From NCBI GenBank assembly GCA_004431415.1, contig QPMI01000425.1, positions 1 to 64,000 of the forward strand: a DNA stretch of 64,000 bases. Reading direction: 5' to 3'. A model generated the notes under the pieces. The model did no database searches and was not told where the DNA came from. It was given only the letters and a program-made list of their open reading frames with translations. The stretch is from Cyanophora paradoxa CCMP329 (lineage: Eukaryota; Plantae; Glaucophyta). Positions within the stretch are counted from its first letter, which is position 1; every line of letters begins with the position of its first letter. The position numbers and the translations under genes were made by a program. Positions 1-64,000 of the stretch are shown one piece after another.

Positions 1-2241
1 CTTCCAACTGATAGTAAGGGAGGAGAAAGGGACACAGGTGGGATTGGAGTAAGATTAAACTTTCGCAAAATACAATCCAACAGGATATCGCTGACAGAGC
101 ATAGGTCACTGTTGCATTTCCGACAAGTGTAAAGCCGGTTGTTGTTATATTTGTGGCGACAAATGGAGAGTAACCAAGGGGCGCATTGTTGAGAGAGGTA
201 GATGATCCATTATTGATCACATACAAATTCGTGTCTGTTATTTCAATAGTAGGAGGGGAAACAAAAGGTGTCTCAAATGTGAAATTAAAATTCGCTGGAA
301 CCCCTGCAAGGTATCTATATGTTGATGCTGATATCTCGGATGCCTGGAATACTTTGCTTCCCCTCTGCACTACATTACTTGTGTCTTTCACATTGTGGTA
401 GGATATACTGGGAGTCGGGGAGAGCACCAACGAAATAGCATCTGGTAAATCAGACTTTGTAATATACAGCTCTTTAAGATACTCCTTTTTGAAAGGGGCG
501 GTCAGATCTCCAATAGTAGCCATGACCCTGCGACCACAATATTACAGGTGTTTGCATTCAAAGTATAAACTGTGTTCCACCTCAAAGAATTCGCCCCAAG
601 ATCGAAATTCTGTGAGAAGGGAACGATATTGCTACCTTGTAAATCTCGGTAAACCTTCACTCTGGGTTTGCTATCGAATTCAGGGGTGATATAATTGATG
701 TTAAGAGTGAAACTAATAGTAGCTTCGGAACTCAATGAGTTGTTTTCGGATGATAAGTAAATTGTATGTCTCGTTAATGACAAACGAAACCTGAAACCCT
801 GTGGAGGTGACATTTTGGATAAATGCTTTATTAGATTCATTATTGTTATAGATAGGATTATAATAAGTAGTGTGATCCACCAATGAAACAGTGGGTATAC
901 TCTCGAAACTGTGACACCCAACTGATCCCAAGTGAATGTATATGTAGGTTTGCCTACATAAGCGACATAGACCCCATTTGCGAGCTGCTGAGGGTATCCC
1001 TCGACAGTGTAGGTCTCAGTTCGCGAAACTGAGCGGGAAAGGTTACTATTAAAGTCGTGTAGCTGATCAGAGCTCTCTCATCAGTGGGTATTGATTGGGT
1101 CGGAGTGAGTGATTTAATGGAAGGATTAAATTGGAGGCAAACATGGAAACTCCATGCATCTGACCATCTCAGATTCGATAAACCAACTCGGTATGTGTTA
1201 TCAGTCGCGGGGTAAATGTTCCTTTTCGATAGAATATGGGCTAAGGTAATTGCAAGCGCTCCATCTGCTGCAAAGAGAGCATTAATTTCGGATTGCAAAG
1301 CGGCTATTTCGGTTGTGTGGGTCGTGAGGGTTCCATCCTGACTGGAATCTTTGGTGTTCTTGCTCCTTTCAAACTCCAAAAACGCCTTTACAATGTCCTT
1401 GCCCAAAAGATCGTTTATATTGTCTCTGGTAATGTGAACATGATCTGTTCTCAGTGCCTGCTTCTCTGTGGTAAATGCCGGAATTTCCTCTGCAAATGAT
1501 ATAGTCGTTTTATCAAGTGCTAAGGATCTCACATTCGGAGCATTGGCGCCAATTATATCCACAACGTTCCCATTTTCGACAATTTCTAAGGTCGGTTTCG
1601 CGGGTCTAATGTGAAAACGCCTCTGTGATTGGGAACCGATCGCTCTTCTGAATAATAAAAGAATCAAGGGTAAGATTGCATGTAGCGACATTAGTGGCGA
1701 AAAACGACTCGGAGTTAAGCGAGTTTACGTTTAGGGTATCCGTAGTGATGTTTACTTGCTGTAATATTGCTCGTCGTTAGATTACCTGCTGAGAGATCAT
1801 GGACGACCTCTACCTTTGTTTTTCGTGTGGATACTCCGGCTATAAGCGTGCTATTATCCCGATTCTCATAGCTGCATTTTGGAAACCGCTCTCATCTTGA
1901 ATGAAGAAGTTTAAGCGACCTCTATCGAAAGCTTTTGGGATGTTCCTACGATTATATCGCACCGTTTTGGGTAACTGACGAGTCGCCTGGATGCTGGCAA
2001 CTCTGTTTCGCTCGTTATCATCAAGTAAAAAGTCGATTCCAAGTTTATGATCCCCCTTCTCGACGTTCATTAACTGCAAAGCTGCGGGTCTGCTCGGTGT
2101 TCCACTGACTGGATCTTCGCGGTCTGCATTGTAATTTATTCTGATAGACCCACGAATTTCGGTGTTTACCTGGTCAGTGTCCTCTATCTGCGTGGTCGAA
2201 TTAATTACTCGTGCATCGGGTCTCGGATTCAGGAACGACAT
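1..2241 (-). CDS. Fibre/tail-fibre-like virion protein(s) of element A, frameshifted, running off the window start
   Basis: ORF pieces 1840-2241, 954-1691, 502-921 and upstream frames. Fibre-type motifs IYPATDNTYRVGLSNLRW, IVPFSQNFDLGANSLRWNTVY and NVTSTGF. The N-terminus (IPKAFDRGRLNFFIQDESGFQNAAMRI) is homologous to the element B gene starting at 20288 (IPSRFDSGRLVFNVQDEQGKQNTALRI). Confidence 0.6.
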
Positions 2242-2283
2242 CCTCTTTATAACAAAGAAGATATATAAGAAGTATATAAGATA

Positions 2284-3775
2284 ATGAAGACCGTCTCGCT
2301 TTGAGTGGAGGGGGGTCGCGCGGAATAATCGAGGCTGCTATACTGGCACAGATTGAAGCACAAACAGGTAACGATCCAACAGCTATTCGACTGCTTTGCG
2401 GGAACATCCACAGGTGGATTAATCGCGCCTCCTATTGAATATCAAGGGAACCGATGGCGCCCCTAAATATACTGCTACTGATATTCTGGCGCTCTACAAA
2501 GCGAAGCTACCGCTGATTTTCGCAATCACGAGTGCTTACATCGATTGTACAGCGCCCCAAAGTACGAAGCAACTAACTTAGAAGACGGTGGCTCTCGAAC
2601 TCTGCGGCTCAGCGACCATGGCGGATCTCTATAAACCCACCATCGTGACTTGCGTTCGACACGGGTCTTAATGTCCCCGTTTTTATTTCAAGCAACGATG
2701 AAGATATTAATGGGATGCTTGTGCGGATGCTGCAAGGGCTACCTCGGCTGCTCCGACCTATTTCGAGCCGAAACAAGTCACAGTCGCCGGGAGAACATAT
2801 TGTTTTAATCGATGGTTGCATGAGCGGAAATAATTCGCCCGGGATCTGTGGCTACACGTTCGCCCGACTTTATTCGGAAACTCATGCGAGGAGGAGCTTA
2901 TCGTGGGTTTCGATTACGGCGGGTCACGTCCAAGACTCTGATAAGGCGACAGCTGGATATTCGTACGACACTATGAAAAATTGGGGGATCGTGCAATGGA
3001 TGCTAAGCGCCACGGATCGCCAATTCTCAGCATGTTCTTAGAGTCGAGCGATCTTAAAACGCCCACGTAAAGCTGCTGGAACTTTTACCCAGAACGATGA
3101 TCAGAATTACGATCGCTACTATAAGCTGAGCGTTCCTTTACCGAAAGATAAAATGACCCTCGATACTATCACAACGAGTCACCTGCAATATTTGGAAACG
3201 GAAGCGCTCGCCTTTGTTTCCGCACAGCAAACGTATTTTAATGCGATGTATTCAGTGCTGACATGAATATCTCAGAGGGCGATGTTCCCATAATTAATCT
3301 GTCCGGGTGCACAGATGTAAGCGCACCCCCGGAGTCTAACTGGGTGCCGCTCGATAATAGCGCCTTTATTGCGGAATTCGGCACAGCCTCCAATGCCCGC
3401 TGGTCGAATGCTACGGGGTGGGTGGGATTTACAAACCCGCCGCAAGGTAGTAGGTCGGGAGGCAATTATTTACGCATCGATTTTCCGCGTCTGTTTATGC
3501 TTTCCTCTATAAAAAATGAAGCCGGCTGCGAATGGAAACTATATTAAAACGTTTGAGATCGATTACCAGCTTACTCCCGGAGTTTCTGCGCTTGTTACAT
3601 ACACAGAAGCCGGCGCGACGAGAGTGTTTACCAATGCAAATCAAATAGCCGGAAGTGCGGATCCCGACGAACATTTCTTAGCGAACCCGAGATCTGTGAG
3701 AACCCTCGTAATCTGGGTGCTCACGACGAATAGCTTCGGCATGCCGAATTGATTTCGAGGGCTACTATGTGTGAC
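2284..3775 (+). CDS. Patatin-like phospholipase with C-terminal discoidin/F5-8C-like domain (element A), frameshifted
   Basis: Across frames: LSGGGSRGII glycine loop, GTSTGG nucleophile motif, ATSAAPTYF and IDG motifs. C-terminal YLRIDF...YIKTFEIDY...RIDFEG resembles the discoidin fold. Confidence 0.8.
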
Positions 3776-4627
3776 GTGTGACAGCGCTTAATCGTGATCA
3801 CTTCGAGCTGGAACGAGAATGAGAGACCGTTTATATCCGCAACAGAGCCCCGCCATTTTCGAAGCGAAATTGTGAGGCGATCTAAATCGAGTTGCGATGT
3901 GACATTTACGAAAGGGATGCTTGCGCTCGGTTCGTGGTAAAAGGAATATCTACCAAAGTCCGAATTCATCTGAATTCGCAATAGATAGGAGTCGTCGACA
4001 TTGTTTTGTCTACCTGTAACCGCTGCGAATTTGGTAAACGGGCGGAGCTCTTCGATATCAAGGTAAATATATGGAATCGCATTAAAGTCGACCATTTTCG
4101 GGCATATAATCGCGTAGCGACTGGGGTAATCTCTGAGTGGAACCGTCACTGGTTCTGTGTGCTGGCGTAAACCACTCCGGGTTCTATGCCGAGACAATCA
4201 CAGAACTCCTGGTCTGAGGACTCTAATGTAAACGGGCTGTTTGGAGAGAGAACACGAAGCGGTTGTAGACAGAGCGAGAGAATAGGAAACCGGGAAGAGA
4301 CCGAGTGGATTAAAAGAACCGCCTGAAAACCGAGTAAAGCATCCTGTTTAAAGCTCTCTCTTTCGGATATCGTTCGTTATCAGCATCGACGTAATAATAG
4401 TCGTTTACGCTGGGAATCGGTGCTATCATTTTGGATGCGGGGATTACTGTGGGCTCTTCGTTCAGAAGCGTTATAGTTATTGTCTGATCGGGCGGAACAA
4501 CATAAGAGCTATTAGGAATCTCAGCTGATAGCACACGAAATCGTCGTACATTATTAAGGCGCGTTTTCAAGTGCAGCACGCCGTTTTCAAGGTCTCTACT
4601 GTCGCAATTTATTGTTATTCTTTTCAT
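3721..4627 (-). CDS. Minor capsid (penton-like) protein 1, element A, frameshifted
   Basis: N-terminal INCDSRD...NVRRFRVLSAEIPNS and C-terminal YIYLDIEEL...LDRLTISLR...DINGLSFSFQLEV match the usual PLV minor capsid signature. Confidence 0.75.
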
Positions 4628-4643
4628 AATCTATTATAGTAAG

Positions 4644-5570
4644 ATGAAAGAATACCTGAGCTTTTCGAGCGATGATCGCGACGAGGAGTTCACACAGCCA
4701 AACAAGTATGTAGTGACATTACCCCGTCGCTATGACAACGTAAAATCGGTGCGCCTGGTGCAGGCAACGGTTCCAATGTTCTATCGACCGTGACAAACGA
4801 TATAGACGCCACTGGTGCAACCATCGAGCGCATGGAACTCTATTTCTCGGTCACAGCTTCGGATTCCGGATTCGTGACCATCACAATCCCCAAAGGATTT
4901 TACACCAAAGACGACCTTGCCGCAAAAGTCACAGAAAGACTCGAAGCAGCTCGCCTTTCAGATTTCGGTGGAAAATATATTAAATGCCGCTATAATACTA
5001 CTTCAAAGATCTATGAGTTTTTCAGTGATAGTAATTTTGGTTCAAGTTCTCTCAAAGCTTCCCCTGAAACCACACTCAGAAAATCCAGTAATCGCAAAGC
5101 AATCGCTAAGAAACTCGCAATATTCGGTTTCAAAGATATTCAGCTATATGTTTACGAGACATTTACCCCTCTTGCAAGCGATACATTCCTTGTATTTAAT
5201 CCTGGACGGGACTGTGACACTTAATCGACGCATTCGCGGCTATACTCGTGGAGATGAGACCCCGGCTGCAATGATCTGGCTATATATTGACGAATTCGCG
5301 CCGTTTATTCGCTCAGTCAACAAGCACGTCGACGGTTATTTCATGCGCATTCCAATCCCACAGGAACTCGAACATGGTGATATCTACCACTTCGACACGT
5401 CCACTACTGTGCCTCTCGTTCGCGAATTCCGCGAATTAAAATCTTTCGACCGCCTCACGATTAAACTCATCGACCATGATGGCGCTCTCTTAGATTTCGG
5501 GGTTTGGGCGCATTATTTCACTTTTGAAATCGAAACCTACGACGCACCGCCCGAAATGAATTTCTACTAA
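4644..5570 (+). CDS. Minor capsid (penton-like) protein 2, element A, frameshifted
   Basis: SSDDRD...YVVTLPRRYDNVKSVRLVQATVP at the start; FDRLTIKLIDHDGALLDFG...FTFEI at the end. Confidence 0.75.
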
Positions 5571-5617
5571 GCCCTTTAAATTATTTTCTGATCCCAAAGA
5601 TAAGAGAAGAAACGCTC

Positions 5618-6929
5618 ATGGAGACTAACAGCCAATTCCAGCGCCCAACGCTGAAATCTATGCTCACCACCGATGACTACAAGGATTATTTCCTAAACAA
5701 GTCGCTGGTCATTGGAACGTCCTCTGGCACTAAGCCACTTCGAGTTCTGGTCGCCCCCGACACTGAGCCACCCAGCGCTCTCGGCAACCGAGTTGTCTTC
5801 AAAATCCCCCGCTACCATTTCCTGAATGGTCTCGCGCTGCAACTCGATCTTAACCCGATCACCCTCACTGATCTCACGAATGGTGTCGCTGGAACTACTG
5901 GCTACCTTCGCGTTATTGGATCGCTAATTAAGCGCATCGAAATCTCTCACGCTTCATTCCGCTACGTTGTCCCAGAGGATTTCGTCACCCAGTATTTTCT
6001 ACTGATGACCGAACAGGGCGAACTCGATAAGAAACTTCGCTATGTGGGTGGTCTTGTCGGAACCGCTGGTAACACTGTCGGTGGAACCTACGAAATCGAT
6101 TTACCCTCTCCTTTCGAGAAGGCGATGTTCCCACTTTGCGCTCTGAACTCTGAGATCGTGGTCGAAATCGAATTCAAGGCGATTGGTGATGGTATCATTG
6201 AGGATGTAAACAATGTTGGCAATATTTCGGTCGTAAACAATGGTGCTTCCCTTCAAGTGCTGAAACCCCGCATTATCTGCAAGGTCGTAAATGCCGATGA
6301 GGCGGTTGTATCTGAGACCATTGCCCGTGTTAAAATCGACTGGTATCGCGATCCCCTACAACGAAATCGGTTTCCTCCACACAGATTTCCAGCCGACCGC
6401 CTCCGGTTCGCGAGTCAATCTCTCGCAACTCACAGGTGCGGGTCTCATCCACACTCTCGTATTCTCTGTGCGCCAAAACGCGAAGACGAAGGTGAACAAC
6501 GGAACTCTCTCGGTTCTGGCTCCTCGTGCACTCCGAACCAACGCTGTAAGCTTCTATGTGGAACTCAACAATAACCGCCTTACTCGAATACTTCGCTTCC
6601 TCTCATGATTGCCGCGACCGAACTTCAAGATAAATATAATTCGGCGATTTTACCGAGAGCACAAGCTACCCCGCTCTCACTGGCATTTACTTCGGTGCTG
6701 GAAACGGAAAGGCGTCGCTTCTCAACCAAGAGAACACGGGCTACATCGATGCCACAGGCACATCGGCGTTCGATCTGGTCTTCGAATTCAATGTGTCACA
6801 GCCGGTGGAGTCGGTAATGAGGAGTGGTATGCGGGCTCCGCTTTTCCAGAAGATGCAAATTCAGTGCATTGCGCTCGCTCATAACATAATGATAATTGGC
6901 GCCACGGAATCAGGCGTGTGAGTAGCTAA
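5618..6929 (+). CDS. Major capsid protein (double jelly-roll, inferred), element A, frameshifted
   Basis: About 435 codons. RVVFKIPRY..L..L.LQLDL, GSLIKRIEI and FPLCAL.SEIVVEIEF recall NCLDV/PLV capsid motifs. It lies between the pentons and the packaging ATPase, with a homologue at 23894-25260. Confidence 0.7.
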
Positions 6930-7055
6930 GGAATTCGTGCGATTACCACATTCAGTCTTATTTTTACAACATTTTCATCGTTTTGGAAATTCCCAGTAAG
7001 AGATACCCACAAAAGCATTAAAGACAAGACAACAATCAGTATATTAAGAAACAAG

Positions 7056-7997
7056 ATGACTCCCGCTCTGACTCACGATCAATTCGTAGCTCGGTCTCAG
7101 AAAGATTCCCAGGTAAATTTGCATATGAGAAGGCGAAGTATAAAACATACTGCTTCGACAAGGTCACTTTGATTTGTCTGACATGTAACACAGAATTCGA
7201 ATGTCTGCCTTCAAACCATTTGAAAAAAAGGTGGATATGGAGGGTGTCCCGAATGTTGCAAGGTCATGCTTCACAATGATAGAGTCACTCAAAGGACTTG
7301 TTTTTGGAGCGAGCTCGATCAGTGCATGGAGACCAATACGATTATGACTTGACGAATTACAGAAACTGTCGATCTAAGATTCTATTCACTGCAAACAGTG
7401 CGGACAACGACTTTGAGAAGACTGTGTGTAAGGTTGTGCGAAGCGAAGGATGCCCGAAGTGTAGTTTCAAAGCGAAATGCAAGAAAAGAAGTAAGCCACT
7501 CGATATATTTTTGAGCGAAGTCAGTGAAGTTCATGGAGATCTTATGACTATTCAGCAACAGAATAACACAAACAAACGCACACACGTTACCATTAATGCA
7601 AGAAAATGTAGCTCAAAGTTTCATGCCTACCACAGAATCATCTACGGGGGACTGGTTGCCCCCGCTGCAATTTTCGAAAGGAGAAATCGCCGTTGAACAA
7701 GTCTTGAAGTCTTTGGAGCTTACATTTAAACAACAGCACCGTTTTGCAACTGCAAAAATAAAAACACGCTTCCTTTCGACTTTTACATTCCTTCATTGAA
7801 GATGCAATTGAGTATGACGGGCGCTTACATTATGAGCCGGTCGATTACTTTGGGGTCAGGAGAGATTAGATACGATTCGGCTTCATGATGGCATAAAGAA
7901 CCGCTACTGCGAAGCTAACAACATTAAGCTCCTCCGCATACCATACACTGAAAACTGATATTAAGGTTGCATTGAGCGCTTCCTCTCATCGCTCTAA
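7056..7997 (+). CDS. Zn-binding-repeat (DUF723-like) plus PD-(D/E)xK endonuclease, element A, frameshifted
   Basis: Repeated HG.xYDY...CxxC...GCPxC units; C-terminal PFDFYI...IEYDG..H...LLRIPY; intact homologue at 25334-26065. Confidence 0.75.
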
Positions 7998-8042
7998 TTA
8001 CCACACTCAGTCTTATTTTTCTATTGTTTTTATAGTGAAAGA

Positions 8043-8840
8043 ATGCAAAAGGGACGACGCCATGGATCTCGAAGAATGGAACCCGAAACAAAGGGTGAAA
8101 CTTCCCGCACGATTTCTCCTATTGGCGAAAACCAATTGTGGTAAATCGGTATTCTTAAAGTGGCTGATCAAAGAACTCGAAGACCAGATCTCGTATGTTC
8201 TGGTTTTCTGTCCTACGAGTTTTAACGGTTTCTGGGGTCAAATAACAGACGAAGTGCATGATACTGGAAACCGGAATATGTAGAGTCGATCATAGAAGCC
8301 CGCAAAAAAGCCATCATCGCGGGTAAGAAACCAAAGAATATTCTCATCGTACTCGACGATTGTTTGGAGTCCGGAACTATCGATCTTTCGCGCGATCATT
8401 TGCTAAATAAATTGATGGCGCAAGGTCGTCATACGTTTTGTTCCGTGCTTTAATATCGCAGAAACTAACAAAACTTTCAACGTCATTCGCAGCAATGCGG
8501 AGTATATCATATTCCTAAGCTGGTCAACATGCGAGAGTTTGAAGCATATCACGAGGAATTCGGGAACATGGATAAGGAGAGTTCAAGCGCATGTTCCAAG
8601 AATTCTGTCATAGCTACCAAGCGATCATTCACGATAATACCGGGTATTCTGTGCGATGGTGGGTCGAAAAAGCCGATATGATCGATGACCACCCGTTTAC
8701 TAATTCCACAAGCGGGCGGCTTTTGAAGAAAGAAGCGCAAACAGCAAGAGGAGCAAGCTACAAAACCGCGCCTGTCAAAGATTCGACAACTGTCTGTAAA
8801 ACTTTTCCAAATTTGAACGTGAGCTTGAAGGTATCCCCAA
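8043..8840 (+). CDS. A32/FtsK-like genome packaging ATPase, element A, frameshifted
   Basis: Walker A AKTNCGKS, Walker B ILIVLDD, and the GRH motif (caaggtcgtcat at ~8421). Confidence 0.85.
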
Positions 8841-8899
8841 ACTTTCCCAAATTTCGCCTAAGAAAAGAAAATGTAATCAAATGTAAAGAGAAGATAATC

Positions 8900-9480
8900 A
8901 TGGTCTACCGAAAGAAGCCTCAAACCCTACAAGCGGTCGCTTCTGGTAATCCTAATCGCGGACTTGAAGAGTCTGGATTAACGTCGGGTGGCGTCTCGAA
9001 ATGCCCGAATATCTTGTAGACACTTCGCCAGAAGAGGTCGCCAAGCAAGAGGCAATTATTGCGGGTGCCACCGCGGACAAGGGCAACCAAGATAGCGGTA
9101 AACGCCAAATGGAGGATTTAGCTACTGTAAAACACAGATTGGAGGCGGCTCTGTTGATGAAGCAACCGACAAAGTACTCAAAGCGCAAGTTGTTGCAAGC
9201 CACACAGACACAAGACGTCCCGAAAGCCGCCGAAACCGAGCTTAAAAAGCGCGGATCCTATCAAAAACACACTGGTTCCAGTCGACGTTGTCATGAGCTT
9301 CGAAGAGAAAGTGCGAGATCTTGAAATGAAAGTGTCAAACTACGAGAAATGGATGCAAGATTATAACGACGCAAGAAATTAAAGGGGCTCGTAAAGAAAG
9401 ATCTCGAAACTCGGATTAAAGCAAAAAGTCGACGTAGAGGAGATTAAAAAGGAGGAAAAGACAGATGCGCAAGCCGTGAC
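8900..9480 (+). CDS. Charged hypothetical protein (possible core protein), element A, frameshifted
   Basis: IIAGATADKG matches RIIGAADDKG in the syntenic element B gene 26944-27678; basic, coiled C-terminal half. Confidence 0.5.
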
Positions 9481-9808
9481 TCGTCAGCAATCGGTCGCCC
9501 CGCAATATGCTCACATAGTGCCGACTGCACCAGCGAATTTCGCGGCAATGCTCGGTGGTAAACGCCATATTCGTTATGGCTGTGAATATCCGCAAGGCAA
9601 AGCTGAATCCGCCCGTATTTAGAGCGGGTCTTAGCGGCACGCAGCTTGCCTCGCGCAAGCGCTATGAATGCCCTTGCAAAACGGGCATGTCGGCTCCATA
9701 AACAGCATTATAAGGTCGACCAACTCGTAGGGGAACACACGAGCAAGTAAAGCCCTCATTCCCTTTTATTTCTCCGATATTTAATACGTTGCCCATTTGT
9801 AGGGTCGA

Positions 9809-10218
9809 TGAATTTCATCACACAATGCATCGAAATGTTTCATTTGCATTTTACAAGCACGTGCCACAACTCTGCTGCGACACAACCGTAGAGGTTGATA
9901 TTACAGATGAAGACCATGAGGTAGGCGCCTTTCTGTATATTCTAACCACAGCGACAATCACAACCACACACGATCTCGATCGCCCTCGCCTGTGCGCACG
10001 CTATGAGTTCCAATATCGAGACCTCTCAGATAGAGGATGTGCATGTAGAGCATATAGAAGGCGATCATGTCCTGAATTTGTGGAAGGGCATTTGCGCGCT
10101 GATCTCACCTTATCCGATGTATAGATTGGATCAAATGGCATTAGGCGACGATGACAGCTTAACAAACCCTTATGTAATCCTCAGCAACAAGAAAGAAACC
10201 GTCTGGAACGGTTATTGA
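9809..10218 (+). CDS. Small Cys-rich hypothetical protein, element A, frameshifted
   Basis: MNFITQCIEM...CCDTTVEVDITDED aligns with 27701-27973 (MDIIRKFIEM...CCDTTIEFEMSDTED). Confidence 0.55.
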
Positions 10219-10340
10219 GCGGTGAATTTCGGTGGCGCTTGTATCGATCCGAGGGCAAAAATTGAAGGTTTCGGTAAAGGTATATAAGGGCAAGGGAAAT
10301 AATACAGAGTGACAAAAACTATTTTCTCCGGTTATAGTAA

Positions 10341-10668
10341 ATGGCGAAACCCAAGATCTCGAACCAAGAGGCAATGGCGCACAGCAGGAAAAGCGCAGAC
10401 CCGGGAGACCGAAAAAGGTGATCACAGAAGAGGAGAAAGCCGAGAGATTACGACTAAAACGCGAGAAAGATGCAGAGCGGCAGCGAAACAAGCATCAGAG
10501 ACAAAAGCAGAGCGATTAGCCGCAGGGGAAGCGACCGTATTTACCCCGGAGCAGCTACAAAAGATCGCAATTCGTAAACAGCAGCGATACCAAGACGATG
10601 AAGAGTATCGGAGAAAATCAGGAAAAGCACGGGAATACCAACGCAGAAAAAGACGGAACGAAAGCTGA
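10341..10668 (+). CDS. Small basic hypothetical protein, element A
   Basis: QQRYQDDEEYRRK resembles QKRYREDPEYREYKK of the syntenic ORF 27957-28205. Confidence 0.45.
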
Positions 10669-10908
10669 ATCCGCCGGTGAAGCCCCAGCCGCAAAAGCCC
10701 GCTGGAGACCCCGAAGCATGTGTCGAGAACGCGAAAAATTCGTAGCGAAAGTATCCGTACGACGCAAAAAATGATTATTTTTTACCTCCCTTTTTATTCC
10801 CCGTATCGTCGAAAAAGCATTTAAGGAATTAACAACAGGGTATGAAAAGGAGGATTTGGTAATTGCGCCGAAATTATTTTCTCCGGTTATTTTAAAAGAA
10901 CTAATAGA

Positions 10909-11072
10909 GATGCCGCGCAGCACAGAATCGCTAACAATGTTCGGGAGGAATTATCGGATACATTATGCAGGGATTGAGTCAGGATTTGCTAACGAAGAAC
11001 AGGCGCATTGGCGATGAACAGCACGATGAACAGGAAGCCCAAGCTCCAAACGCTGATCGACATTCGGATATC
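10909..11072 (+). pseudogene. Detached 5' end of the element A PolB-helicase gene
   Basis: ATG follows the AAATTATTTTCTCCGG motif. Removing element B and one TSD copy gives ...EQEAQAPNADRHSD-TLNGIINPRV..., in frame with ORF 39260-43414. One further frameshift near 11010 is needed to reach the 10909 ATG. Confidence 0.7.
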
Positions 11073-12112
11073 ACCATAGTAAAATGCGGAGTTTTAACCC
11101 TCGGCTTATCTTAATTGATTTTGTTGATATCTCGTATATTCTATTCAATCAATCGATAATCTGTGTGTATCTTATCGAATATTCAATTATTTCGATTATT
11201 TTGTATTCTTTTCGATATTTTATCGTAAATTCTCTTATTTTCCGATTAGTCTTACTTAGTCTATCGATAATCTGTATATATTCCGATAATATAACTGAAT
11301 CTCATTATATCTTGCCTCTGGTTAAAACTCCGCATTTTACTATGTGTGAATGGTCATTTGTTTAATTGATTTAATCGATATTATATTCATGTACTTTCTC
11401 GATTAAATTTAATTAAATTTAATTCATTTAATCGGAAACATATCGCTTAAACTCGATTAAGATCCATAAAAGATTCATTTGTTAAATAAAACAAATAGAT
11501 CTCTTATTGAATCCAATCGATATAATACATAAAATTATATGTTTTTTATCATGTTTTTATGAGTCTAAGGGGGGTCCTTAGGAATTTGATGAATAATTGG
11601 GTGTCACAGGTGTCACAGGTCCATCCAAACTTTTGAAAATTCACTCTTTATAGGAGAAACTTGGGATAGACCTGTGACCCTGTGACACATACCATATTCA
11701 GTAAGGACCTCTTTATAATGAAAAACGCAGTAATTATCTTATCTATGTTTTCTAATTAAATGAATAAATGATTTAATCGAGTGTCACAGGTGTCACAGGT
11801 CCATCCCAAACTTTTGGAATTTACTCTTTATAGGAGAAACTTTGGGATAGACCTGTGACACTGTGACACACAACATATTCAGTAAGGACCCATATATTGT
11901 TAAAATCTCAGTGTTAGTTGGTGTAGTTGATTCAAAAAATGCATTTATACTCTGATTCATTGTTATTTCCTGTGAAATTTGAGTCAACTCAACCCACTTA
12001 GTCAACCCTCCCATTGGAATTCGTAACAAAATCCATATACTTTACTACTTTTACGATTAATATGAGTCAACTTGAGTCCACTAAATTATATTGGGGAATG
12101 AAGGGAGATGCT
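11073..12112 (+). repeat. Left terminal inverted repeat of element B
   Basis: Reverse complement of 38205-39263, differing mainly by single-base deletions; begins AC(A)CATAGTAAAATGCGGAGTTTTAACC. Confidence 0.95.
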
Positions 12113-12260
12113 GAGTTTTATTGTAAGGAAATCGATAGTATTCGAAATGTAAATATTCTATTGTAGGAAAGGGATATATTATATCCTTTTGTTATAATAG
12201 CTGATCAATGTTATTGTAATAAAAAAGGTAAATCACCCTGATCATCATTATAGAAACCCA

Positions 12261-12650
12261 TCAAAACGGAAATCTATCATGTTTATGCCTCTCAGTCTTC
12301 TCAAATGTTAAGAAATTCATTGTTTTATCGATCTTATCTGCTACTGCTTGTGTTTTATGCTGAGCGTCTTACCACAACTGAATATATCAATGCTAACATG
12401 CCTTCATTGGAATAACAATGAGCTGTACAATGGCTTCATCTAATAGCAGAACCAATGCAAACCAGGAGGTGATACTTTGCCATCAATATCTCACAATGTT
12501 TGTGAACAATCCTAATGCCTTGCCTAATACTGCTTGTTCAAGGGTTCTCATAATCCAATTACCAAGGAGCTTACATGCTCATGTCCTGTTGCAATAGTGT
12601 TTTAGCCTTGTAATCAAGCATAACATGAAAGCCCCTGTATTGAGTCTCAT
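12261..12650 (-). CDS. speD: S-adenosylmethionine decarboxylase-like proenzyme (prokaryotic short type), element B, frameshifted
   Basis: Reverse strand reads ...TQYRGFHVMLDY...SPPGF...LLDE(S)H...DIFSCG...RFPF*, matching the intact copy at 45186-45578. Confidence 0.75.
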
Positions 12651-12769
12651 TAAGAATACTTAGAAAAATTATTAAACCTAATCGAACCTAATGCAAACAT
12701 CTTATATTCCACTGTGATTGATGAAGTAGCCTTTTCCTATAAGCTTGAGAATGCTTTTTGTTGCATTCC

Positions 12770-12940
12770 CTGCACCTGATCCCTTCACATGATTAAAGGG
12801 ATAGGTAAGGATCACCTTATTACACTGCAAACATCTAACAGATACTTCTCTTGAGTTGATGTAATTGTCTCACTGTAATCGAATTTATCTTTACCATGAA
12901 CTGTCATACAGCATCATAAACTTTTTTGTTTACTATCCAT
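12770..12940 (-). CDS. Single Zn-binding (DUF723-like) repeat protein, frameshifted
   Basis: VHGKDKFDYS...VRCLQCNK...NHVKGSG, the same repeat type as the endonuclease N-terminus. Confidence 0.45.
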
Positions 12941-12989
12941 ACTCTATATATAACCAATATTCTATGGAGCAGTATCCTGCCCAAAAATG

Positions 12990-13772
12990 GGGAAATATCG
13001 ATTAGTGCCATAGTACTCAGCATAGGTATCTGCTTTGCAATAAATCAGTTCTCTCAGCATATATACACACTTGTAGATACCAAACTGTGGCTCTAACCAG
13101 GAACTGAAATTTCCAAACAAAATTGACTCATGATAAGCAATTCGAAATTATCATATGGGTGATCACAACTGCAAAATTAGGAGTTCCACCTCCACTTGAC
13201 ATACAGCATATACATCTGGTGGAAATCCACAACAACCTTGTAGTGGTCACCATCTCACAAGAGAGTCTACAACTGCTGTCTGTTCATTACACAATGGGGA
13301 ATATTTTGATTATATAGGGGCATTCATGCTGGGACATAGGTTCGAATTCTGGTGTTAGGATCAATGGGATTGGGTTGATCATTCACAAATAAAGGCGCTC
13401 CAACAGCCCCACCAACCGAAGACCATCACCAATATAAGCTCCCCGATTTGCAGTTAATAGCTCCCGACCTAGATTCAAAAGAATAAGAGACAGAGGATCT
13501 CCATAGCTATCTGGGTCTCCATAATGAGCAGAAAAGTTCGCATTTGTCACAAGGAGTTTCGTTGTCTTAACTATACCATTATTTTTATCACATCTGAGTT
13601 CCTGCAATCTCAGTTTATGGGTGGAACCAAAGGTGTTCATTGTAGGTTGGACCTCTGTTGATTGGAGACCCTCTACATCATCAAAGGTAGCATGCTGTAA
13701 AACATGGTTTGCTGGGGCAGCTAATGATAGTTGAGGTGTAATAATTCGTTCAAGTGGGGGTTGCTCAGCCAT
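12990..13772 (-). CDS. Fibre-like paralogue 1 of element B, frameshifted
   Basis: Shared N-terminal module LQELRCDKNNGIVKT...GAYIGDG. Confidence 0.5.
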
Positions 13773-13809
13773 TTTACATTAAAGGGATATATCTTTTATG
13801 GGGTTGGGT

Positions 13810-14930
13810 CATCAATTACATCTGGCTCTTGGTAAAACCCTGTTTGAGAAAGAGTATCAGGAGTAACACCTCTTAGAGCTGAGACAGCAGCTATATCTGT
13901 TCTGATACCCATAACTGTAATTGTATATTTTCCAATATCTGTAACAAACAGATCATAGGTGAAATTGTTATTATAAACACAGAACCCTGTGCCAAAATGA
14001 TCATATCCTTGACACTGAAATTGTATCTGTGACCTGGCTGGTTATTGTTGGCTCTACATAAAGAAAGCATTGCAGAAGGAATGACCAGCCTCTCATTATC
14101 TTTTGGTTCTTCAATCAATTCAGAGTTTTCAAGTGTGACAGTATACCTTGGTAAAATTGAATAATTGGCTGTTGTGCACTGGTATATATATCGAATTCGT
14201 TGTGGGTTCTCTACATTTTGTTCAAGAAGTATCTGGGACATCATTATACGAAATGAGGATGAAAGCTGACCTGAAACTCTGCAGCCACCACCAATAAAGC
14301 TCCTCCTGATCTCACAGTTACAGCAGCAGTGTTTTTATCATAATCAAGGGCTTTCAGATCAACACTGTAAGCATCAGGACCTCCATTAGTAGGCCGGAAA
14401 AAGTTAGCATTGTGAAAGAAGTCGAGTTGTTTTCACCAACCTGAGTTTCTTATCAGCTCTCAGCTCTTTAACTCGAATAATCGATTTTTAATCAAAGGAG
14501 TTCCATTGGAATTGGGTCTCTCTGTGGATTCCAACCACGAACCTCATCATTTACTTCATGCTGGCGAAAATGCATTGCAGGGGATCCAAGGGAATATATA
14601 GGCAGTTGAACTCGATTATATTCACCCATTGCTTCTTTTTACTAAGAAGGAAGAAAATAATGTACAATACATTCTGTGACATTGTATACTCAATTGCTTC
14701 TTCACAGTTCCCCTTTGGAAGCCTGTAATAACAATCGCTTCCTTTGAGTTGGTATTTGAACTCCACCTGAGATGCAAGAATGGATTTCTTTCGAACAATC
14801 TCATCAATTGCAATTCTTGCTCTGTTATGGCAGCATTATCGATCCAATCCTGAACAGAAGCAGCACAAAATTCCATTCCCAATTCTCAATATCAGATAGA
14901 ACCACTTGGTAAATATCGACATTTCCTAAA
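13810..14930 (-). CDS. One or two hypothetical genes of element B, frameshifted
   Basis: Protein-like ORF fragments 13891-14244 and 14622-14882 on the same strand as neighbours; no motif recognised. Confidence 0.3.
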
Positions 14931-14943
14931 CTACCAAAGAAAA

Positions 14944-15950
14944 TTAAACGATGCTTATTAATTCACCTGAGAAGGCTGTTTTACTTGCATATGAACCGAC
15001 TGAATTTGTAACAAGTGTAACAAATTCGTTTTGGGCAAGATTGAGAATGCAAGAGAAACACAGCGCTTTATTTGTTGTTGACAGATTGTGAACTTGGGAA
15101 ATGCTCAATCCCCCTGGATCTGCATTGTTTACCCTGAGAAAATTCAATAGCAGAAGTTGTGGTTGAAGAAGTGAATACTGAAAAACGATAGTGTCCTGCA
15201 ACAGGTGCTGTGAACCTTCCAGTTGATTGTGAATGAATGGTATTGTTTACTCGAACTGTTGCCCAGTTTATTAGATCAGCAGAAGTTGTAGCAGTGTGAT
15301 TGTAGCCAGTTGAACTGAAAATCGTGGATGTGATGTTTTTGAGATAACACCCTGTATTACTGTCAAACTATTCGCTTCCAGAGTAGCGACAGTGTTACTA
15401 TTTCGTTTGAGAAGAAGGTCTACATTGGCTCCTGTATCGATTTCTGGTGTGACAACCTTGTTTGTTGCTGTGATTATGGATTGTGAGGCAATTGGTAGTG
15501 AAATACCAGCATTTGCTGTTACCAATCCTGTAAAGGTGCTGTTCCTGTAATACTTACCTGATTGCTGTGAAGTTCCATCAACTCTCGCCCCATCTCCAAT
15601 GTAAGCTCTCCACTTCTCACAACAAGAGCAGAGTTATTGATTGTGTTGTTAAATGTTACTATTTTGGGTGTGGTGAAACCCTCCTACATCATCATATATT
15701 GATAATCGGAAACAATTTGACCTGATTGAACTTGGTTCTTGTTTGAAACTATTAAACCTGTGGTTCTCACCTTGCCCCATTGCGATCACATCGAATTTCT
15801 TTGCATCTGATCACAGAGTTTTGAGAAAATGAATCGGCTCCTGTTGTTTCAGTGCAAATAAACCCAGGGGTTGCATCTGTTACTGTGTGATTGAGTTGAT
15901 GTAATTTGGGGCAGCATAACAGAAAACAGGAACAGCTATTTGTGTAGACA
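14944..15950 (-). CDS. Fibre-like paralogue 2 with C1q/TNF-like head, frameshifted
   Basis: PGFICTETT...KEIRCDRNG...YIGDG module, then TGRFTAPVAGHYRF and a terminal TAFSGELI, typical of C1q domains. Confidence 0.55.
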
Positions 15951-15954
15951 TTCT

Positions 15955-17030
15955 TTATATTATGTAGACAATATTATGAATGGACAAGCATACATCCAAA
16001 GAACCATCTGATATTATAATATATAGAACCTCACCACTGCTATTATATGATATTCTGATGGAATCATTGCTTGAAGGTCTACAATAATTTCGAACCATTG
16101 TTTGCATATGCAGATGCATAATTAGTATGCACTTCAATTCCAGATGAGCTTCCGTTTTTCTGTAAAAATGTAACAATATTAGTTGTTCTTCCAGTCCAAT
16201 AACAGGATCCACTAAATGTGACAAGATAGTTTCCTGTAACAGGGGCAGTAAAAAGCCCTGTCGCAGGATCGAAATGATTTCCTTGGTTCACTATGACTCC
16301 TGTTGTTGGATATATATTTATTGAGGAAAGTGTTGCAGTTATTGACCATTTGGTTGCTGTTTTGTTGCAAAGAAACGAGATGGCTACTTAATTTGAGATA
16401 TTTGCTTGTCGGAAGTGTGAGATGTTGAACAGTTGTGGTATCTGTCTGAATAGTTTTTTGAAGAGAAAGAATGGTATCCCATTCCTCTTGTAATTCATGA
16501 CTGTGTCACTCATGTTGTCAATCTCAGGTGTATTTATCTTGTTGTAAGTGTGAGAGTTCCATACTGAATACTCCTGAAAGCCCACCATTAAAGGTCATCA
16601 ATCCTGCAAATGAACTTGTCCCACTCACAGTCAATTGATTTGCTGTCAGAGTTCCTGCTACATTTGCTCCATCACCAATGTAGGCTCCTCATCTTGACTA
16701 CAAGAGCGGAATTATTGCTTGTGTTCCCAAAAGTCACTATCTGTGCTGTGGTGACTCACCACATTATCATATATTGCTGAATCGGGGACTACTGACCTGC
16801 TTGAACCTGATTTTATTCGAGATTATAATGCCTGTGTTCTAATCTTGCCTCCATTTCGATCACATCGAATTTCTTTGACCCTCAGTATACTGTTCTCTGT
16901 GAAAGAGGTATTACTTGTAGTTTCAGTGCAAATAAAACCGGGTGTAGAGTCGACTACTTCATGAGAGGTGCTGTGGAGTGATTTGGCTGCAAGTTCAGAG
17001 TTTGGGATTCTAATAGAGAGGTCATCTTTG
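15955..17030 (-). CDS. Fibre-like paralogue 3 with C1q/TNF-like head, frameshifted
   Basis: PGFICTETT...KEIRCDRNGGKIRT...AYIGDG module; NQGNHFDPATGLFTAPVTGNYLVTFSG is a C1q signature. Confidence 0.6.
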
Positions 17031-20000
17031 TAATAGTGTGAGAATCTTAATTATGCTGTTGCTATCCAATGGATATACACTGTGAAGCTTGTAGGGTAAA
17101 GTGTATTCCAACCACAACCCAGACTTGTACATTGACTGTTGTTGATGTTTTGAGTTGTTGGTAATTGCAATTTTATATCCGAGATCAGTGCAATCTGCAA
17201 GCAATCCTTGCATATTTGTAACAACAGAGGGTGTAGATGAAAATGCTGGACTCCAATTGAGGGTGAAGTAAATTTGGTCTTGCAGTTGCTGAATTGTTCA
17301 TCTGTTGAGGATTGTTATGGTAATGGATTGTATACCCTTTCTAATCAGTTATCAAGCATGTATTGGGGTGCCAACTTAGTCACCTTGGAGTTATCTCGAG
17401 GATCCATTACCCACATTCTCTGCATATGCATTTCCACGAACAAGTAGGGTTTTATCTGATAGTAAGATATAGAGTTAGTAGAAAGGGTTGAATTGTGGAA
17501 ATTCCAAATAACAGGAGGATCAGGCATAATATATGGGTCATAATCGAGAAAGTAACCTGATCCAATGAGAAGGTTTGCATTTGCAGTGATATTATTTGCT
17601 GTAAAGGGATCAAGGGTGGGTTTATTGTCAGATCATTGTAGTTGCCCGAGAAAATCGCTGGTTGTTATAAATATCTGTATTCCAATCATGAGTATGTGCA
17701 AAATCTGTAATCTCTGCCTTAGTGTGGTGTGACCTACATATGCAACATTTCCAAGATCTGTAATCTCTGCTTGGTATGGGTGTGACAACATATGCAACAT
17801 TTCCAAGATCTAAAATCTCTGATTTAACATGAGTGTGAGCGAAATTCGTATATCTGCTCTTGTGTGATAGTGTGCAAAATCTGTAATTTGGGACTTGTGT
17901 GGGTGTGTGCGAAATCTGTGATTTCTGCTTTGTGTGGGTGTGTGATCTATTATTAAGATCAAGGAAGCTTCCCGAAAATGCAACAGGATGCAGATTTGCA
18001 GAAGTAGGTTTATTAATGAGATCATTATAATCTCCTGTAAATGAAATGGTTTTCAGTTCACCCTTCCTACATAATCAGAAGGTAGATCAATCTTGATGGG
18101 CATGATAGCTGGATCATCTGGAATCTCATACTCACCTCCTGGTGAACCACAGGAAGGTTGATTGCTTTCAGTGTGGACAAAGAAATTGCATGCTGTTACT
18201 GTTCCATCAATAATCCCACCTGTAGAGGAGGTAATTGCCTGTGACACCAATACTATACTGCAATGATTGTATTAAGTTCTGTTTCATCAATGTAATTTTG
18301 GCTTGAAGGTAATCCTCTGTGACCACTCTGGATATGGTCTCATTGTGAATATTCTTTGCAGCCATCCTCTGATTGGCTTCCAGAACCCACCATAATTTGT
18401 TTAATCCATGCAAGCTCTGCCTTCCATAGTTATCATTTGCAGTTCCACTATGGAATATAGGAATACTTATCTCGACTGAAAACTATCATTGGTCTTGAGC
18501 CATCTAAGCTGCTTACATCTGCTACATGAACCTGTATAGCAGAGTTGTAATTTTGTAGGTTGCTGGGTCTGTTGGGACTCTGAATGTATCTGTGGGAATG
18601 TCAGCCTCCATGTAGCTTGACACAAAGATATTTGGTATGGTTGCTCCTGGTGGTGGTGGGTTTCAAAAGAGCCTGGTAATGTCCTAATATGAAGTGGTCC
18701 TCTCATAGCTGAATTTGCAAGTGTCCCATTCACATGTACATAGTGTTCATTCAAAAAGATTCTTTCTGGACATTACAAGTCTGATAAAGAGAAACCCCAA
18801 GTTATCAAGAGGCTCTACCTTTGCGAATTCTGGTTGGTCATTGATCTCATCCCAAGTATGTTCATGTTTGCTGGTGGGAACTCAGTTGGAATCCCATCAA
18901 TTCACCCAATCATGCCTGTGATCCTCTGGTGGATACTTTTGAGTTTGCTAAGATCTCATCCCAATCATGATTGTGATCCTCTGGGGGATACTTTGCAGGT
19001 TTATTATTAATTTGTTCATAATCAGGAAAGAACTCCCAGATCTCAGGTCGAAATCCATCTGGTAACAATTCCTCATGGGGTTCATAAGGTTGCTCATAGT
19101 CAACAGCTGGTGGATCATGCCCATCTGGCAAATACTCCTCATCAGGTTCATAGTTCTGCTCATACTCAAACTCTTGTGATCTAAGCCATCTGGTAATATT
19201 TCCTCCTCATTGGGTCAAATTGATCATACTCATACTCTTGTGGGTCGAAACCATCTGTAAATACTCTTCCTCATCTGGAACGAATTGATATTCTTCAAGC
19301 TCTAATATATCGACTTCAGGAGGTAAATACTGCTCATCTATTTGCTTTCTGGGTTCAATTATAGGTTTATTGCGAACTTGCTCCCAACTTACAATATGCT
19401 GCCCAAAGGCTACATCTTCAGTTGCTGTGTATTCTCTTCCAGGCTGCTTCTTTGGTGTTAAATCGGGTGGTCCATGGGAAATGGAATAGGGAATGGGACT
19501 GTTGGTCCATTGGGACCATAATGCTCGATATTTCCCTTAGAGTTTTCTCACTCACAAGTTTCTCCCCATTTGCATACACATTGCTGCCATGGATATTTCG
19601 CCATTGCCTGGTTCGAATTCCAAGGTCTTTCACATTGCTATACAAAGGCAAGAGGTGCCTATCCATTTCGACTAAATCAGGGTGTAAATGGATTGCTACT
19701 GGTTGACTGGGGCTACTGTTGATTGTAATTGATGGCTTTTTTGATGGACATCTTTTGGAGTAAAAACCCAAAAGGCTCATTCCTCGCAAAGTCATATGTA
19801 ATATCCTTGGGGTATACATCATTTGTGTAGGAGACCTGATTTGTGTTGGCAATGGGACCCACTTGCAATACTTGGGGACCTCAGCTTTTGCAGTGCTGCC
19901 CTCATTGTAAATTCGCAAAGCTGTGTTCTGTTTGCCCTGCTCATCTTGAACATTGAAAACCAAACGACCACTATCAAACCTGGAAGGTATATCTGGATGG

Positions 20001-20288
20001 GTGCCACTGGTTTTCAGTTTCCTAGGTCTCCTTCTGGTGGCTTTGATCTCTGCCACTTGGTTTGCTTTCACATTACCAAACTAAAAGCAACACTGACCTC
20101 CTCTTTATCTGGATCGGTTTGATTCACAGATAAAGCATGCTCCTTGATTGAGTCTTTGATGAATTATCAGAGCTGTGGTCAATTGAAACTGAACCCTTTA
20201 CTTTAATATTATCAAAGTTCACATGCTTGGTGCTGCTTGCATTATCATCTTGAATGGTTTCTAGATTTGGTGGGTAATTGAAGCTCAT
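17022..20288 (-). CDS. Long fibre-like protein(s) of element B with His-containing and acidic repeats, frameshifted
   Basis: N-terminus homologous to 1840-2241. Contains LLPLYSNVKDLGIRTRQWRNI, acidic YEPHEELLPDG repeats (~19050-19330), PEDH.HDW repeats and H.H.K.(Q/E)ITD(F/L) fibre repeats (~17680-17945). Confidence 0.55.
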
Positions 20289-20331
20289 GGCTTTTACTAT
20301 ATGGATTTATAAAATTCCTGATAAGTAAAAG

Positions 20332-21881
20332 ATGCCTCTCAAGGTCGTTTTAAGTCTTTCTGGCGGGGGTGCAAGGGGCATTATCATAACCAGGCTGCTC
20401 AAAGAAATCGAAAATCGAACTGGCAGGAGAATAATCGATCTTGTGGATCTTGTGAGTGGAACTTCCACTGTGGGATCATTGCAATAGGTTTGAATATAAG
20501 GCATCCTGATAGACCAGGTGAACCTAAACTGACAGCAAACGATTTACACAATATTTACCTAACTCAACTGCCCTTGATTTTCGCAAATCCTCGAAATATA
20601 ATCGAAAATGCCCTTTTTAATACAAAGTATGATGTGGGACCCTTGGAGACTGCAATCAATTCAGTTACTGGTGAATCACTCATACAGGATTCCCTTAAGG
20701 ACATTGTGATTACATCCTTTGATACTCAGAATATGAAACCAATATTTATCACAAATGACAACAATTACAACTTTATGCCTTGTAAGATTGCTGCCAGGGC
20801 TACTTCTGCTGCTCCTACATATTTCTCTCCTGTAAGCATTGTTGATTTCAATCGGGGAGTATATGTCTGTCTCATTGATGGTGCCATTTCGGGAAACAAT
20901 AATCCCAGTGTGTGTGGTTACAGCCATGCAAAGAAGATTTACAGTGATGATGATGATATTATAGTAATAAGTATCTCTTGTGGAGAGGTAGACCCACATT
21001 TAGAGTCTGATTATGTGGGTTATGCTTATGAGACTGTAAACAGCTGGGCATTCTCTCATGGATTGCCTCAACAGATGGAAGCCCATTGATTAACATGCTC
21101 ATGGCTGCAAGTGAGCTTTCTGCCCTTGATAAGATGGAGGAGTTGTTACCCTACAACTATGATCAGGATTATGGAGATACTATAGGCTATCGGTCCCTCT
21201 TCCAAACCATATAGTTAGCTCCCTTGATGACACTTCTAAAATCCCAGATATGCTTTCTTTCACAGAAACCTACATTGCAGCAAACAATGATATGATCAAT
21301 AAGCTTTGCAGCCTACTAGTAGCAAACTATGAACTAAAGAACCCTTCAAAGGCTTACATTTCATCCACTCTCACTACATCACCACCTTTGGATGCTAATT
21401 GGTATCAGCTTGCAGATGATGCCTTCACTGCCTCATCCTCTGTGACTGGTAAAGAGCCTTTCATGGCTAGACCTTCAGCATTTGGCTGGGAAGCTGGAGC
21501 CTATGCTCCTGAGCAGATATGGGAAACCCCACTGAATACCTTCAAGTTGCTTTCCATATACTTTGAACTCTCTTCTGTGATTGCCTATGGATCAGGGGAC
21601 ACCAATGCTTTTATTAAGATTTTCAATGTGGCAACATCCACTGATGGGATCAACTGGTCTTTTATTCGATCAGATGGGCAGAACAAAATATATGTCTGTG
21701 AGAACATTAACAATGCTCACAACTCAGGTGATATGGCTCTATTGAGTGGGTTCCCTCTCAGCATCAAGGATGCTTTTACATAGGTTTTTCTCTCAGAATT
21801 AAATATATTCGCATTTATCCCCTTGTGTATGTGAATGCTCCCACAATGAGAGTTGATTTCACAGGTGCCTTTATTCGATAA
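20332..21881 (+). CDS. Patatin-like phospholipase with C-terminal discoidin-like domain (element B), frameshifted
   Basis: VVLSLSGGGARGII, SGTST, AARATSAAPTYF and LIDG; C-terminal AFTASS...FIKIFNVATSTDGINW is discoidin-like. Confidence 0.85.
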
Positions 21882-22801
21882 ACTCCAACTGAAAGAATTA
21901 TCGATTCCATTCATATCAATCAGTTCACCAAAGTAATCTTTAAATTCAACTGTGAGTTCCCTTATCACCAGGTTTCTGTCATTGATTTGAATAAATTCTG
22001 CATGCTCACCACTATGGTAAACATAGCCCCCTATATCCTTACTCAATTGCAATCTAAGGATAGCTCCCTGATTTTGTGGTTGCGATTTTGGAATTATATT
22101 GTGTCTGCTGGCAAAGGGGGACAGCTCTTTAATATGCATGTACAGATACTGCTCAGCATTCATATCAGACATCTTCCTGCTGTCAAAATAATATTGCAAG
22201 GGCTTAGAGGAGAGTCTGGGTCCTGAGAAGGTGATTCCCCATGCTGGTGATCAGGTGTAATAGGTTTGCCATCATACTTTAAAAGGTTCTCAGGTCGATA
22301 GGGAGATCCACCAACAGGAGGAGTGCTATAATACCCATTGGTGTATTCAGTAGAACTCACACCCAAAAGCTTCCCTATTCTCTGGTTGCTTGCAATAAAA
22401 CGAAACTCATGGTTACTGTAAAACTCCACTTTATAGGTAGTTGGGTTATAGAATATCTTGAACTCAAAAGCTACTGTTTTGCCTGCAATGGTTTGGAAGC
22501 TTGAATAGTTCAGCCCATAATTATAAGGGTGTGTTACCCCAAAATGACCCTGATTGATGTAGCCACTGGGAAGGGGATACACTTGTTGTGTGATCACTTG
22601 GTTATATGAACCATCTTGGTAATTAAACTGAACTGTTAGATGATCAGTTCCCACACTGTTATAGATGCTGTTTGGAATCTCTGCATATAGAACCCTGCAT
22701 TCCCTTGGTCTCTCTACTGGAGTTGTGAGGGTGACCCTGTAAGAGTTTTCATTTTGTCCTTGGCTTCTATCCCTGCTATCAATATTAACGAGCCGGTTCA
22801 T
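21870..22801 (-). CDS. Minor capsid protein 1, element B, frameshifted
   Basis: VNIDSRDR...YRVTL...CRVLYAEIPNS and YLYMHIKEL...IRELTVEFKDYFGELIDMNGIDNSF. Confidence 0.8.
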
Positions 22802-22830
22802 TTTAATATATAAATATAGATAAAAGAAGA

Positions 22831-23840
22831 ATGCCTGTGGATTACATCGAGGTTAGCTCATTTAATACAATCTCTGGTGATGGTCCCACATCAAGCTTTG
22901 TGGCTCGACTCCCCAGTAGTTATGAGAATGTGAGGGCTGTGAGACTGGTCTCAGCCGAATTTTATAACAGCATCCCTATGGTGAGTGGTGAAACCAAAGC
23001 AGGAGATGTCACAGTTGATAACACATTTAGTATTTATTATTCGGAACAAACTCCAGGAGCTGGAAGCTCAGGAATTCCAACAACTCGCCCAGCTGCTGAT
23101 TTTGAACAATGGAAACAATTCATGGTAAATCGCGAGACCCCATCCAAAGCCACCAACAGCTGGTGAATGTAATCAACTCAAAATTCATTGGCAGAACTCC
23201 CCAACCATCCATTCGCTGCAAATGGGATGAGTCACTGAAACGAATTATATTCCACTCGGCAGTGCCTTTTTACCTGGCTTTCTCACTTGCTGTAAACCCA
23301 AGCCAACAAACAATCCAAAAGCTATTGAGTTCAGCTAGACTGCTTGGTCTTGATCCTGGAAGATATGGGAATTCCCCAATCAAATCCCAAGTTTATGATG
23401 CTCTCACTGATGGAATCTTTACTGATGGTCGAGTGAATGGCATTATATCTTCTTTTGAGCCTGAGAAGACCAGGGACAGTGTTTTGTTTGTGAGAGTAAA
23501 GGAGCTGGGTGATCTGGTTCAATGTGGGGATGGTCTTCTGACTGGTTACTTTCATAAAATAGTGGTTCCTGACAAAGATTATGGTGAGCATGTTGTTTAC
23601 AATTCAACAGAGGCTCATCCACTTTATAAATACTATAACAAAAAGGTTGGATTATCCACTTTCTCGGTTGATATTGTTAATGCTGTAAATGAACCAATTG
23701 ATTTTGAGGGTCAACCTGTTCATCTGACCTTTGAAATTCGCTATGGTGATGAGCCAGCAGGAGACCCAGTTTATGAATACTTTAAGATGAGAATGTCGCA
23801 GCTTCACCCTTCCTATCCAGTTATTACAAGCTTCGCATAA
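22831..23840 (+). CDS. Minor capsid protein 2, element B, one frameshift
   Basis: SFVARLPSSYENVRAVRLVSAEF and LFVRVKEL...LSTFSVDIVNAVNEPIDFEGQPVHLTFEI. Confidence 0.8.
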
Positions 23841-23893
23841 ATTAAGGATCATTGGTAGATTTTTTATGTTGCAGTATAATAAAAGAGAATATA

Positions 23894-25260
23894 ATGGATA
23901 TCACTTCCACTCTTCAAAGACTTTCGCTGAAAGAAGCCCTAACAACCCAGAGGAGGCGAAAGCCTTTTTCCTGGATAACTCCCTTATGCTTGGTCTCGAA
24001 TCCAAGTCTAAGCCAGTTCTAGTTGTTGTGAATCCCAGCAATACTTTTGAGAATAATGTTGGAAATCGCATTTCCTTCAAGCTACCTCGCTACAATTTCT
24101 GTGGAAAACTCGAACTTGCTTTCGACCTTCCAGCCATCACTTTTGCTGGTGATACTGACCTAGTTCGCAATGGATACACTCGCCCAGTTGGTGCTTTAGT
24201 TCAGCGACTTGAAATTACCTATGGATCTTACACCTACCATATTCATCTGATTTCCTTGCTCATTTCCCCCTGGTCTATTATTCGGAGGATCAACTAGCTA
24301 AAAAGAAGCGATCAATGGGCATGGTTCATGGCATTCCTGCTCATGGAACCAACCGCCTTGGTGGCTCATTTTTCGTTGAAATTCCTGTGCTTGGCTAAAT
24401 CACTACCTTCCCTTGGTGCTTTATCTGGTGAAATGGTTGTTACTGTTTGGTTTAAGGATGCTGGAAAGGGTTATGTTGAAACTTCCTATGGTGGTCGTGG
24501 TCTTACTGTTGCAGCAGCTGATGTAGATTATTCAAAAGATGATGGTCTTGGAACTGCCCCTGCTGAAACTGTTCTGGCAAATGTTGGTCAAAACATCACA
24601 GACTTTACTCTTGGTGCAACAACCCCTGTCATTTCTATTACTTCTCCTCGCCTTTACATGCATGCTATTAATGTTTCTGATGAGCTTTTCGCTACTGTAA
24701 TTGAAAAAGTAAAGACTACTGGCATGGCTATTCCCTCCCTTGATATTGGATTTGTAGATGCTAGTGCTTTCCCTGCCAAGGGCAATGCCCAACCCAATCG
24801 AATTAACCTCTCTCAAATCTCAGGTCTTGTTTATGCTCTGCTTGTTTCAGTTCGTGATAATGCAACTGTTGATAAATCCACTGGCTCCCACAGTGTTCTT
24901 AAGACCTATGCCAACTCCAAAGATATTACTTTCACTGTTGAAATTAATGGACAGCGACTTTATGCCACTGAGCCAATTTCCCTACTCAAAGGTGCTGAGC
25001 TAATTGCTGATGCCTTCAAATGCTCTAACATGGATAAGGTTGCTGATCGCTATGTCCTTTCAGGTTTAAGTTTCTGCATTGATGGAGAGAAGGCAATTCG
25101 AAATATCGCTCAAAGTGGATTTGTTGACCTGACAAATTCCTCATCTTCATTCCTCACCCTGTACATGCCTTCAGATAAGGTAATCGATGTTAATGTTCGC
25201 GCTCTCATGCATTCCTATATAATTTTGGACAAAGATGGGCTTCGTCGTATAAATCTTTGA
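23894..25260 (+). CDS. Major capsid protein (double jelly-roll, inferred), element B, frameshifted
   Basis: GNRISFKLPRYNFCGKLELAFDLP, VGALVQRLEI, LPSLGALSGEMVVTVWF and RINLSQISG align with the element A MCP. Confidence 0.75.
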
Positions 25261-25333
25261 TAACCTTACGATAAACAGTAAGGCATTTAAAGAAAAAATG
25301 ATTATTTATTTTTGAAAACATTTAAAAAGCAAA

Positions 25334-26065
25334 ATGCCCCTCACAATTAATGAGTTTGTAGATCGTGCAAATGCCAAGCATAATGGTAAATTCGATTATT
25401 CGAAGGTTCAATTTACAAAATGCAAGGATAAAGTTCTCATTTCTTGTCTGACTTGCAGTACAATATTTGAACAGCGTGTGGATCACCATCTAAGAGGGTC
25501 AAGCTGTAAAAAATGTAGTTTTCAGCGGTTGGGAAATGAACGCAGAAAAGAGCTGGAAACATTTATAGAGCAATCAAGAAAAACACATGGAGACAAATAT
25601 TGTTATAATAAAGTAGAATATGTGAAAGCTCACACACCAGTTTGTATAAGATGCAACTCTTGTAACAAAGAGTTCATGCAACCCCCAATCATTCATATTC
25701 GAAATACTGGTTGCCCATTTTGTAGATCTTCAAAAGGTGAGGAAGAGGTGTGCAAAGTGTTGGACTCCATTGGATTGGGGTATACACAACAACATACGTT
25801 CAAAGATTGTAGAAATAAGTTTCCATTAAGGTTCGATTTCTATATTGATTCTCTTCGAATTGCAATAGAATATGATGGTATTCAACATTTCAAACCAAGA
25901 AAGTGGTTTGGTGCTGATAATGGTGAAGAGCAATTTAAACAGGTTCAAATTAATGATGGAATAAAAAATCGATACTGTGAAGCTAACAACATTAAACTAC
26001 TGAGAATCCCATACACCGAAACTGATATTGAGGGTTGCATTAAACGATTCCTATCTAACCTGTAA
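25334..26065 (+). CDS. Zn-binding repeats plus PD-(D/E)xK (Vsr/DUF559-like) endonuclease
   Basis: Intact 243 aa; two HG/HN.K.DY...CxxC...CxxC repeats; SKGEE, LRFDFYI, IEYDGIQHF and IKLLRIPY. Confidence 0.85.
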   Translation: MPLTINEFVDRANAKHNGKFDYSKVQFTKCKDKVLISCLTCSTIFEQRVDHHLRGSSCKKCSFQRLGNERRKELETFIEQSRKTHGDKYCYNKVEYVKAHTPVCIRCNSCNKEFMQPPIIHIRNTGCPFCRSSKGEEEVCKVLDSIGLGYTQQHTFKDCRNKFPLRFDFYIDSLRIAIEYDGIQHFKPRKWFGADNGEEQFKQVQINDGIKNRYCEANNIKLLRIPYTETDIEGCIKRFLSNL

Positions 26066-26121
26066 ACCATATTCAGTCACCTTGCATTATTTTTATCTGT
26101 TTCTTTATAGAAAGATACACA

Positions 26122-26915
26122 ATGCCAATACCAAGTTCTGATCTGGAGGAATTCAATGCTGGAGAAATGATAGAACCCCCTTTCCGACTACTCATACTAG
26201 GTAAAAGTGGATGCGGAAAAACAGAAGCTGTAAAGTATTATTTGAAACAGCTGCATGATGCGAAAAAAATTGATACAACCCTTATTATATCCGCTACGTC
26301 ATTCTCACATTTTTGGGACAAAGCTGCTACAGTGCAACTGGGTGCATGGGACCCCAATACATGTCGAAAATTATAAAAGAAAGAGAGGCAAAAAGGGAGA
26401 AAGGAGAAGAACTTAACCATATGCTGGTGATTTTAGAAGATATGATAGAAAATGACCAGCTGGATCTCAGTCGAGATAAAACAGTGGGAATGCTTTATGT
26501 TCGTGGCAGACATGTCAATATATCAATTATAACTATTTCTCAGAAATTGCGGAAGGTTGCAAGTGTAATTCGCTGCAATAGTGATATAGTAATTATGGTT
26601 TGTGCAAGCAATCAAAAAGAGCTGGAAGCATTTGCAGAGGAGTTTTCTACTTTTCCCCGCAAAGAAGATTTCTATAAACTTTTTGAGGAGTATGTGCATT
26701 CGTATCAATTCATTGTTTATACTTCTTTCAAGTATAATGTGGGCTACTATGTTGATAAAGCCGATTTAGTTGGAGATTTTGATTTTCCTCGCTTCCACAG
26801 GAAGCCCAAAAAGAAAGAAGATGAACTGAAACCTCCAGAGAAAGAGGAAGCCCCTAAAGAAGTGAAAAGCCAAGTCCATAGCAACAAATTGATGCGATAT
26901 AAACGCGGTTTATAA
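26122..26915 (+). CDS. A32/FtsK-like packaging ATPase, element B, one frameshift
   Basis: GKSGCGKT, MLVILEDM, RGRH.NISIITISQ and IRCN. Confidence 0.9.
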
Positions 26916-26943
26916 AATTATCTCTCATTCTAATAAAGATACA

Positions 26944-27678
26944 ATGCCTCCCAAACGAAAGATAGGGATCCCAGCTGGGGCTGTTGGCTATTCAGGAGGT
27001 GGAAACAGTGGATCCATTAACACAGACCCACTGAAATTCAATGGTATGAATGAGGTAAAGCCCTCACAACAACAAGAAGACCCCCTCAATGCTGCCTATG
27101 AGGAATCATTTGATGACAAAGCCCCACAGGCTTCAACCAGTGACCAACTCAACATTTCACCTGAAGCCTCAAAGATGAAGGCTGTTGCTGAGGGAGCCAG
27201 GCGAATTATTGGTGCTGCTGATGATAAAGGTTTAGGCTTGCAAGATCTATCACTGGCTCGCAAAGGTGAAGGTCTAAGTAAGGAATCAGACAAGGTAATC
27301 CAGTCCATGGCTGGTGAAGTCACATATAAGACTGCTCCCACTCAAAATATTCATCGAATTCCAAAGGCTCAATGGGATGAGATGACTGCTAAACTCAAAG
27401 ATCTGGAAGCCAAATCCAGTGCCTTGGAGCAGTATGTGACTGAGAAGAAAGAGAGAGCCAAGCTAAAGGAGATGCTTCGAAAGGAAGTTTATAAAATGGG
27501 CATTACTGGTGTCCCAGATAAACAGTTTATTGCTAAGAAAGAGAACCAAATCGATGAGCAAGCAGTAGATGAAATGAAAACAAAGACCCAAAAGGGAACC
27601 ATTGAACCTGGTGCCACTAAAGCTGAAGTAGAAAAGGGAGTAGCTCCCACAGTATATAAAAGACGAGTTTGGCTTTAA
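26944..27678 (+). CDS. Charged hypothetical protein (possible core protein)
   Basis: Intact 244 aa beginning MPPKRK; syntenic homologue at 8900-9480. Confidence 0.7.
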   Translation: MPPKRKIGIPAGAVGYSGGGNSGSINTDPLKFNGMNEVKPSQQQEDPLNAAYEESFDDKAPQASTSDQLNISPEASKMKAVAEGARRIIGAADDKGLGLQDLSLARKGEGLSKESDKVIQSMAGEVTYKTAPTQNIHRIPKAQWDEMTAKLKDLEAKSSALEQYVTEKKERAKLKEMLRKEVYKMGITGVPDKQFIAKKENQIDEQAVDEMKTKTQKGTIEPGATKAEVEKGVAPTVYKRRVWL

Positions 27679-27700
27679 TTTTCTCTGTTTTATTAGAGAC

Positions 27701-27973
27701 ATGGATATAATACGAAAGTTTATTGAGATGCTCAGTCTGCATGTGGTAAGCAATTGCCACAGTGGATGCTGTGACACAACAATAGAGTTTGAGATGTCAG
27801 ATACTGAGGATAATGTATCTGAGGCAAGAGAGAGAAGGAGATCAACAGTTTCTGTGGAGTCAATGCCAGCAGACCCCACAGAGTATACATATGAGCAACA
27901 GGAGTATCCAAGGAGAAGTTCTCTGCCAGCAGAAAACGTTTTCTCTGGGAATATAAATGGAGGACACTATTAG
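27701..27973 (+). CDS. Small Cys-rich hypothetical protein
   Basis: Conserved with the element A gene at 9809. Confidence 0.65.
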   Translation: MDIIRKFIEMLSLHVVSNCHSGCCDTTIEFEMSDTEDNVSEARERRRSTVSVESMPADPTEYTYEQQEYPRRSSLPAENVFSGNINGGHY

Positions 27974-28205
27974 TTTAATCGAGTTTACCAGTGATGAACC
28001 TGTTACTGAGGGGTCTATAAGACACATTCTGGCAATGCAGAAACGATATAGAGAGGACCCAGAATATAGAGAGTATAAAAAGCAGCAAGCCCTGGCATCC
28101 TATTATCGCAGAAAAGCCCAAAAGAGGAGCAGAGACCCAGAGGGAGACCGATTAAATATTATTTGCCTACTGATAGTAGCAATGGACCCCAGGTCTATAA
28201 GATAA
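27957..28205 (+). CDS. Small basic hypothetical protein
   Basis: RYREDPEYREYKKQQALASYYRRK; homologue at 10341-10668. Confidence 0.55.
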   Translation: MEDTISLIEFTSDEPVTEGSIRHILAMQKRYREDPEYREYKKQQALASYYRRKAQKRSRDPEGDRLNIICLLIVAMDPRSIR

Positions 28206-28282
28206 TTGAGCAAAAGCGGTCTCAGTATGCCACTGAGGCAGCTATAAAAATATATACAAAGGAATTGGCTTTATACTTGCAA

Positions 28283-28588
28283 TCAATTGCAAGTCACAGA
28301 TAACTTTTGTAAATATGCTTTTGTAATTTTTTTTGCATTTTCAGACACTGAAACAGTTATGTGAATGTTTACTGATCTATTCCTCTTTGGTTTAGCTGCA
28401 TACATATTGTAACCTATCAATCTCTGTGACATTTCGATATATGCCCCTATATCTCCATGCTTTATGCATTTATCTAACTCACTCATGGTCATCTCATCAA
28501 GAGTCTTTGCCATTTTGTCTTCACTATACACAATCAAGTAAGCCTTAAGTATTCTTGTCAAATTTTGGTCTTTTTCGATAGGTGTCAC
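28283..28588 (-). CDS. Hypothetical protein
   Basis: 101-aa ORF, non-ATG start in track, no motif recognised. Confidence 0.3.
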   Translation of the reverse strand: MTPIEKDQNLTRILKAYLIVYSEDKMAKTLDEMTMSELDKCIKHGDIGAYIEMSQRLIGYNMYAAKPKRNRSVNIHITVSVSENAKKITKAYLQKLSVTCN

Positions 28589-28691
28589 AGGTGTTCACAG
28601 GTTTTTATCGTCCCCTGGTCATTTTTCTTTTTATAGCCCCCTAGATGGGATGGACCTGTGACACCTGTGAACAACACCATTTCCAGTAAGG
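28581..28691. promoter_or_regulatory. Putative internal replication origin (inverted GTGTCACAG iteron pairs)
   Basis: GGTGTCACAGGTGTTCACAGG ... GACCTGTGACACCTGTGAAC ... CAGTAAGG just downstream of the helicase stop; same architecture as two units in each TIR. Confidence 0.45.
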
Positions 28692-28733
28692 CTATAAAAA
28701 TTAAATATACATTTCAATCATAAATCGTTTTGT

Positions 28734-31058
28734 TTAATATTCAACATCCTCTCCATTGTCTTCTTGAACCCTTGTTATCTTTCGAAGTCCAATGTAGCCC
28801 CTTGCTCTGGTTCCCTGAATTCGTTTAACCTCTGATTTCACATTGAAGATTTCCCTTACTCTCTTCATCACAGAAACACATTCAACTTTATCATCCACAC
28901 TTCTGTATGATTTGTAAATGGTATCACTCGAAACAAAGTCGTTTGCATTATGGGTAACTTCGAAATTATCCCTAAGCCATTCACCAATCTTGTCATTTTC
29001 AGCTATAAAGTTTATTCCCTGCTCAATAATCGATTGAGGGGGATTTCTTAAGATCTCTTCAACTTCTTTGTTCTTCCACATATCCAGTAATATCTTCATG
29101 TGAGCCATCTTATACACATCATCATTGTGAAGAAGTGTGAACAGAGTTGGGTCAGCTTTCTTTTGACCAGCTTCAGGCTTCTCTCTGAATATATTATTGA
29201 ATCTCTGGTATGAAAGCCTTCTTTGAATTGCAAAGTCTGGTTTATTTATAGTCAAATTGTCATTAGTTGTAATGTAAACCTGGAACATTGGAGTGAGGAT
29301 TACTGGGTCTTTGAACAAGGCTCTCACAGTCATTTCATTTCCACCTGTGACCTCCTTAATTTTGGAAATTTGCAGTTTATCACCATCTTCAGCCTCATTA
29401 CTGAATACAAGTCGCTTTCCCAGGAGTTTGGCAAGTTCAGGGTAGCATCTGATGAGTTCTTCTTAGGTTTGGTCCAATAGGATATTTCGAGAGGGCTGTA
29501 ATAAGCCCCAGATATCTGTTTGCAGTATTCCTGAACAAGTGATTTACCATTAGCACCAGCACCAGTCCACATGTAGAACTTCTGTGATTTTGTTGATCCA
29601 CTCAAAGCAATTGCAATAGATGCCAGAAGATAGTTTCGCTCTGCTGGATCATCTACAATCTCTCTATAAATCTGATTGAGATGCTCCACTTTCTTGGGGT
29701 CTACATTCTCAGTAAAATCATAACCCACACTCTTGCTCACCATATCTTCCAGTTTACCCTTTCTGAAAGTCATAGTTGTCAGATCAAATACACCATTATC
29801 GAATCCAATTACATATGGAACTGTATCAATCTTTTCATAGAATTCATCATCATTTAGCAGAGGGAGCAGATCAGTCAGAAGGGATTTGCGATATCCTGAT
29901 TGTTTAAGATTTTTGGCAATAGAAATTAATGTTTTTGATTTCTCTTCGAAAGCTGTTCTATTCTCTTCATCCTTCAAAGCTCTTTGGCTATAATGCACAG
30001 CCCTGCCAAGGTATTGAGGACAACAAGGCAACTAATATCTAGGTAAATCTTTTGGTTTGTGTCATCATGCTCCCAAATCCCAGTATCAGTATTGAGTTTG
30101 AACCATGACTTTTTGGAGTATCTCCAAGTGTGTTGTAGGACCTCTTTGCACACAAGACTGACATCATAATGAGCGCCTCCAGAGCCAGCGGATTTATCAA
30201 TGAGATTGAAGATATCAGATTGCATTCCAATGAAGATAAATCGTTTTTTGCAATTGCCACTGTAGCTGGACACAATATACTTTTTATCTTCCCTTTGGCT
30301 TTCATAACATACCAGTTATTCGATTCATGTGACCCATTGCAGCATGGGCAATTGAGTCCCTTATTAGCAGCATCAAAGTTAAAGCCCAGTTCAGTTTTAG
30401 AGATTATATTGGGATGCATAAAGCCCATATCCACCAGCTCTTTCATAATACTCTTTTCCAATTCATCATGTGAGGTAGCATTAGCAGTATACTCACTCTT
30501 ATAGATATAGTTGTCTATAATCCACTTTTTGAACTCATCAGTAGGCTCATTGAAATCACAGGTATCATCCCATGGGGCAATCACCCAAGTCTTGTTCACA
30601 CTAGGACAAACATTGATCAATCCAGAAGTTCCAGTTCCAGTGATTGTTTTCAGGTCAACCTTTTCAAAGCCTTTAAAGCCTGGAGCCTTATCGGTGATTT
30701 TGAGTTTATTGAACTCCTCAGGTCGTTTAAAGTAGACATGATAGCCTTTTTTAGTTTTTGCCATGGGTTGATTGGCATCAAAGTCATCAGGAAACATATC
30801 TCGGAATTTCTCAAAGTCCTCCTCATCATCAAAGTCAATAACCGTCATGTTGTCTGAGAGCAGAATGCCCCAAGATACATACTGATTAGTTGCCAGCGCT
30901 TCCTCATACTTTTCCCAGGACCAAGCACCTCCCTTATGCTTGAAAACTGGGTCTTTGCTGTCAGGTTTCACTGGGATAATCATGTTTTTGGCAAGTTCCT
31001 CATCAGAACGAAGCCAGTTAGCGAGCGATTTAATTAACTTGGTCTGTTTGGCGTTCAT
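28734..31058 (-). CDS. Prim-Pol primase fused to D5-like SF3 helicase, two frameshifts
   Basis: WGILL...VIDFD and KTKKGYHVYF (Prim-Pol); CPCC..SH Zn site; IGFDNGVFDL (D5_N); Walker A GAGANGKS; TVRALFK, TTN and AIQRRL SF3 motifs; basic C-terminal winged-helix-like tail. Confidence 0.88.
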
Positions 31059-31075
31059 TTTCAGCGATCGGGGTC

Positions 31076-31114
31076 CCTTTTATATATATAGAAGATTTTT
31101 CTTTAAGTAGTTTT
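31076..31114 (-). promoter_or_regulatory. Putative promoter block upstream of the primase-helicase gene
   Basis: 39-bp block repeated with one mismatch at 32399-32437 upstream of another minus-strand gene; reads ACTTAAAGAAA.ATCTTCTATATATA on the coding strand. Confidence 0.6.
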
Positions 31115-31269
31115 GGGTCCCCCAATCATTTTTTGTTGGAAATCGAGAAAGTATCCCTACGAAATTTATCCACATGATATATCGAGTGGTTCAGATACAA
31201 AAACGATAAAGTAGTATTTCAGCGAATAAACAGCATATCCCAGCCTAGTAATATGCTGGGAAAAATAAT

Positions 31270-31524
31270 TTAGACATGTTTCAATTTTCTCCCTCGATTT
31301 GAGTAAGGGACATCATACAAATACTTGACAAAGCAGACTGCATTGGCTGCATACTTTCGCTGACATGAACTTGCTATTTTCATGGCTCTATAAGTATCAT
31401 TAGTGTTATATAGATCTCTAAGCTGTGTGGCTATTTTTTCGTTAAACTTTTTTCTTTGAGCCTTACCTTTTTCAGTTTGCTGGTATCTCTTCATAGCTCT
31501 CTTCTGGGCTTCACTGAGTGGCAT
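31270..31524 (-). CDS. Small basic hypothetical protein
   Basis: 84 aa beginning MPLSEAQKRAMKRYQQTEKGK; preceded by a variant of the promoter block. Confidence 0.6.
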   Translation of the reverse strand: MPLSEAQKRAMKRYQQTEKGKAQRKKFNEKIATQLRDLYNTNDTYRAMKIASSCQRKYAANAVCFVKYLYDVPYSNRGRKLKHV

Positions 31525-31580
31525 TTTTCCTCTGTCTCTCTTAATATATATAGAGAATTCTTTAAATCATTTTTTGTTCT

Positions 31581-32395
31581 CTACCCTCTTTGTCCAAATC
31601 GCTCAATATACATAAGTTTGAAATGCTTACCTAGCAATGCTACAAATGGTTCGATTTCCAAGGTCTCCCATGTTTTCTTGTCCTTATTCCATCTGCAATC
31701 TAATCCTTTTGCGATATCTTTTTTAAGATAAGGCACCTGAAACCCAGCAACCAATGTATTTGTTGTACTGAGTTCTGCATACATTTCAATCAATGCAGAT
31801 CTGCCCTCTCTGAACCTCTCTATATCATCTCTGCGAAGATTATCCATTTTCGGAATAAACTGGTTGCTCCAAATCAGGAAAAGGTTAACTGCATGTTTAT
31901 TCCTTGCTCTTTCTTGTTCTAATTCTCTCTGTTTTCGCTCTCTTTCTTCTAATTCAAGCTGCCTCTTTCGAGCTTCCTCTTGTTTTTCAAGTTCTCTTTT
32001 CTTTCCAGTTCTTCTTGCTTTAAAGCGATTCTGCACTTATTACAGAAATTATCCTTTCGGTTTTTATGCCGATCTCCACATCTTTCACATATATCTTGAC
32101 CTCTGGCACCCTTTGGAATAAATCGTAAAATGCAGCAATTCCCAACAATGACCACAATCTTTTTATTAACATGCAGAATATAGCATTGCTCTTTAATTGG
32201 ATGATCACAGGCGCAATGCTCAGACTCTGGAGGCAGGTCATAGTCACTTAATCCATATTTTGCAAGCTTTGCCCAAAGAGGGAGCGGTTTCCTGTTACTT
32301 CCAAGAGCAACATAATCATTGAAGTTATCAGATCCACAAAGCAACATTAAAGCCGCTTTGAGCTTTTCCAGGCAATACGATTTCTTCTCTGCCAT
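31581..32395 (-). CDS. Zn-binding protein with coiled coil and C-terminal DUF5710-like domain, one frameshift
   Basis: CACDHPI...VGNCC, CERC...CNKC; C-terminal VPYLKKDIAKGLDCRWNKDKKTW matches the repeats of 44843-45157. Confidence 0.65.
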
Positions 32396-32504
32396 TGTCC
32401 TTTTATATATATAGAAGATATTTCTTTAAGTAGTTTTCATCAAATTTTGTGTTCAGAATTCCCCATTTAAAACCTCCCCTTTTAGTAGGAACAAGTTAGG
32501 AACT

Positions 32505-35500
32505 ATGCCCGAATTAGCAACAGACTCATTAGAGAGAAGAAATGGGAACTTATGGGATTACTGGAACACTGTATGCAGCCCATGAAATCACAGAGGCTGA
32601 ATATGACCGGGAAATCGGATTTATTTCAAGGGCAGACCCACTTTAGCAAAATTAACCAGAAAAGCCAATAACCTCTATGATAAAGTTGAAACTCTTGATG
32701 AACTCGATCGCCTGAGGCAAATAGAACCAGAGGCAGAAGATGGCACAGCCATGAATGAATTATATCGCTGGCTCACATACAGAGCCAGAAGGGAAGTTGT
32801 TGTAGATGTGATTGAATATTTAGATAGAATTGCAACCTCTCTACCAAAACGTTTAAGGGATAGTCTGGATCAATTCAGGGCAATCAAGGTTCGCTTGTCG
32901 TTTATCTGCAAGTTCGTTAAAGTCAGCAATCCGCAGGTTTGGATATCGAAATACATTTACAGCGATTATTTTGTATTAACCAAATCGAGAAATATTCGAA
33001 CTGAGCTGAATAAAGCAGCCCAAATGTGTCAGGAGCAGATGAATGTGGTTGACAGCTATCGACTTGAAAGAATCGAAATGCTAAGAGTTGCTATTATGAG
33101 TTATGCCCCAACTGGTGGCTGCTATGTTAAAACACCAGAATCAATTGCAGCTAAGAAAGCCACAGTGAATATTCGAAATATTGATGATTCTTGCTTTGAA
33201 AATGCCATTTTGGCATGGATCCATAGGAAAGATGTAAATTCCCACAAGAGAAGTGAGCTTACACAATATCGCAAATGGAAATACTCACCAACCACATACA
33301 ATCCTTTGGCTCTCAATTTCGACAATATCCCATTCCCTGTTGCCTGTGATGCTGAAATAATTGATAAATTCGAGGCTCAAAATGCAGGCATTAGCATTAA
33401 TATATTTGGAATCGATGGAGAGGTTATTTATCCCTGCATCAATCCAGCAACCCAGGCAGAAAGCAAAAGATTAATCTCATGCTCATTCATGATGATGAAG
33501 GGAATGGTCACTATATTACTATTATGTCACTCTCAAGACTTCTCAGAGTTGCCCTTGATAAAACCAAGGATCAAAAGTTACACTACTGTGACACATGCTT
33601 ATCTCGATTTAGGTCTGAGGCTAAACTCACTGCTCATGTGGACTCAAACAGATGCATTGATTGGAGACTCTCAAAGGGAATCACACCAAAACCTGAGACC
33701 ACCATAGAGTTTGGACTCAAAAACCTTAGGAAAACTGTATGGCTTCCTGTTGTGGTCTACTGCAAGATTGAACATAGAAGCATCCCCATTGATGCATCGA
33801 AATCCAAGAGGGAAGTCTCAGCAGTCAACCTCAGAGTAGTCACTGGGGCAGATGTTCAAGATTTTCGTTTTGAGGGGCAGGATCCAATGGGAGGTCTGTT
33901 TGAATGCTTGGAGTCCAAAGCTAGAGAACTAATCGATTTCCTGTTCACCAATATTCCTATGAATGAACTCACAGATGAGCAGAAAGCAATTTACAGAGCT
34001 ACCAAAAACTGTTACCTTTGCAGTGAGAGATTCACTAAGGAGAACTTTAAATGCAGAGATCATGATCACCACACAGGTCAGTACATTGCTCCTGCTTGCA
34101 GAAACTGCAATCTCCATAGGAGAATCTCAAAGCAAACCAAAGTAGCAGTGGTTGTTGACCAAATGGATGACTGTGGGTCATTCATTTTCAGAAAAATAGC
34201 AGGTTTGGGAGATAAAAAGCGAATCGAAATCCTTTCGAAAAACTTTGATCAATACCTTTCATTGCAATGGGTCTTTACAAGTTCATTGATGCAAGTAATT
34301 TCATGGATTTTGGAGCTGCTGATGTAGATGAGTTAATGAACAAATTCCAAGCCTTCAGAAGGCTTTCACACTCAGTATATGGACTTGACCCAGTTCATTA
34401 TGTATCTGCCCCTGGGTTATCTTGGGATGCTATGCTTAGGACCACCAAGGCAAAAATAGAGCTTATAAGTGATGTAGAGCAATACGAATTTGTTGAGAGG
34501 GGAATCAGGGTGGCTTTGCAACAATGCCTTGTAGGTATGCTGAGGCTGATGGTGAAAACTCCCACATTATGCTGTTTGATGCTAACAACTTGTATGGCTA
34601 CTGTTTGAGTCAGCCAATTCCAGTTGGTGATTTTAGATGGGAGACCGAATTCAACCCACAAGATAACAGATCCAGTTTCCTAGAAGTTGATCTGGATTAC
34701 CCAATTAGGCTGTTTCTAGATCACAGTGATTTCCCCCTAATTATTAACAAGAAAATAGTAGAATATGCGGAATTATCACAATATCAAAAGAGCCTATTAG
34801 ATCTCTCAGGAGAAGAGCTTGATAAAACCCCAAAGCTAACTGCAACCTTTGGTTCTGTGGCAAACTATGTGATTTCTGAGCCTCTCCTACAGTATCTGTT
34901 GGACAAAGGGGTGAAATTAAAGAAGGTTCACAGGGTCCTATCATTTACTGTGGCTCCTGTAATGAAATCTTATATTGAGCTGAACACTGAGATGAGAAGG
35001 AAAGCAGTGAATAAATTCGAGGCTGATTTCTATAAACTGATGAATAATTCAATCTATGGGAAATGCATTGAATCATGTAGAGGTAGATCTGTGGTTAAGA
35101 TTGCAAACAGTGAAAAGCTATTTATGAAATATGCAGCCTCTCCATTGGTGAAATCAACAAGCCCATAAACGAAAAAGCAGTTGCCTTTGAGTTTTACACA
35201 AAGCATGTGAAACTAGATAAGCCTGTTGCAATTGGGGCTTATGTTTTGGATGCAGCCAAACTGCATAATTACCAGTTCTTCTATGATACTATAAGGTCCC
35301 AATGGTCCAAAGCCAAATTACTGTTCCATGATACTGATTCCTTTTGTCTATATATCGAATCTAAGACCCTACAAAAAGATATAGAGAATATATCCTATGC
35401 ATTAGACCTTGGAGGTGATTCCAGAATGACCCAGGTAAATACAAAAATGAGATGCCAGGTTCTGCTTTATTGGAGTATGTGGGTCTAAGAGCCAAAGTTT

Positions 35501-35742
35501 ACAGTTTCAGAACTGCTGAGATTGAGAGAAGTAAGCTCTCTGGGACTTCCACTGAGGAACTCCAATTTAATGATTTTAAGCAGTGTTTATTTGCAGGTAT
35601 CAGCAAGACTGTGACTGCAAAGCAGAAAAGAAGGGCAGACCACACAATAATAGATACTGTGAGTAGAAGGGTTGCCCTAAACTGCTTTGATGCAAAGAGA
35701 TACATCTTACCAGATGGTATTAATTCTGTTCCTTTTAATTAA
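32505..35742 (+). CDS. polB: Protein-primed family B DNA polymerase (Maverick type) with protease-like N-terminal region and inserted endonuclease VII-like Zn domain, frameshifted
   Basis: Polymerase motifs FDANNLYG, KLMNNSIYGK, HDTDSF, GLRAKVYS and FDAKRYIL; CYLC...RDHDH.TG....ACRNCNL insert; N-terminal DDSCFENAI...GHY. Confidence 0.92.
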
Positions 35743-35745
35743 GAG

Positions 35746-37130
35746 ATGCCAGCAACTGGAAGAATAGTTAGGAGAACCACTGACCAACTGCAAGGTAACC
35801 TACTGCCTATCACAGTTCCAAAGGAGGAAAAGGGGGAATCTCGAATTGTTAAAAAGTCAGAGATGAAAGAGCTTGTCCCTGTAGAGATCCCAGTTGCCAT
35901 TGCAGTGAAAGAAACCAGCAAGATTGCCAAAAGATTCTATGATGTGAGAACTGGTTACAAAGGGCTTCAAGCTATGAGGGCTGAGTTACCAGATGAGTCC
36001 TATAAGCAATTGCAAGAGTTCTATAAAAAACAAGAAGTTGTTCAGATCAATGCACCTGCTATATCTAGAAAGAGAGATCCCATGGTCCCAATCAGACAAC
36101 CCTTGATACCTATGTAATTGATTTGCTCTTTTTCCCAGCTTATAAGAAACAAAACAATGGCTATGATACCTTTATGACTGCTATGGAATCCACACTGAGA
36201 ACTGGGTATATTATACCTATAAGGGATAAATCAGCTCTCACTACATTGGCTGCATTTAAACAGCTTGAGATGAGAGTGGCAAGACCAATAGTAAAGGTTC
36301 AATCAGATGCTGGAAGTGAGTTCCAAAATCGAATATTCCAGGAGTATTTATCTAGTAAATTCATAGAACACCAAGTGAGTGGAACTGCTGACCACAGAAG
36401 CCAAGGTCGAATTGAAGCCTTTAACAAGCAGATTAAGAGACTGATCACAAACTACTGCATAGCTAATAACACAGCTAGATTTTTTGATGTGTTAGGTGAT
36501 ATTGAGTATAATTACAATAATACAGTTCACTCAGCTACTAAGATGAAGCCAGGCGAAACTACAGAGGAGCATTATAGGTATATAGTGGGATTAGAAGATG
36601 AGAGATTCAAGAAATCAATAGCTTATCTTGATACCATGCAACCTGGCATGTTTGTTAGAGTGAAAGTTGAGAAGAACCCCTTTGCTAAACAGGGTAACAA
36701 TTGGTCTAGGATGGTTTACACTGTTGATAGTAGGGAAGGCTTTAAGTTTAAGCTAAGGAGTCCCACTGGTGAGATCATTGATAACAGGTTTGCTTTCCAT
36801 GAGCTGTTGCCTGTGAATGCAGTTGAGTATCTGGAAACCCCTACAGTAGATGCCTTAGAGCAAGCCAAAGAAGAAGCCAGGGTTGATGCTGCTATAAGGA
36901 GAGAGGGCATTGAGGCTGCTAATGAAGTCCCAGATAAGCCTTTGATAGAGGCTAGAAAGGAGAAGACTGGCAAGGTTAATAGGGAACTCAAAAAGCTCAC
37001 CATAGCAGGAACACAGAAACTTTCAGAAGTGAATAGCCAGAGATGGTATAATGACTTTCAAACTACTAAGGAGTCATATACAGCCCCTAAACCTCAAAGA
37101 ACACTAAGAGAAAGGACCAAAACTAGCTAG
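35746..37130 (+). CDS. Retroviral-like (rve) integrase, element B, one frameshift
   Basis: DDE triad IDLLF / QSDAGSEF / RIEAFNKQIK; YNNTVHSATKMKP. Confidence 0.92.
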
Positions 37131-37309
37131 TTTCGATGCCGAAAACTCGTTTTTTCCAAATATATGTATGTGTGATGTACATATATGCATATGATATACA
37201 CATCAACTTGTAGATCTTTTCAAGCGCTTCACAACGCTATGCAGAACGTTGCAAGTAGACAATCTGGTGATCAGATACAAGCGTTTGAAGATGCCGACAA
37301 TCCTGATTG

Positions 37310-38060
37310 GTTGATAAAAGATGTGCCAAAAAAATGCGACATGGATAATAGCCTAAAAAAATATGCGCCATGGATAATGCTCCATTACAAAAAAATGCGC
37401 CATTGAAATGAGCCATGGATAAGGTTGACAAAAAATGCAACATGGATAATGCTTTAGATAACAAAAAAATGTGCCATGGATAATATTTAGTAAAAAAAGT
37501 GCGACATGGATAATGTGACACTGACCATATCGCCGTGATCGTCATGATCTCCCGAGTCCGATGGTGTGTCATATATATCACATACATATGCATCGTCATT
37601 ATGACGTCATTACAATCGTTTACCCCACTGTGGTTTATTCCCAGGTTTTCATGGCGCATTTAATGGCGCATTTTATGGCGCATTTAATGGCGCAATTTAT
37701 GGCGTATTTTATGGCGCATTTAATAAAAATTCCCTACTCTGTGGCATGAGCCAATAGGAAGCAAGCAAATTAAAGTATTAATAATAATATTTTATCTGAG
37801 ATGAAATCTGAGGTATTATCTGAGATATTATCTGAGGTATTATCTGAGATATTATCTGAGATGTTACCTGAGATGTAAACCTGGGGAGAAGTTGAAGGGG
37901 GATACATACAAACACTGATGATCTGTTTTAATGATGCATCATAATGATGCATCATATCAAACTGTGTATATATATATCGCCGTGATCGTCATGATCTCCC
38001 GAGTCCGCCGGTGTGTCATATATATCATATACATATGCAACGTCATGATGACGTCATACC
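37310..38060. repeat. Subterminal non-coding repeat region of element B
   Basis: AAAAAATGCGMCATGGATAA-like units (37325-37515), ATGGCGCATTTW 12-mers (37651-37722), TCTGAGRTATTA 12-mers (37795-37875) and a ~75-bp duplication (37527 and 37974). Confidence 0.85.
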
Positions 38061-38204
38061 GAAACACCCCATACAAAACACTAATATGCATGTATCTCTC
38101 CACCAACTCATCAACTAACAAAGATAAAAACAGTTCCAGAATCCTCTTAACGAGGCTAGCGTGATGATGTAAGTCTCATAGGCTCAATAATTCATATGTT
38201 TCTA

Positions 38205-39263
38205 AGCATCTCCCCTTCATTCCCCAATTATAATTTAAGTGGACTCAAGGTTGACTCATATTAATCGTAAAAGTAGTAAAAGTATATGGATTTTGTTACG
38301 AATTCAATGGGAGGGTTGACTAAGTGGGTTGAGTTGACTCAAATTTCACAGGAAATAACAATGAATCAGAGTATAAATGCATTTTTTGAATCAACTACAC
38401 CAACTAACACTGAGATTTTAACAATATATGAGGTCCTTACTGAATATGGTATGTGTCACAGGTGTCACAGGTCTATCCCAAAGTTTCTCCTATAAAGAGT
38501 AAATTTCCAAAAGTTTGGGATGGACCTGTGACACCTGTGACACTCGATTAAATCATTTATTCATTTAATTAGAAATACATAGATAAGATAATTACTGCGT
38601 TTTTCATTATAAAAGAGGTCCTTACTGAATATGGTATGTGTCACAGGTGTCACAGGTCTATCCCAAAGTTTCTCCTATAAAGAGTGAATTTTCAAAAGTT
38701 TGGGATGGACCTGTGACACCTGTGACACCCAATTATTCATCAAATTCCTAAGGGACCCCCTTAGACTCATAAAAACATGATAAAAACATATAAATTTTAT
38801 GTATTATATCGATTGGATTCAATAAGAGATCTATTTGTTTTATTTAACAAATGAATCTTTTATGGATCTTAATCGAGTTTAGCGATATGTTTCCGATTAA
38901 ATGAATTAAATTTAATTAAATTTAATCGAGAAAGTACATGAATATAATATCGATTAAATCAATTAAACAAATGACCATTCACACATAGTAAAATGCGGAG
39001 TTTTAACCAGAGGCAAGATATAATTGAGATTCAGTTATATTATTCGGAAATATATACAGATTATCGATAGACTCAGTAAGACTAATCGGAAAATAAGAGA
39101 AATTTACGATAAAATATCGAAAAGAATACAAAATAATCGAAATAATTGAATATTCGATAAGATACACACAGATTATCGATTGATTGAAATAGAATATACG
39201 AGATATATCAACAAAATCAATTAAGATAAGCCGAGGGTTAAAACTCCGCATTTTACTATGTGT
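38205..39263 (-). repeat. Right terminal inverted repeat of element B
   Basis: Reverse complement of 11073-12112; ends ...CCGCATTTTACTATGTGT followed by ATACTC. Confidence 0.95.
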
Positions 39264-42200
39264 ATACTCTGAATGGAATCATTAATCCCCGTGTTTTCCG
39301 CAGGGCAGAGCGAAAAGAGAAGCGTGCCGCTCGCACCCAAGTTAATATAGAAAAGCAGAAGCAAAAAGAACAAGAGGCTAAGCGTTTACAGCGCTTCGAT
39401 CGCAAGCAAGAACAGAAACGAGCGAAAGAAGCGAAGCTCGAAGCAAAGCAGCAGAGAGGTAAACTAAAAGCGGTAGAGGATGCGATCAAACGCACTATTC
39501 TCGATCCAATCGCCCAATATGATCCGGAAACTCTCGCGACAGTTACGTTCAAGATGTGGGCACCTGGATCCGGTGCTCGGTCGTCGGAGGTAATTGTTAT
39601 TCCCGGAATTCCCGAATTAAATATACCAGACAGTTCCTTTGTCACCTACCGCAATATAAGAGAGACAGTTTCGGTGAGTGTGTTGCGAAGCTTTGCTCTG
39701 GCGAAAATGGATAGAATGTCTCAAATTCTAATTAGACCGGGTCAAGTTCGTCATGATTGGCATGAGAGCGAATCAATCTTCTATTTACTCAAAAACTACG
39801 ATGAATTGGCAATAGGACTTAAAACTTTCGGCGAAGCATACGAGGTGTTCTTCTTTAAGACACCACCAACCGAGGAACAGAAAAGACTACGCCTAATGTT
39901 TGATGATTTTGGCGGCAGTATCGATGATGCCTTTATAACTGTTCATGAGGTCGCGATCGATGGGGACGAAGTTGTCGAGGACGATGGAGCCGGCGCTATC
40001 CCTGGCAATCGCTATGAGTTTCTGGATGAGGAGCTCATGGACAGTATGCGATGCACCGCGATTATGAGCAAATTCACAGACTATACATTAAATCCAAACG
40101 CGTCTGAGTTCGAAGATGTTATTGAGCTTCCCAAATCATCGACATCTAACGCTTGCGGCTATGATATGATCATCTCCACATGGGGAGCGTCCATTAAGAA
40201 GTGTCAGGAGGCGCCAAAACCGCGATATACTGACTTAACTATGTCGTACGACGGTCTCTATAAATTCTTTCACGGTCGCGAACGCACACCTGGCGACTCT
40301 CTGGCTCTCACGCTCCGCCATATCGAGAAATTCTGTAAGAGAATCCAGACAGGCTTCCGCGTCTTTGATGTCGACGGCAAGTTAATATACAAATTCGCGG
40401 CGGAATCGATTAACAGAAACATCAATCCCCGCAATATTCACTTTATGATTCACAACAAGCACATCTATATATTCAACGATAACATAAGGTCGCTCGAAAT
40501 GCGCATGGCAAAGATGGAGGTCGAAGAGCTCGATAATCATGTTCCTAAGTCGACCTCTTCGTTAGCACTCTATAAAATTCCGACGTGTCTTACTCACGAT
40601 ATCTTCGCGCACACATCCAAGGATCTGTTAAAGATCACGCAATTAAAACTATCGCCTGACGAGCGCAGTTTCATTCGCATTCTTTACACTGGGCGTGAAG
40701 GTCTGGAAGGTCTTCTATTTACGTTCCTGAAAATGCGATATGAGCCCGCTGTGAAGTTAACACCGTCGAAACAGATCGAAAGCATTACATTCAAAGCCAA
40801 TGGCTCGATGTTCTCGATCAAAGACCCACGCACAACCGACCACTTCATTGAGCAAGATTTCGAAACAGAGGAGTATTATAATAAGGTCTGTGAAATCGGT
40901 AAGGGTTTCCGCGAGTCACTACTAAATGCGACGAATATCTCACATTACAGCCCGAACATGCGCGAAATTCTCACGCACTACAAGCGATCCGCACTCAGCG
41001 GCTATTTCTATAAGCCGAACCCGAAAGCCACCTACACAGCTGTCGATATGGCGAAGTGCTACCCTTCGATACTGAAAGGCATGCAATATCTTCCGAAGTA
41101 CAATGTGTTTGATGATTTCGTTCCCTTTAAAGTGGGAAGCGATATTCTCGAATACGCGATCTACTACGTGCGTGTCGTTGCGTTTGAGAGAGAGCAAGCG
41201 ACTTTCGCCGACGATGAGGATGTAGATTATGACGCCGCCATGTCTCGCAAGATTGATGGAATCGAAATTATTCTGGATCGCGCATTTTCCGTGAGTGGTC
41301 GGTGCTACAATTTCATCACAGGCTACACTCTCTCCATGCATTGGGCGGACGTAAAGGACAAGATAGAGATTATCGCGGTCGCGGAGCCTTCGCATTTGGT
41401 GCCCAATACGTCGATCGCTGAGATGAAGAAAGTGCTGTCAAGCGACATTCAATCCACAGACAAGAAGCACATTTTAGTGAAAGAGATCGGAATGCTCGGC
41501 AAATTCCAAGACTCGCAAACATCCACGAAAATGTTCTACAACCGTGCCGAGGCTGAAAGGTTCGCCCAAGAATGCGGAGGAACAGTAGAGGTGTTTACTT
41601 TCAATCCTAAGAATTCGAAACGTGTCAAAGCTCTCAGCGAATTCGAAGGTCACATCTATTTCGTTAAGATCAGCTCTCACCGCGAGCTTGTTAACGGATT
41701 CCTCCCGATCCACTTTCATATTTACGATCGCAACCGCGCTAATATGTTTGCGCAATACAAGCGCCTGACAGCGCGCGGGCACAAGGTTGCCGGGATCAGA
41801 ACGGATTGCCTATATATCGAAGGTTCATGGACAAGTAAGAAAGAGTTCGACCGAAATGCGTTTGAGAACATGGGCAAATTCAGCTATATTCCCGGGAAAA
41901 GATGCCCTGAGAATGCACTCCGCCCACCACGGGGTGTAACTCTCGAATTTCAGGATCCCGACACACTCATTAACCGGTTCTCGCTAAGGGACGAATTTAA
42001 TCCGGAGTGCTTTAATCGGGTTGCGGAGCTCCACAATCGTATGCTTGTCCTTGCTGACATGCCCGGAAGTGGAAAGTCGACACTCGGTATTAACTGCTTC
42101 GCCTCTCAGAAGTCGAATTGCTTGATTATTTGCCCCTATAACAAACAGTGCGCGGAGCTGAGGGACTCTCTCAAAGTCCGCGGAATCGAGAATATTACCG

Positions 42201-43414
42201 TTCGTACTTTGTATAATGTTCTCGGGATCCGTGTCTCAAACGATCAGACCTACGAAGAGGCTATGAGCGAAAAAGACCAGAGGGCGTTCGTCTCCGAGTT
42301 CAGTCACATTATGTTCGACGAGATATTCGCGTATTCCGTAAAAGATCTCGCTAAGATCAAGTCGTTTATCGATCGCTATCCGGATATCAAATATTTGGCT
42401 AATGGCGACACCTATCAAAACGAACCGATTAATGATGAGCTATCGGTTTCTGATTGCAAGGGCTACTATAAGCGTGCGGTGCAGAGCATGTTCCCGAACG
42501 TTCTGAGTCTTCGCATTAACAAGCGACACAAGAAGGAAACAGACCGTGAATTAATTCGGGCGATCAAAGAGGATCTCTTCGAGAACGGACTGGAAGCCGC
42601 ACAGATCATTTCGAAATACGGCTTGCCGACAATTAACGATCTAAGCACTATTCCCGACGGCTACTTTGGCATCGCTTACAGAAACGAAATGACCTTAGCA
42701 TACAACAAACTGATGCACGATAGACGGAAAGTAAATGTTCCAACCGTAGAGGTCAATGGCATCAAATTCTACAAGGGTTTGGAAGTCGTTTGCCGCAAGT
42801 ATCTACGCATTTCGCGGTCTGAGGGTGAGTCTATTAATGCATACACAAATTACACCTATCGGATCACCAAAATCACAAAGCAAATGGTCACATTAACGGA
42901 CGTTTTCGATGGTGTCACGTTCGAGGTTCCGTGCGCGATGTTAGAACATTTTTCTCTCCCTTATGCAGGAACAGGTCATTCAACGCAAGGTCTCACACTT
43001 GATTCGGGCATTGTCATTTGTGAGGCTACGTTCCGCTATACCACTCGCGAATGGTTCTATACCGCGCTCACTCGTAACCGTGATCTGTCTACTGTGCTGA
43101 TTTATACACCGATTCACAGATTCCAAGGAAAGAGCGACTACATCGAATATCTGAAAACGAAGATCCGCGGTTACAAATGCCAGGATCAGCGCGCCGGGCG
43201 CGATTTCGACGAGGCGGATTATATTACGCCGGAGTGGATATTAGAGCGCAAGAAGCAACAGAAGGGCGCCTGTGCGATCTGTTCCCTTCCTATTCCGACT
43301 GAGCCACAAGATCCGAATTACAAGCTCGTCGTGGATCGCATCAATAATAAGCGCCCACACCTTAAAGACAATTGCCAGCTCGTGCATCACGGGTGCAATT
43401 GCAGCAAAAAATAA
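39264..43414 (+). CDS. PolB-like polymerase domain fused to SF1 (RecD/Pif1-like) helicase and C-terminal HNH-like Zn domain (element A); 5' end cut off by element B
   Basis: Uninterrupted ~1380-codon frame. PolB-like AVDMAKCYPSIL, KHILVKEIGMLGK and GIRTDCLYI; SF1 motifs PGSGKST, MFDEI, GDTYQNEPI, NKRH, TGHSTQGLT and YTALTR; CAIC...VDRINNKRPHLKDNCQLVHHGCN. Confidence 0.88.
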
Positions 43415-43432
43415 ACAGGTTTAATTAGAAGA

Positions 43433-44803
43433 ATGTCACGGATCGTTAGAAGGGTAGCGGGCGAGGAAACGGAGACTACCATACTACCTATTGCGGTTCC
43501 TGAAACTGAGCAAGTCCCCCAAAAAATTACAAAACGCCAAGCAAAATCAAATTTATTAGGAGATGTTCCTTTCAGCATTGCTAACCCGTCCTCTAAGATC
43601 GTGCGACGCATGTATGACCCAAAGACAGGTTTTAAGAACCCATCGGCATTGTACGAAGAGCTGAGAAAAGAGGACAAGACCCTCACTTTGAAAGAAGTGC
43701 AAGACGTCGCAGCGAAACAAGAATTTATGCAGATCAACAAGAAGCCCCCCGCACCGACCCAAACATCCTTTATTCCTATCACAGCCCCGCCGTGGTGCTA
43801 CCAAGCCGATCTCATCTTTTATCTCTCATATGGCAATTATAATTCCGGCTACATTGCAGTCCTTACTCTCATCGAGATGACAAGCCGAAAAGCATATGCC
43901 AAGAAGTTAAAGAATAAGGAGGGCGCAAGTGTTGCCGCCGCTTTTGCGGAGATGCTCACAGAGCTCCCGGCTCCAATGATTCGATTAGAGACAGATAACG
44001 GTTCGGAATTCATCGCGAAGGAGTTTCAGGAGGTCGTTAAAAATAATGGAATAGAACACCGCTTTAAACAGGTCGGAGATCACACTTCGCTGGGAATTAT
44101 GAATCGCTTTCATTTGACCTTAAAAACGATGATAAACAATTACTGTGTCGCTTATAACACTGTGCGATTTATGGATAAATTGGACGACTTCGTTTTCAAT
44201 TACAATAACACCATTCACAGAACCATAGGAATGAAACCCGCAGATGTTAAGCTTTCTGATATGGAGCGGATCCGAGCGGCTATTATTTCAAGGAAGAACA
44301 CAATCGTCAAGGATATATTCAGCGACTTTAAGCCGGGTCTCCACGTCCGCCTATTATTGCCGAGATCGAAGTTCGATAAAGGGGCGACTCAAAGGTATAG
44401 TAGAGAGGTCTACAAAATTGCGGGAAGGAGAGGAAACGCGATAGAGGTGCAAGATGCAGCGGGGAACGTTATGCCGAAGCTTTTTAAGCCGCACGAATTG
44501 CAGATCATCTCAGAGGTCGAGGCTGTGGTGGAACCATCAGGCAACGCAATCAAAGCAGCCGAAATAGAAGCCGCTTCTATCCGGCAGGTGCAAAAAGAAG
44601 GCATAGATGTTGCCGCAAGCGTTCCAAAAGGGGATCTATTGGAAGATCGCGCAGAAAAGACAAAGAGGGCGCTGAGAGAGCTCGCTAAATTAACGATCGC
44701 CATGAATGTGCCTGGCGGTGTTAGGTGGTATAAATCATTCAAGAATCAGAGCGCAAGCTACACAGCCCCTACTACGCGCATTCTTCGGTCTTCTCGTTCA
44801 TAA
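43433..44803 (+). CDS. Retroviral-like (rve) integrase, element A
   Basis: YQADL, ETDNGSEF, MNRFHLTLK and YNNTIHRTIGMKP; termini (RIVRR, YTAP) shared with the element B integrase. Confidence 0.92.
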   Translation: MSRIVRRVAGEETETTILPIAVPETEQVPQKITKRQAKSNLLGDVPFSIANPSSKIVRRMYDPKTGFKNPSALYEELRKEDKTLTLKEVQDVAAKQEFMQINKKPPAPTQTSFIPITAPPWCYQADLIFYLSYGNYNSGYIAVLTLIEMTSRKAYAKKLKNKEGASVAAAFAEMLTELPAPMIRLETDNGSEFIAKEFQEVVKNNGIEHRFKQVGDHTSLGIMNRFHLTLKTMINNYCVAYNTVRFMDKLDDFVFNYNNTIHRTIGMKPADVKLSDMERIRAAIISRKNTIVKDIFSDFKPGLHVRLLLPRSKFDKGATQRYSREVYKIAGRRGNAIEVQDAAGNVMPKLFKPHELQIISEVEAVVEPSGNAIKAAEIEAASIRQVQKEGIDVAASVPKGDLLEDRAEKTKRALRELAKLTIAMNVPGGVRWYKSFKNQSASYTAPTTRILRSSRS

Positions 44804-44842
44804 CAAACCCCGAAATTATTTTCTCCGGTAAATATAAAAGAG

Positions 44843-45157
44843 ATGGAGGGTGAAAAGCATTTCGTGGATATTCCCTATGATAAAAAAGACGTTGCGAAAT
44901 CCCTCGGTGGAAAGTGGGATCGTGAGAATTCATGCTGGTATGTCACGAAGAAAGATCACCCCCTATGCTCTCAGTTCAAAACTCTAAGCTATGAGCAAGT
45001 GTATCAAAGAAACGTGAAGGTTTACCTCGATATTCCTTTTGAATTTAAGGATCAAGCGAAGGCTGAGAGAGCCCGCTGGGATCCCGTTATGCGATGCTGG
45101 TATGTCATGGGTCTCGATCACCCGCTAACTGGAAAGTTTCCGCTCAAAGAGCATTAA
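44843..45157 (+). CDS. Tandem DUF5710-like domain protein
   Basis: Two repeats of DIP(Y/F)..KD.AK....(K/R)WD....CWYV. Confidence 0.75.
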   Translation: MEGEKHFVDIPYDKKDVAKSLGGKWDRENSCWYVTKKDHPLCSQFKTLSYEQVYQRNVKVYLDIPFEFKDQAKAERARWDPVMRCWYVMGLDHPLTGKFPLKEH

Positions 45158-45185
45158 GCAAGCGCAATGTCGCTTTTTTCATTTT

Positions 45186-45578
45186 TTATGAAATTGGGAA
45201 CCTTTGCTCAACCTGTAATTCCCACTTTCGTACTTTCAGCCTGTCATGTATGAGTTCGTTAATGTCCCGTGCTATACCCATTGTCTTCGCTTCGGCATTT
45301 GACCCACATGTAAAGATATCGATCGCCAATAGCCCCTGGTCGCTATAAGAGTGAGCTGTGGCATGCGACTCATCTAATAGAAAGCCAATCGCGAAACCGG
45401 GAGGGGAAATAGAGCCATCGAAAATGCATGTGTGCTGGTGCACGATGCGCATATTGCGATCTGTGATATATTGCGATAGGTTCGCTGTGATCCACTCGGT
45501 GCATGCCTCCGGGGACTCGGTGAACGGGTCGGTTATATAGTCGAGCATAACGTGGTAGCCGCGGTATTGGGAATCCAT
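45186..45578 (-). CDS. speD: S-adenosylmethionine decarboxylase-like proenzyme (pyruvoyl-dependent, short prokaryotic type)
   Basis: 130 aa; G.HVMLD, PPGF...LLDESH.TAHSY and AIDIFTCG, with the E|SH autocleavage site intact. Confidence 0.88.
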   Translation of the reverse strand: MDSQYRGYHVMLDYITDPFTESPEACTEWITANLSQYITDRNMRIVHQHTCIFDGSISPPGFAIGFLLDESHATAHSYSDQGLLAIDIFTCGSNAEAKTMGIARDINELIHDRLKVRKWELQVEQRFPIS

Positions 45579-45797
45579 TATTAATTATTTGACACATATT
45601 TTAATGACCCTATGATACTAACATAGTCGTGTTAGCCTCGTCAAGACGGTCAAGGCGCTATTTTTGGTTTTGCGAGGCGATGAGCTGGTGAAGAGATACA
45701 GGGGTTTGACGGTTTGCGTGGCGGTTTCGTTTGTTTTTCGTGTTTTTGGCTTTTTTATTCGACATTGTTTTTGTTATTTTCAAGGGACAAGAAAACG

Positions 45798-46154
45798 ACC
45801 TTTCGCTTTTTCGGTATCCCCCCTTTCGCTTTTCCGGTAGCACCCCTTTCGCTTTTCCGGTATGCCCCCTTTCGCCCATGAATGAGTATTTCCACAGTTT
45901 CGATGACAAAATTGAAACAGTGTAGCCAGTTTCGATGACACATCGACATTGATTGGTCGAATATCGAAAAATACATAAAAAACTACTTTGTGGCATGCTA
46001 TATGTTTTCGGAATCGCCGTGATGTGATGACCCCGAATATGTCGGTGACGCCGGTGTATACATGTATATGCTGTTTTTTTCGTTTTTTTGAGTTGTAATT
46101 TTTTGGGTTGTAATGTTTTTGGGTTGTAATGTTTTTGGGTTGTAATTTTTTAAA
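45798..46154. repeat. Subterminal repeats of element A
   Basis: CCTTTCGCTTTTCCGGTA x3-4 (45799-45876); a ~200-bp unit ending in TTTTTGGGTTGTAAT repeats, with further copies at 61517-61875. Confidence 0.8.
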
Positions 46155-49059
46155 CAAGATCCGTGCTCCTGCGGAGCACTAAGTACGGCGAAGCCTCGCG
46201 GACGCCCTCGCGGCTGTCACAGTAGGCGGGCAGCTGCAGCCCCGCCCAGTTGCATGGCCGGGCTTCAAAAGTTTCGCCGGCTTGGCACTGGGGCAATGGG
46301 CTGGCCCGCTATAGCCAGCTCGAGGGAGAGCTCGCTGGCCAGGGAGCAATGTAATGAGGAGAGCGAATATATAATGAACTAGGGGAGGAGTTGAACCGGT
46401 AACTCTTGCTTTTAACTGGTGGAGCAGATTGATAGGAGATTTATTTAATATTAATGTATTGTTGGGGGGGAGGCCCGGGAGGGGCGAGGTTCTCGCGGCC
46501 AGGCGCATGCACAGAGCTTGCGAATCGCTTAAACACAATCTCGAATGCATATAGCATCGATGTGCGGGGCTGCGGAGGCGAGGGCGCGCGGAAAGACGTG
46601 CAGGTCCATGCAGGATCGAATTTTCGGGGTCGGCTGAATTCTCGCGCCCTGTCGCGCCCTTGGGGCTTGCATTACGCTTTGAAAAGCTCTCAAATGAATA
46701 TTATAGCGATGCCCATGCATGAGGACGCGAGGGCGCGCGGAACGCGGTTCAGTTCCCTCAAGGATCGAATTTTCGGGGTCGGCTGGGTCCCCGCGGCCCG
46801 GCGCATCTGCAAAGCGCGCGGAACGCTTGATCTACATCTCAAATGCTTATGCTATTGTTCCGCGCATGCGCCGTGGCGTGGGCGCGCGGAAAGATGTCCA
46901 GGCGTGTGCAGGATCGAATTTTTGCCGTCGGCTGGGTTCTCGTGCTCTTTCGCGTCTTCAAAGCTTGTGGAAAACTTTGATAAAATCTCAAATGAATATT
47001 GCGACGATGCGCATGCGCGAGAATGCGAGGGCGCGCGGAAAGATGTTCAGGTCTATCAAGGATCGAATTTTCGGGGTCGGCTGGGTGCTCGTGACCTGGT
47101 GCATTTAGACACCGTGCGGAAGTCTTTCTCTACATCTTAAATGGTTATGCTATCGTTCCGCGCATGCGCCGCGGCGTGGGCGCGCGGAAAGATGTCCGGG
47201 TCTGTCCAGGATCGGATTTTTGCTGTCCGGTACCTTCCTGCGCTGCTCCGGGTTCGAAAAGCGGATTTCGGGGGTGCGCGGGCCCTGGTATGTCTATGCG
47301 CGCCAGTACGCATCGATTGCGCGCGTCGCGGGACCGGCCGGAACCGGCCGGATCAAATTTTCGGCCGACTCTTCGCACTGGAGCGTCGACGGCGCCCAAA
47401 ATCGAGCTTGCGGCGATGCGCTCGCCCTCGCGCGTCATTCTGTATCGTTCTGGGGCGTCCCTGGCGCGATTTCGTCGCGGGACCGGGCGGGACCGGGTCC
47501 CACCTTCGGACTCGGACTGCATTTGTCGGAGGTTAAGTACCGGAATTGATCCAGAGGGAAATTCGATTTTCGCGGGATGCCTACGGGGGAGCGGTCGTCT
47601 TTGGGCAGCCACGACGCTAAAAATGGATCTAGAGAGGTCTGTGGGGGTTCGTGTGGGTGTGTGACTAGCAGCAATCGCGTCCGTGTCGAGGCAGAATTAT
47701 TAATTCTGCCTCGAGGGAGTGCGACACGGGAATTATTTAGCAGGGGGGATCTTGAGTGGAAAAAAAGGTTAAAAAAGGAATTTAGATCGTCGGTTTTTGG
47801 GTTTGAGACAAGATCCGTGCTCCTGCGGAGCACTAAGTACGGCGAAGCCTCGCGGACGCCCTCGCGGCTGTCACAGTAGGCCTATAGGGCACTGGCCAGC
47901 GGCCTGGCCGGCTACCGTATATATAGCTGGGCCACCGGGCTGGCTCGTACGCCGGAGCCTCGGACGGCGTTCGAGTTGATTGAACAAGTTGATTCGAGTT
48001 GATTGAACAAGAAGTTTCAATCTGCAAGCACAGGGACGGGGATATTCACTTTATCGAGGTCACTTTATCTGCGAAGAGAAGTACATTATTATCCTCTGAG
48101 GCATGCCGACTATTCCTGGGGACGTGGTATCGGCAGGCTGCGTGGAAGGTGAGCACATGTCTATGAATCTATGATGACCTGCGTTACGCTCACAGGTTCA
48201 CGCAAAGCTCGTGACTGTGCCGCCTGGCTTACATGTCGTACTGGCATTGCCTCTGAGTCACTGGCATGTTCGCGATTGACTGTTTCGAGAATTATCTCAA
48301 TGACGGGGTGCAAATTTGAAAAATATTTTTGTGCCTGCTCTCTTTGCTCTGCTGCGTTGCACACGGGCAGCATTTGATGTAACAGATGTAGGAGATGCGG
48401 GCAGCAACGTTGACTTTGATGGTTGTTCGCGTTCTAAAACCGAGTTAAGAGTATAGAGTTATGCAATTAATTTACATAATATGTATACCCTTTTCTGTTG
48501 CAGGAACCCTCGGAATTGTCATGTCTTCACGCGTGGATCGATTTTCAATGTCTACATTTTCTCGATCAATGTGAACACGCGGTGGTGATAGAGTGCGTGC
48601 ACGATGTCTGCGTGCCATCAAATCTGCGTCATGTTCCGATGCTTGTTCTGCATTGGGCTCCGGTCTGCGATCATCTCTGACTGGCTCCGTGATGGCCATG
48701 GGATGGGCACGGTTCGACGCATGCGCTTGTAAATTTTCAGTAATTTGTGCTCGAGGTTATTTAGAAGGAATTTCAATGCGCACTTGGAGAGGTGGGAATT
48801 ATGACCATATAGACGAAGAGACAGAGCAACAATATTCCGACTGCAGCCGGTAATGTCCAGTGAGGTGCTGGGGTCTGCATATGCTCAACATACGGCGCAT
48901 CCCCAGGGAGGGCAAATGCAAGATTTTTCTGATTCGCTGACAGCGTCAATGTAATCCATATGCCAGTAATGGATGGAGAAAATAACAGAGCTGCTGTACA
49001 CCGCACTGGAAATTGTGACAACGACGCAAGATTCGTTATTTACAATCGCGTTGTTAGAC

Positions 49060-51310
49060 TGCGGATATATGCGTACATATTGACATCCGCGATCGCATTT
49101 GTTTAATCCATGTGCAGTATTGTTCATGACGACGGGCGTTTATAATTACGGCACGCAATTCTGGAGTAAATACGTCTCAGACAGCGTTTATGACTGTCCG
49201 TATTAACGTTTTTATATTTTTACCTCGATAAAGACGGTTTCTTTTTGCGGACGTGGAGGAATACATGTCGAGTAAAAGTGTCAATGCAAGTCCCAAATCT
49301 GCGTCTGTCGCCACGGAAATAGTGCCGGTGTCTGATAAGACAAACGAATCGGTTTTCTTGAGATGCCATTGGGAGTATCGCTTGAACAGCATGATACCGA
49401 TTCCTGCACTGACGTCTGTAACGTAATCATGTTCATAAATGCGAGATTAAATGCCTGATATAATTGTTGTGCAGGTGATAATGAACGGAGTGTTGCATAT
49501 AATCGAGACGTGAATTATGGTTGTTATTGCGGTTGCATATACTGGAATTCCGATAGTTGTCCGTTTCCATCATCGTGCGGGAATTTGTGGAAGTGAAAAT
49601 GAGAAGCGATGTATTCTTCGCAGTTCTCTTTTTTTTTCAAGGCTAGGCCAATTGCCTCTGTTGGAAATATGTTATTGTATTCGAGTTCAAGACTGCCAAT
49701 ATGAGTCGCTAAATCGGCGTACCAAGAAGTGCAAATATCAGAATAACCAGTTCGGTACCGTACAGAAATTGTAGAGATGGAGTGCCCATTAAGTTCATGT
49801 CTGTGATCGACTGGGTTCAAAAACCGTATTCCGAGTAATGTATGCGGGTTTATTCTAATTATACGCCACTTTCTAGCATGCCGTGCAGCATCAATACCCT
49901 CGAGGCTCACCTTCTAGCACGTTCAATCCACTTGCGGATGACGACAGGGAGAGAGGAATTGCTGATGGGGCGCATGAAGTCTCCGATGGGCGTGGTCCGA
50001 GCCGCACGACAGCCGCTCCGGCTGCGGCAGTTGCATTTAACGCCCAGCATGTGATGCGTTTCGATCCAGGTTGCAATTGATCGCCTGCTCGCATGCGGCG
50101 CGGTGTGGGCGCGCGGAAAGATGTCCGGGTCGGTACAGGAGCGGGTTTATTATAATTGTATGGCACTTTCTACCATGCCGTGTTGTGCGGATATATGCGT
50201 ACATATTGACATCCGCGATCGCATTTGTTTAATCCATGTGCAGTATTGTTCATGACGACGGGCGTTTATAATTACGGCACGCAATTCTGGAGTAAATACG
50301 TCTCAGACAGCGTTTATGACTGTCCGTATTAACGTTTTTATATTTTTACCTCGATAAAGACGGTTTCTTTTTGCGGACGTGGAGGAATACATGTCGAGTA
50401 AAAGTGTCAATGCAAGTCCCAAATCTGCGTCTGTCGCCACGGAAATAGTGCCGGTGTCTGATAAGACAAACGAATCGGTTTTCTTGAGATGCCATTGGGA
50501 GTATCGCTTGAACAGCATGATACCGATTCCTGCACTGACGTCTGTAACGTAATCATGTTCATAAATGCGAGATTAAATGCCTGATATAATTGTTGTGCAG
50601 GTGATAATGAACGGAGTGTTGCATATAATCGAGACGTGAATTATGGTTGTTATTGCGGTTGCATATACTGGAATTCCCGATAGTTGTCCGTTTCCATCAT
50701 CGTGCGGGAATTTGTGGAAGTGAAAATGAGAAGCGATGTATTCTTCGCAGTTCTCTTTTTTTTTCAAGGCTAGGCCAATTGCCTCTGTTGGAAATATGTT
50801 ATTGTATTCGAGTTCAAGACTGCCAATATGAGTCGCTAAATCGGCGTACCAAGAAGTGCAAATATCAGAATAACCAGTTCGGTACCGTACAGAAATTGTA
50901 GAGATGGAGTGCCCATTAAGTTCATGTCTGTGATCGACTGGGTTCAAAAACCGTATTCCGAGTAATGTATGCGGGTTTATTCTAATTATACGCCACTTTC
51001 TAGCATGCCGTGCAGCATCAATACCCTCGAGGCTCACCTTCTAGCACGTTCAATCCACTTGCGGATGACGACAGGGAGAGAGGAATTGCTGATGGGGCGC
51101 ATGAAGTCTCCGATGGGCGTGGTCCGAGCCGCACGACAGCCGCTCCGGCTGCGGCAGTTGCATTTAACGCCCAGCATGTGATGCGTTTCGATCCAGGTTG
51201 CAATTGATCGCCTGCTCGCATGCGGCGCGGTGTGGGCGCGCGGAAAGATGTCCGGGTCGGTACAGGAGCGGGTTTATTATAATTGTATGGCACTTTCTAC
51301 CATGCCGTGC
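49060..51310. repeat. Near-perfect tandem duplication (~1126 bp) inside the cargo of unit 2
   Basis: 49060-50185 is repeated at 50186-51310; the ORF translations are duplicated in the track, with one indel visible. Confidence 0.9.
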
Positions 51311-52099
51311 AGCATCAATACCCGCGAGGCTCACCTTTTAGCACGTTCGATCCACTCGCGGATGACGGCAGGGAGACAGGAATTGCTGATGCGGCGCATG
51401 AAGTCTCCGATGGGCCTCGTCGGAGCTCCACGACAGCCGCTGCGGCAGTTGCATTTAACGGCCAGCATGTGACGCATTTCGATCCAGGTTCATCGCGTGC
51501 TGCAGTCGCGGACGAGGACACGCAGGGGGAGACGGGCGGTGCGGTGCTTGTATCTGCTGTCGGTGGTGTTCGGCGAGGTGGCAGGCACGGGCCCGCATCT
51601 GAAATATCAGCAATCCTCACCTTCTAGCAGACTGCATGCACGGGCAGAGCGCGACAGTGAGCATGAGACGGGGCAGTGGTGCACGTCTGTTGCGGCGCTG
51701 GCATGTCGTTCCGGCGTACTTGCTGCGGCGCCACCTGCAGCCACGGATGACGAGAGGCAGCACGGCATGTCGGTGGCGGCGCTTGCATCTGTTCAAAGCG
51801 TATACGTAGTTGGGCGACGCGGAGCCTCGGAGACGGCGGGCGTGCAGGGCCAATAGCAGGGCGGGGATGCTAACCTTCTAGCAGACTCCACGCAATACCG
51901 GACGACAATGATATCGCCCGGAACTGCTGTACAATCACGAAGAAGATGCATTTCAAGATGTTTCGCTGGCGTGCACGTTTACGACGCCAGCGGACGCGCG
52001 CAATCGGCGCATAGAGTCCCGGCTTCTTGATTATACGCATAGGGTTGTGTCCACGAAAAGTTCCACACGTTCGCGTACTGTAATTGCAATTCTGCACAC

Positions 52100-53370
52100 G
52101 GTATGGATGTGAACGCGTACATATATATGTATATATGTACGTATACGTACATATGTCAACGCTTACGTATATGTACGTATACGTATTCGGGAATCCGCGC
52201 TCTAGATCTAGCGCTAGCTAGCCGGACTTGACAGTGCCGGGTTCAGATTCGCGCTAGACAGCGTTATAGTCACAGTGTGCGCTCTATAACTTTTGACCGC
52301 GGTCTAGCGCTAGCTACTAGGCTAGCTGGACTTGACAGTACGTGCAGGTTCAGATTTGCGCTAGAGAGCGCTATAGTACAGCGCCAATCTGCGCATGCGC
52401 CGCTAGTACGGATTGCACGCGTACACTACGCCGGACTGTATATATGTACTGACTCGAAGTGGGACTGTCACAGTAGGCGCTCTATAACTACGTATAATGC
52501 ATATGGCTGCCCGGCCGGCTCGCTATACCTATAGCTCCCTTGCACGACTACAGCATTGGAGATTGCGGTATAGCTAGCCTGTGAGCACTGCCTAGCACAG
52601 CGCGTACACTACGCCGGACTGTATATATGTACTGACTCGAACTGGCAATGTCACAGCTAGTAAGCGCTCTATAACTACGTATACTGGCAGGCCGGCCGGC
52701 TCGCCGAGTCGCTATAGCTATTGCCGGAGTGCTCTCTTGCAGAACTACAGCATTGGAGATTGCGGTATAGTTATACCTAGCCTCTGAGCACTGGCAGAGG
52801 GGCACATGTACAGGCGGCACAGCTAGCTATAGTAGTGGACTGATAGTTGGCCCGGTTGGCAGTGCGGCGGCCTGGTTCACGTTTGCAGCTGCTTCGCACT
52901 AGTATACGTACTGTCTCATCAGTCTGTCTGAGCGCTACTACTAGGCTAGGGCCGCTAGGCTGGTTCTCGGAGCTTGGCCGGCCGGTCCACTCGCGAATCG
53001 CCATCGGTGCATTGGCATAACCAATGGATTGCTCAATCGCGATGTTTCGGTTCTGCTCGATCTTTTTTTCATTCAAGATTTGACGACTCAGTGACAAGAT
53101 CTTGAAGGCTTCGAGCTTCTGTTAATCGCAAGATCTTCAAGGCTTCTGTTAATCACAACTAAATCCGTCATCGAATCGTCAATGGCGCGAGATCGGTGAG
53201 ATCTTTGTTCTGCTCGATCTTTTTTTCATTCAAGATTTGACGAGTCAGTGACAAGATCTTGAAGGCTTCTGTTAATCGCAGGATCTTCAAGGCTTCTGTT
53301 AATCACAACTAAATCCGTCATCGAATCGTCAATGACGCGAGATCGGTGAGATCTTTTTTTAATTCAAGAT
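52100..53370. repeat. Low-complexity and short tandem duplications in unit 2 cargo
   Basis: TACGTA-rich tract (52115-52190), CTAG/GCTA-rich duplicated blocks (52200-52800) and a ~160-bp tandem duplication (53048-53355). Confidence 0.75.
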
Positions 53371-56300
53371 CTTGACAGATCTTGCCAATGTGTTCGCGAA
53401 ATTTTTTTGTAAGGTTCTCGCGGCCAGGCGCATGCACAGCTGCAGATCTCGCGAATCGCTTAAACAGAATCTCGAATGCATATAGCATCGATGTGTAGGC
53501 CTGCGGAGGCGAGGGCGCGCGGAAAGATGTGCAGGCGTGGCCAGGATCGAATTTTTGCGTCGGCTGGATTGCCGCGCCCTGTTGCGTCCGCAGAGCTTGC
53601 GAAAGGCTTTTAAAACATCTCTGATGAATATTGTAGCGATGCCCGTGCGTGAGGATGCGAGGGCGCGCGGAAAGATGTGCAGGTCTGTCCAGGATCGAAT
53701 TTTTGGGGTCGGCTGGGTCCCCGCGGCCCGGCGCATCTGTAAAGCGTGCGGAAAGCTTCTTCTACATCTCAAATGCTTATGCTATTGTTCCGCGCATGCA
53801 CCGCGGCGTGGGCACGCGGAAAGATGTCCGGGCCCGTGCAGGATCGAATTTTTGCCGCCGGCTGGGTTCTCGTGCTCTTTCGCGTCTTCGAAGCTTGTGG
53901 AAGGCTTTGATAAAATCCCAAATGAATATAGTAGCGATGTGCTTGCGTGAGGATGCGAGGGCGCGCGGAAAGACGTGCAGGTCCGTCTAGGATCGAATTT
54001 TCGGGGTCGGCTGGGTCCTCGCGGCCCGGCACATCCGTAAACTGTGCGGAATGCTTTGTCTACATCTCAAATGCTTATGCTATTGTTCCGCGCATGCGCC
54101 GCGGCGTGGGCGCACGGAAAGATGTCCGGGCCTGTGCAAGATCGAATTTTTGATGTCCGGTACCTTCCTGCACTGTTCGGCCTCCGAAAACCGGATTTCG
54201 GGGGTGCGCAGGCCCTGCTATGCCTATGCGCGCTAGTACGCATCGATTGCGCGCGTCGCGGGACCGGCCGGAACCGGCCGGATCAAAATTTCGGCCGACT
54301 GTTTGCACTGGAGCGTCGAGGGCGCCCGAAACCGAGTTTGCGGCGATGCGCTCGCCCTCGCGCGTCATTCTGTATCGTTCTGGGGCGTCCCTGGCGCGAT
54401 TTCGTCGTGGGCGCACGGAAAGATGTCCGGGCCTGTGCAAGATCGAATTTTTGATGTCCGGTACCTTCCTGCACTGTTCGGCCTCCGAAAACCGGATTTC
54501 GGGGGTGCGCAGGCCCTGCTATGCCTATGCGCGCTAGTACGCATCGATTGCGCGCGTCGCGGGACCGGCCGGAACCGGCCGGATCAAAATTTCGGCCGAC
54601 TGTTTGCACTGGAGCGTCGAGGGCGCCCGAAACCGAGTTTGCGGCGATGCGCTCGCCCTCGCGCGTCATTCTGTATCGTTCTGGGGCGTCCCTGGCGCGA
54701 TTTCGTCGCGGGACCGGGCGGGACCGGGTCCCACCTTCTGACTCGGACTGCATTTGTCGGCGGTTAAGTACCGGAATTGATCCAGAGGGAAATTCGATGT
54801 CGTGCGACGCCCACGGGCGAGCGGTCGTCTTAGGGGAGCTAGGACGCTAAAAATGGATCTAGAGGGGTCTGTGGGGGTTCGGGCAGCTGTGTAATGTCCA
54901 TCAATCGCGTCCGTGTCGAGGCAGAATTAATAATTCTGCTTCGAGGGAGTGTGACACGGAAATTATTTAGCAGGGGGGATCTCGAGTGGAAAAAAAGGTT
55001 AAAAAAGGAATTTCGGTCGGCGGTTTTTGGGTTTGAGACAAGATCCGTGCTCCTGCGGAGCACTAAGTACGGCGAAGCCTCGCGGACGCCCTCGCGGCTG
55101 TCACAGTAGGCCTATAGGGCACTCAGCGACTGGCCAGCGGCCTGGCCGATCGCGAACAGCTTTCTGGCTGGATGCTGGCTGGCCGACGGCCAGTCCAGCT
55201 AGCGCTGGCCGGCTAGAGGAATATTAATGTACTGAGGAAACAAAGGGTGGAGCAGATTGAGAGGAGATTAATTATATAATATTGTTGGGAAGGAGGGCCG
55301 GGAGGGGCGAGGTTCTCGCGGCCAGGCGCATGCACAGAGCTTGCGAATCGCTTAAACAGAATCTCGAATGCATATAGCATCGATGTGCAGGGCTGCGGAG
55401 GCGAGGGCGCGCAGAAATATGTGCAGGCCTGTCCAGGATCGAAAATTTGGCGTCGGCTGGCTTTTCGTGCTTTGTCGCGGCAACAGAGGTCGCGGAAGGC
55501 TTCGTTTAGATCTCAAATGAATACTGTAGCGATGGGCATGCGTGGGGATGCGAGGGCGCGCGGAAAGCTGTGCAGGTCCGTCCAGGATCGAATTTTCGGG
55601 GTGGGCTGGGTCCTCGCGGCCCGGCGCATACGCAAAGCGTGCGGAAGGCTTGATCTACATCTCAGACGCTTATACTATTGTTCCGTGCATGCGCCGCGGC
55701 GCGGGCGCGCGGAAAGCTGTGCAGGCCCGTTCAGGATCGAATTTTTGCGTCGGCTGGGTTCTCGTGCGCTGTCGCGCCTGCAGAGCTTGCGAAAAGCTTT
55801 AAAAAGAAGTCAACTGAAAATTGTAGCGATGCGCTCGCGTGAGGATGCGAGGGCGCGCGGAAAGTTGTGCAGGTCCGTCCAGGATCGAATTTTCGGGGTC
55901 GGCTGGGTCCTCGCGGCCCGGCGCATTTAGAGACCGTGCGGAAGTCTTCTTCTACATCTCAAATGCTTATACTATTGATGCGCGCATGCGCCGCGGCGTG
56001 GGCGCGCGGAAAGATCTCCGGGGCTGTGCAGGATCGAATTTTTGCCGTCAGGCACCTTTCTGCGCTGTTCCGGCTCCGAAAAGCGGATATTTGGAGTGCG
56101 CAGGCCCTGCTATGTCTATGCGCACCAGTACGCCTCGAATGCGCGCGTCGCGGGACCGGGCGGAACCGGCCGGATCAAAATTTCGGCCGACTCTTCGCAA
56201 TGGAGCGTCGACGGCGCCCGAAATCGAGCTTGCGGCGATGCGCTCGCCCTCGCGCGTCATTCTGTATCGTTCTGGGGCGTCCCTGGCGCAGTTTCGTCGC

Positions 56301-59300
56301 GGGACCGGGCGGGACCGGGTCCCACTTTCTGACCCGGACTGCGTTTGTCGGAGGTTAAGTACCGGAATTGATCCGGAGGGAAATTCGATTTTCGCGGGAC
56401 GCCTACGGGGGAGCGGTCGTCTTAGGGGAGCTAGGACGCTAAAAATGGATCTAGAGGGGTCTGTGGCGGTTCGGGCAGCTGTGTAATGTCCATCAATCGC
56501 GTCCGTGTCGAGGCAGAATTAATAATTCTGCTTCGAGGGAGTGCGACACGGAAATTATTTAGCAGGGGGGATCTCGAGTGGAAAAAAAGGTTAAAAAAGG
56601 AATTTCGGTCGGCGGTTTTTGGGTTTGAGACAAGATCCGTGCTCCTGCGGAGCACTAAGTACGGCGAAGCCTCGCGGACGCCCTCGCGGCTGTCACAGTA
56701 GGCGGGCAGCTGCAGCCCCGCCCAGTTGCATGGCCGGGCTTCAAAAGTTTCGCCGGCTTGGCACTGGGGCAATGGGCTGGCCCGCTATAGCCAGCTCGAG
56801 GGAGAGCTCGCTGGCCAGGGAGCAATGTAATGAGGAGAGCGAATATATAATGAACTAGGGGAGGAGTTGAACCGGTAACTCTTGCTTTTAACTGGTGGAG
56901 CAGATTGATAGGAGATTTATTTAATATTAATGTATTGTTGGGGGGGAGGCCCGGGAGGGGCGAGGTTCTCGCGGCCAGGCGCATGCACAGAGCTTGCGAA
57001 TCGCTTAAACACAATCTCGAATGCATATAGCATCGATGTGCGGGGCTGCGGAGGCGAGGGCGCGCGGAAAGACGTGCAGGTCCATGCAGGATCGAATTTT
57101 CGGGGTCGGCTGAATTCTCGCGCCCTGTCGCGCCCTTGGGGCTTGCATTACGCTTTGAAAAGCTCTCAAATGAATATTATAGCGATGCCCATGCATGAGG
57201 ACGCGAGGGCGCGCGGAACGCGGTTCAGTTCCCTCAAGGATCGAATTTTCGGGGTCGGCTGGGTCCCCGCGGCCCGGCGCATCTGCAAAGCGCGCGGAAC
57301 GCTTGATCTACATCTCAAATGCTTATGCTATTGTTCCGCGCATGCGCCGTGGCGTGGGCGCGCGGAAAGATGTCCAGGCGTGTGCAGGATCGAATTTTTG
57401 CCGTCGGCTGGGTTCTCGTGCTCTTTCGCGTCTTCAAAGCTTGTGGAAAACTTTGATAAAATCTCAAATGAATATTGCGACGATGCGCATGCGCGAGAAT
57501 GCGAGGGCGCGCGGAAAGATGTTCAGGTCTGTCAAGGATCGAATTTTCGGGGTCGGCTGGGTGCTCGTGACCTGGTGCATTTAGACACCGTGCGGAAGTC
57601 TTTCTCTACATCTTAAATGGTTATGCTATCGTTCCGCGAAGATCCGTGCTCCTGCGGAGCACTAAGTACGGCGAAGCCTCGCGGACGCTCTCGCGGCTGT
57701 CACAGTAGGCCTTGGCAGCCTAGGCCTAGCGCACTGGCCAGCGCGCTGCCCGGCCAAATGGCTGGCTGGAATTCGAAGCTGGCGGCCGGGCCATATATAT
57801 GCATGCTGGCTCGCTAGCTATATATATAGCCAGAGGGCTGGGGGACGAACCTGGCTGGCCAGAGAGGAATGTAATGATCGAGGAGCTAGAGGGAATTTAT
57901 AATTAGGGGAGGAGTTGGACGTACTGGCTTGCTTTTAACTGGTGGAGCATATTGAGAGGAGATTTTATGTATTGGCTTGTGCACGTGGGGGGGGTGGGAG
58001 CCCGAGGATCCGGAGGGGCGAGGTTCTTGCAGCCAGGCGCATGCGCAGAGCTTGCCAATCGCTTAAAAAGAATCTCGCATGCATATAGTACCAATGTGCA
58101 GGGTTGCGGAGGCGAGGGCGCGAGGAAAGACGTGCAGGTCCATGCAGGATCGAATTTTCAGGGTCGGCTGGATTCTCGCGCCCTGTCGCGTTGTCGGGGG
58201 TCGCAAAAAGCTTAACGAAGATGTCAAATTACTATTGTAGCGATGCGCACGCGCGAGGATGCGAGGGCGCGCGGAAAGGTCTGCAGGTCTGTAGAGGATC
58301 GAATTTTCGGGGTGGGCTGGGTCCTCGCGGCCCGGCGCAGCTATAAAGCGTGCGGAAGGCTTCTTCTACATCTCAAATGCTTATGCTATTGTTCCGCGCA
58401 TGCGCCGCGGCATGAGTGCGCGGAAAGATGTCCAGGCCGGTGCAGGATCAAATTTTTGCCGTCGGGTACCTTCGTGCGCTGTTCGGCATCCGAAAAGCGG
58501 ATTTCGTGGGTGCGCAGGCCCTGCTATGTCTATGCGCGCCAGTGTGCATCGATTGCGCGCGTCGCGGGACCGGGTGGGACCGGCCGGATCAAATTTTCGG
58601 CCGACTCTTCGCACTGGAGCGTCGACGGCGCCCGAAATCGAGCTTGCGGCGATGCGCTCGCCCTCGCGCGTCATTCTGTATCGGTCTGGGGCGTCCCTGG
58701 CGCGGTTTCGTCGCGGGACCGCGGAAAGGTCTGCAGGTCTGTAGAGGATCGAATTTTCGGGGTCGGCTAGGTCCTCGCGGCCTGGTGCATTTATAAAGCG
58801 TGCGGAAGTCTTCTTGTACATCTTAAATGCTTATGCTATCGTTCCGCGCGTGCGCCGCGGCGCGGGCGCGCGGAAAGATGTCCGGGCCTGTGCAGGATCG
58901 AATTTTTGCTGTCGGGTACCTTCCTGCGCTGTTCGGCCTCTGAAAAGCGGATTTCGGGGGTGCGCAGGCCCTGCTATTTCTATGCGCGCTCGTACGCATC
59001 GTTTGTGCGCTTCGCGGGACCGGCCGGAACCGGCCGGATCAAATTTTCGGGCGACTGTTCGCACTGGAGCGTCGAGGGCGCCCGAAATCGAGCTTGCGGC
59101 GATGCGCTCGCCCTCGCGCGTCATTCTGTATCGCTCTGGGGCGTCCCTGGCGCGATTTCGTCGCGGGACCGGGCGGGACCGGGTCCCACCTTCTGACTCG
59201 GACTGCATTTGTCGGAGGTTAAGTACCGGAATTGATCCAGAGGGAAATTCGATTTTCGCGGGACGCCCACGGGGGAGCGGTCGTCTTAGGGGAGCCAGGA

Positions 59301-61436
59301 CGCTAAAAATGGATCTAGAGAGGTCTGTGGGGGTTCGGGTGGGTGTGTGACTAGCGGCAATCGCGTCCGTGTCGAGGCAGAATTATTAATTCTGCCTCGA
59401 GGGAGTGCGACACGGAAATTATTTAGCAGGGGGGATCTCGAGTGGAAAAAAAGGTTAAAAAAGGAATTTAGATCGTCGGTTTTTGGGTTTGAGACAAGAT
59501 CCGTGCTCCTGCGGAGCACTAAGTACGGCGAAGCCTCGCGGACGCCCTCGCCGCTGTTACAGTAGGCCTATATATATAGGGCACTCAGCGACTGGCCAGC
59601 GGCCTGGCCGATCGCGAACAGCTTTCTGCAGCTGGCTGGAAGCTGGCTGGCTGACGGCCAGTCCAGCTAGCGCTGGCCGGCTAGAGGAATATTAATTTAC
59701 TGAGGAACTAAAGGGTGGAGCAGATTGAGAAGAGATTAATTATAATATTGTTGGGAAGGAGGCCCGGGAGGGGCGAGGTTCTCGCGGCCAGGCGCATGCA
59801 CAGAGCTTGCGAATCGCTTAAACAGAATCTCGCGATCGAATGTATATAGCATCGATGTGCGGGGCTGCGGAGGCGAGGGCGCGCGGAAAGACGTGCAGGT
59901 CCATGCAGGATCGAATTTTCGGGGTCGGCTGGATTCTCGCGCCCTGTCGCGTCCTCGGAGCTCGCGAAAAGCTTAACAAAGATCTCAAATTACTATTGTA
60001 GCGATGCGCACGCGCGAGGATGCGAGGGCGCGCGGAAAGCTGTGCAGGTCCGTATACGTACAGGATCGAATTTTCGGGGTCGGCTGGGTCCTCGCGGCTC
60101 GGCGCATACGCAAAGCGTGCGGAAGTCTTTGCCTACATCTCAAATGCTTATGCTATTGTTCCGCGCATGCGCCGCGGCGTGGGCGCGCGGAAAGATGTCC
60201 GGGTCCGTGCAGGATCGAATTTTTGCCGTCGGCTGGGTTCTCGTGCTCTTTCGCGTCTTCGAAGCTTGTGGAAGGCTTTGATAAAATCTCAAATGAATAT
60301 TGTAGCGATGCGCATGCGCGAGAATGCGAGGGCGTGCGGAAAGATGTTCAGGTCCGTACAGGATCGAATTTTCGGGGTCGGCTGGGTCCTCGCGGCCTGG
60401 TGCATTTAGAGACCGTGCGGAAGTCTTCTTCTACATCTAAAATGCATATGCTATCGTTCCGCGCATGCGCCGCGGCGTGGGCGCGCGGAAAGATCTCCGG
60501 GCCTGTCTAGGATCGAATTCTTGCCGTCGGGTATGTCCAGGATCGAATTTTTGCGTCGGCTGGGTTCTCGTGCCCTGTCGCGCCTGCAGAGCTTGCGAAA
60601 AGCTTTAAAAAGGAGTCAACTGAAAATTGTAGCGATGCGCTCGCGTGAGGATGCGAGGGCGCGCGGAAAGTTGTGCAGGTCCGTCCAGGATCGAATTTCC
60701 GGGGTCGGCTGGGTCCTCGCGGCCCGGCGCATTTAGAGACCGTGCGGAAGGCTTCTTCTACATCTCAAATGCTTATGCTATCGTTCCGCGCATGCGCCGC
60801 GGCGCGGGCGCGCGGAAAGATCTCCGGGCCTGTCTAGGATCGAATTTTTGCCGTCGGGTACCTTCCTGCGCTCTTCCGGCTCCGAAAAGCGGATTTCGGG
60901 GGTGCGCAGGCGCTGCTATGTCTATGCGCGCCCGTACGCATCGATTGCGCGCGTCGCGGGACCGGCCGGAACCGGCCGGATCAAATTTTCGGCCGACTCT
61001 TCGCACTGGAGCGTCGACGGCGCGCGAAATCGGGTTTGCGGCGATGCGCTCGCCCTCGCGCGTCATTCTGTATCGTTCTGGGGCGTTCCTGGCGCGATTT
61101 TGTCGCGGGACCGGGCGGGACCGGGTCCCACCTTCTGACTCGGACTGGATTTGTCGGAGGTTAAGAACCGGAATTGATCCAGAGGAATATTCGATATTCG
61201 CGCGACGCCCACGGGAGAGCGGTCGTCTTAGGGGAGCCAGGACGCTAAAATTGGCTCTAGAGAGGTCTGTGGGGGTTCGGGTGGCTGTGTGACTAGCAGC
61301 AATCGCGTCTGTGTCGAGGCAAAATTAATAATTCTGCCTCGAGGGAGTGCGACACGGAAATTATTTAGCAGGGGGGATCTCGAGTGGAAAAAAAGGTTAA
61401 AAAAGGAATTTAGATCGTCGGTTTTTGGGTTTGAGA

Positions 61437-61516
61437 AAGAGGCTTCGCCTGAAAGAGGCTTCGCCTGAAAGAGGCTTCGCCTGAAAGAGGCTTCGCCTGA
61501 AAGAGGCTTCGCCTGA
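61437..61516. repeat. Five perfect tandem copies of AAGAGGCTTCGCCTGA
   Basis: Read directly from the sequence. Confidence 0.95.
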
Positions 61517-61875
61517 CCATTACAACCTCACTGTGATTGGTCGAACATCGAAAACCACATAAAAAACTACTTTGTGGCATGCTATATGTTTTCGGACTCG
61601 CCGTGATGTGATGACCCCGAATATGTCGGTGACGCCGGTGTATACATGTATATGCTGTTTTTTTCGTTTTTTTGAGTTGTAATTTTTTGGGTTGTAATGT
61701 TTTTGGGTTGTAATGTTTTTGGGTTGTAATTTTTTAAACCATTACAACCTCACAGTGATTGGTCGAACATCGAAAACCACATAAAAAACTACTTTGTGGC
61801 ATGCTATATGTTTTCGGACTCGCCGTGATGTGATGACCCCGAATATGTCGGTGACGCCGGTATATATATGTATAT
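61517..61875. repeat. Two further copies (one partial) of the element A subterminal ~220-bp repeat
   Basis: Nearly identical to 45951-46154, same orientation. Confidence 0.9.
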
Positions 61876-62215
61876 GTCGTCATATGCAAAAAAAACAAAA
61901 CAAAAACAAAAAAATTCAAAGTTTGGCGGGATCACACACACGGAGGTTCGGACATATATACGAAATATATACATGACTGAATTGTTATTTTTCATAGAAC
62001 TCGCATGTAGTTTGCATGTATCTTGCATAGTGGGCGGGGCGCGAGTGTATTTTAACGTGGTCTATCGTCGTACTTTGTCGTAAATATGCTAATCGTACAT
62101 TTCGATTCGTACATTTCGATTGAAGTCGCAAGTTTGTGCAGGTGGGCATTTTCGGCATGCTTGCTCATGCACAAACTTGCTTTAAAAAATATAAATCTCA
62201 TTTTAAAATCATAAA

Positions 62216-62539
62216 TTAGCTCGTCCGAGTCTCACTATAACACTGTCGGCATTTATAGTAGAGACCATCCTTCGTACTTTGCTTTTTATTATACTCGCTT
62301 GCAGGCTTCTCAATCTTGCAATCCGGGCATATCTTCGATTGTACTTCGATTTTCGGACGCGTTTTTAAGACATTGTGATAGTGATCATTTTGATAGTCAC
62401 GGTGGCACTCTATGCATCTCCAATATAATGTTATATTTCCCGACTTGCACTTGCGCAAAGGGAACCACGATGCAGGCTTGACCTCTTTGCACACATTGCA
62501 CAGTTTACTTTTAGGTAAGGGGAGCTGATTACCCGGCAT
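62216..62539 (-). CDS. Small two-repeat Cys4 Zn-finger protein of the type found N-terminal to viral homing endonucleases
   Basis: KLCNVCKEVKPASWF...WRCIEC and KICPDCKIEKPASEY...DGLYYKCRQC; intronless, with an upstream ACTTAAAGA motif like the viral genes. Confidence 0.7.
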   Translation of the reverse strand: MPGNQLPLPKSKLCNVCKEVKPASWFPLRKCKSGNITLYWRCIECHRDYQNDHYHNVLKTRPKIEVQSKICPDCKIEKPASEYNKKQSTKDGLYYKCRQCYSETRTS

Positions 62540-63473
62540 CTTTATACTTGTATAGTGGGAAATCTTTAAGTGGGGATATACGCACTATATAAGTTAATTT
62601 AACCTATCGGTGGGGCTCACCTTGATTTTTCAAATTGGACTACTGAAAACAGTTCGACAAGGATCAGGAACATTACGCAAAAAATAGGGTCTTACTGTCC
62701 TTACTGAGAGATCGGAAGGCGGAATAAAGGCTTACTGAAAATGGTAAGGGATTAGAGAGAAGATTATATGTAGGTTTTTGTGATTGGTTTCAGTAAGGAG
62801 GAGTTAGATGTTTGAAAAATACAGTGCTAATTTATGATTTGTTACTGAGCCTTACTGAGAAATTTGAAAATGGATAATGGGCTTACTGAGAATGGTAGTG
62901 GGGAAAGAAAGAAGAGGGCGCGCAATTGGTGGGGCTTACCTGCAAGCGAGCCAGATGCGGAGGTGGACGACGAGGAGGAGGAAGAGAATTGAACGGACCG
63001 ACTCATGGCTCTGCATCTAATTCATAGATTCCATATATTCATTCATAGTTTGAACATTTGTCATGTATAGCACAATGGCGGGAGGGTAGTAACCGGGTAG
63101 CATTATATATATATAGGTTTTCGTAGGTCATTTCGCTTCGCATACGAGATAAAGAGTGTAAATCAATTTCTTATAAAGTATCACGCAACGATGGCATACG
63201 AATCAACCGCACCGGGGCGCGGTTGGCTAGGGCGGGAAGCTGGGCGACCGCGGGCCGGGGCGCTGGAGCTCCGAGGGCGTGCTCCTGGTAGCGGACGCTA
63301 GATGGCAGGGCCAAAGCACTGGAAGAGGGCCCGGAATGCGTCGGTAAAATATTCTCACGTGCTGCATCCCTACGAAGCATGATGCACGCGACGTACACTG
63401 CGAGCACCCCTATGCTTGGTGCGCGCTTTCGATTGCGTACCCGGCCAGTCCGTGCATCTGATCCGCGTCAACT

Positions 63474-64000
63474 ATGGCGCGTGTGAAGGTGACGCCGAAG
63501 AAATCCGATCAACGGATGGCCTCCAAGGCCGCCACCGGGTCCCGTGGTCCGCGCAGGGCCAAGACGGGAACGAAGAGTGTCATTCCGGGAAGGAAACCTC
63601 ACCGTTATCGTCCAGGTGCGAATGCTATCGCCCCATATCGTACCTCGCGGTGCGTGGATGATTACCACGTCTGCCCGAACCCGCAGGCACTGTCGCGCTT
63701 CGTGAAATCCGCAAATACCAGAAGACGACAGATCTCCTCCTTCGCAAGCTGCCGTTCCAGCGGCTGGTGCGCGAGATAGCACAGAACTACGGCATGCCGG
63801 ACAAGCGCTTCCAATCCTCCAGCGTCCTTGCGCTACAGGAAGCCAGCGAGGCGTACCTTATCGGCCTTTTCCAGGACGCAAATCTATGCGCTATCCACGC
63901 AAAGAGGTGCATTGCGACCTACTGATCATGAATACAACTACACTGCTTACATCTTACAGGCCCGACGCGCAGGGTGACGCTCATGCCAAAGGATATGCAA
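63474..64000 (+). CDS. H3: Divergent histone H3 variant (host gene); exons 63474-63615, 63687-63906, 63973 to beyond 64000
   Basis: Splicing two GT-AG introns (71 and 66 bp) gives [40 protein letters not shown]...[43 protein letters not shown]. Confidence 0.95.

Follow-up and report, generated by a model that had tools for sequence, protein, structure and literature searches.

Nested integrated elements in Cyanophora paradoxa likely record a replicase swap in a catalogued, apparently unnamed virus family

Glaucophytes hold a key position as an early branch among photosynthetic eukaryotes. In the published tables of one survey, the major capsid protein (MCP) clusters 21 and 29 of Cyanophora paradoxa are entered as "new", with 366 hits and no group name (PMC10120064). 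Table S6 of a second catalogue covers 156 Glaucocystophyceae elements and counts in them rve (85), pPolB (49), D5_N (40), SF1 helicase (34), AdoMetDC (66), lipase (89) and protease (0) (PMC12220804). The fusion of a PolB with an SF1 helicase, as found in Tlr1-like elements, is already known (PMC5499653, PMC11161782). For the Zephyr viruses no endogenous members are known, and glaucophytes are absent from the main text of their description (10.64898/2026.06.19.733378). Replicase exchange has been presented as a general trait of the Polisuviricotina, with tandem integration proposed as its route (10.64898/2026.10.13.758929).

The window analysed here, the whole stretch of 64,000 nucleotides from contig QPMI01000425.1 of C. 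paradoxa CCMP329, contains two virus-like elements, A and B. Element B occupies positions 11073-39263 (28.2 kb) and is bounded by inverted repeats of about 1,040 nt and by a 6-bp target duplication. It is nested in element A, at the 5' end of the A replicase gene, an arrangement absent from the first-pass annotation. The left terminal inverted repeat (TIR) of B (11073-12115, forward strand) holds two palindromic GTGTCACAGG/CCTGTGACAC units and pairs with the right TIR (38202-39263, reverse strand), their alignment giving 1011 matches, 5 substitutions and 24 gap columns. The target-site duplication ATACTC stands directly beyond the right TIR (39264-39269, forward), and its left copy (11068-11072, forward) retains five of the six letters, one base being missing. 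B fits the genome size of 14-40 kb, with TIRs, expected of polinton-like viruses (PLVs) in the broad sense; A is incomplete in the window. The left part of A (1-11072, CpG observed/expected ratio 1.22) is cut by the window start. On the right, A may extend past position 45578, and a subterminal sequence of A (45592-46155) is common to the subterminal region of B (37900-38205). A candidate right TIR of A at 62600-62950, which resembles the TIR of B, failed a whole-region shuffle test (54/300) and therefore remains only a lead. The two ends of A are provisional, and the comparison covers a single A/B pair seen whole. This copy of A was likely disabled by the insertion of B.

The gene order that had been proposed as common to both elements, namely fibre (-), patatin-discoidin (+), minor capsid protein 1 (-), minor capsid protein 2 (+), MCP, endonuclease and ATPase, was recovered with the strands as claimed. 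Indeed, the 16 anchors that link A and B between the fibre N-domain and the first small ORF all occur in the same order in both (tblastn/tblastx; Spearman 1.0 on rounded positions). The fibre gene pieces of A (2-2337, reverse), with a weak H-lectin match at the far end, have an N-domain in common with the fibre genes of B (14900-20080, reverse), which encode a C1q domain; the N-domains are 49% identical over 51 aa. The patatin-discoidin gene of B (20325-21783, forward) matches Pfam Patatin and, weakly, F5_F8, and that of A (2280-3550, forward) was assigned by similarity to B. Likely minor capsid proteins 1 (A, 3724-4630; B, 21720-22852; both reverse) and 2 (A, 4650-5570; B, 22807-23840; both forward) are encoded in both elements. 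Their C-terminal pieces give a weak profile match to the PLV minor capsid candidates of L033/L038 (E 0.0015, probability 17), and the N-terminal piece gives no match. The A32 packaging ATPase is in three pieces in A (8062-8750, end approximate, forward) and matches Pox_A32 in B (26120-26915, forward; E 7e-8), the two being 27% identical (E 3e-27).

Two parts of the proposed order need qualification. Between the MCP and ATPase genes, A carries an endonuclease cassette (6945-8011, forward) flanked by the direct repeat ACCACAYTCAGTCTTATTTTT, with a contig depth about 10-fold below its neighbours, and B a homing-type endonuclease (25334-26065, forward) whose 3' region is 76% nucleotide-identical to that of A. 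Position and strand are those predicted, but this gene is likely a mobile passenger and not part of the chassis. Further on, A encodes a charged protein and two small ORFs (8968-10770, forward). The charged proteins of A and B are without detectable homology; the first small ORF is common to both elements (44% over 25 aa), whereas the second has no detectable match in B.

The MCP of A (5618-6921, forward, frameshifted) is 63% identical to protein P0002 and 35-36% to P0001, and that of B (23894-25260, forward) is 51-55% identical to P0001. A phmmer search with P0001, a B-type MCP, against 1.84 billion representatives returned six matches: P0001 itself, P0002 of the A type (E 3e-62), three proteins from ENA metagenomes, and P0003, a spurious match to a repeat adhesin that was rejected as due to chance; the true relatives of P0001 in this collection are only four. 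In a tree confined to the family, outside groups and the fragments P0005-P0007, P0010 and P0011 being left out, A, B, P0001 and P0002 split from the three ENA proteins (100/100). The structural model of P0001, built from a 12-row alignment, is a double jelly roll that matches PBCV-1 Vp54 (E 4e-19, probability 1.0); its mean pLDDT is 62, and it represents P0001 and not the window's own frameshifted genes. A single-sequence fold of the same protein (pLDDT 34) was discarded. NCLDV capsids are the top fold matches of the model, as for most PLVs, and virophage folds rank 43-50. Pfam has no match for P0001, P0002 or the ENA protein P0008, and recognizes the virophage MCP of L035 at E 9e-45. The MCP profile found nothing among PDB sequences, and no relatives were returned by scans of IMG/VR with the B MCP, P0008 or the A integrase alone, or of JGI metagenomes with P0008. 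For L001 and L002, profile comparison of the capsid candidates with this family gave no match (hhalign probabilities of 0.5 and 0.1).

The rve integrases of A (43415-44803) and B (35743-37130), both forward and matched by Pfam rve, group together among 14 rows (99/98) and carry a C-terminal extension that is not present on the integrases of L001 and L002. The two ATPases likewise group together among 9 rows (95/93), and that of L032 groups apart from them. A and B are thus found together in the MCP, ATPase and integrase trees by which the first-pass annotation had proposed to check its reading. These trees were computed without the duplicates L033, L034 and L036; their end branches are long and their small reference sets do not contain the named polintons, Tlr1, TsV, PgVV or Zephyr viruses, so that a fuller sampling could still break up the sister pair. 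The Asn at the third catalytic position of the A integrase, considered as a sign of decay, is shared by L032 and is therefore a natural variant. These results suggest that an integrase can be part of the chassis instead of going with the replication module.

In both elements a replication gene directly precedes the rve integrase, with ORF boundaries at 43414/43415 in A and 35742/35743 in B, and the modules differ in the way first described: a PolB-SF1-HNH fusion in A, and Prim-Pol/D5 together with a polinton-type pPolB in B. The Tlr1-like replicase of A (39264-43414, forward) is one open frame comprising vOTU, PolB palm, SF1 helicase and a C-terminal HNH-type nuclease. It is 25-28% identical to 12 metagenomic proteins, with 82-97% of the searched region covered in 11 of them, and also aligns with L001, L002 and L038. 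The vOTU Cys/His, motifs A and C (RTD), SF1 and C-terminal nuclease motifs align in all 10 of the homologues displayed. B encodes a frameshifted Prim-Pol and D5 (SF3) primase-helicase (28734-31079, reverse) and a protein-primed PolB (32607-35742, forward) with vOTU-like Cys/His, an Endo VII insert and polymerase motifs A-C. The latter is 26-40% identical to the pPolB of L032, and a plasmid search with a piece of it gave no match. Across the window, Pfam recognizes SF1 helicase (weakly), rve, DUF5710 and AdoMet_dc in A, and Patatin, F5_F8 (weakly), Pox_A32, Prim-Pol, D5_N, DNA_pol_B_2 and rve in B. No credible similarity between the replicases of A and B was detected by tblastn or tblastx and, at the level of sequence, the two resemble the replicases of different outside viruses. 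An internal copy of the palindromic TIR unit of B (28581-28691, forward) lies immediately beyond the Prim-Pol/D5 gene on its 3' side; its score of 97 was reached by 0/300 shuffles.

An AdoMetDC and a DUF5710-like domain had been attributed to both elements, and this was confirmed by Pfam for both genes in A and for DUF5710 in B, and by tblastn for the AdoMetDC of B. In A, the DUF5710 protein (44804-45157, forward, two domains) and the AdoMetDC (45186-45584, reverse) both follow the integrase, whereas in B the frameshifted AdoMetDC (12300-12657, reverse; E 9e-9) lies by the left TIR and the gene ending in a DUF5710-like domain (31400-32425, reverse) stands between Prim-Pol and pPolB. The absence of an adenain-type protease, noted at first for B, was also observed: none of the 67 + 90 ORF pieces has a Pfam match to a protease, Ulp1/adenain included. 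Because frameshifts have cut the ORF pieces short, this absence from A and B is likely but unproven. Nor did the ORF pieces match in Pfam VLTF or HUH, genes that go with NCLDV-like PLVs such as Zora and the Mriyaviricetes, and neither an Rfam match nor a tRNA was found. The CpG observed/expected ratio is 1.2-1.3 in A and about 0.3 in B, a four-fold contrast, and the depletion is even over the virion and replication genes of B. The likely host is reported to methylate CpG on repeats (PMC12344493).

Since capsid, ATPase and integrase group together but the replicases are different, at least one lineage has likely acquired a new replicase in place of the one between virion block and integrase. 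The initial view of one family with different replication modules is thus upheld, the replicases matching different outside viruses. It is considered probable that A and B are integrated polinton-like viruses, B nested in A, with a common capsid, ATPase and integrase, and that recombination among co-integrated elements was the likely means of the swap, in either direction. A common ancestor with several replicases, of which A and B lost different ones with nothing gained from outside, is an unlikely alternative in spite of the two that B itself carries (pPolB and Prim-Pol/D5) and of the multi-replicase genomes that have been reported (10.64898/2026.10.13.758929). No Tlr1-like remnant is present in B and no pPolB/D5 remnant in A, a replicase occupies the same pre-integrase site in outside viruses whose virion genes are different (L001, L002, L038, L032), and a three-replicase ancestor is less economical.

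The Prim-Pol/D5, pPolB and integrase genes are exactly those enclosed by the internal TIR-unit copy and the right TIR, as if 28581-39263 were a transpoviron-like replication-integration unit fused to a virion block, replicase and integrase having moved together. Repeat-bracketed replication modules have been reported, as have capsid-less elements under the prefix of the Cyanophora assembly (10.64898/2026.10.13.758929). The B integrase is, however, sister to that of A and hence did not arrive with a foreign replicase; moreover, the internal copy is the 110-nt unit only, without the TIR terminus, and the evenness of the CpG depletion also speaks against a fusion, which is regarded as quite improbable. 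Lastly, a noisy long-read contig might have joined copies of two repeat families, the nested arrangement being an assembly artefact. Variant copies are many, and comparison with short-read contigs gave about 356 indel rows in the 20 kb that it covered, the right halves of A and B (pPolB, Prim-Pol/D5, B integrase) lying outside it. The frameshifts look like long-read errors. Such a joining is nevertheless very hard to credit, given the paired TIRs of B, the 6-bp duplication and the A-like composition on both sides of B (CpG ratios 1.22 and 1.31), and it would leave the shared chassis unexplained.

Under the preferred reading of a replicase swap between integrated viruses, both elements would use protein priming to replicate linear genomes. 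A would be primed by its Tlr1-like TP/vOTU-palm-SF1 protein, and B would be copied by pPolB, with Prim-Pol/D5 at the GTGTCACAGG palindromes as an aid or a substitute. The rve integrase would insert both with a 6-bp duplication, and packaging would produce double jelly-roll particles that bear fibres and use a patatin for entry, no maturation protease being involved. A bolder and distinctly tentative proposal is that of a deep-branching, unnamed glaucophyte lineage with a distinct capsid, in which replicons, bringing their own terminal binding sites, would be interchangeable on one capsid-integrase chassis. Responses to CpG methylation would be opposite, B being CpG-purged and able to stay active, A not, and the insertion of B in A would be a physical intermediate from which deletion could yield a replicase-swapped virus. 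The pair offers a clean natural comparison, in which the virion block and integrase clade are the same and the replicase, terminal repeats and CpG content differ. With an unnamed capsid family present in hundreds of copies in an alga that can be cultured, particle formation would become testable, as would the waking of elements by a giant virus and the route of replicase exchange.

The catalogued viruses of C. paradoxa (PMC10120064, PMC12220804) have the same MCP family as A and B: P0001 is listed in Table S2 of PMC10120064, where another row resembles, by eye, the MCP ORF of A. The catalogued glaucophyte elements also present rve, AdoMetDC, patatin-discoidin, an H-lectin fibre and either SF1 or pPolB/D5, without a protease. 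The passages and rows on these elements offer counts only; they neither name the elements nor show gene order, trees, nesting or a link of capsid type to replicase. The literature search returned no described virus group for these glaucophyte elements, no account of the lineage, of an integrase staying with the capsid or of the CpG contrast, and no nesting of such elements, the nested-PLV search being uninformative and dominated by unrelated papers. The suggestion of an undescribed PLV lineage therefore stands as regards name and description, but its MCP clusters and gene set are already catalogued, and the family is apparently catalogued but unnamed.

Among named groups, the broad-sense PLVs (Polisuviricotina) have in common with this locus the double jelly-roll MCP (P0001 model), the A32 ATPase and, for B, size and TIRs. 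Tlr1 and PLVs with a Tlr1-like helicase (Aquintoviricetes) resemble A by the vOTU-palm-SF1 replicase with a C-terminal nuclease, in which the first Asp of motif C is missing, by an rve integrase and by TIR-type organisation (PMC5499653, PMC11161782). Tlr1 nevertheless belongs to another MCP cluster, with its own column in Table S4 (PMC10120064), and A differs from it by two minor capsid genes, patatin, AdoMetDC and a sister element with pPolB. Polintons/Mavericks (Polintoviricetes) resemble B by a pPolB directly before the rve integrase, long TIRs and a 6-bp duplication; in B, however, no maturation protease was found and a Prim-Pol/D5 is added. Polintoviricetes have MCPs of the Mavpol or GKS1 clusters; by the published table, which places the Cyanophora MCPs in the unnamed clusters 21 and 29, those of A and B would lie outside the Mavpol clusters. 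The Polintoviricetes combination of pPolB and rve integrase is present in B only, A having the Tlr1-like helicase instead. The Virophaviricetes are characterized by a Sputnik/Mavirus-type MCP and protease, neither of which was found in A or B, and transpovirons lack virion genes, whereas A and B both carry MCP and ATPase. Zephyrvirus and other NCLDV-like PLVs resemble A and B in having one morphogenetic module with varying replicases (PolB-SF1, primase-SF3 or pPolB) and a lipase (10.64898/2026.06.19.733378), and NCLDV capsids are the closest look-alikes of the A/B-type MCP in fold and features. The mosaicism of the Polisuviricotina, one morphogenetic module with differing replicases, is that of A and B (10.64898/2026.10.13.758929). 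In that account, however, replicase class tends to track integrase class and the proposed route is tandem, whereas A and B combine one integrase clade with two replicases and are nested.

Element A, an integrated polinton-like DNA virus (PLV), occupies positions 1-11072 and 39264 onwards of the window, split by a second such virus, element B, inserted within it at 11073-39263. The terminal inverted repeats (TIRs) of B, about 1,040 nt long, align with 1011 matches, 5 substitutions and 24 gap columns, and the element is surrounded by a 6-bp duplication, ATACTC, whose right copy is whole and whose left copy is one base short. The insertion point is the 5' end of the A replicase ORF, the position of the start codon being approximate. 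A eukaryotic nuclear setting is shown by a host histone H3-like gene (63420-64000; Pfam Histone, E 3e-27), which appears to have two introns and whose N-terminal tail is divergent. The gene breaks are likely long-read errors in multi-copy families, since the differences between the B TIRs are mostly single-base gaps and since comparison of short-read contigs with the first 20 kb of the window (1-20000), the extent of this frameshift check, gave 356 indel rows and 574 substitution rows, contributed by many variant copies. Among the 12 of these 356 indel rows listed, ten are bases absent from the window. Part of 35700-45600 is present in 20 of the 24 runs listed, all under one organism.

The first-pass annotation had proposed one virus family in which a shared chassis, the virion block plus the rve integrase, carries a swappable replication cassette. 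The common gene order was borne out by 16 of 16 collinear anchors, which run from the N-domain of the fibre protein as far as the first of the small ORFs; the charged proteins, counted there as shared, showed no detectable relatedness between A and B. The minor capsid genes are candidate assignments, the profile match being weak, and no protease was matched among the 157 ORF pieces scanned, in agreement with the first reading. The B major capsid protein (MCP) is 51-55% identical to P0001, a database protein annotated as Cyanophora paradoxa, and the A MCP is 63% identical to P0002. A phmmer search with P0001 against 1.84 billion representatives gave six hits, namely P0001, P0002, three metagenome proteins from ENA (27-30%) and a chance hit to a repeat adhesin. 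The MCP model, built from a 12-row alignment (pLDDT 62), matched NCLDV double jelly-roll capsids first, with virophage capsids ranking lower. In small trees composed without named reference viruses, A and B group together for the ATPase (9 rows; 95/93) and the integrase (14 rows; 99/98), and with P0001 and P0002, apart from the ENA MCPs, for the capsid (7 rows; 100/100). At 44102, the third catalytic residue of the A integrase is Asn rather than the Glu of most; the integrase of L032, an outside virus with a pPolB, likewise has Asn.

The A endonuclease is probably an optional, mobile gene, because a direct repeat lies on either side of it, its contig depth in three runs (129-138, 340-361 and 164-166) is low against that of MCP contigs in two of them (3884 and 1425; depth is not a copy number), and in the 3' region it shares 76% DNA identity with the B endonuclease.

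The replication modules differ, as first proposed. In the A replicase frame (1,390 codons; 25-28% alignment with 12 metagenomic proteins), the Cys and His of the vOTU type, motifs A and C of PolB, the SF1 motifs and, at the C-terminal end, a nuclease motif are conserved. It is the Tlr1-like helicase described in PMC5499653 and in PMC11161782, the latter of which predicts an active polymerase; PMC12721341 notes it as well. B carries a pPolB and a minus-strand Prim-Pol/D5 gene, and no credible similarity was found on comparing them with the A replicase. Replacement of the replicase alone would be the simplest reading, since the differing block sits between two shared blocks. One family with two replicases is the best supported reading, and a fairly probable one. 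The exonuclease motifs of the B pPolB appear degenerate by eye.

Palindromic GTGTCACAGG units, for which an origin role may be proposed, are found in the B TIRs and nowhere in A within the window; a further copy at 28581-28691 adjoins the Prim-Pol/D5 gene. At 62699-62897, two 48-nt repeats, 151 nt apart, contain a CTTACTGA..ATGGTA motif resembling these units and are possibly the A right TIR, a whole-region shuffle test being not significant. A GC-rich array (46148-61533; units of ~149 nt in roughly 1.7-kb higher-order blocks) may sit within the A right end, because it is flanked by a direct duplication of A subterminal sequence (206 nt, 98%; 45950-46155 and 61534-61739). An unannotated segment, a candidate small gene, is shared by A (45592-45726) and B (38065-38205) with 72% identity over 115 nt; relative to the integrase, its orientation is reversed between the two elements. 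Run X17 contains a 2.1-kb contig that spans 12212-14076, covering the B AdoMetDC and neighbouring unannotated ORFs; that the run is RNA is a guess, and the contig is not evidence of expression.

The CpG observed/expected ratio is 1.22 and 1.31 in A against 0.26-0.35 inside B. At codon junctions, the B integrase contains 1 CpG where 16 are expected, compared with 39 for 36 expected in the A integrase. According to the available text of PMC12344493, CpG methylation in C. paradoxa stands at 32% and lies on repeats and silent genes; the low CpG of B may reflect either methylation avoided or mutation by methylation. The literature search found no report of CpG depletion in polintons.

The virus kind, both replicases and replicase swapping are already known, and the A/B capsid family is catalogued, apparently unnamed. 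In the accessible parts of PMC10120064, 366 Cyanophora MCP hits (clusters 21 and 29) are marked 'new', without group name, and Table S2 contains P0001 and one row reading like the A MCP ORF. A third type of Cyanophora MCP, in rows 23-24 of that table, looks like a distant relative of the A and B proteins when judged by eye. The accessible text of PMC12220804 counts, among 156 glaucophyte elements, ATPase in 139, rve in 85, lipase in 89, AdoMetDC in 66, pPolB in 49, D5_N in 40, SF1 in 34, and protease and tyrosine recombinase in 0, and mentions patatin-discoidin fusions. Of the further sources, each available in part, PMC8502044 notes adintovirus-like contigs in C. paradoxa, preprint 10.64898/2026.10.13.758929 shows subphylum-wide replicase exchange, the main text of preprint 10.64898/2026.06.19.733378 is without glaucophytes, and PMC12451622 gives the current virus classes. 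Judging by these named records, C. paradoxa or a near relative is the probable host. The proposal of an undescribed lineage thus stands in part: no description was found in the literature searched (preprint supplements and figures, outside this scope, may place the MCP family), but the capsid family was already catalogued. The locus adds the nesting of B in A, an integrase kept across the two replicases, the difference in CpG and the repeat next to the primase gene.

The proposed placement of a replication gene directly ahead of the integrase was upheld, and outside viruses show it too. One contig, L035, carries a virophage-type MCP (604-4395) and an rve integrase that is kin to the ones analysed here. 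L001, a small outside virus whose replicase is Tlr1-like, encodes a ribonucleotide reductase small subunit (7622-8617). Neither in L001 nor in L002 did the capsid candidate match the A/B MCP profile. An Endonuclease VII insert (33401-34324) in the B pPolB is present in that of L032 too. L001, L002 and L038 share with A the same Tlr1-like replicase directly before the rve integrase, and in L032, as in B, a pPolB (26-40% identical between the two) is followed next by the integrase.

Follow-up and report, generated by a model that had tools for sequence, protein, structure and literature searches.

In the window, the whole 64,000-nucleotide stretch of DNA analysed here, one endogenous polinton-like DNA virus (element B, 11073-39263) splits the PolB-SF1-helicase gene of a related one (element A) after codon 55. 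An integrase-type insertion is supported by a target-site duplication (TSD), by an empty site found in public sequencing runs and by B's own rve integrase gene, and the nesting is likely a chance insertion, ordinary and of a type already described in single-celled eukaryotes. It constitutes a clean, datable case of one endogenous DNA virus inserted into another for which the empty allele is known. The features around the insertion site are as follows.

10868..10887, plus strand: A-specific upstream motif, candidate replicase promoter by putative function (20-nt identity with 44810-44829)
10910..11067, plus strand: 5' part of the A replicase, 55 codons in uninterrupted copies
11068..11072, plus strand: left target-site copy, ATATC, lacking one base of ATACTC
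11073..39263: element B, 28,191 bp, 38.7% GC against 45.7% and 46.4% in the A parts
39264..39269, plus strand: right target-site copy ATACTC in the window sequence
39264..43414, plus strand: 3' part of the A replicase, an open frame with PolB-like domain, SF1 helicase and C-terminal HNH-like motif

Uninterrupted A copies with a single ATACTC, as the sequence-only reading would have them, were looked for in contigs from four public short-read runs (X1, X2, X17 and X3; Logan contigs, from which rare variants are dropped; runs X21 and X22, almost without locus words, were left out). They are present in all four runs, in at least 10 contigs (X1 4, X2 2, X17 2, X3 2) that match A to 11067, continue GATACTCTGAATGG and then run directly into 39264. 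The contig joint into 39264 was also seen independently in X2 and X3 in a second contig comparison, and the single-ATACTC empty site is present in the main A form as well as in a diverged low-depth form. Since the frame from the replicase ATG stops at 11017 in the window, the codon count needs the contigs: the 158 nt in the window and 7 extra letters from an X2 contig make 165 nt, or 55 codons, in agreement with the earlier placing of B about 55 codons into the gene. The ATG itself lies at 10910, not at 10909 as previously given, and the joined peptide ...NADRHS proposed at that time is in the wrong frame, because uninterrupted copies carry one additional base immediately 5' of the hexamer, so that the joined frame is the ...LQTLIDIR frame of the window.

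Integrases of the rve type are described as typically producing 6-bp TSDs (PMC12220804). The 6-bp duplication claimed from the sequence alone is supported by ATACTC on the right flank and in the empty site, whereas the left window flank reads ATATC. Compared with the expected sequence, 3 bases are missing in ~14 nt at the left junction (probability 0.003-0.017 at the local loss rate of 2-4%), and these three missing bases are the weakest point of the nesting observation. Five-mers one base short of ATACTC occupy 0.65% of positions in A DNA; the one on the left flank abuts the B terminal inverted repeat (TIR). No contig bridging either B junction was found among the contig pieces listed (32 of 175 and 32 of ~14,000). 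For X2 and X3, the two uninterrupted contigs together account for the whole depth over 11038-11063, leaving no junction contig there; strain polymorphism was not adopted as the explanation, given that Logan contigs lack rare variants.

Relative to a locus-specific contig, the contig depth was 14-28x for uninterrupted A and 14-17x for B, rough values that stand for depth and not for copy number. Both elements are multicopy and the uninterrupted A form dominates; thus one A copy, not the whole family, is probably crippled, and sibling A copies are likelier helpers than B. The previous suggestion that A is disabled or dependent on B can be kept in part. This copy is likely disabled, its gene being split, although the 3' part still forms an open frame of 1,382 codons, and translation from its first ATG (39554) would yield 1,286 aa that keep every recognisable domain. 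Dependence on B finds no support: uninterrupted A is the high-depth form in 4/4 runs, and A's visible right end has no sequence in common with the B TIRs.

Element B has the following features.

11073..12115, plus strand: left TIR, with an inverted copy of the terminus at 11320-11347 closing off its first 275 nt
13383..20080, minus strand: fibre-like genes, heavily frameshifted in the window, with two C1q domains (Pfam E 5e-8 and 7e-5)
20325..21089, plus strand: patatin-like phospholipase (PF01734 E 4e-7)
22807..23840, plus strand: putative minor capsid gene, so named from position only (weak match to A 4707-5549; Pfam search without match)
23866..25260, plus strand: major capsid protein, predicted double jelly roll (ESM Atlas 0.97, Capsid_NCLDV cluster; Pfam search without match)
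25334..26065, plus strand: zinc-finger/endonuclease-like gene (DUF4379 E 2e-6; 38% to its A counterpart)
26059..26915, plus strand: A32-type packaging ATPase, two pieces (Pox_A32 E 7e-8 and 5e-4)
28734..31058, minus strand: primase-polymerase / D5-type SF3 helicase, in pieces (Prim-Pol, D5_N, DUF5906)
32607..35742, plus strand: protein-primed-type PolB, in pieces, with endonuclease VII domain (PF03175 E 3.5e-11, PF02945)
35746..37130, plus strand: rve integrase, two pieces (PF00665 E 5e-4 on a fragment, below the curated cut-off)
38202..39263, minus strand: right TIR, its terminal 283 nt folding back with 28-bp perfect arms (38981-39008 / 39236-39263)

The TIRs, put at 1.05 kb in the sequence-only reading, align as expected over 1.04-1.06 kb, with 1042/1077 positions identical in local alignment. 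Global alignment has 6 mismatches, with 22 gaps falling in the left copy against 3 in the right. The insertion would be recent, since the two repeats differ by only 6 substitutions in ~1,040 bp. The case suggests recent activity of the B integrase and provides a 6-bp footprint for it. Canonical Polintons have the termini 5'-AG...CT-3'; those of B read ACACATAG...CTATGTGT, i.e. AC...GT, and differ from the Polinton type. With a 20-nt pattern from the TIR end, no viral match was found and one in metagenomes (L001), which has nothing else in common with the window and was put down to chance. Sigma-70 promoter matches in the right TIR were as frequent as in shuffles (6 found, 5.9 expected) and were also dismissed; this promoter type is unsuited to a eukaryotic element. 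The fold-back at the end of the right TIR is pronounced (z -10.9, 0/200 shuffles) and consists of 28-bp arms around ~225 nt, compared with the 52-nt palindrome described for Halocafeteria seosinensis (10.64898/2026.07.28.741278).

The B PolB carries motifs A, B and C (DANNLY, KLMNNSIYG and HDTDS), and the B integrase is 34% identical to the clear rve integrase of A (E 1e-56). For the capsid, only 2 relatives were found among 1.84 billion representatives; the model of a relative (P0011) has 26 Foldseek matches listed, of which 24 are double jelly-roll capsids or vaccinia D13, a lead only, as the model is of low confidence (pLDDT 38). Relatives of the B capsid and the A integrase were absent from viral contigs. 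In its pPolB, rve integrase, A32 ATPase, capsid, long TIRs and 6-bp TSD, B resembles the Polintons/Mavericks (Polintoviricetes) as described in PMC12747079 and 10.64898/2026.06.19.733378. It differs from them in an additional primase-SF3 helicase. No maturation protease of the adenovirus type was found by Pfam in 78 window ORF pieces, short ones excluded, the left third of B being heavily frameshifted. At least 6 of the 9 overlaps between B ORF pieces hold a place where the contigs of all four runs have an extra base (12 of the 72 indel rows listed); these breaks are therefore probably window errors, and decay of B was set aside as their cause. Many frameshifts in the window look like base-loss errors, which only this copy's own reads could separate from decay private to it.

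The visible parts of element A comprise the following.

1..10900: left visible part, with the left end outside the window; homologues of B genes at 27-40% (tblastn), in the same order as in B
within 1..10900: fibre-like genes with H-lectin matches
2295-2990: patatin-like lipase (tblastn homology to B)
5618-6921: major capsid (tblastn homology to B; capsids 37-39% identical)
7022-7994: zinc-finger/endonuclease-like gene (tblastn homology to B)
8002-8698: A32 ATPase (tblastn homology to B)
43433..44803, plus strand: rve integrase, intact (PF00665 E 1.7e-13)
44843..45157, plus strand: DUF5710 gene (domain match)
45186..45578, minus strand: S-adenosylmethionine decarboxylase-like gene (PF02675 E 2e-11)

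The genes common to A and B are mostly 30-40% identical. No partner TIR for A was found within the window. The core of the A upstream motif also occurs at 10322, all three occurrences lying shortly 5' of ORF starts, and it was not found in B.

The A replicase has ~1,400 aa with an unannotated N-terminus. Its SF1 helicase matches UvrD_C_2, Viral_helicase1 and AAA_19, all below cut-off, and P0010, its one database relative (30%), passes the Viral_helicase1 cut-off. The PolB-like domain, without match in the Pfam search, has Atlas matches of 0.90-0.91, with DNA_pol_B_2 on 11% and 32% of the members of two clusters, which is lead-level information. It contains the motifs DMAKCYP and RTDC, the latter (motif C) with one of two aspartates, so that polymerase activity is predicted only. 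An HNH-like motif is visible at the C-terminus, where Pfam gave no HNH match in A and one at E 0.85 in P0010. Viral and metagenome contigs and the first protein search held no relatives of this replicase, and a PDB sequence search returned only RecD at E 0.19, with the P0012 query giving no match. A single-sequence structure model (pLDDT 33) was unusable. In its size, its unannotated N-terminus and a PolB-like domain ahead of an SF1 helicase, and possibly in the HNH-like motif, the protein resembles the pDNAP-SF1 helicase-HNH fusion reported for PLVs/Tlr1 elements (PMC5499653, PMC13215967); A differs from those elements, as presented in PMC5499653, in having an rve integrase.

Whether B landed in A by preference can be weighed against a uniform-insertion model, which, with genome size and A length assumed and other family pairs and survival bias left out, gives 0.03-0.2 expected nests, a probability of 3-18% for at least one B-in-A nest and of 0.6-4% for the replicase gene itself. 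Since the chance estimate is below 20%, and 0.6-4% for the replicase, some bias of B toward viral DNA may exist. A preference of B for A-family DNA, through integrase tethering or a common replication compartment and with inactivation of a competitor, would also fit the position of B close to the start of the largest A replication gene, and Ngaro retrotransposons are reported to prefer endogenous virophages as targets (PMC8547959). However, there is one event only, the replicase gene makes up ~1/4 of visible A (4.3 of 18 kb), and in X2 one B-like end adjoins GC-rich DNA of non-viral appearance; a site-specific target in common use is excluded, because the uninterrupted form is the high-depth one at the site in all four runs. 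We consider such a preference unlikely, and find it similarly doubtful that B parasitises a resident sister family in a form of integration-site warfare, its integrase drawn to chromosomal or extrachromosomal A genomes and the replicase knocked out. Of the options raised by the sequence-only reading, chance or hotspot nesting fits, whereas a single event lends no support to targeting.

A chimeric assembly of collapsed multicopy repeats would agree with the many errors in the sequence (the left TIR has 22 gaps), the imperfect left TSD, the multicopy families and the lack of a junction contig among the pieces listed, and artefacts in multicopy EVEs have been documented (PMC10120064). Such a mis-join, however, would have to be exact at each step, passing from A right after ATACTC to the first base of B, and from the last base of B back to A where the same ATACTC begins. 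A and B have no common sequence at the junctions, the sole nucleotide match between their gene regions (169 bp at 76%) being far away. Moreover, a near-identical low-depth copy of the B subterminal piece 37225-37556 (0-1 substitution, 0-1 gap) was found in 4/4 runs, and we judge a chimera very unlikely. Hardly any more credible is a functional A-B composite that takes its polymerase, primase-helicase or capsid from B and moves as one unit of at least 46 kb, possibly formed extrachromosomally before integration. B does have a complete set of replication genes, its PolB motifs being canonical, and the integrase and 3' genes of A are intact, but A's visible right end shares no end sequence with the B TIRs, the two capsid proteins are only 37-39% identical, and a junction copied many times would appear at high depth, which is not seen among the pieces listed.

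Taken together, B, a 28-kb polinton-like element lying between two copies of a 6-bp target in the replicase of one A copy, was probably placed there by its own rve integrase without specific targeting. A linear B genome would have been joined at a 6-bp staggered cut, with fill-in duplicating ATACTC. In the A copy, the upstream motif and the first 55 codons would thereby have been cut off from the remainder of the replicase; this copy could probably no longer replicate itself, although translation from the next ATG might give a 1,286-aa product, and rescue, if any, would come from the many uninterrupted A copies and not from B. The nest may persist because an insertion into a redundant viral copy next to satellite DNA would burden the host little.

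Comparable nests are on record: in Halocafeteria, PLVs (n=5) and virophages (n=9) are reported inside other viral elements (10.64898/2026.07.28.741278). As described there, those nests involve other virus families than A and B; here population reads contain the empty allele, and the break falls at replicase codon 55-56. In Cafeteria burkhardae, Ngaro elements interrupt endogenous virophages (EMALEs), sometimes in pPolB or primase/helicase genes as here, and the EMALEs are described as showing no sequence-specific integration (PMC8547959). That intruder is a retrotransposon with a reported virus preference, whereas here it is a second DNA virus, for which a preference lacks support. If B did favour A, this would mean direct competition between endogenous viruses via integration, of which our literature search found no PLV case. 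The A and B families are distant from database sequences, with one relative for the replicase and two for the capsid. Both are multicopy, and many samples of the organism have been sequenced, so that insertion-site preference can be tested there directly.

From position 1 to about 45,600 the window is dense in genes and lower in GC than its satellite-rich remainder; the parts of element A have 46% GC, the polinton-like element B has 39% and the rest of the window 54%. A DNA flanks B on either side, the left end of A falling beyond the window, as laid out here:

10910-11067, 5′ part of the PolB-SF1-helicase replicase gene of A
11068-11072, left copy of the target hexamer ATACTC, reading ATATC
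11073-39263, element B, with genes for C1q-containing fibre-like proteins, patatin, capsid protein, A32 ATPase, Prim-Pol/D5 helicase, PolB and rve integrase
39264-39269, right copy of the target hexamer, ATACTC
39264-43414, 3′ part of the replicase gene
45950-46155, 206-nt unit at the right end of A
61534-61739 and 61756-61876, recurrence of that unit

The terminal inverted repeats (TIRs) of B align at 97% over 1,077 columns locally; globally they show 6 mismatches, with 22 gaps in the left repeat and 3 in the right one. As regards its ends and gene set, B fits the earlier description of a complete virus. The patatin, capsid, endonuclease-like, ATPase and integrase genes of A and B are mostly 30-40% identical and share a common order, while their gene regions give a single nucleotide match (169 bp, 76%); judged by sequence, A and B are distinct though related families. 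A also carries an S-adenosylmethionine decarboxylase-like gene (45186-45578, minus strand; PF02675, E 2e-11), a polyamine-pathway enzyme, and the GTGTCACAG repeat motif of the TIR interior has an additional copy within B (28646-28691), between convergent gene blocks.

The left junction reads CATTCGG ATATC / ACCATAG and the right one CTATGTGT / ATACTC TGAATGG. The stretch is present in 20 of 22 public DNA runs from one organism, four of which were compared, all as Logan contigs. Ten contigs, from all four runs, agree with A through 11067 and then continue into GATACTCTGAATGG. These are the empty site, with one ATACTC only, so that the uninterrupted copies anticipated by the sequence-only reading do exist, both for the main form of A and for a diverged variant of low depth. 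The latter, found in all four runs, carries 14-16 substitutions across 144 nt (10924-11067). On the reverse side, X2 and X3 (two of the runs) hold a contig joint into 39264, the loose end in X3 being similar to 10839-10868, and several B-end contigs start 3 letters ahead of 11075, which fits a terminus ACACATAG. In all four runs, a contig also links B-subterminal-like DNA (37292) to A-end-like DNA (45836) with 22 letters in between and 29 letters on its short side, which may point to a third family or a recombinant one.

Could the junctions have been produced by mis-assembly? No junction-bridging contig was among the 32 pieces listed of 175 in one comparison, or the 32 of about 14,000 in another, and in X2 and X3 the depth sums exclude such a contig; since contigs drop rare variants, its lack is not evidence of absence. 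The left junction further requires the loss of 3 bases within about 14 nt (P 0.003-0.017). However, mis-assembly would not easily yield an exact duplication at the tips of both TIRs, and across A DNA the hexamer minus one base is met at 0.65% of positions. The nest is very likely real: an endogenous polinton-like virus (PLV) that an integrase recently inserted into a single copy of another, multicopy one. PMC12220804 links rve to 6-bp target site duplications and describes nested retrotransposons.

The replicase ATG lies at 10910, and its frame in the window stops at 11017; the X2 contig covers this part with 7 additional letters, which puts the ATG exactly 55 codons ahead of the target, in agreement with the roughly 55 proposed. 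The joined peptide proposed along with it was wrong, as the uninterrupted copies use another frame, the one giving LQTLIDIR in the window. The 3′ part is an open frame of 1,382 codons with a PolB-like domain (Atlas 0.90-0.91, motifs present; no Pfam hit), an SF1 helicase and an HNH-like tail, the layout of the Tlr1-like pDNAP-helicase fusion described in PMC5499653. A motif that precedes three A genes, and is absent from B, stands upstream of the ATG; B would thus part a candidate promoter and start from the gene body, as had been suggested. Since a predicted 1,286-aa product from the next ATG (39554) would retain all recognisable domains, loss of replicase function in this A copy is likely rather than certain.

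Relative to a locus-specific contig (37225-37556), median depth is 14-17x for B contigs and 14-28x for uninterrupted A contigs, rough values that are not copy numbers. By these depths most of the A family is intact at the insertion site and would have no need of B, leaving its supposed dependence on B unsupported. For 13-25 copies of B and 14-28 of A, with an assumed A length of 20 kb and an assumed genome of 70-125 Mb, uniform insertion predicts 0.03-0.2 nests and a probability of at least one of 3-18%, which is not large (0.6-4% for the replicase gene alone); this model ignores other family pairs, selection against host-gene insertions and the choice of the window for holding a nest. Targeting of A by B cannot be shown from a single event. 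A adjoins 149/298-bp satellite arrays, and one B-like end adjoins GC-rich DNA.

Nesting as such is already known, and the A and B families are new members. In Halocafeteria (10.64898/2026.07.28.741278), five PLVs and nine virophages are reported within other viral elements, and palindromic TIR ends are described as well; PMC8547959 describes EMALE integration without sequence specificity and Ngaro elements biased toward EMALEs. Our literature search surfaced no report of one PLV targeting another. The outermost 275-283 nt of both B TIRs (11073-11347, 38981-39263) are bounded by perfectly matched inverted arms of 28 bp and form a fold-back (z -10.9), like the Halocafeteria ends, although B differs in having a canonical pPolB.

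Many frameshifts in the window are probably errors, since contigs of all four runs have an extra base within 6 of 9 overlaps between B ORF pieces (among 12 listed of 72 indels) and 22 bases of the right TIR are missing from the left one; such errors in multicopy endogenous viral elements are described in PMC10120064.

The B capsid (23866-25260) is identified from its ESM Atlas score of 0.97 and from the structure model, of low confidence, of a relative with 56% identity; most Foldseek matches of that model are double jelly-roll proteins. With only two relatives among 1.84 billion cluster representatives, and none found in viral contigs, it may belong to a capsid lineage that has so far escaped sampling.

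The 206-nt unit at the right end of A occurs again 15.6 kb further on, orientation unchanged, and its copies bracket a block of 149/298-bp satellite DNA, which may lie within or beside a terminal repeat of A, whose true right end is unclear. A divergent histone H3 gene interrupted by short introns (63474-64000, plus strand; Histone E 6e-25, weak CENP-T_C match), together with the GC-rich flanks, suggests that the host is a microbial eukaryote. This H3 lies near the satellite arrays and may be the centromeric variant or a different one.
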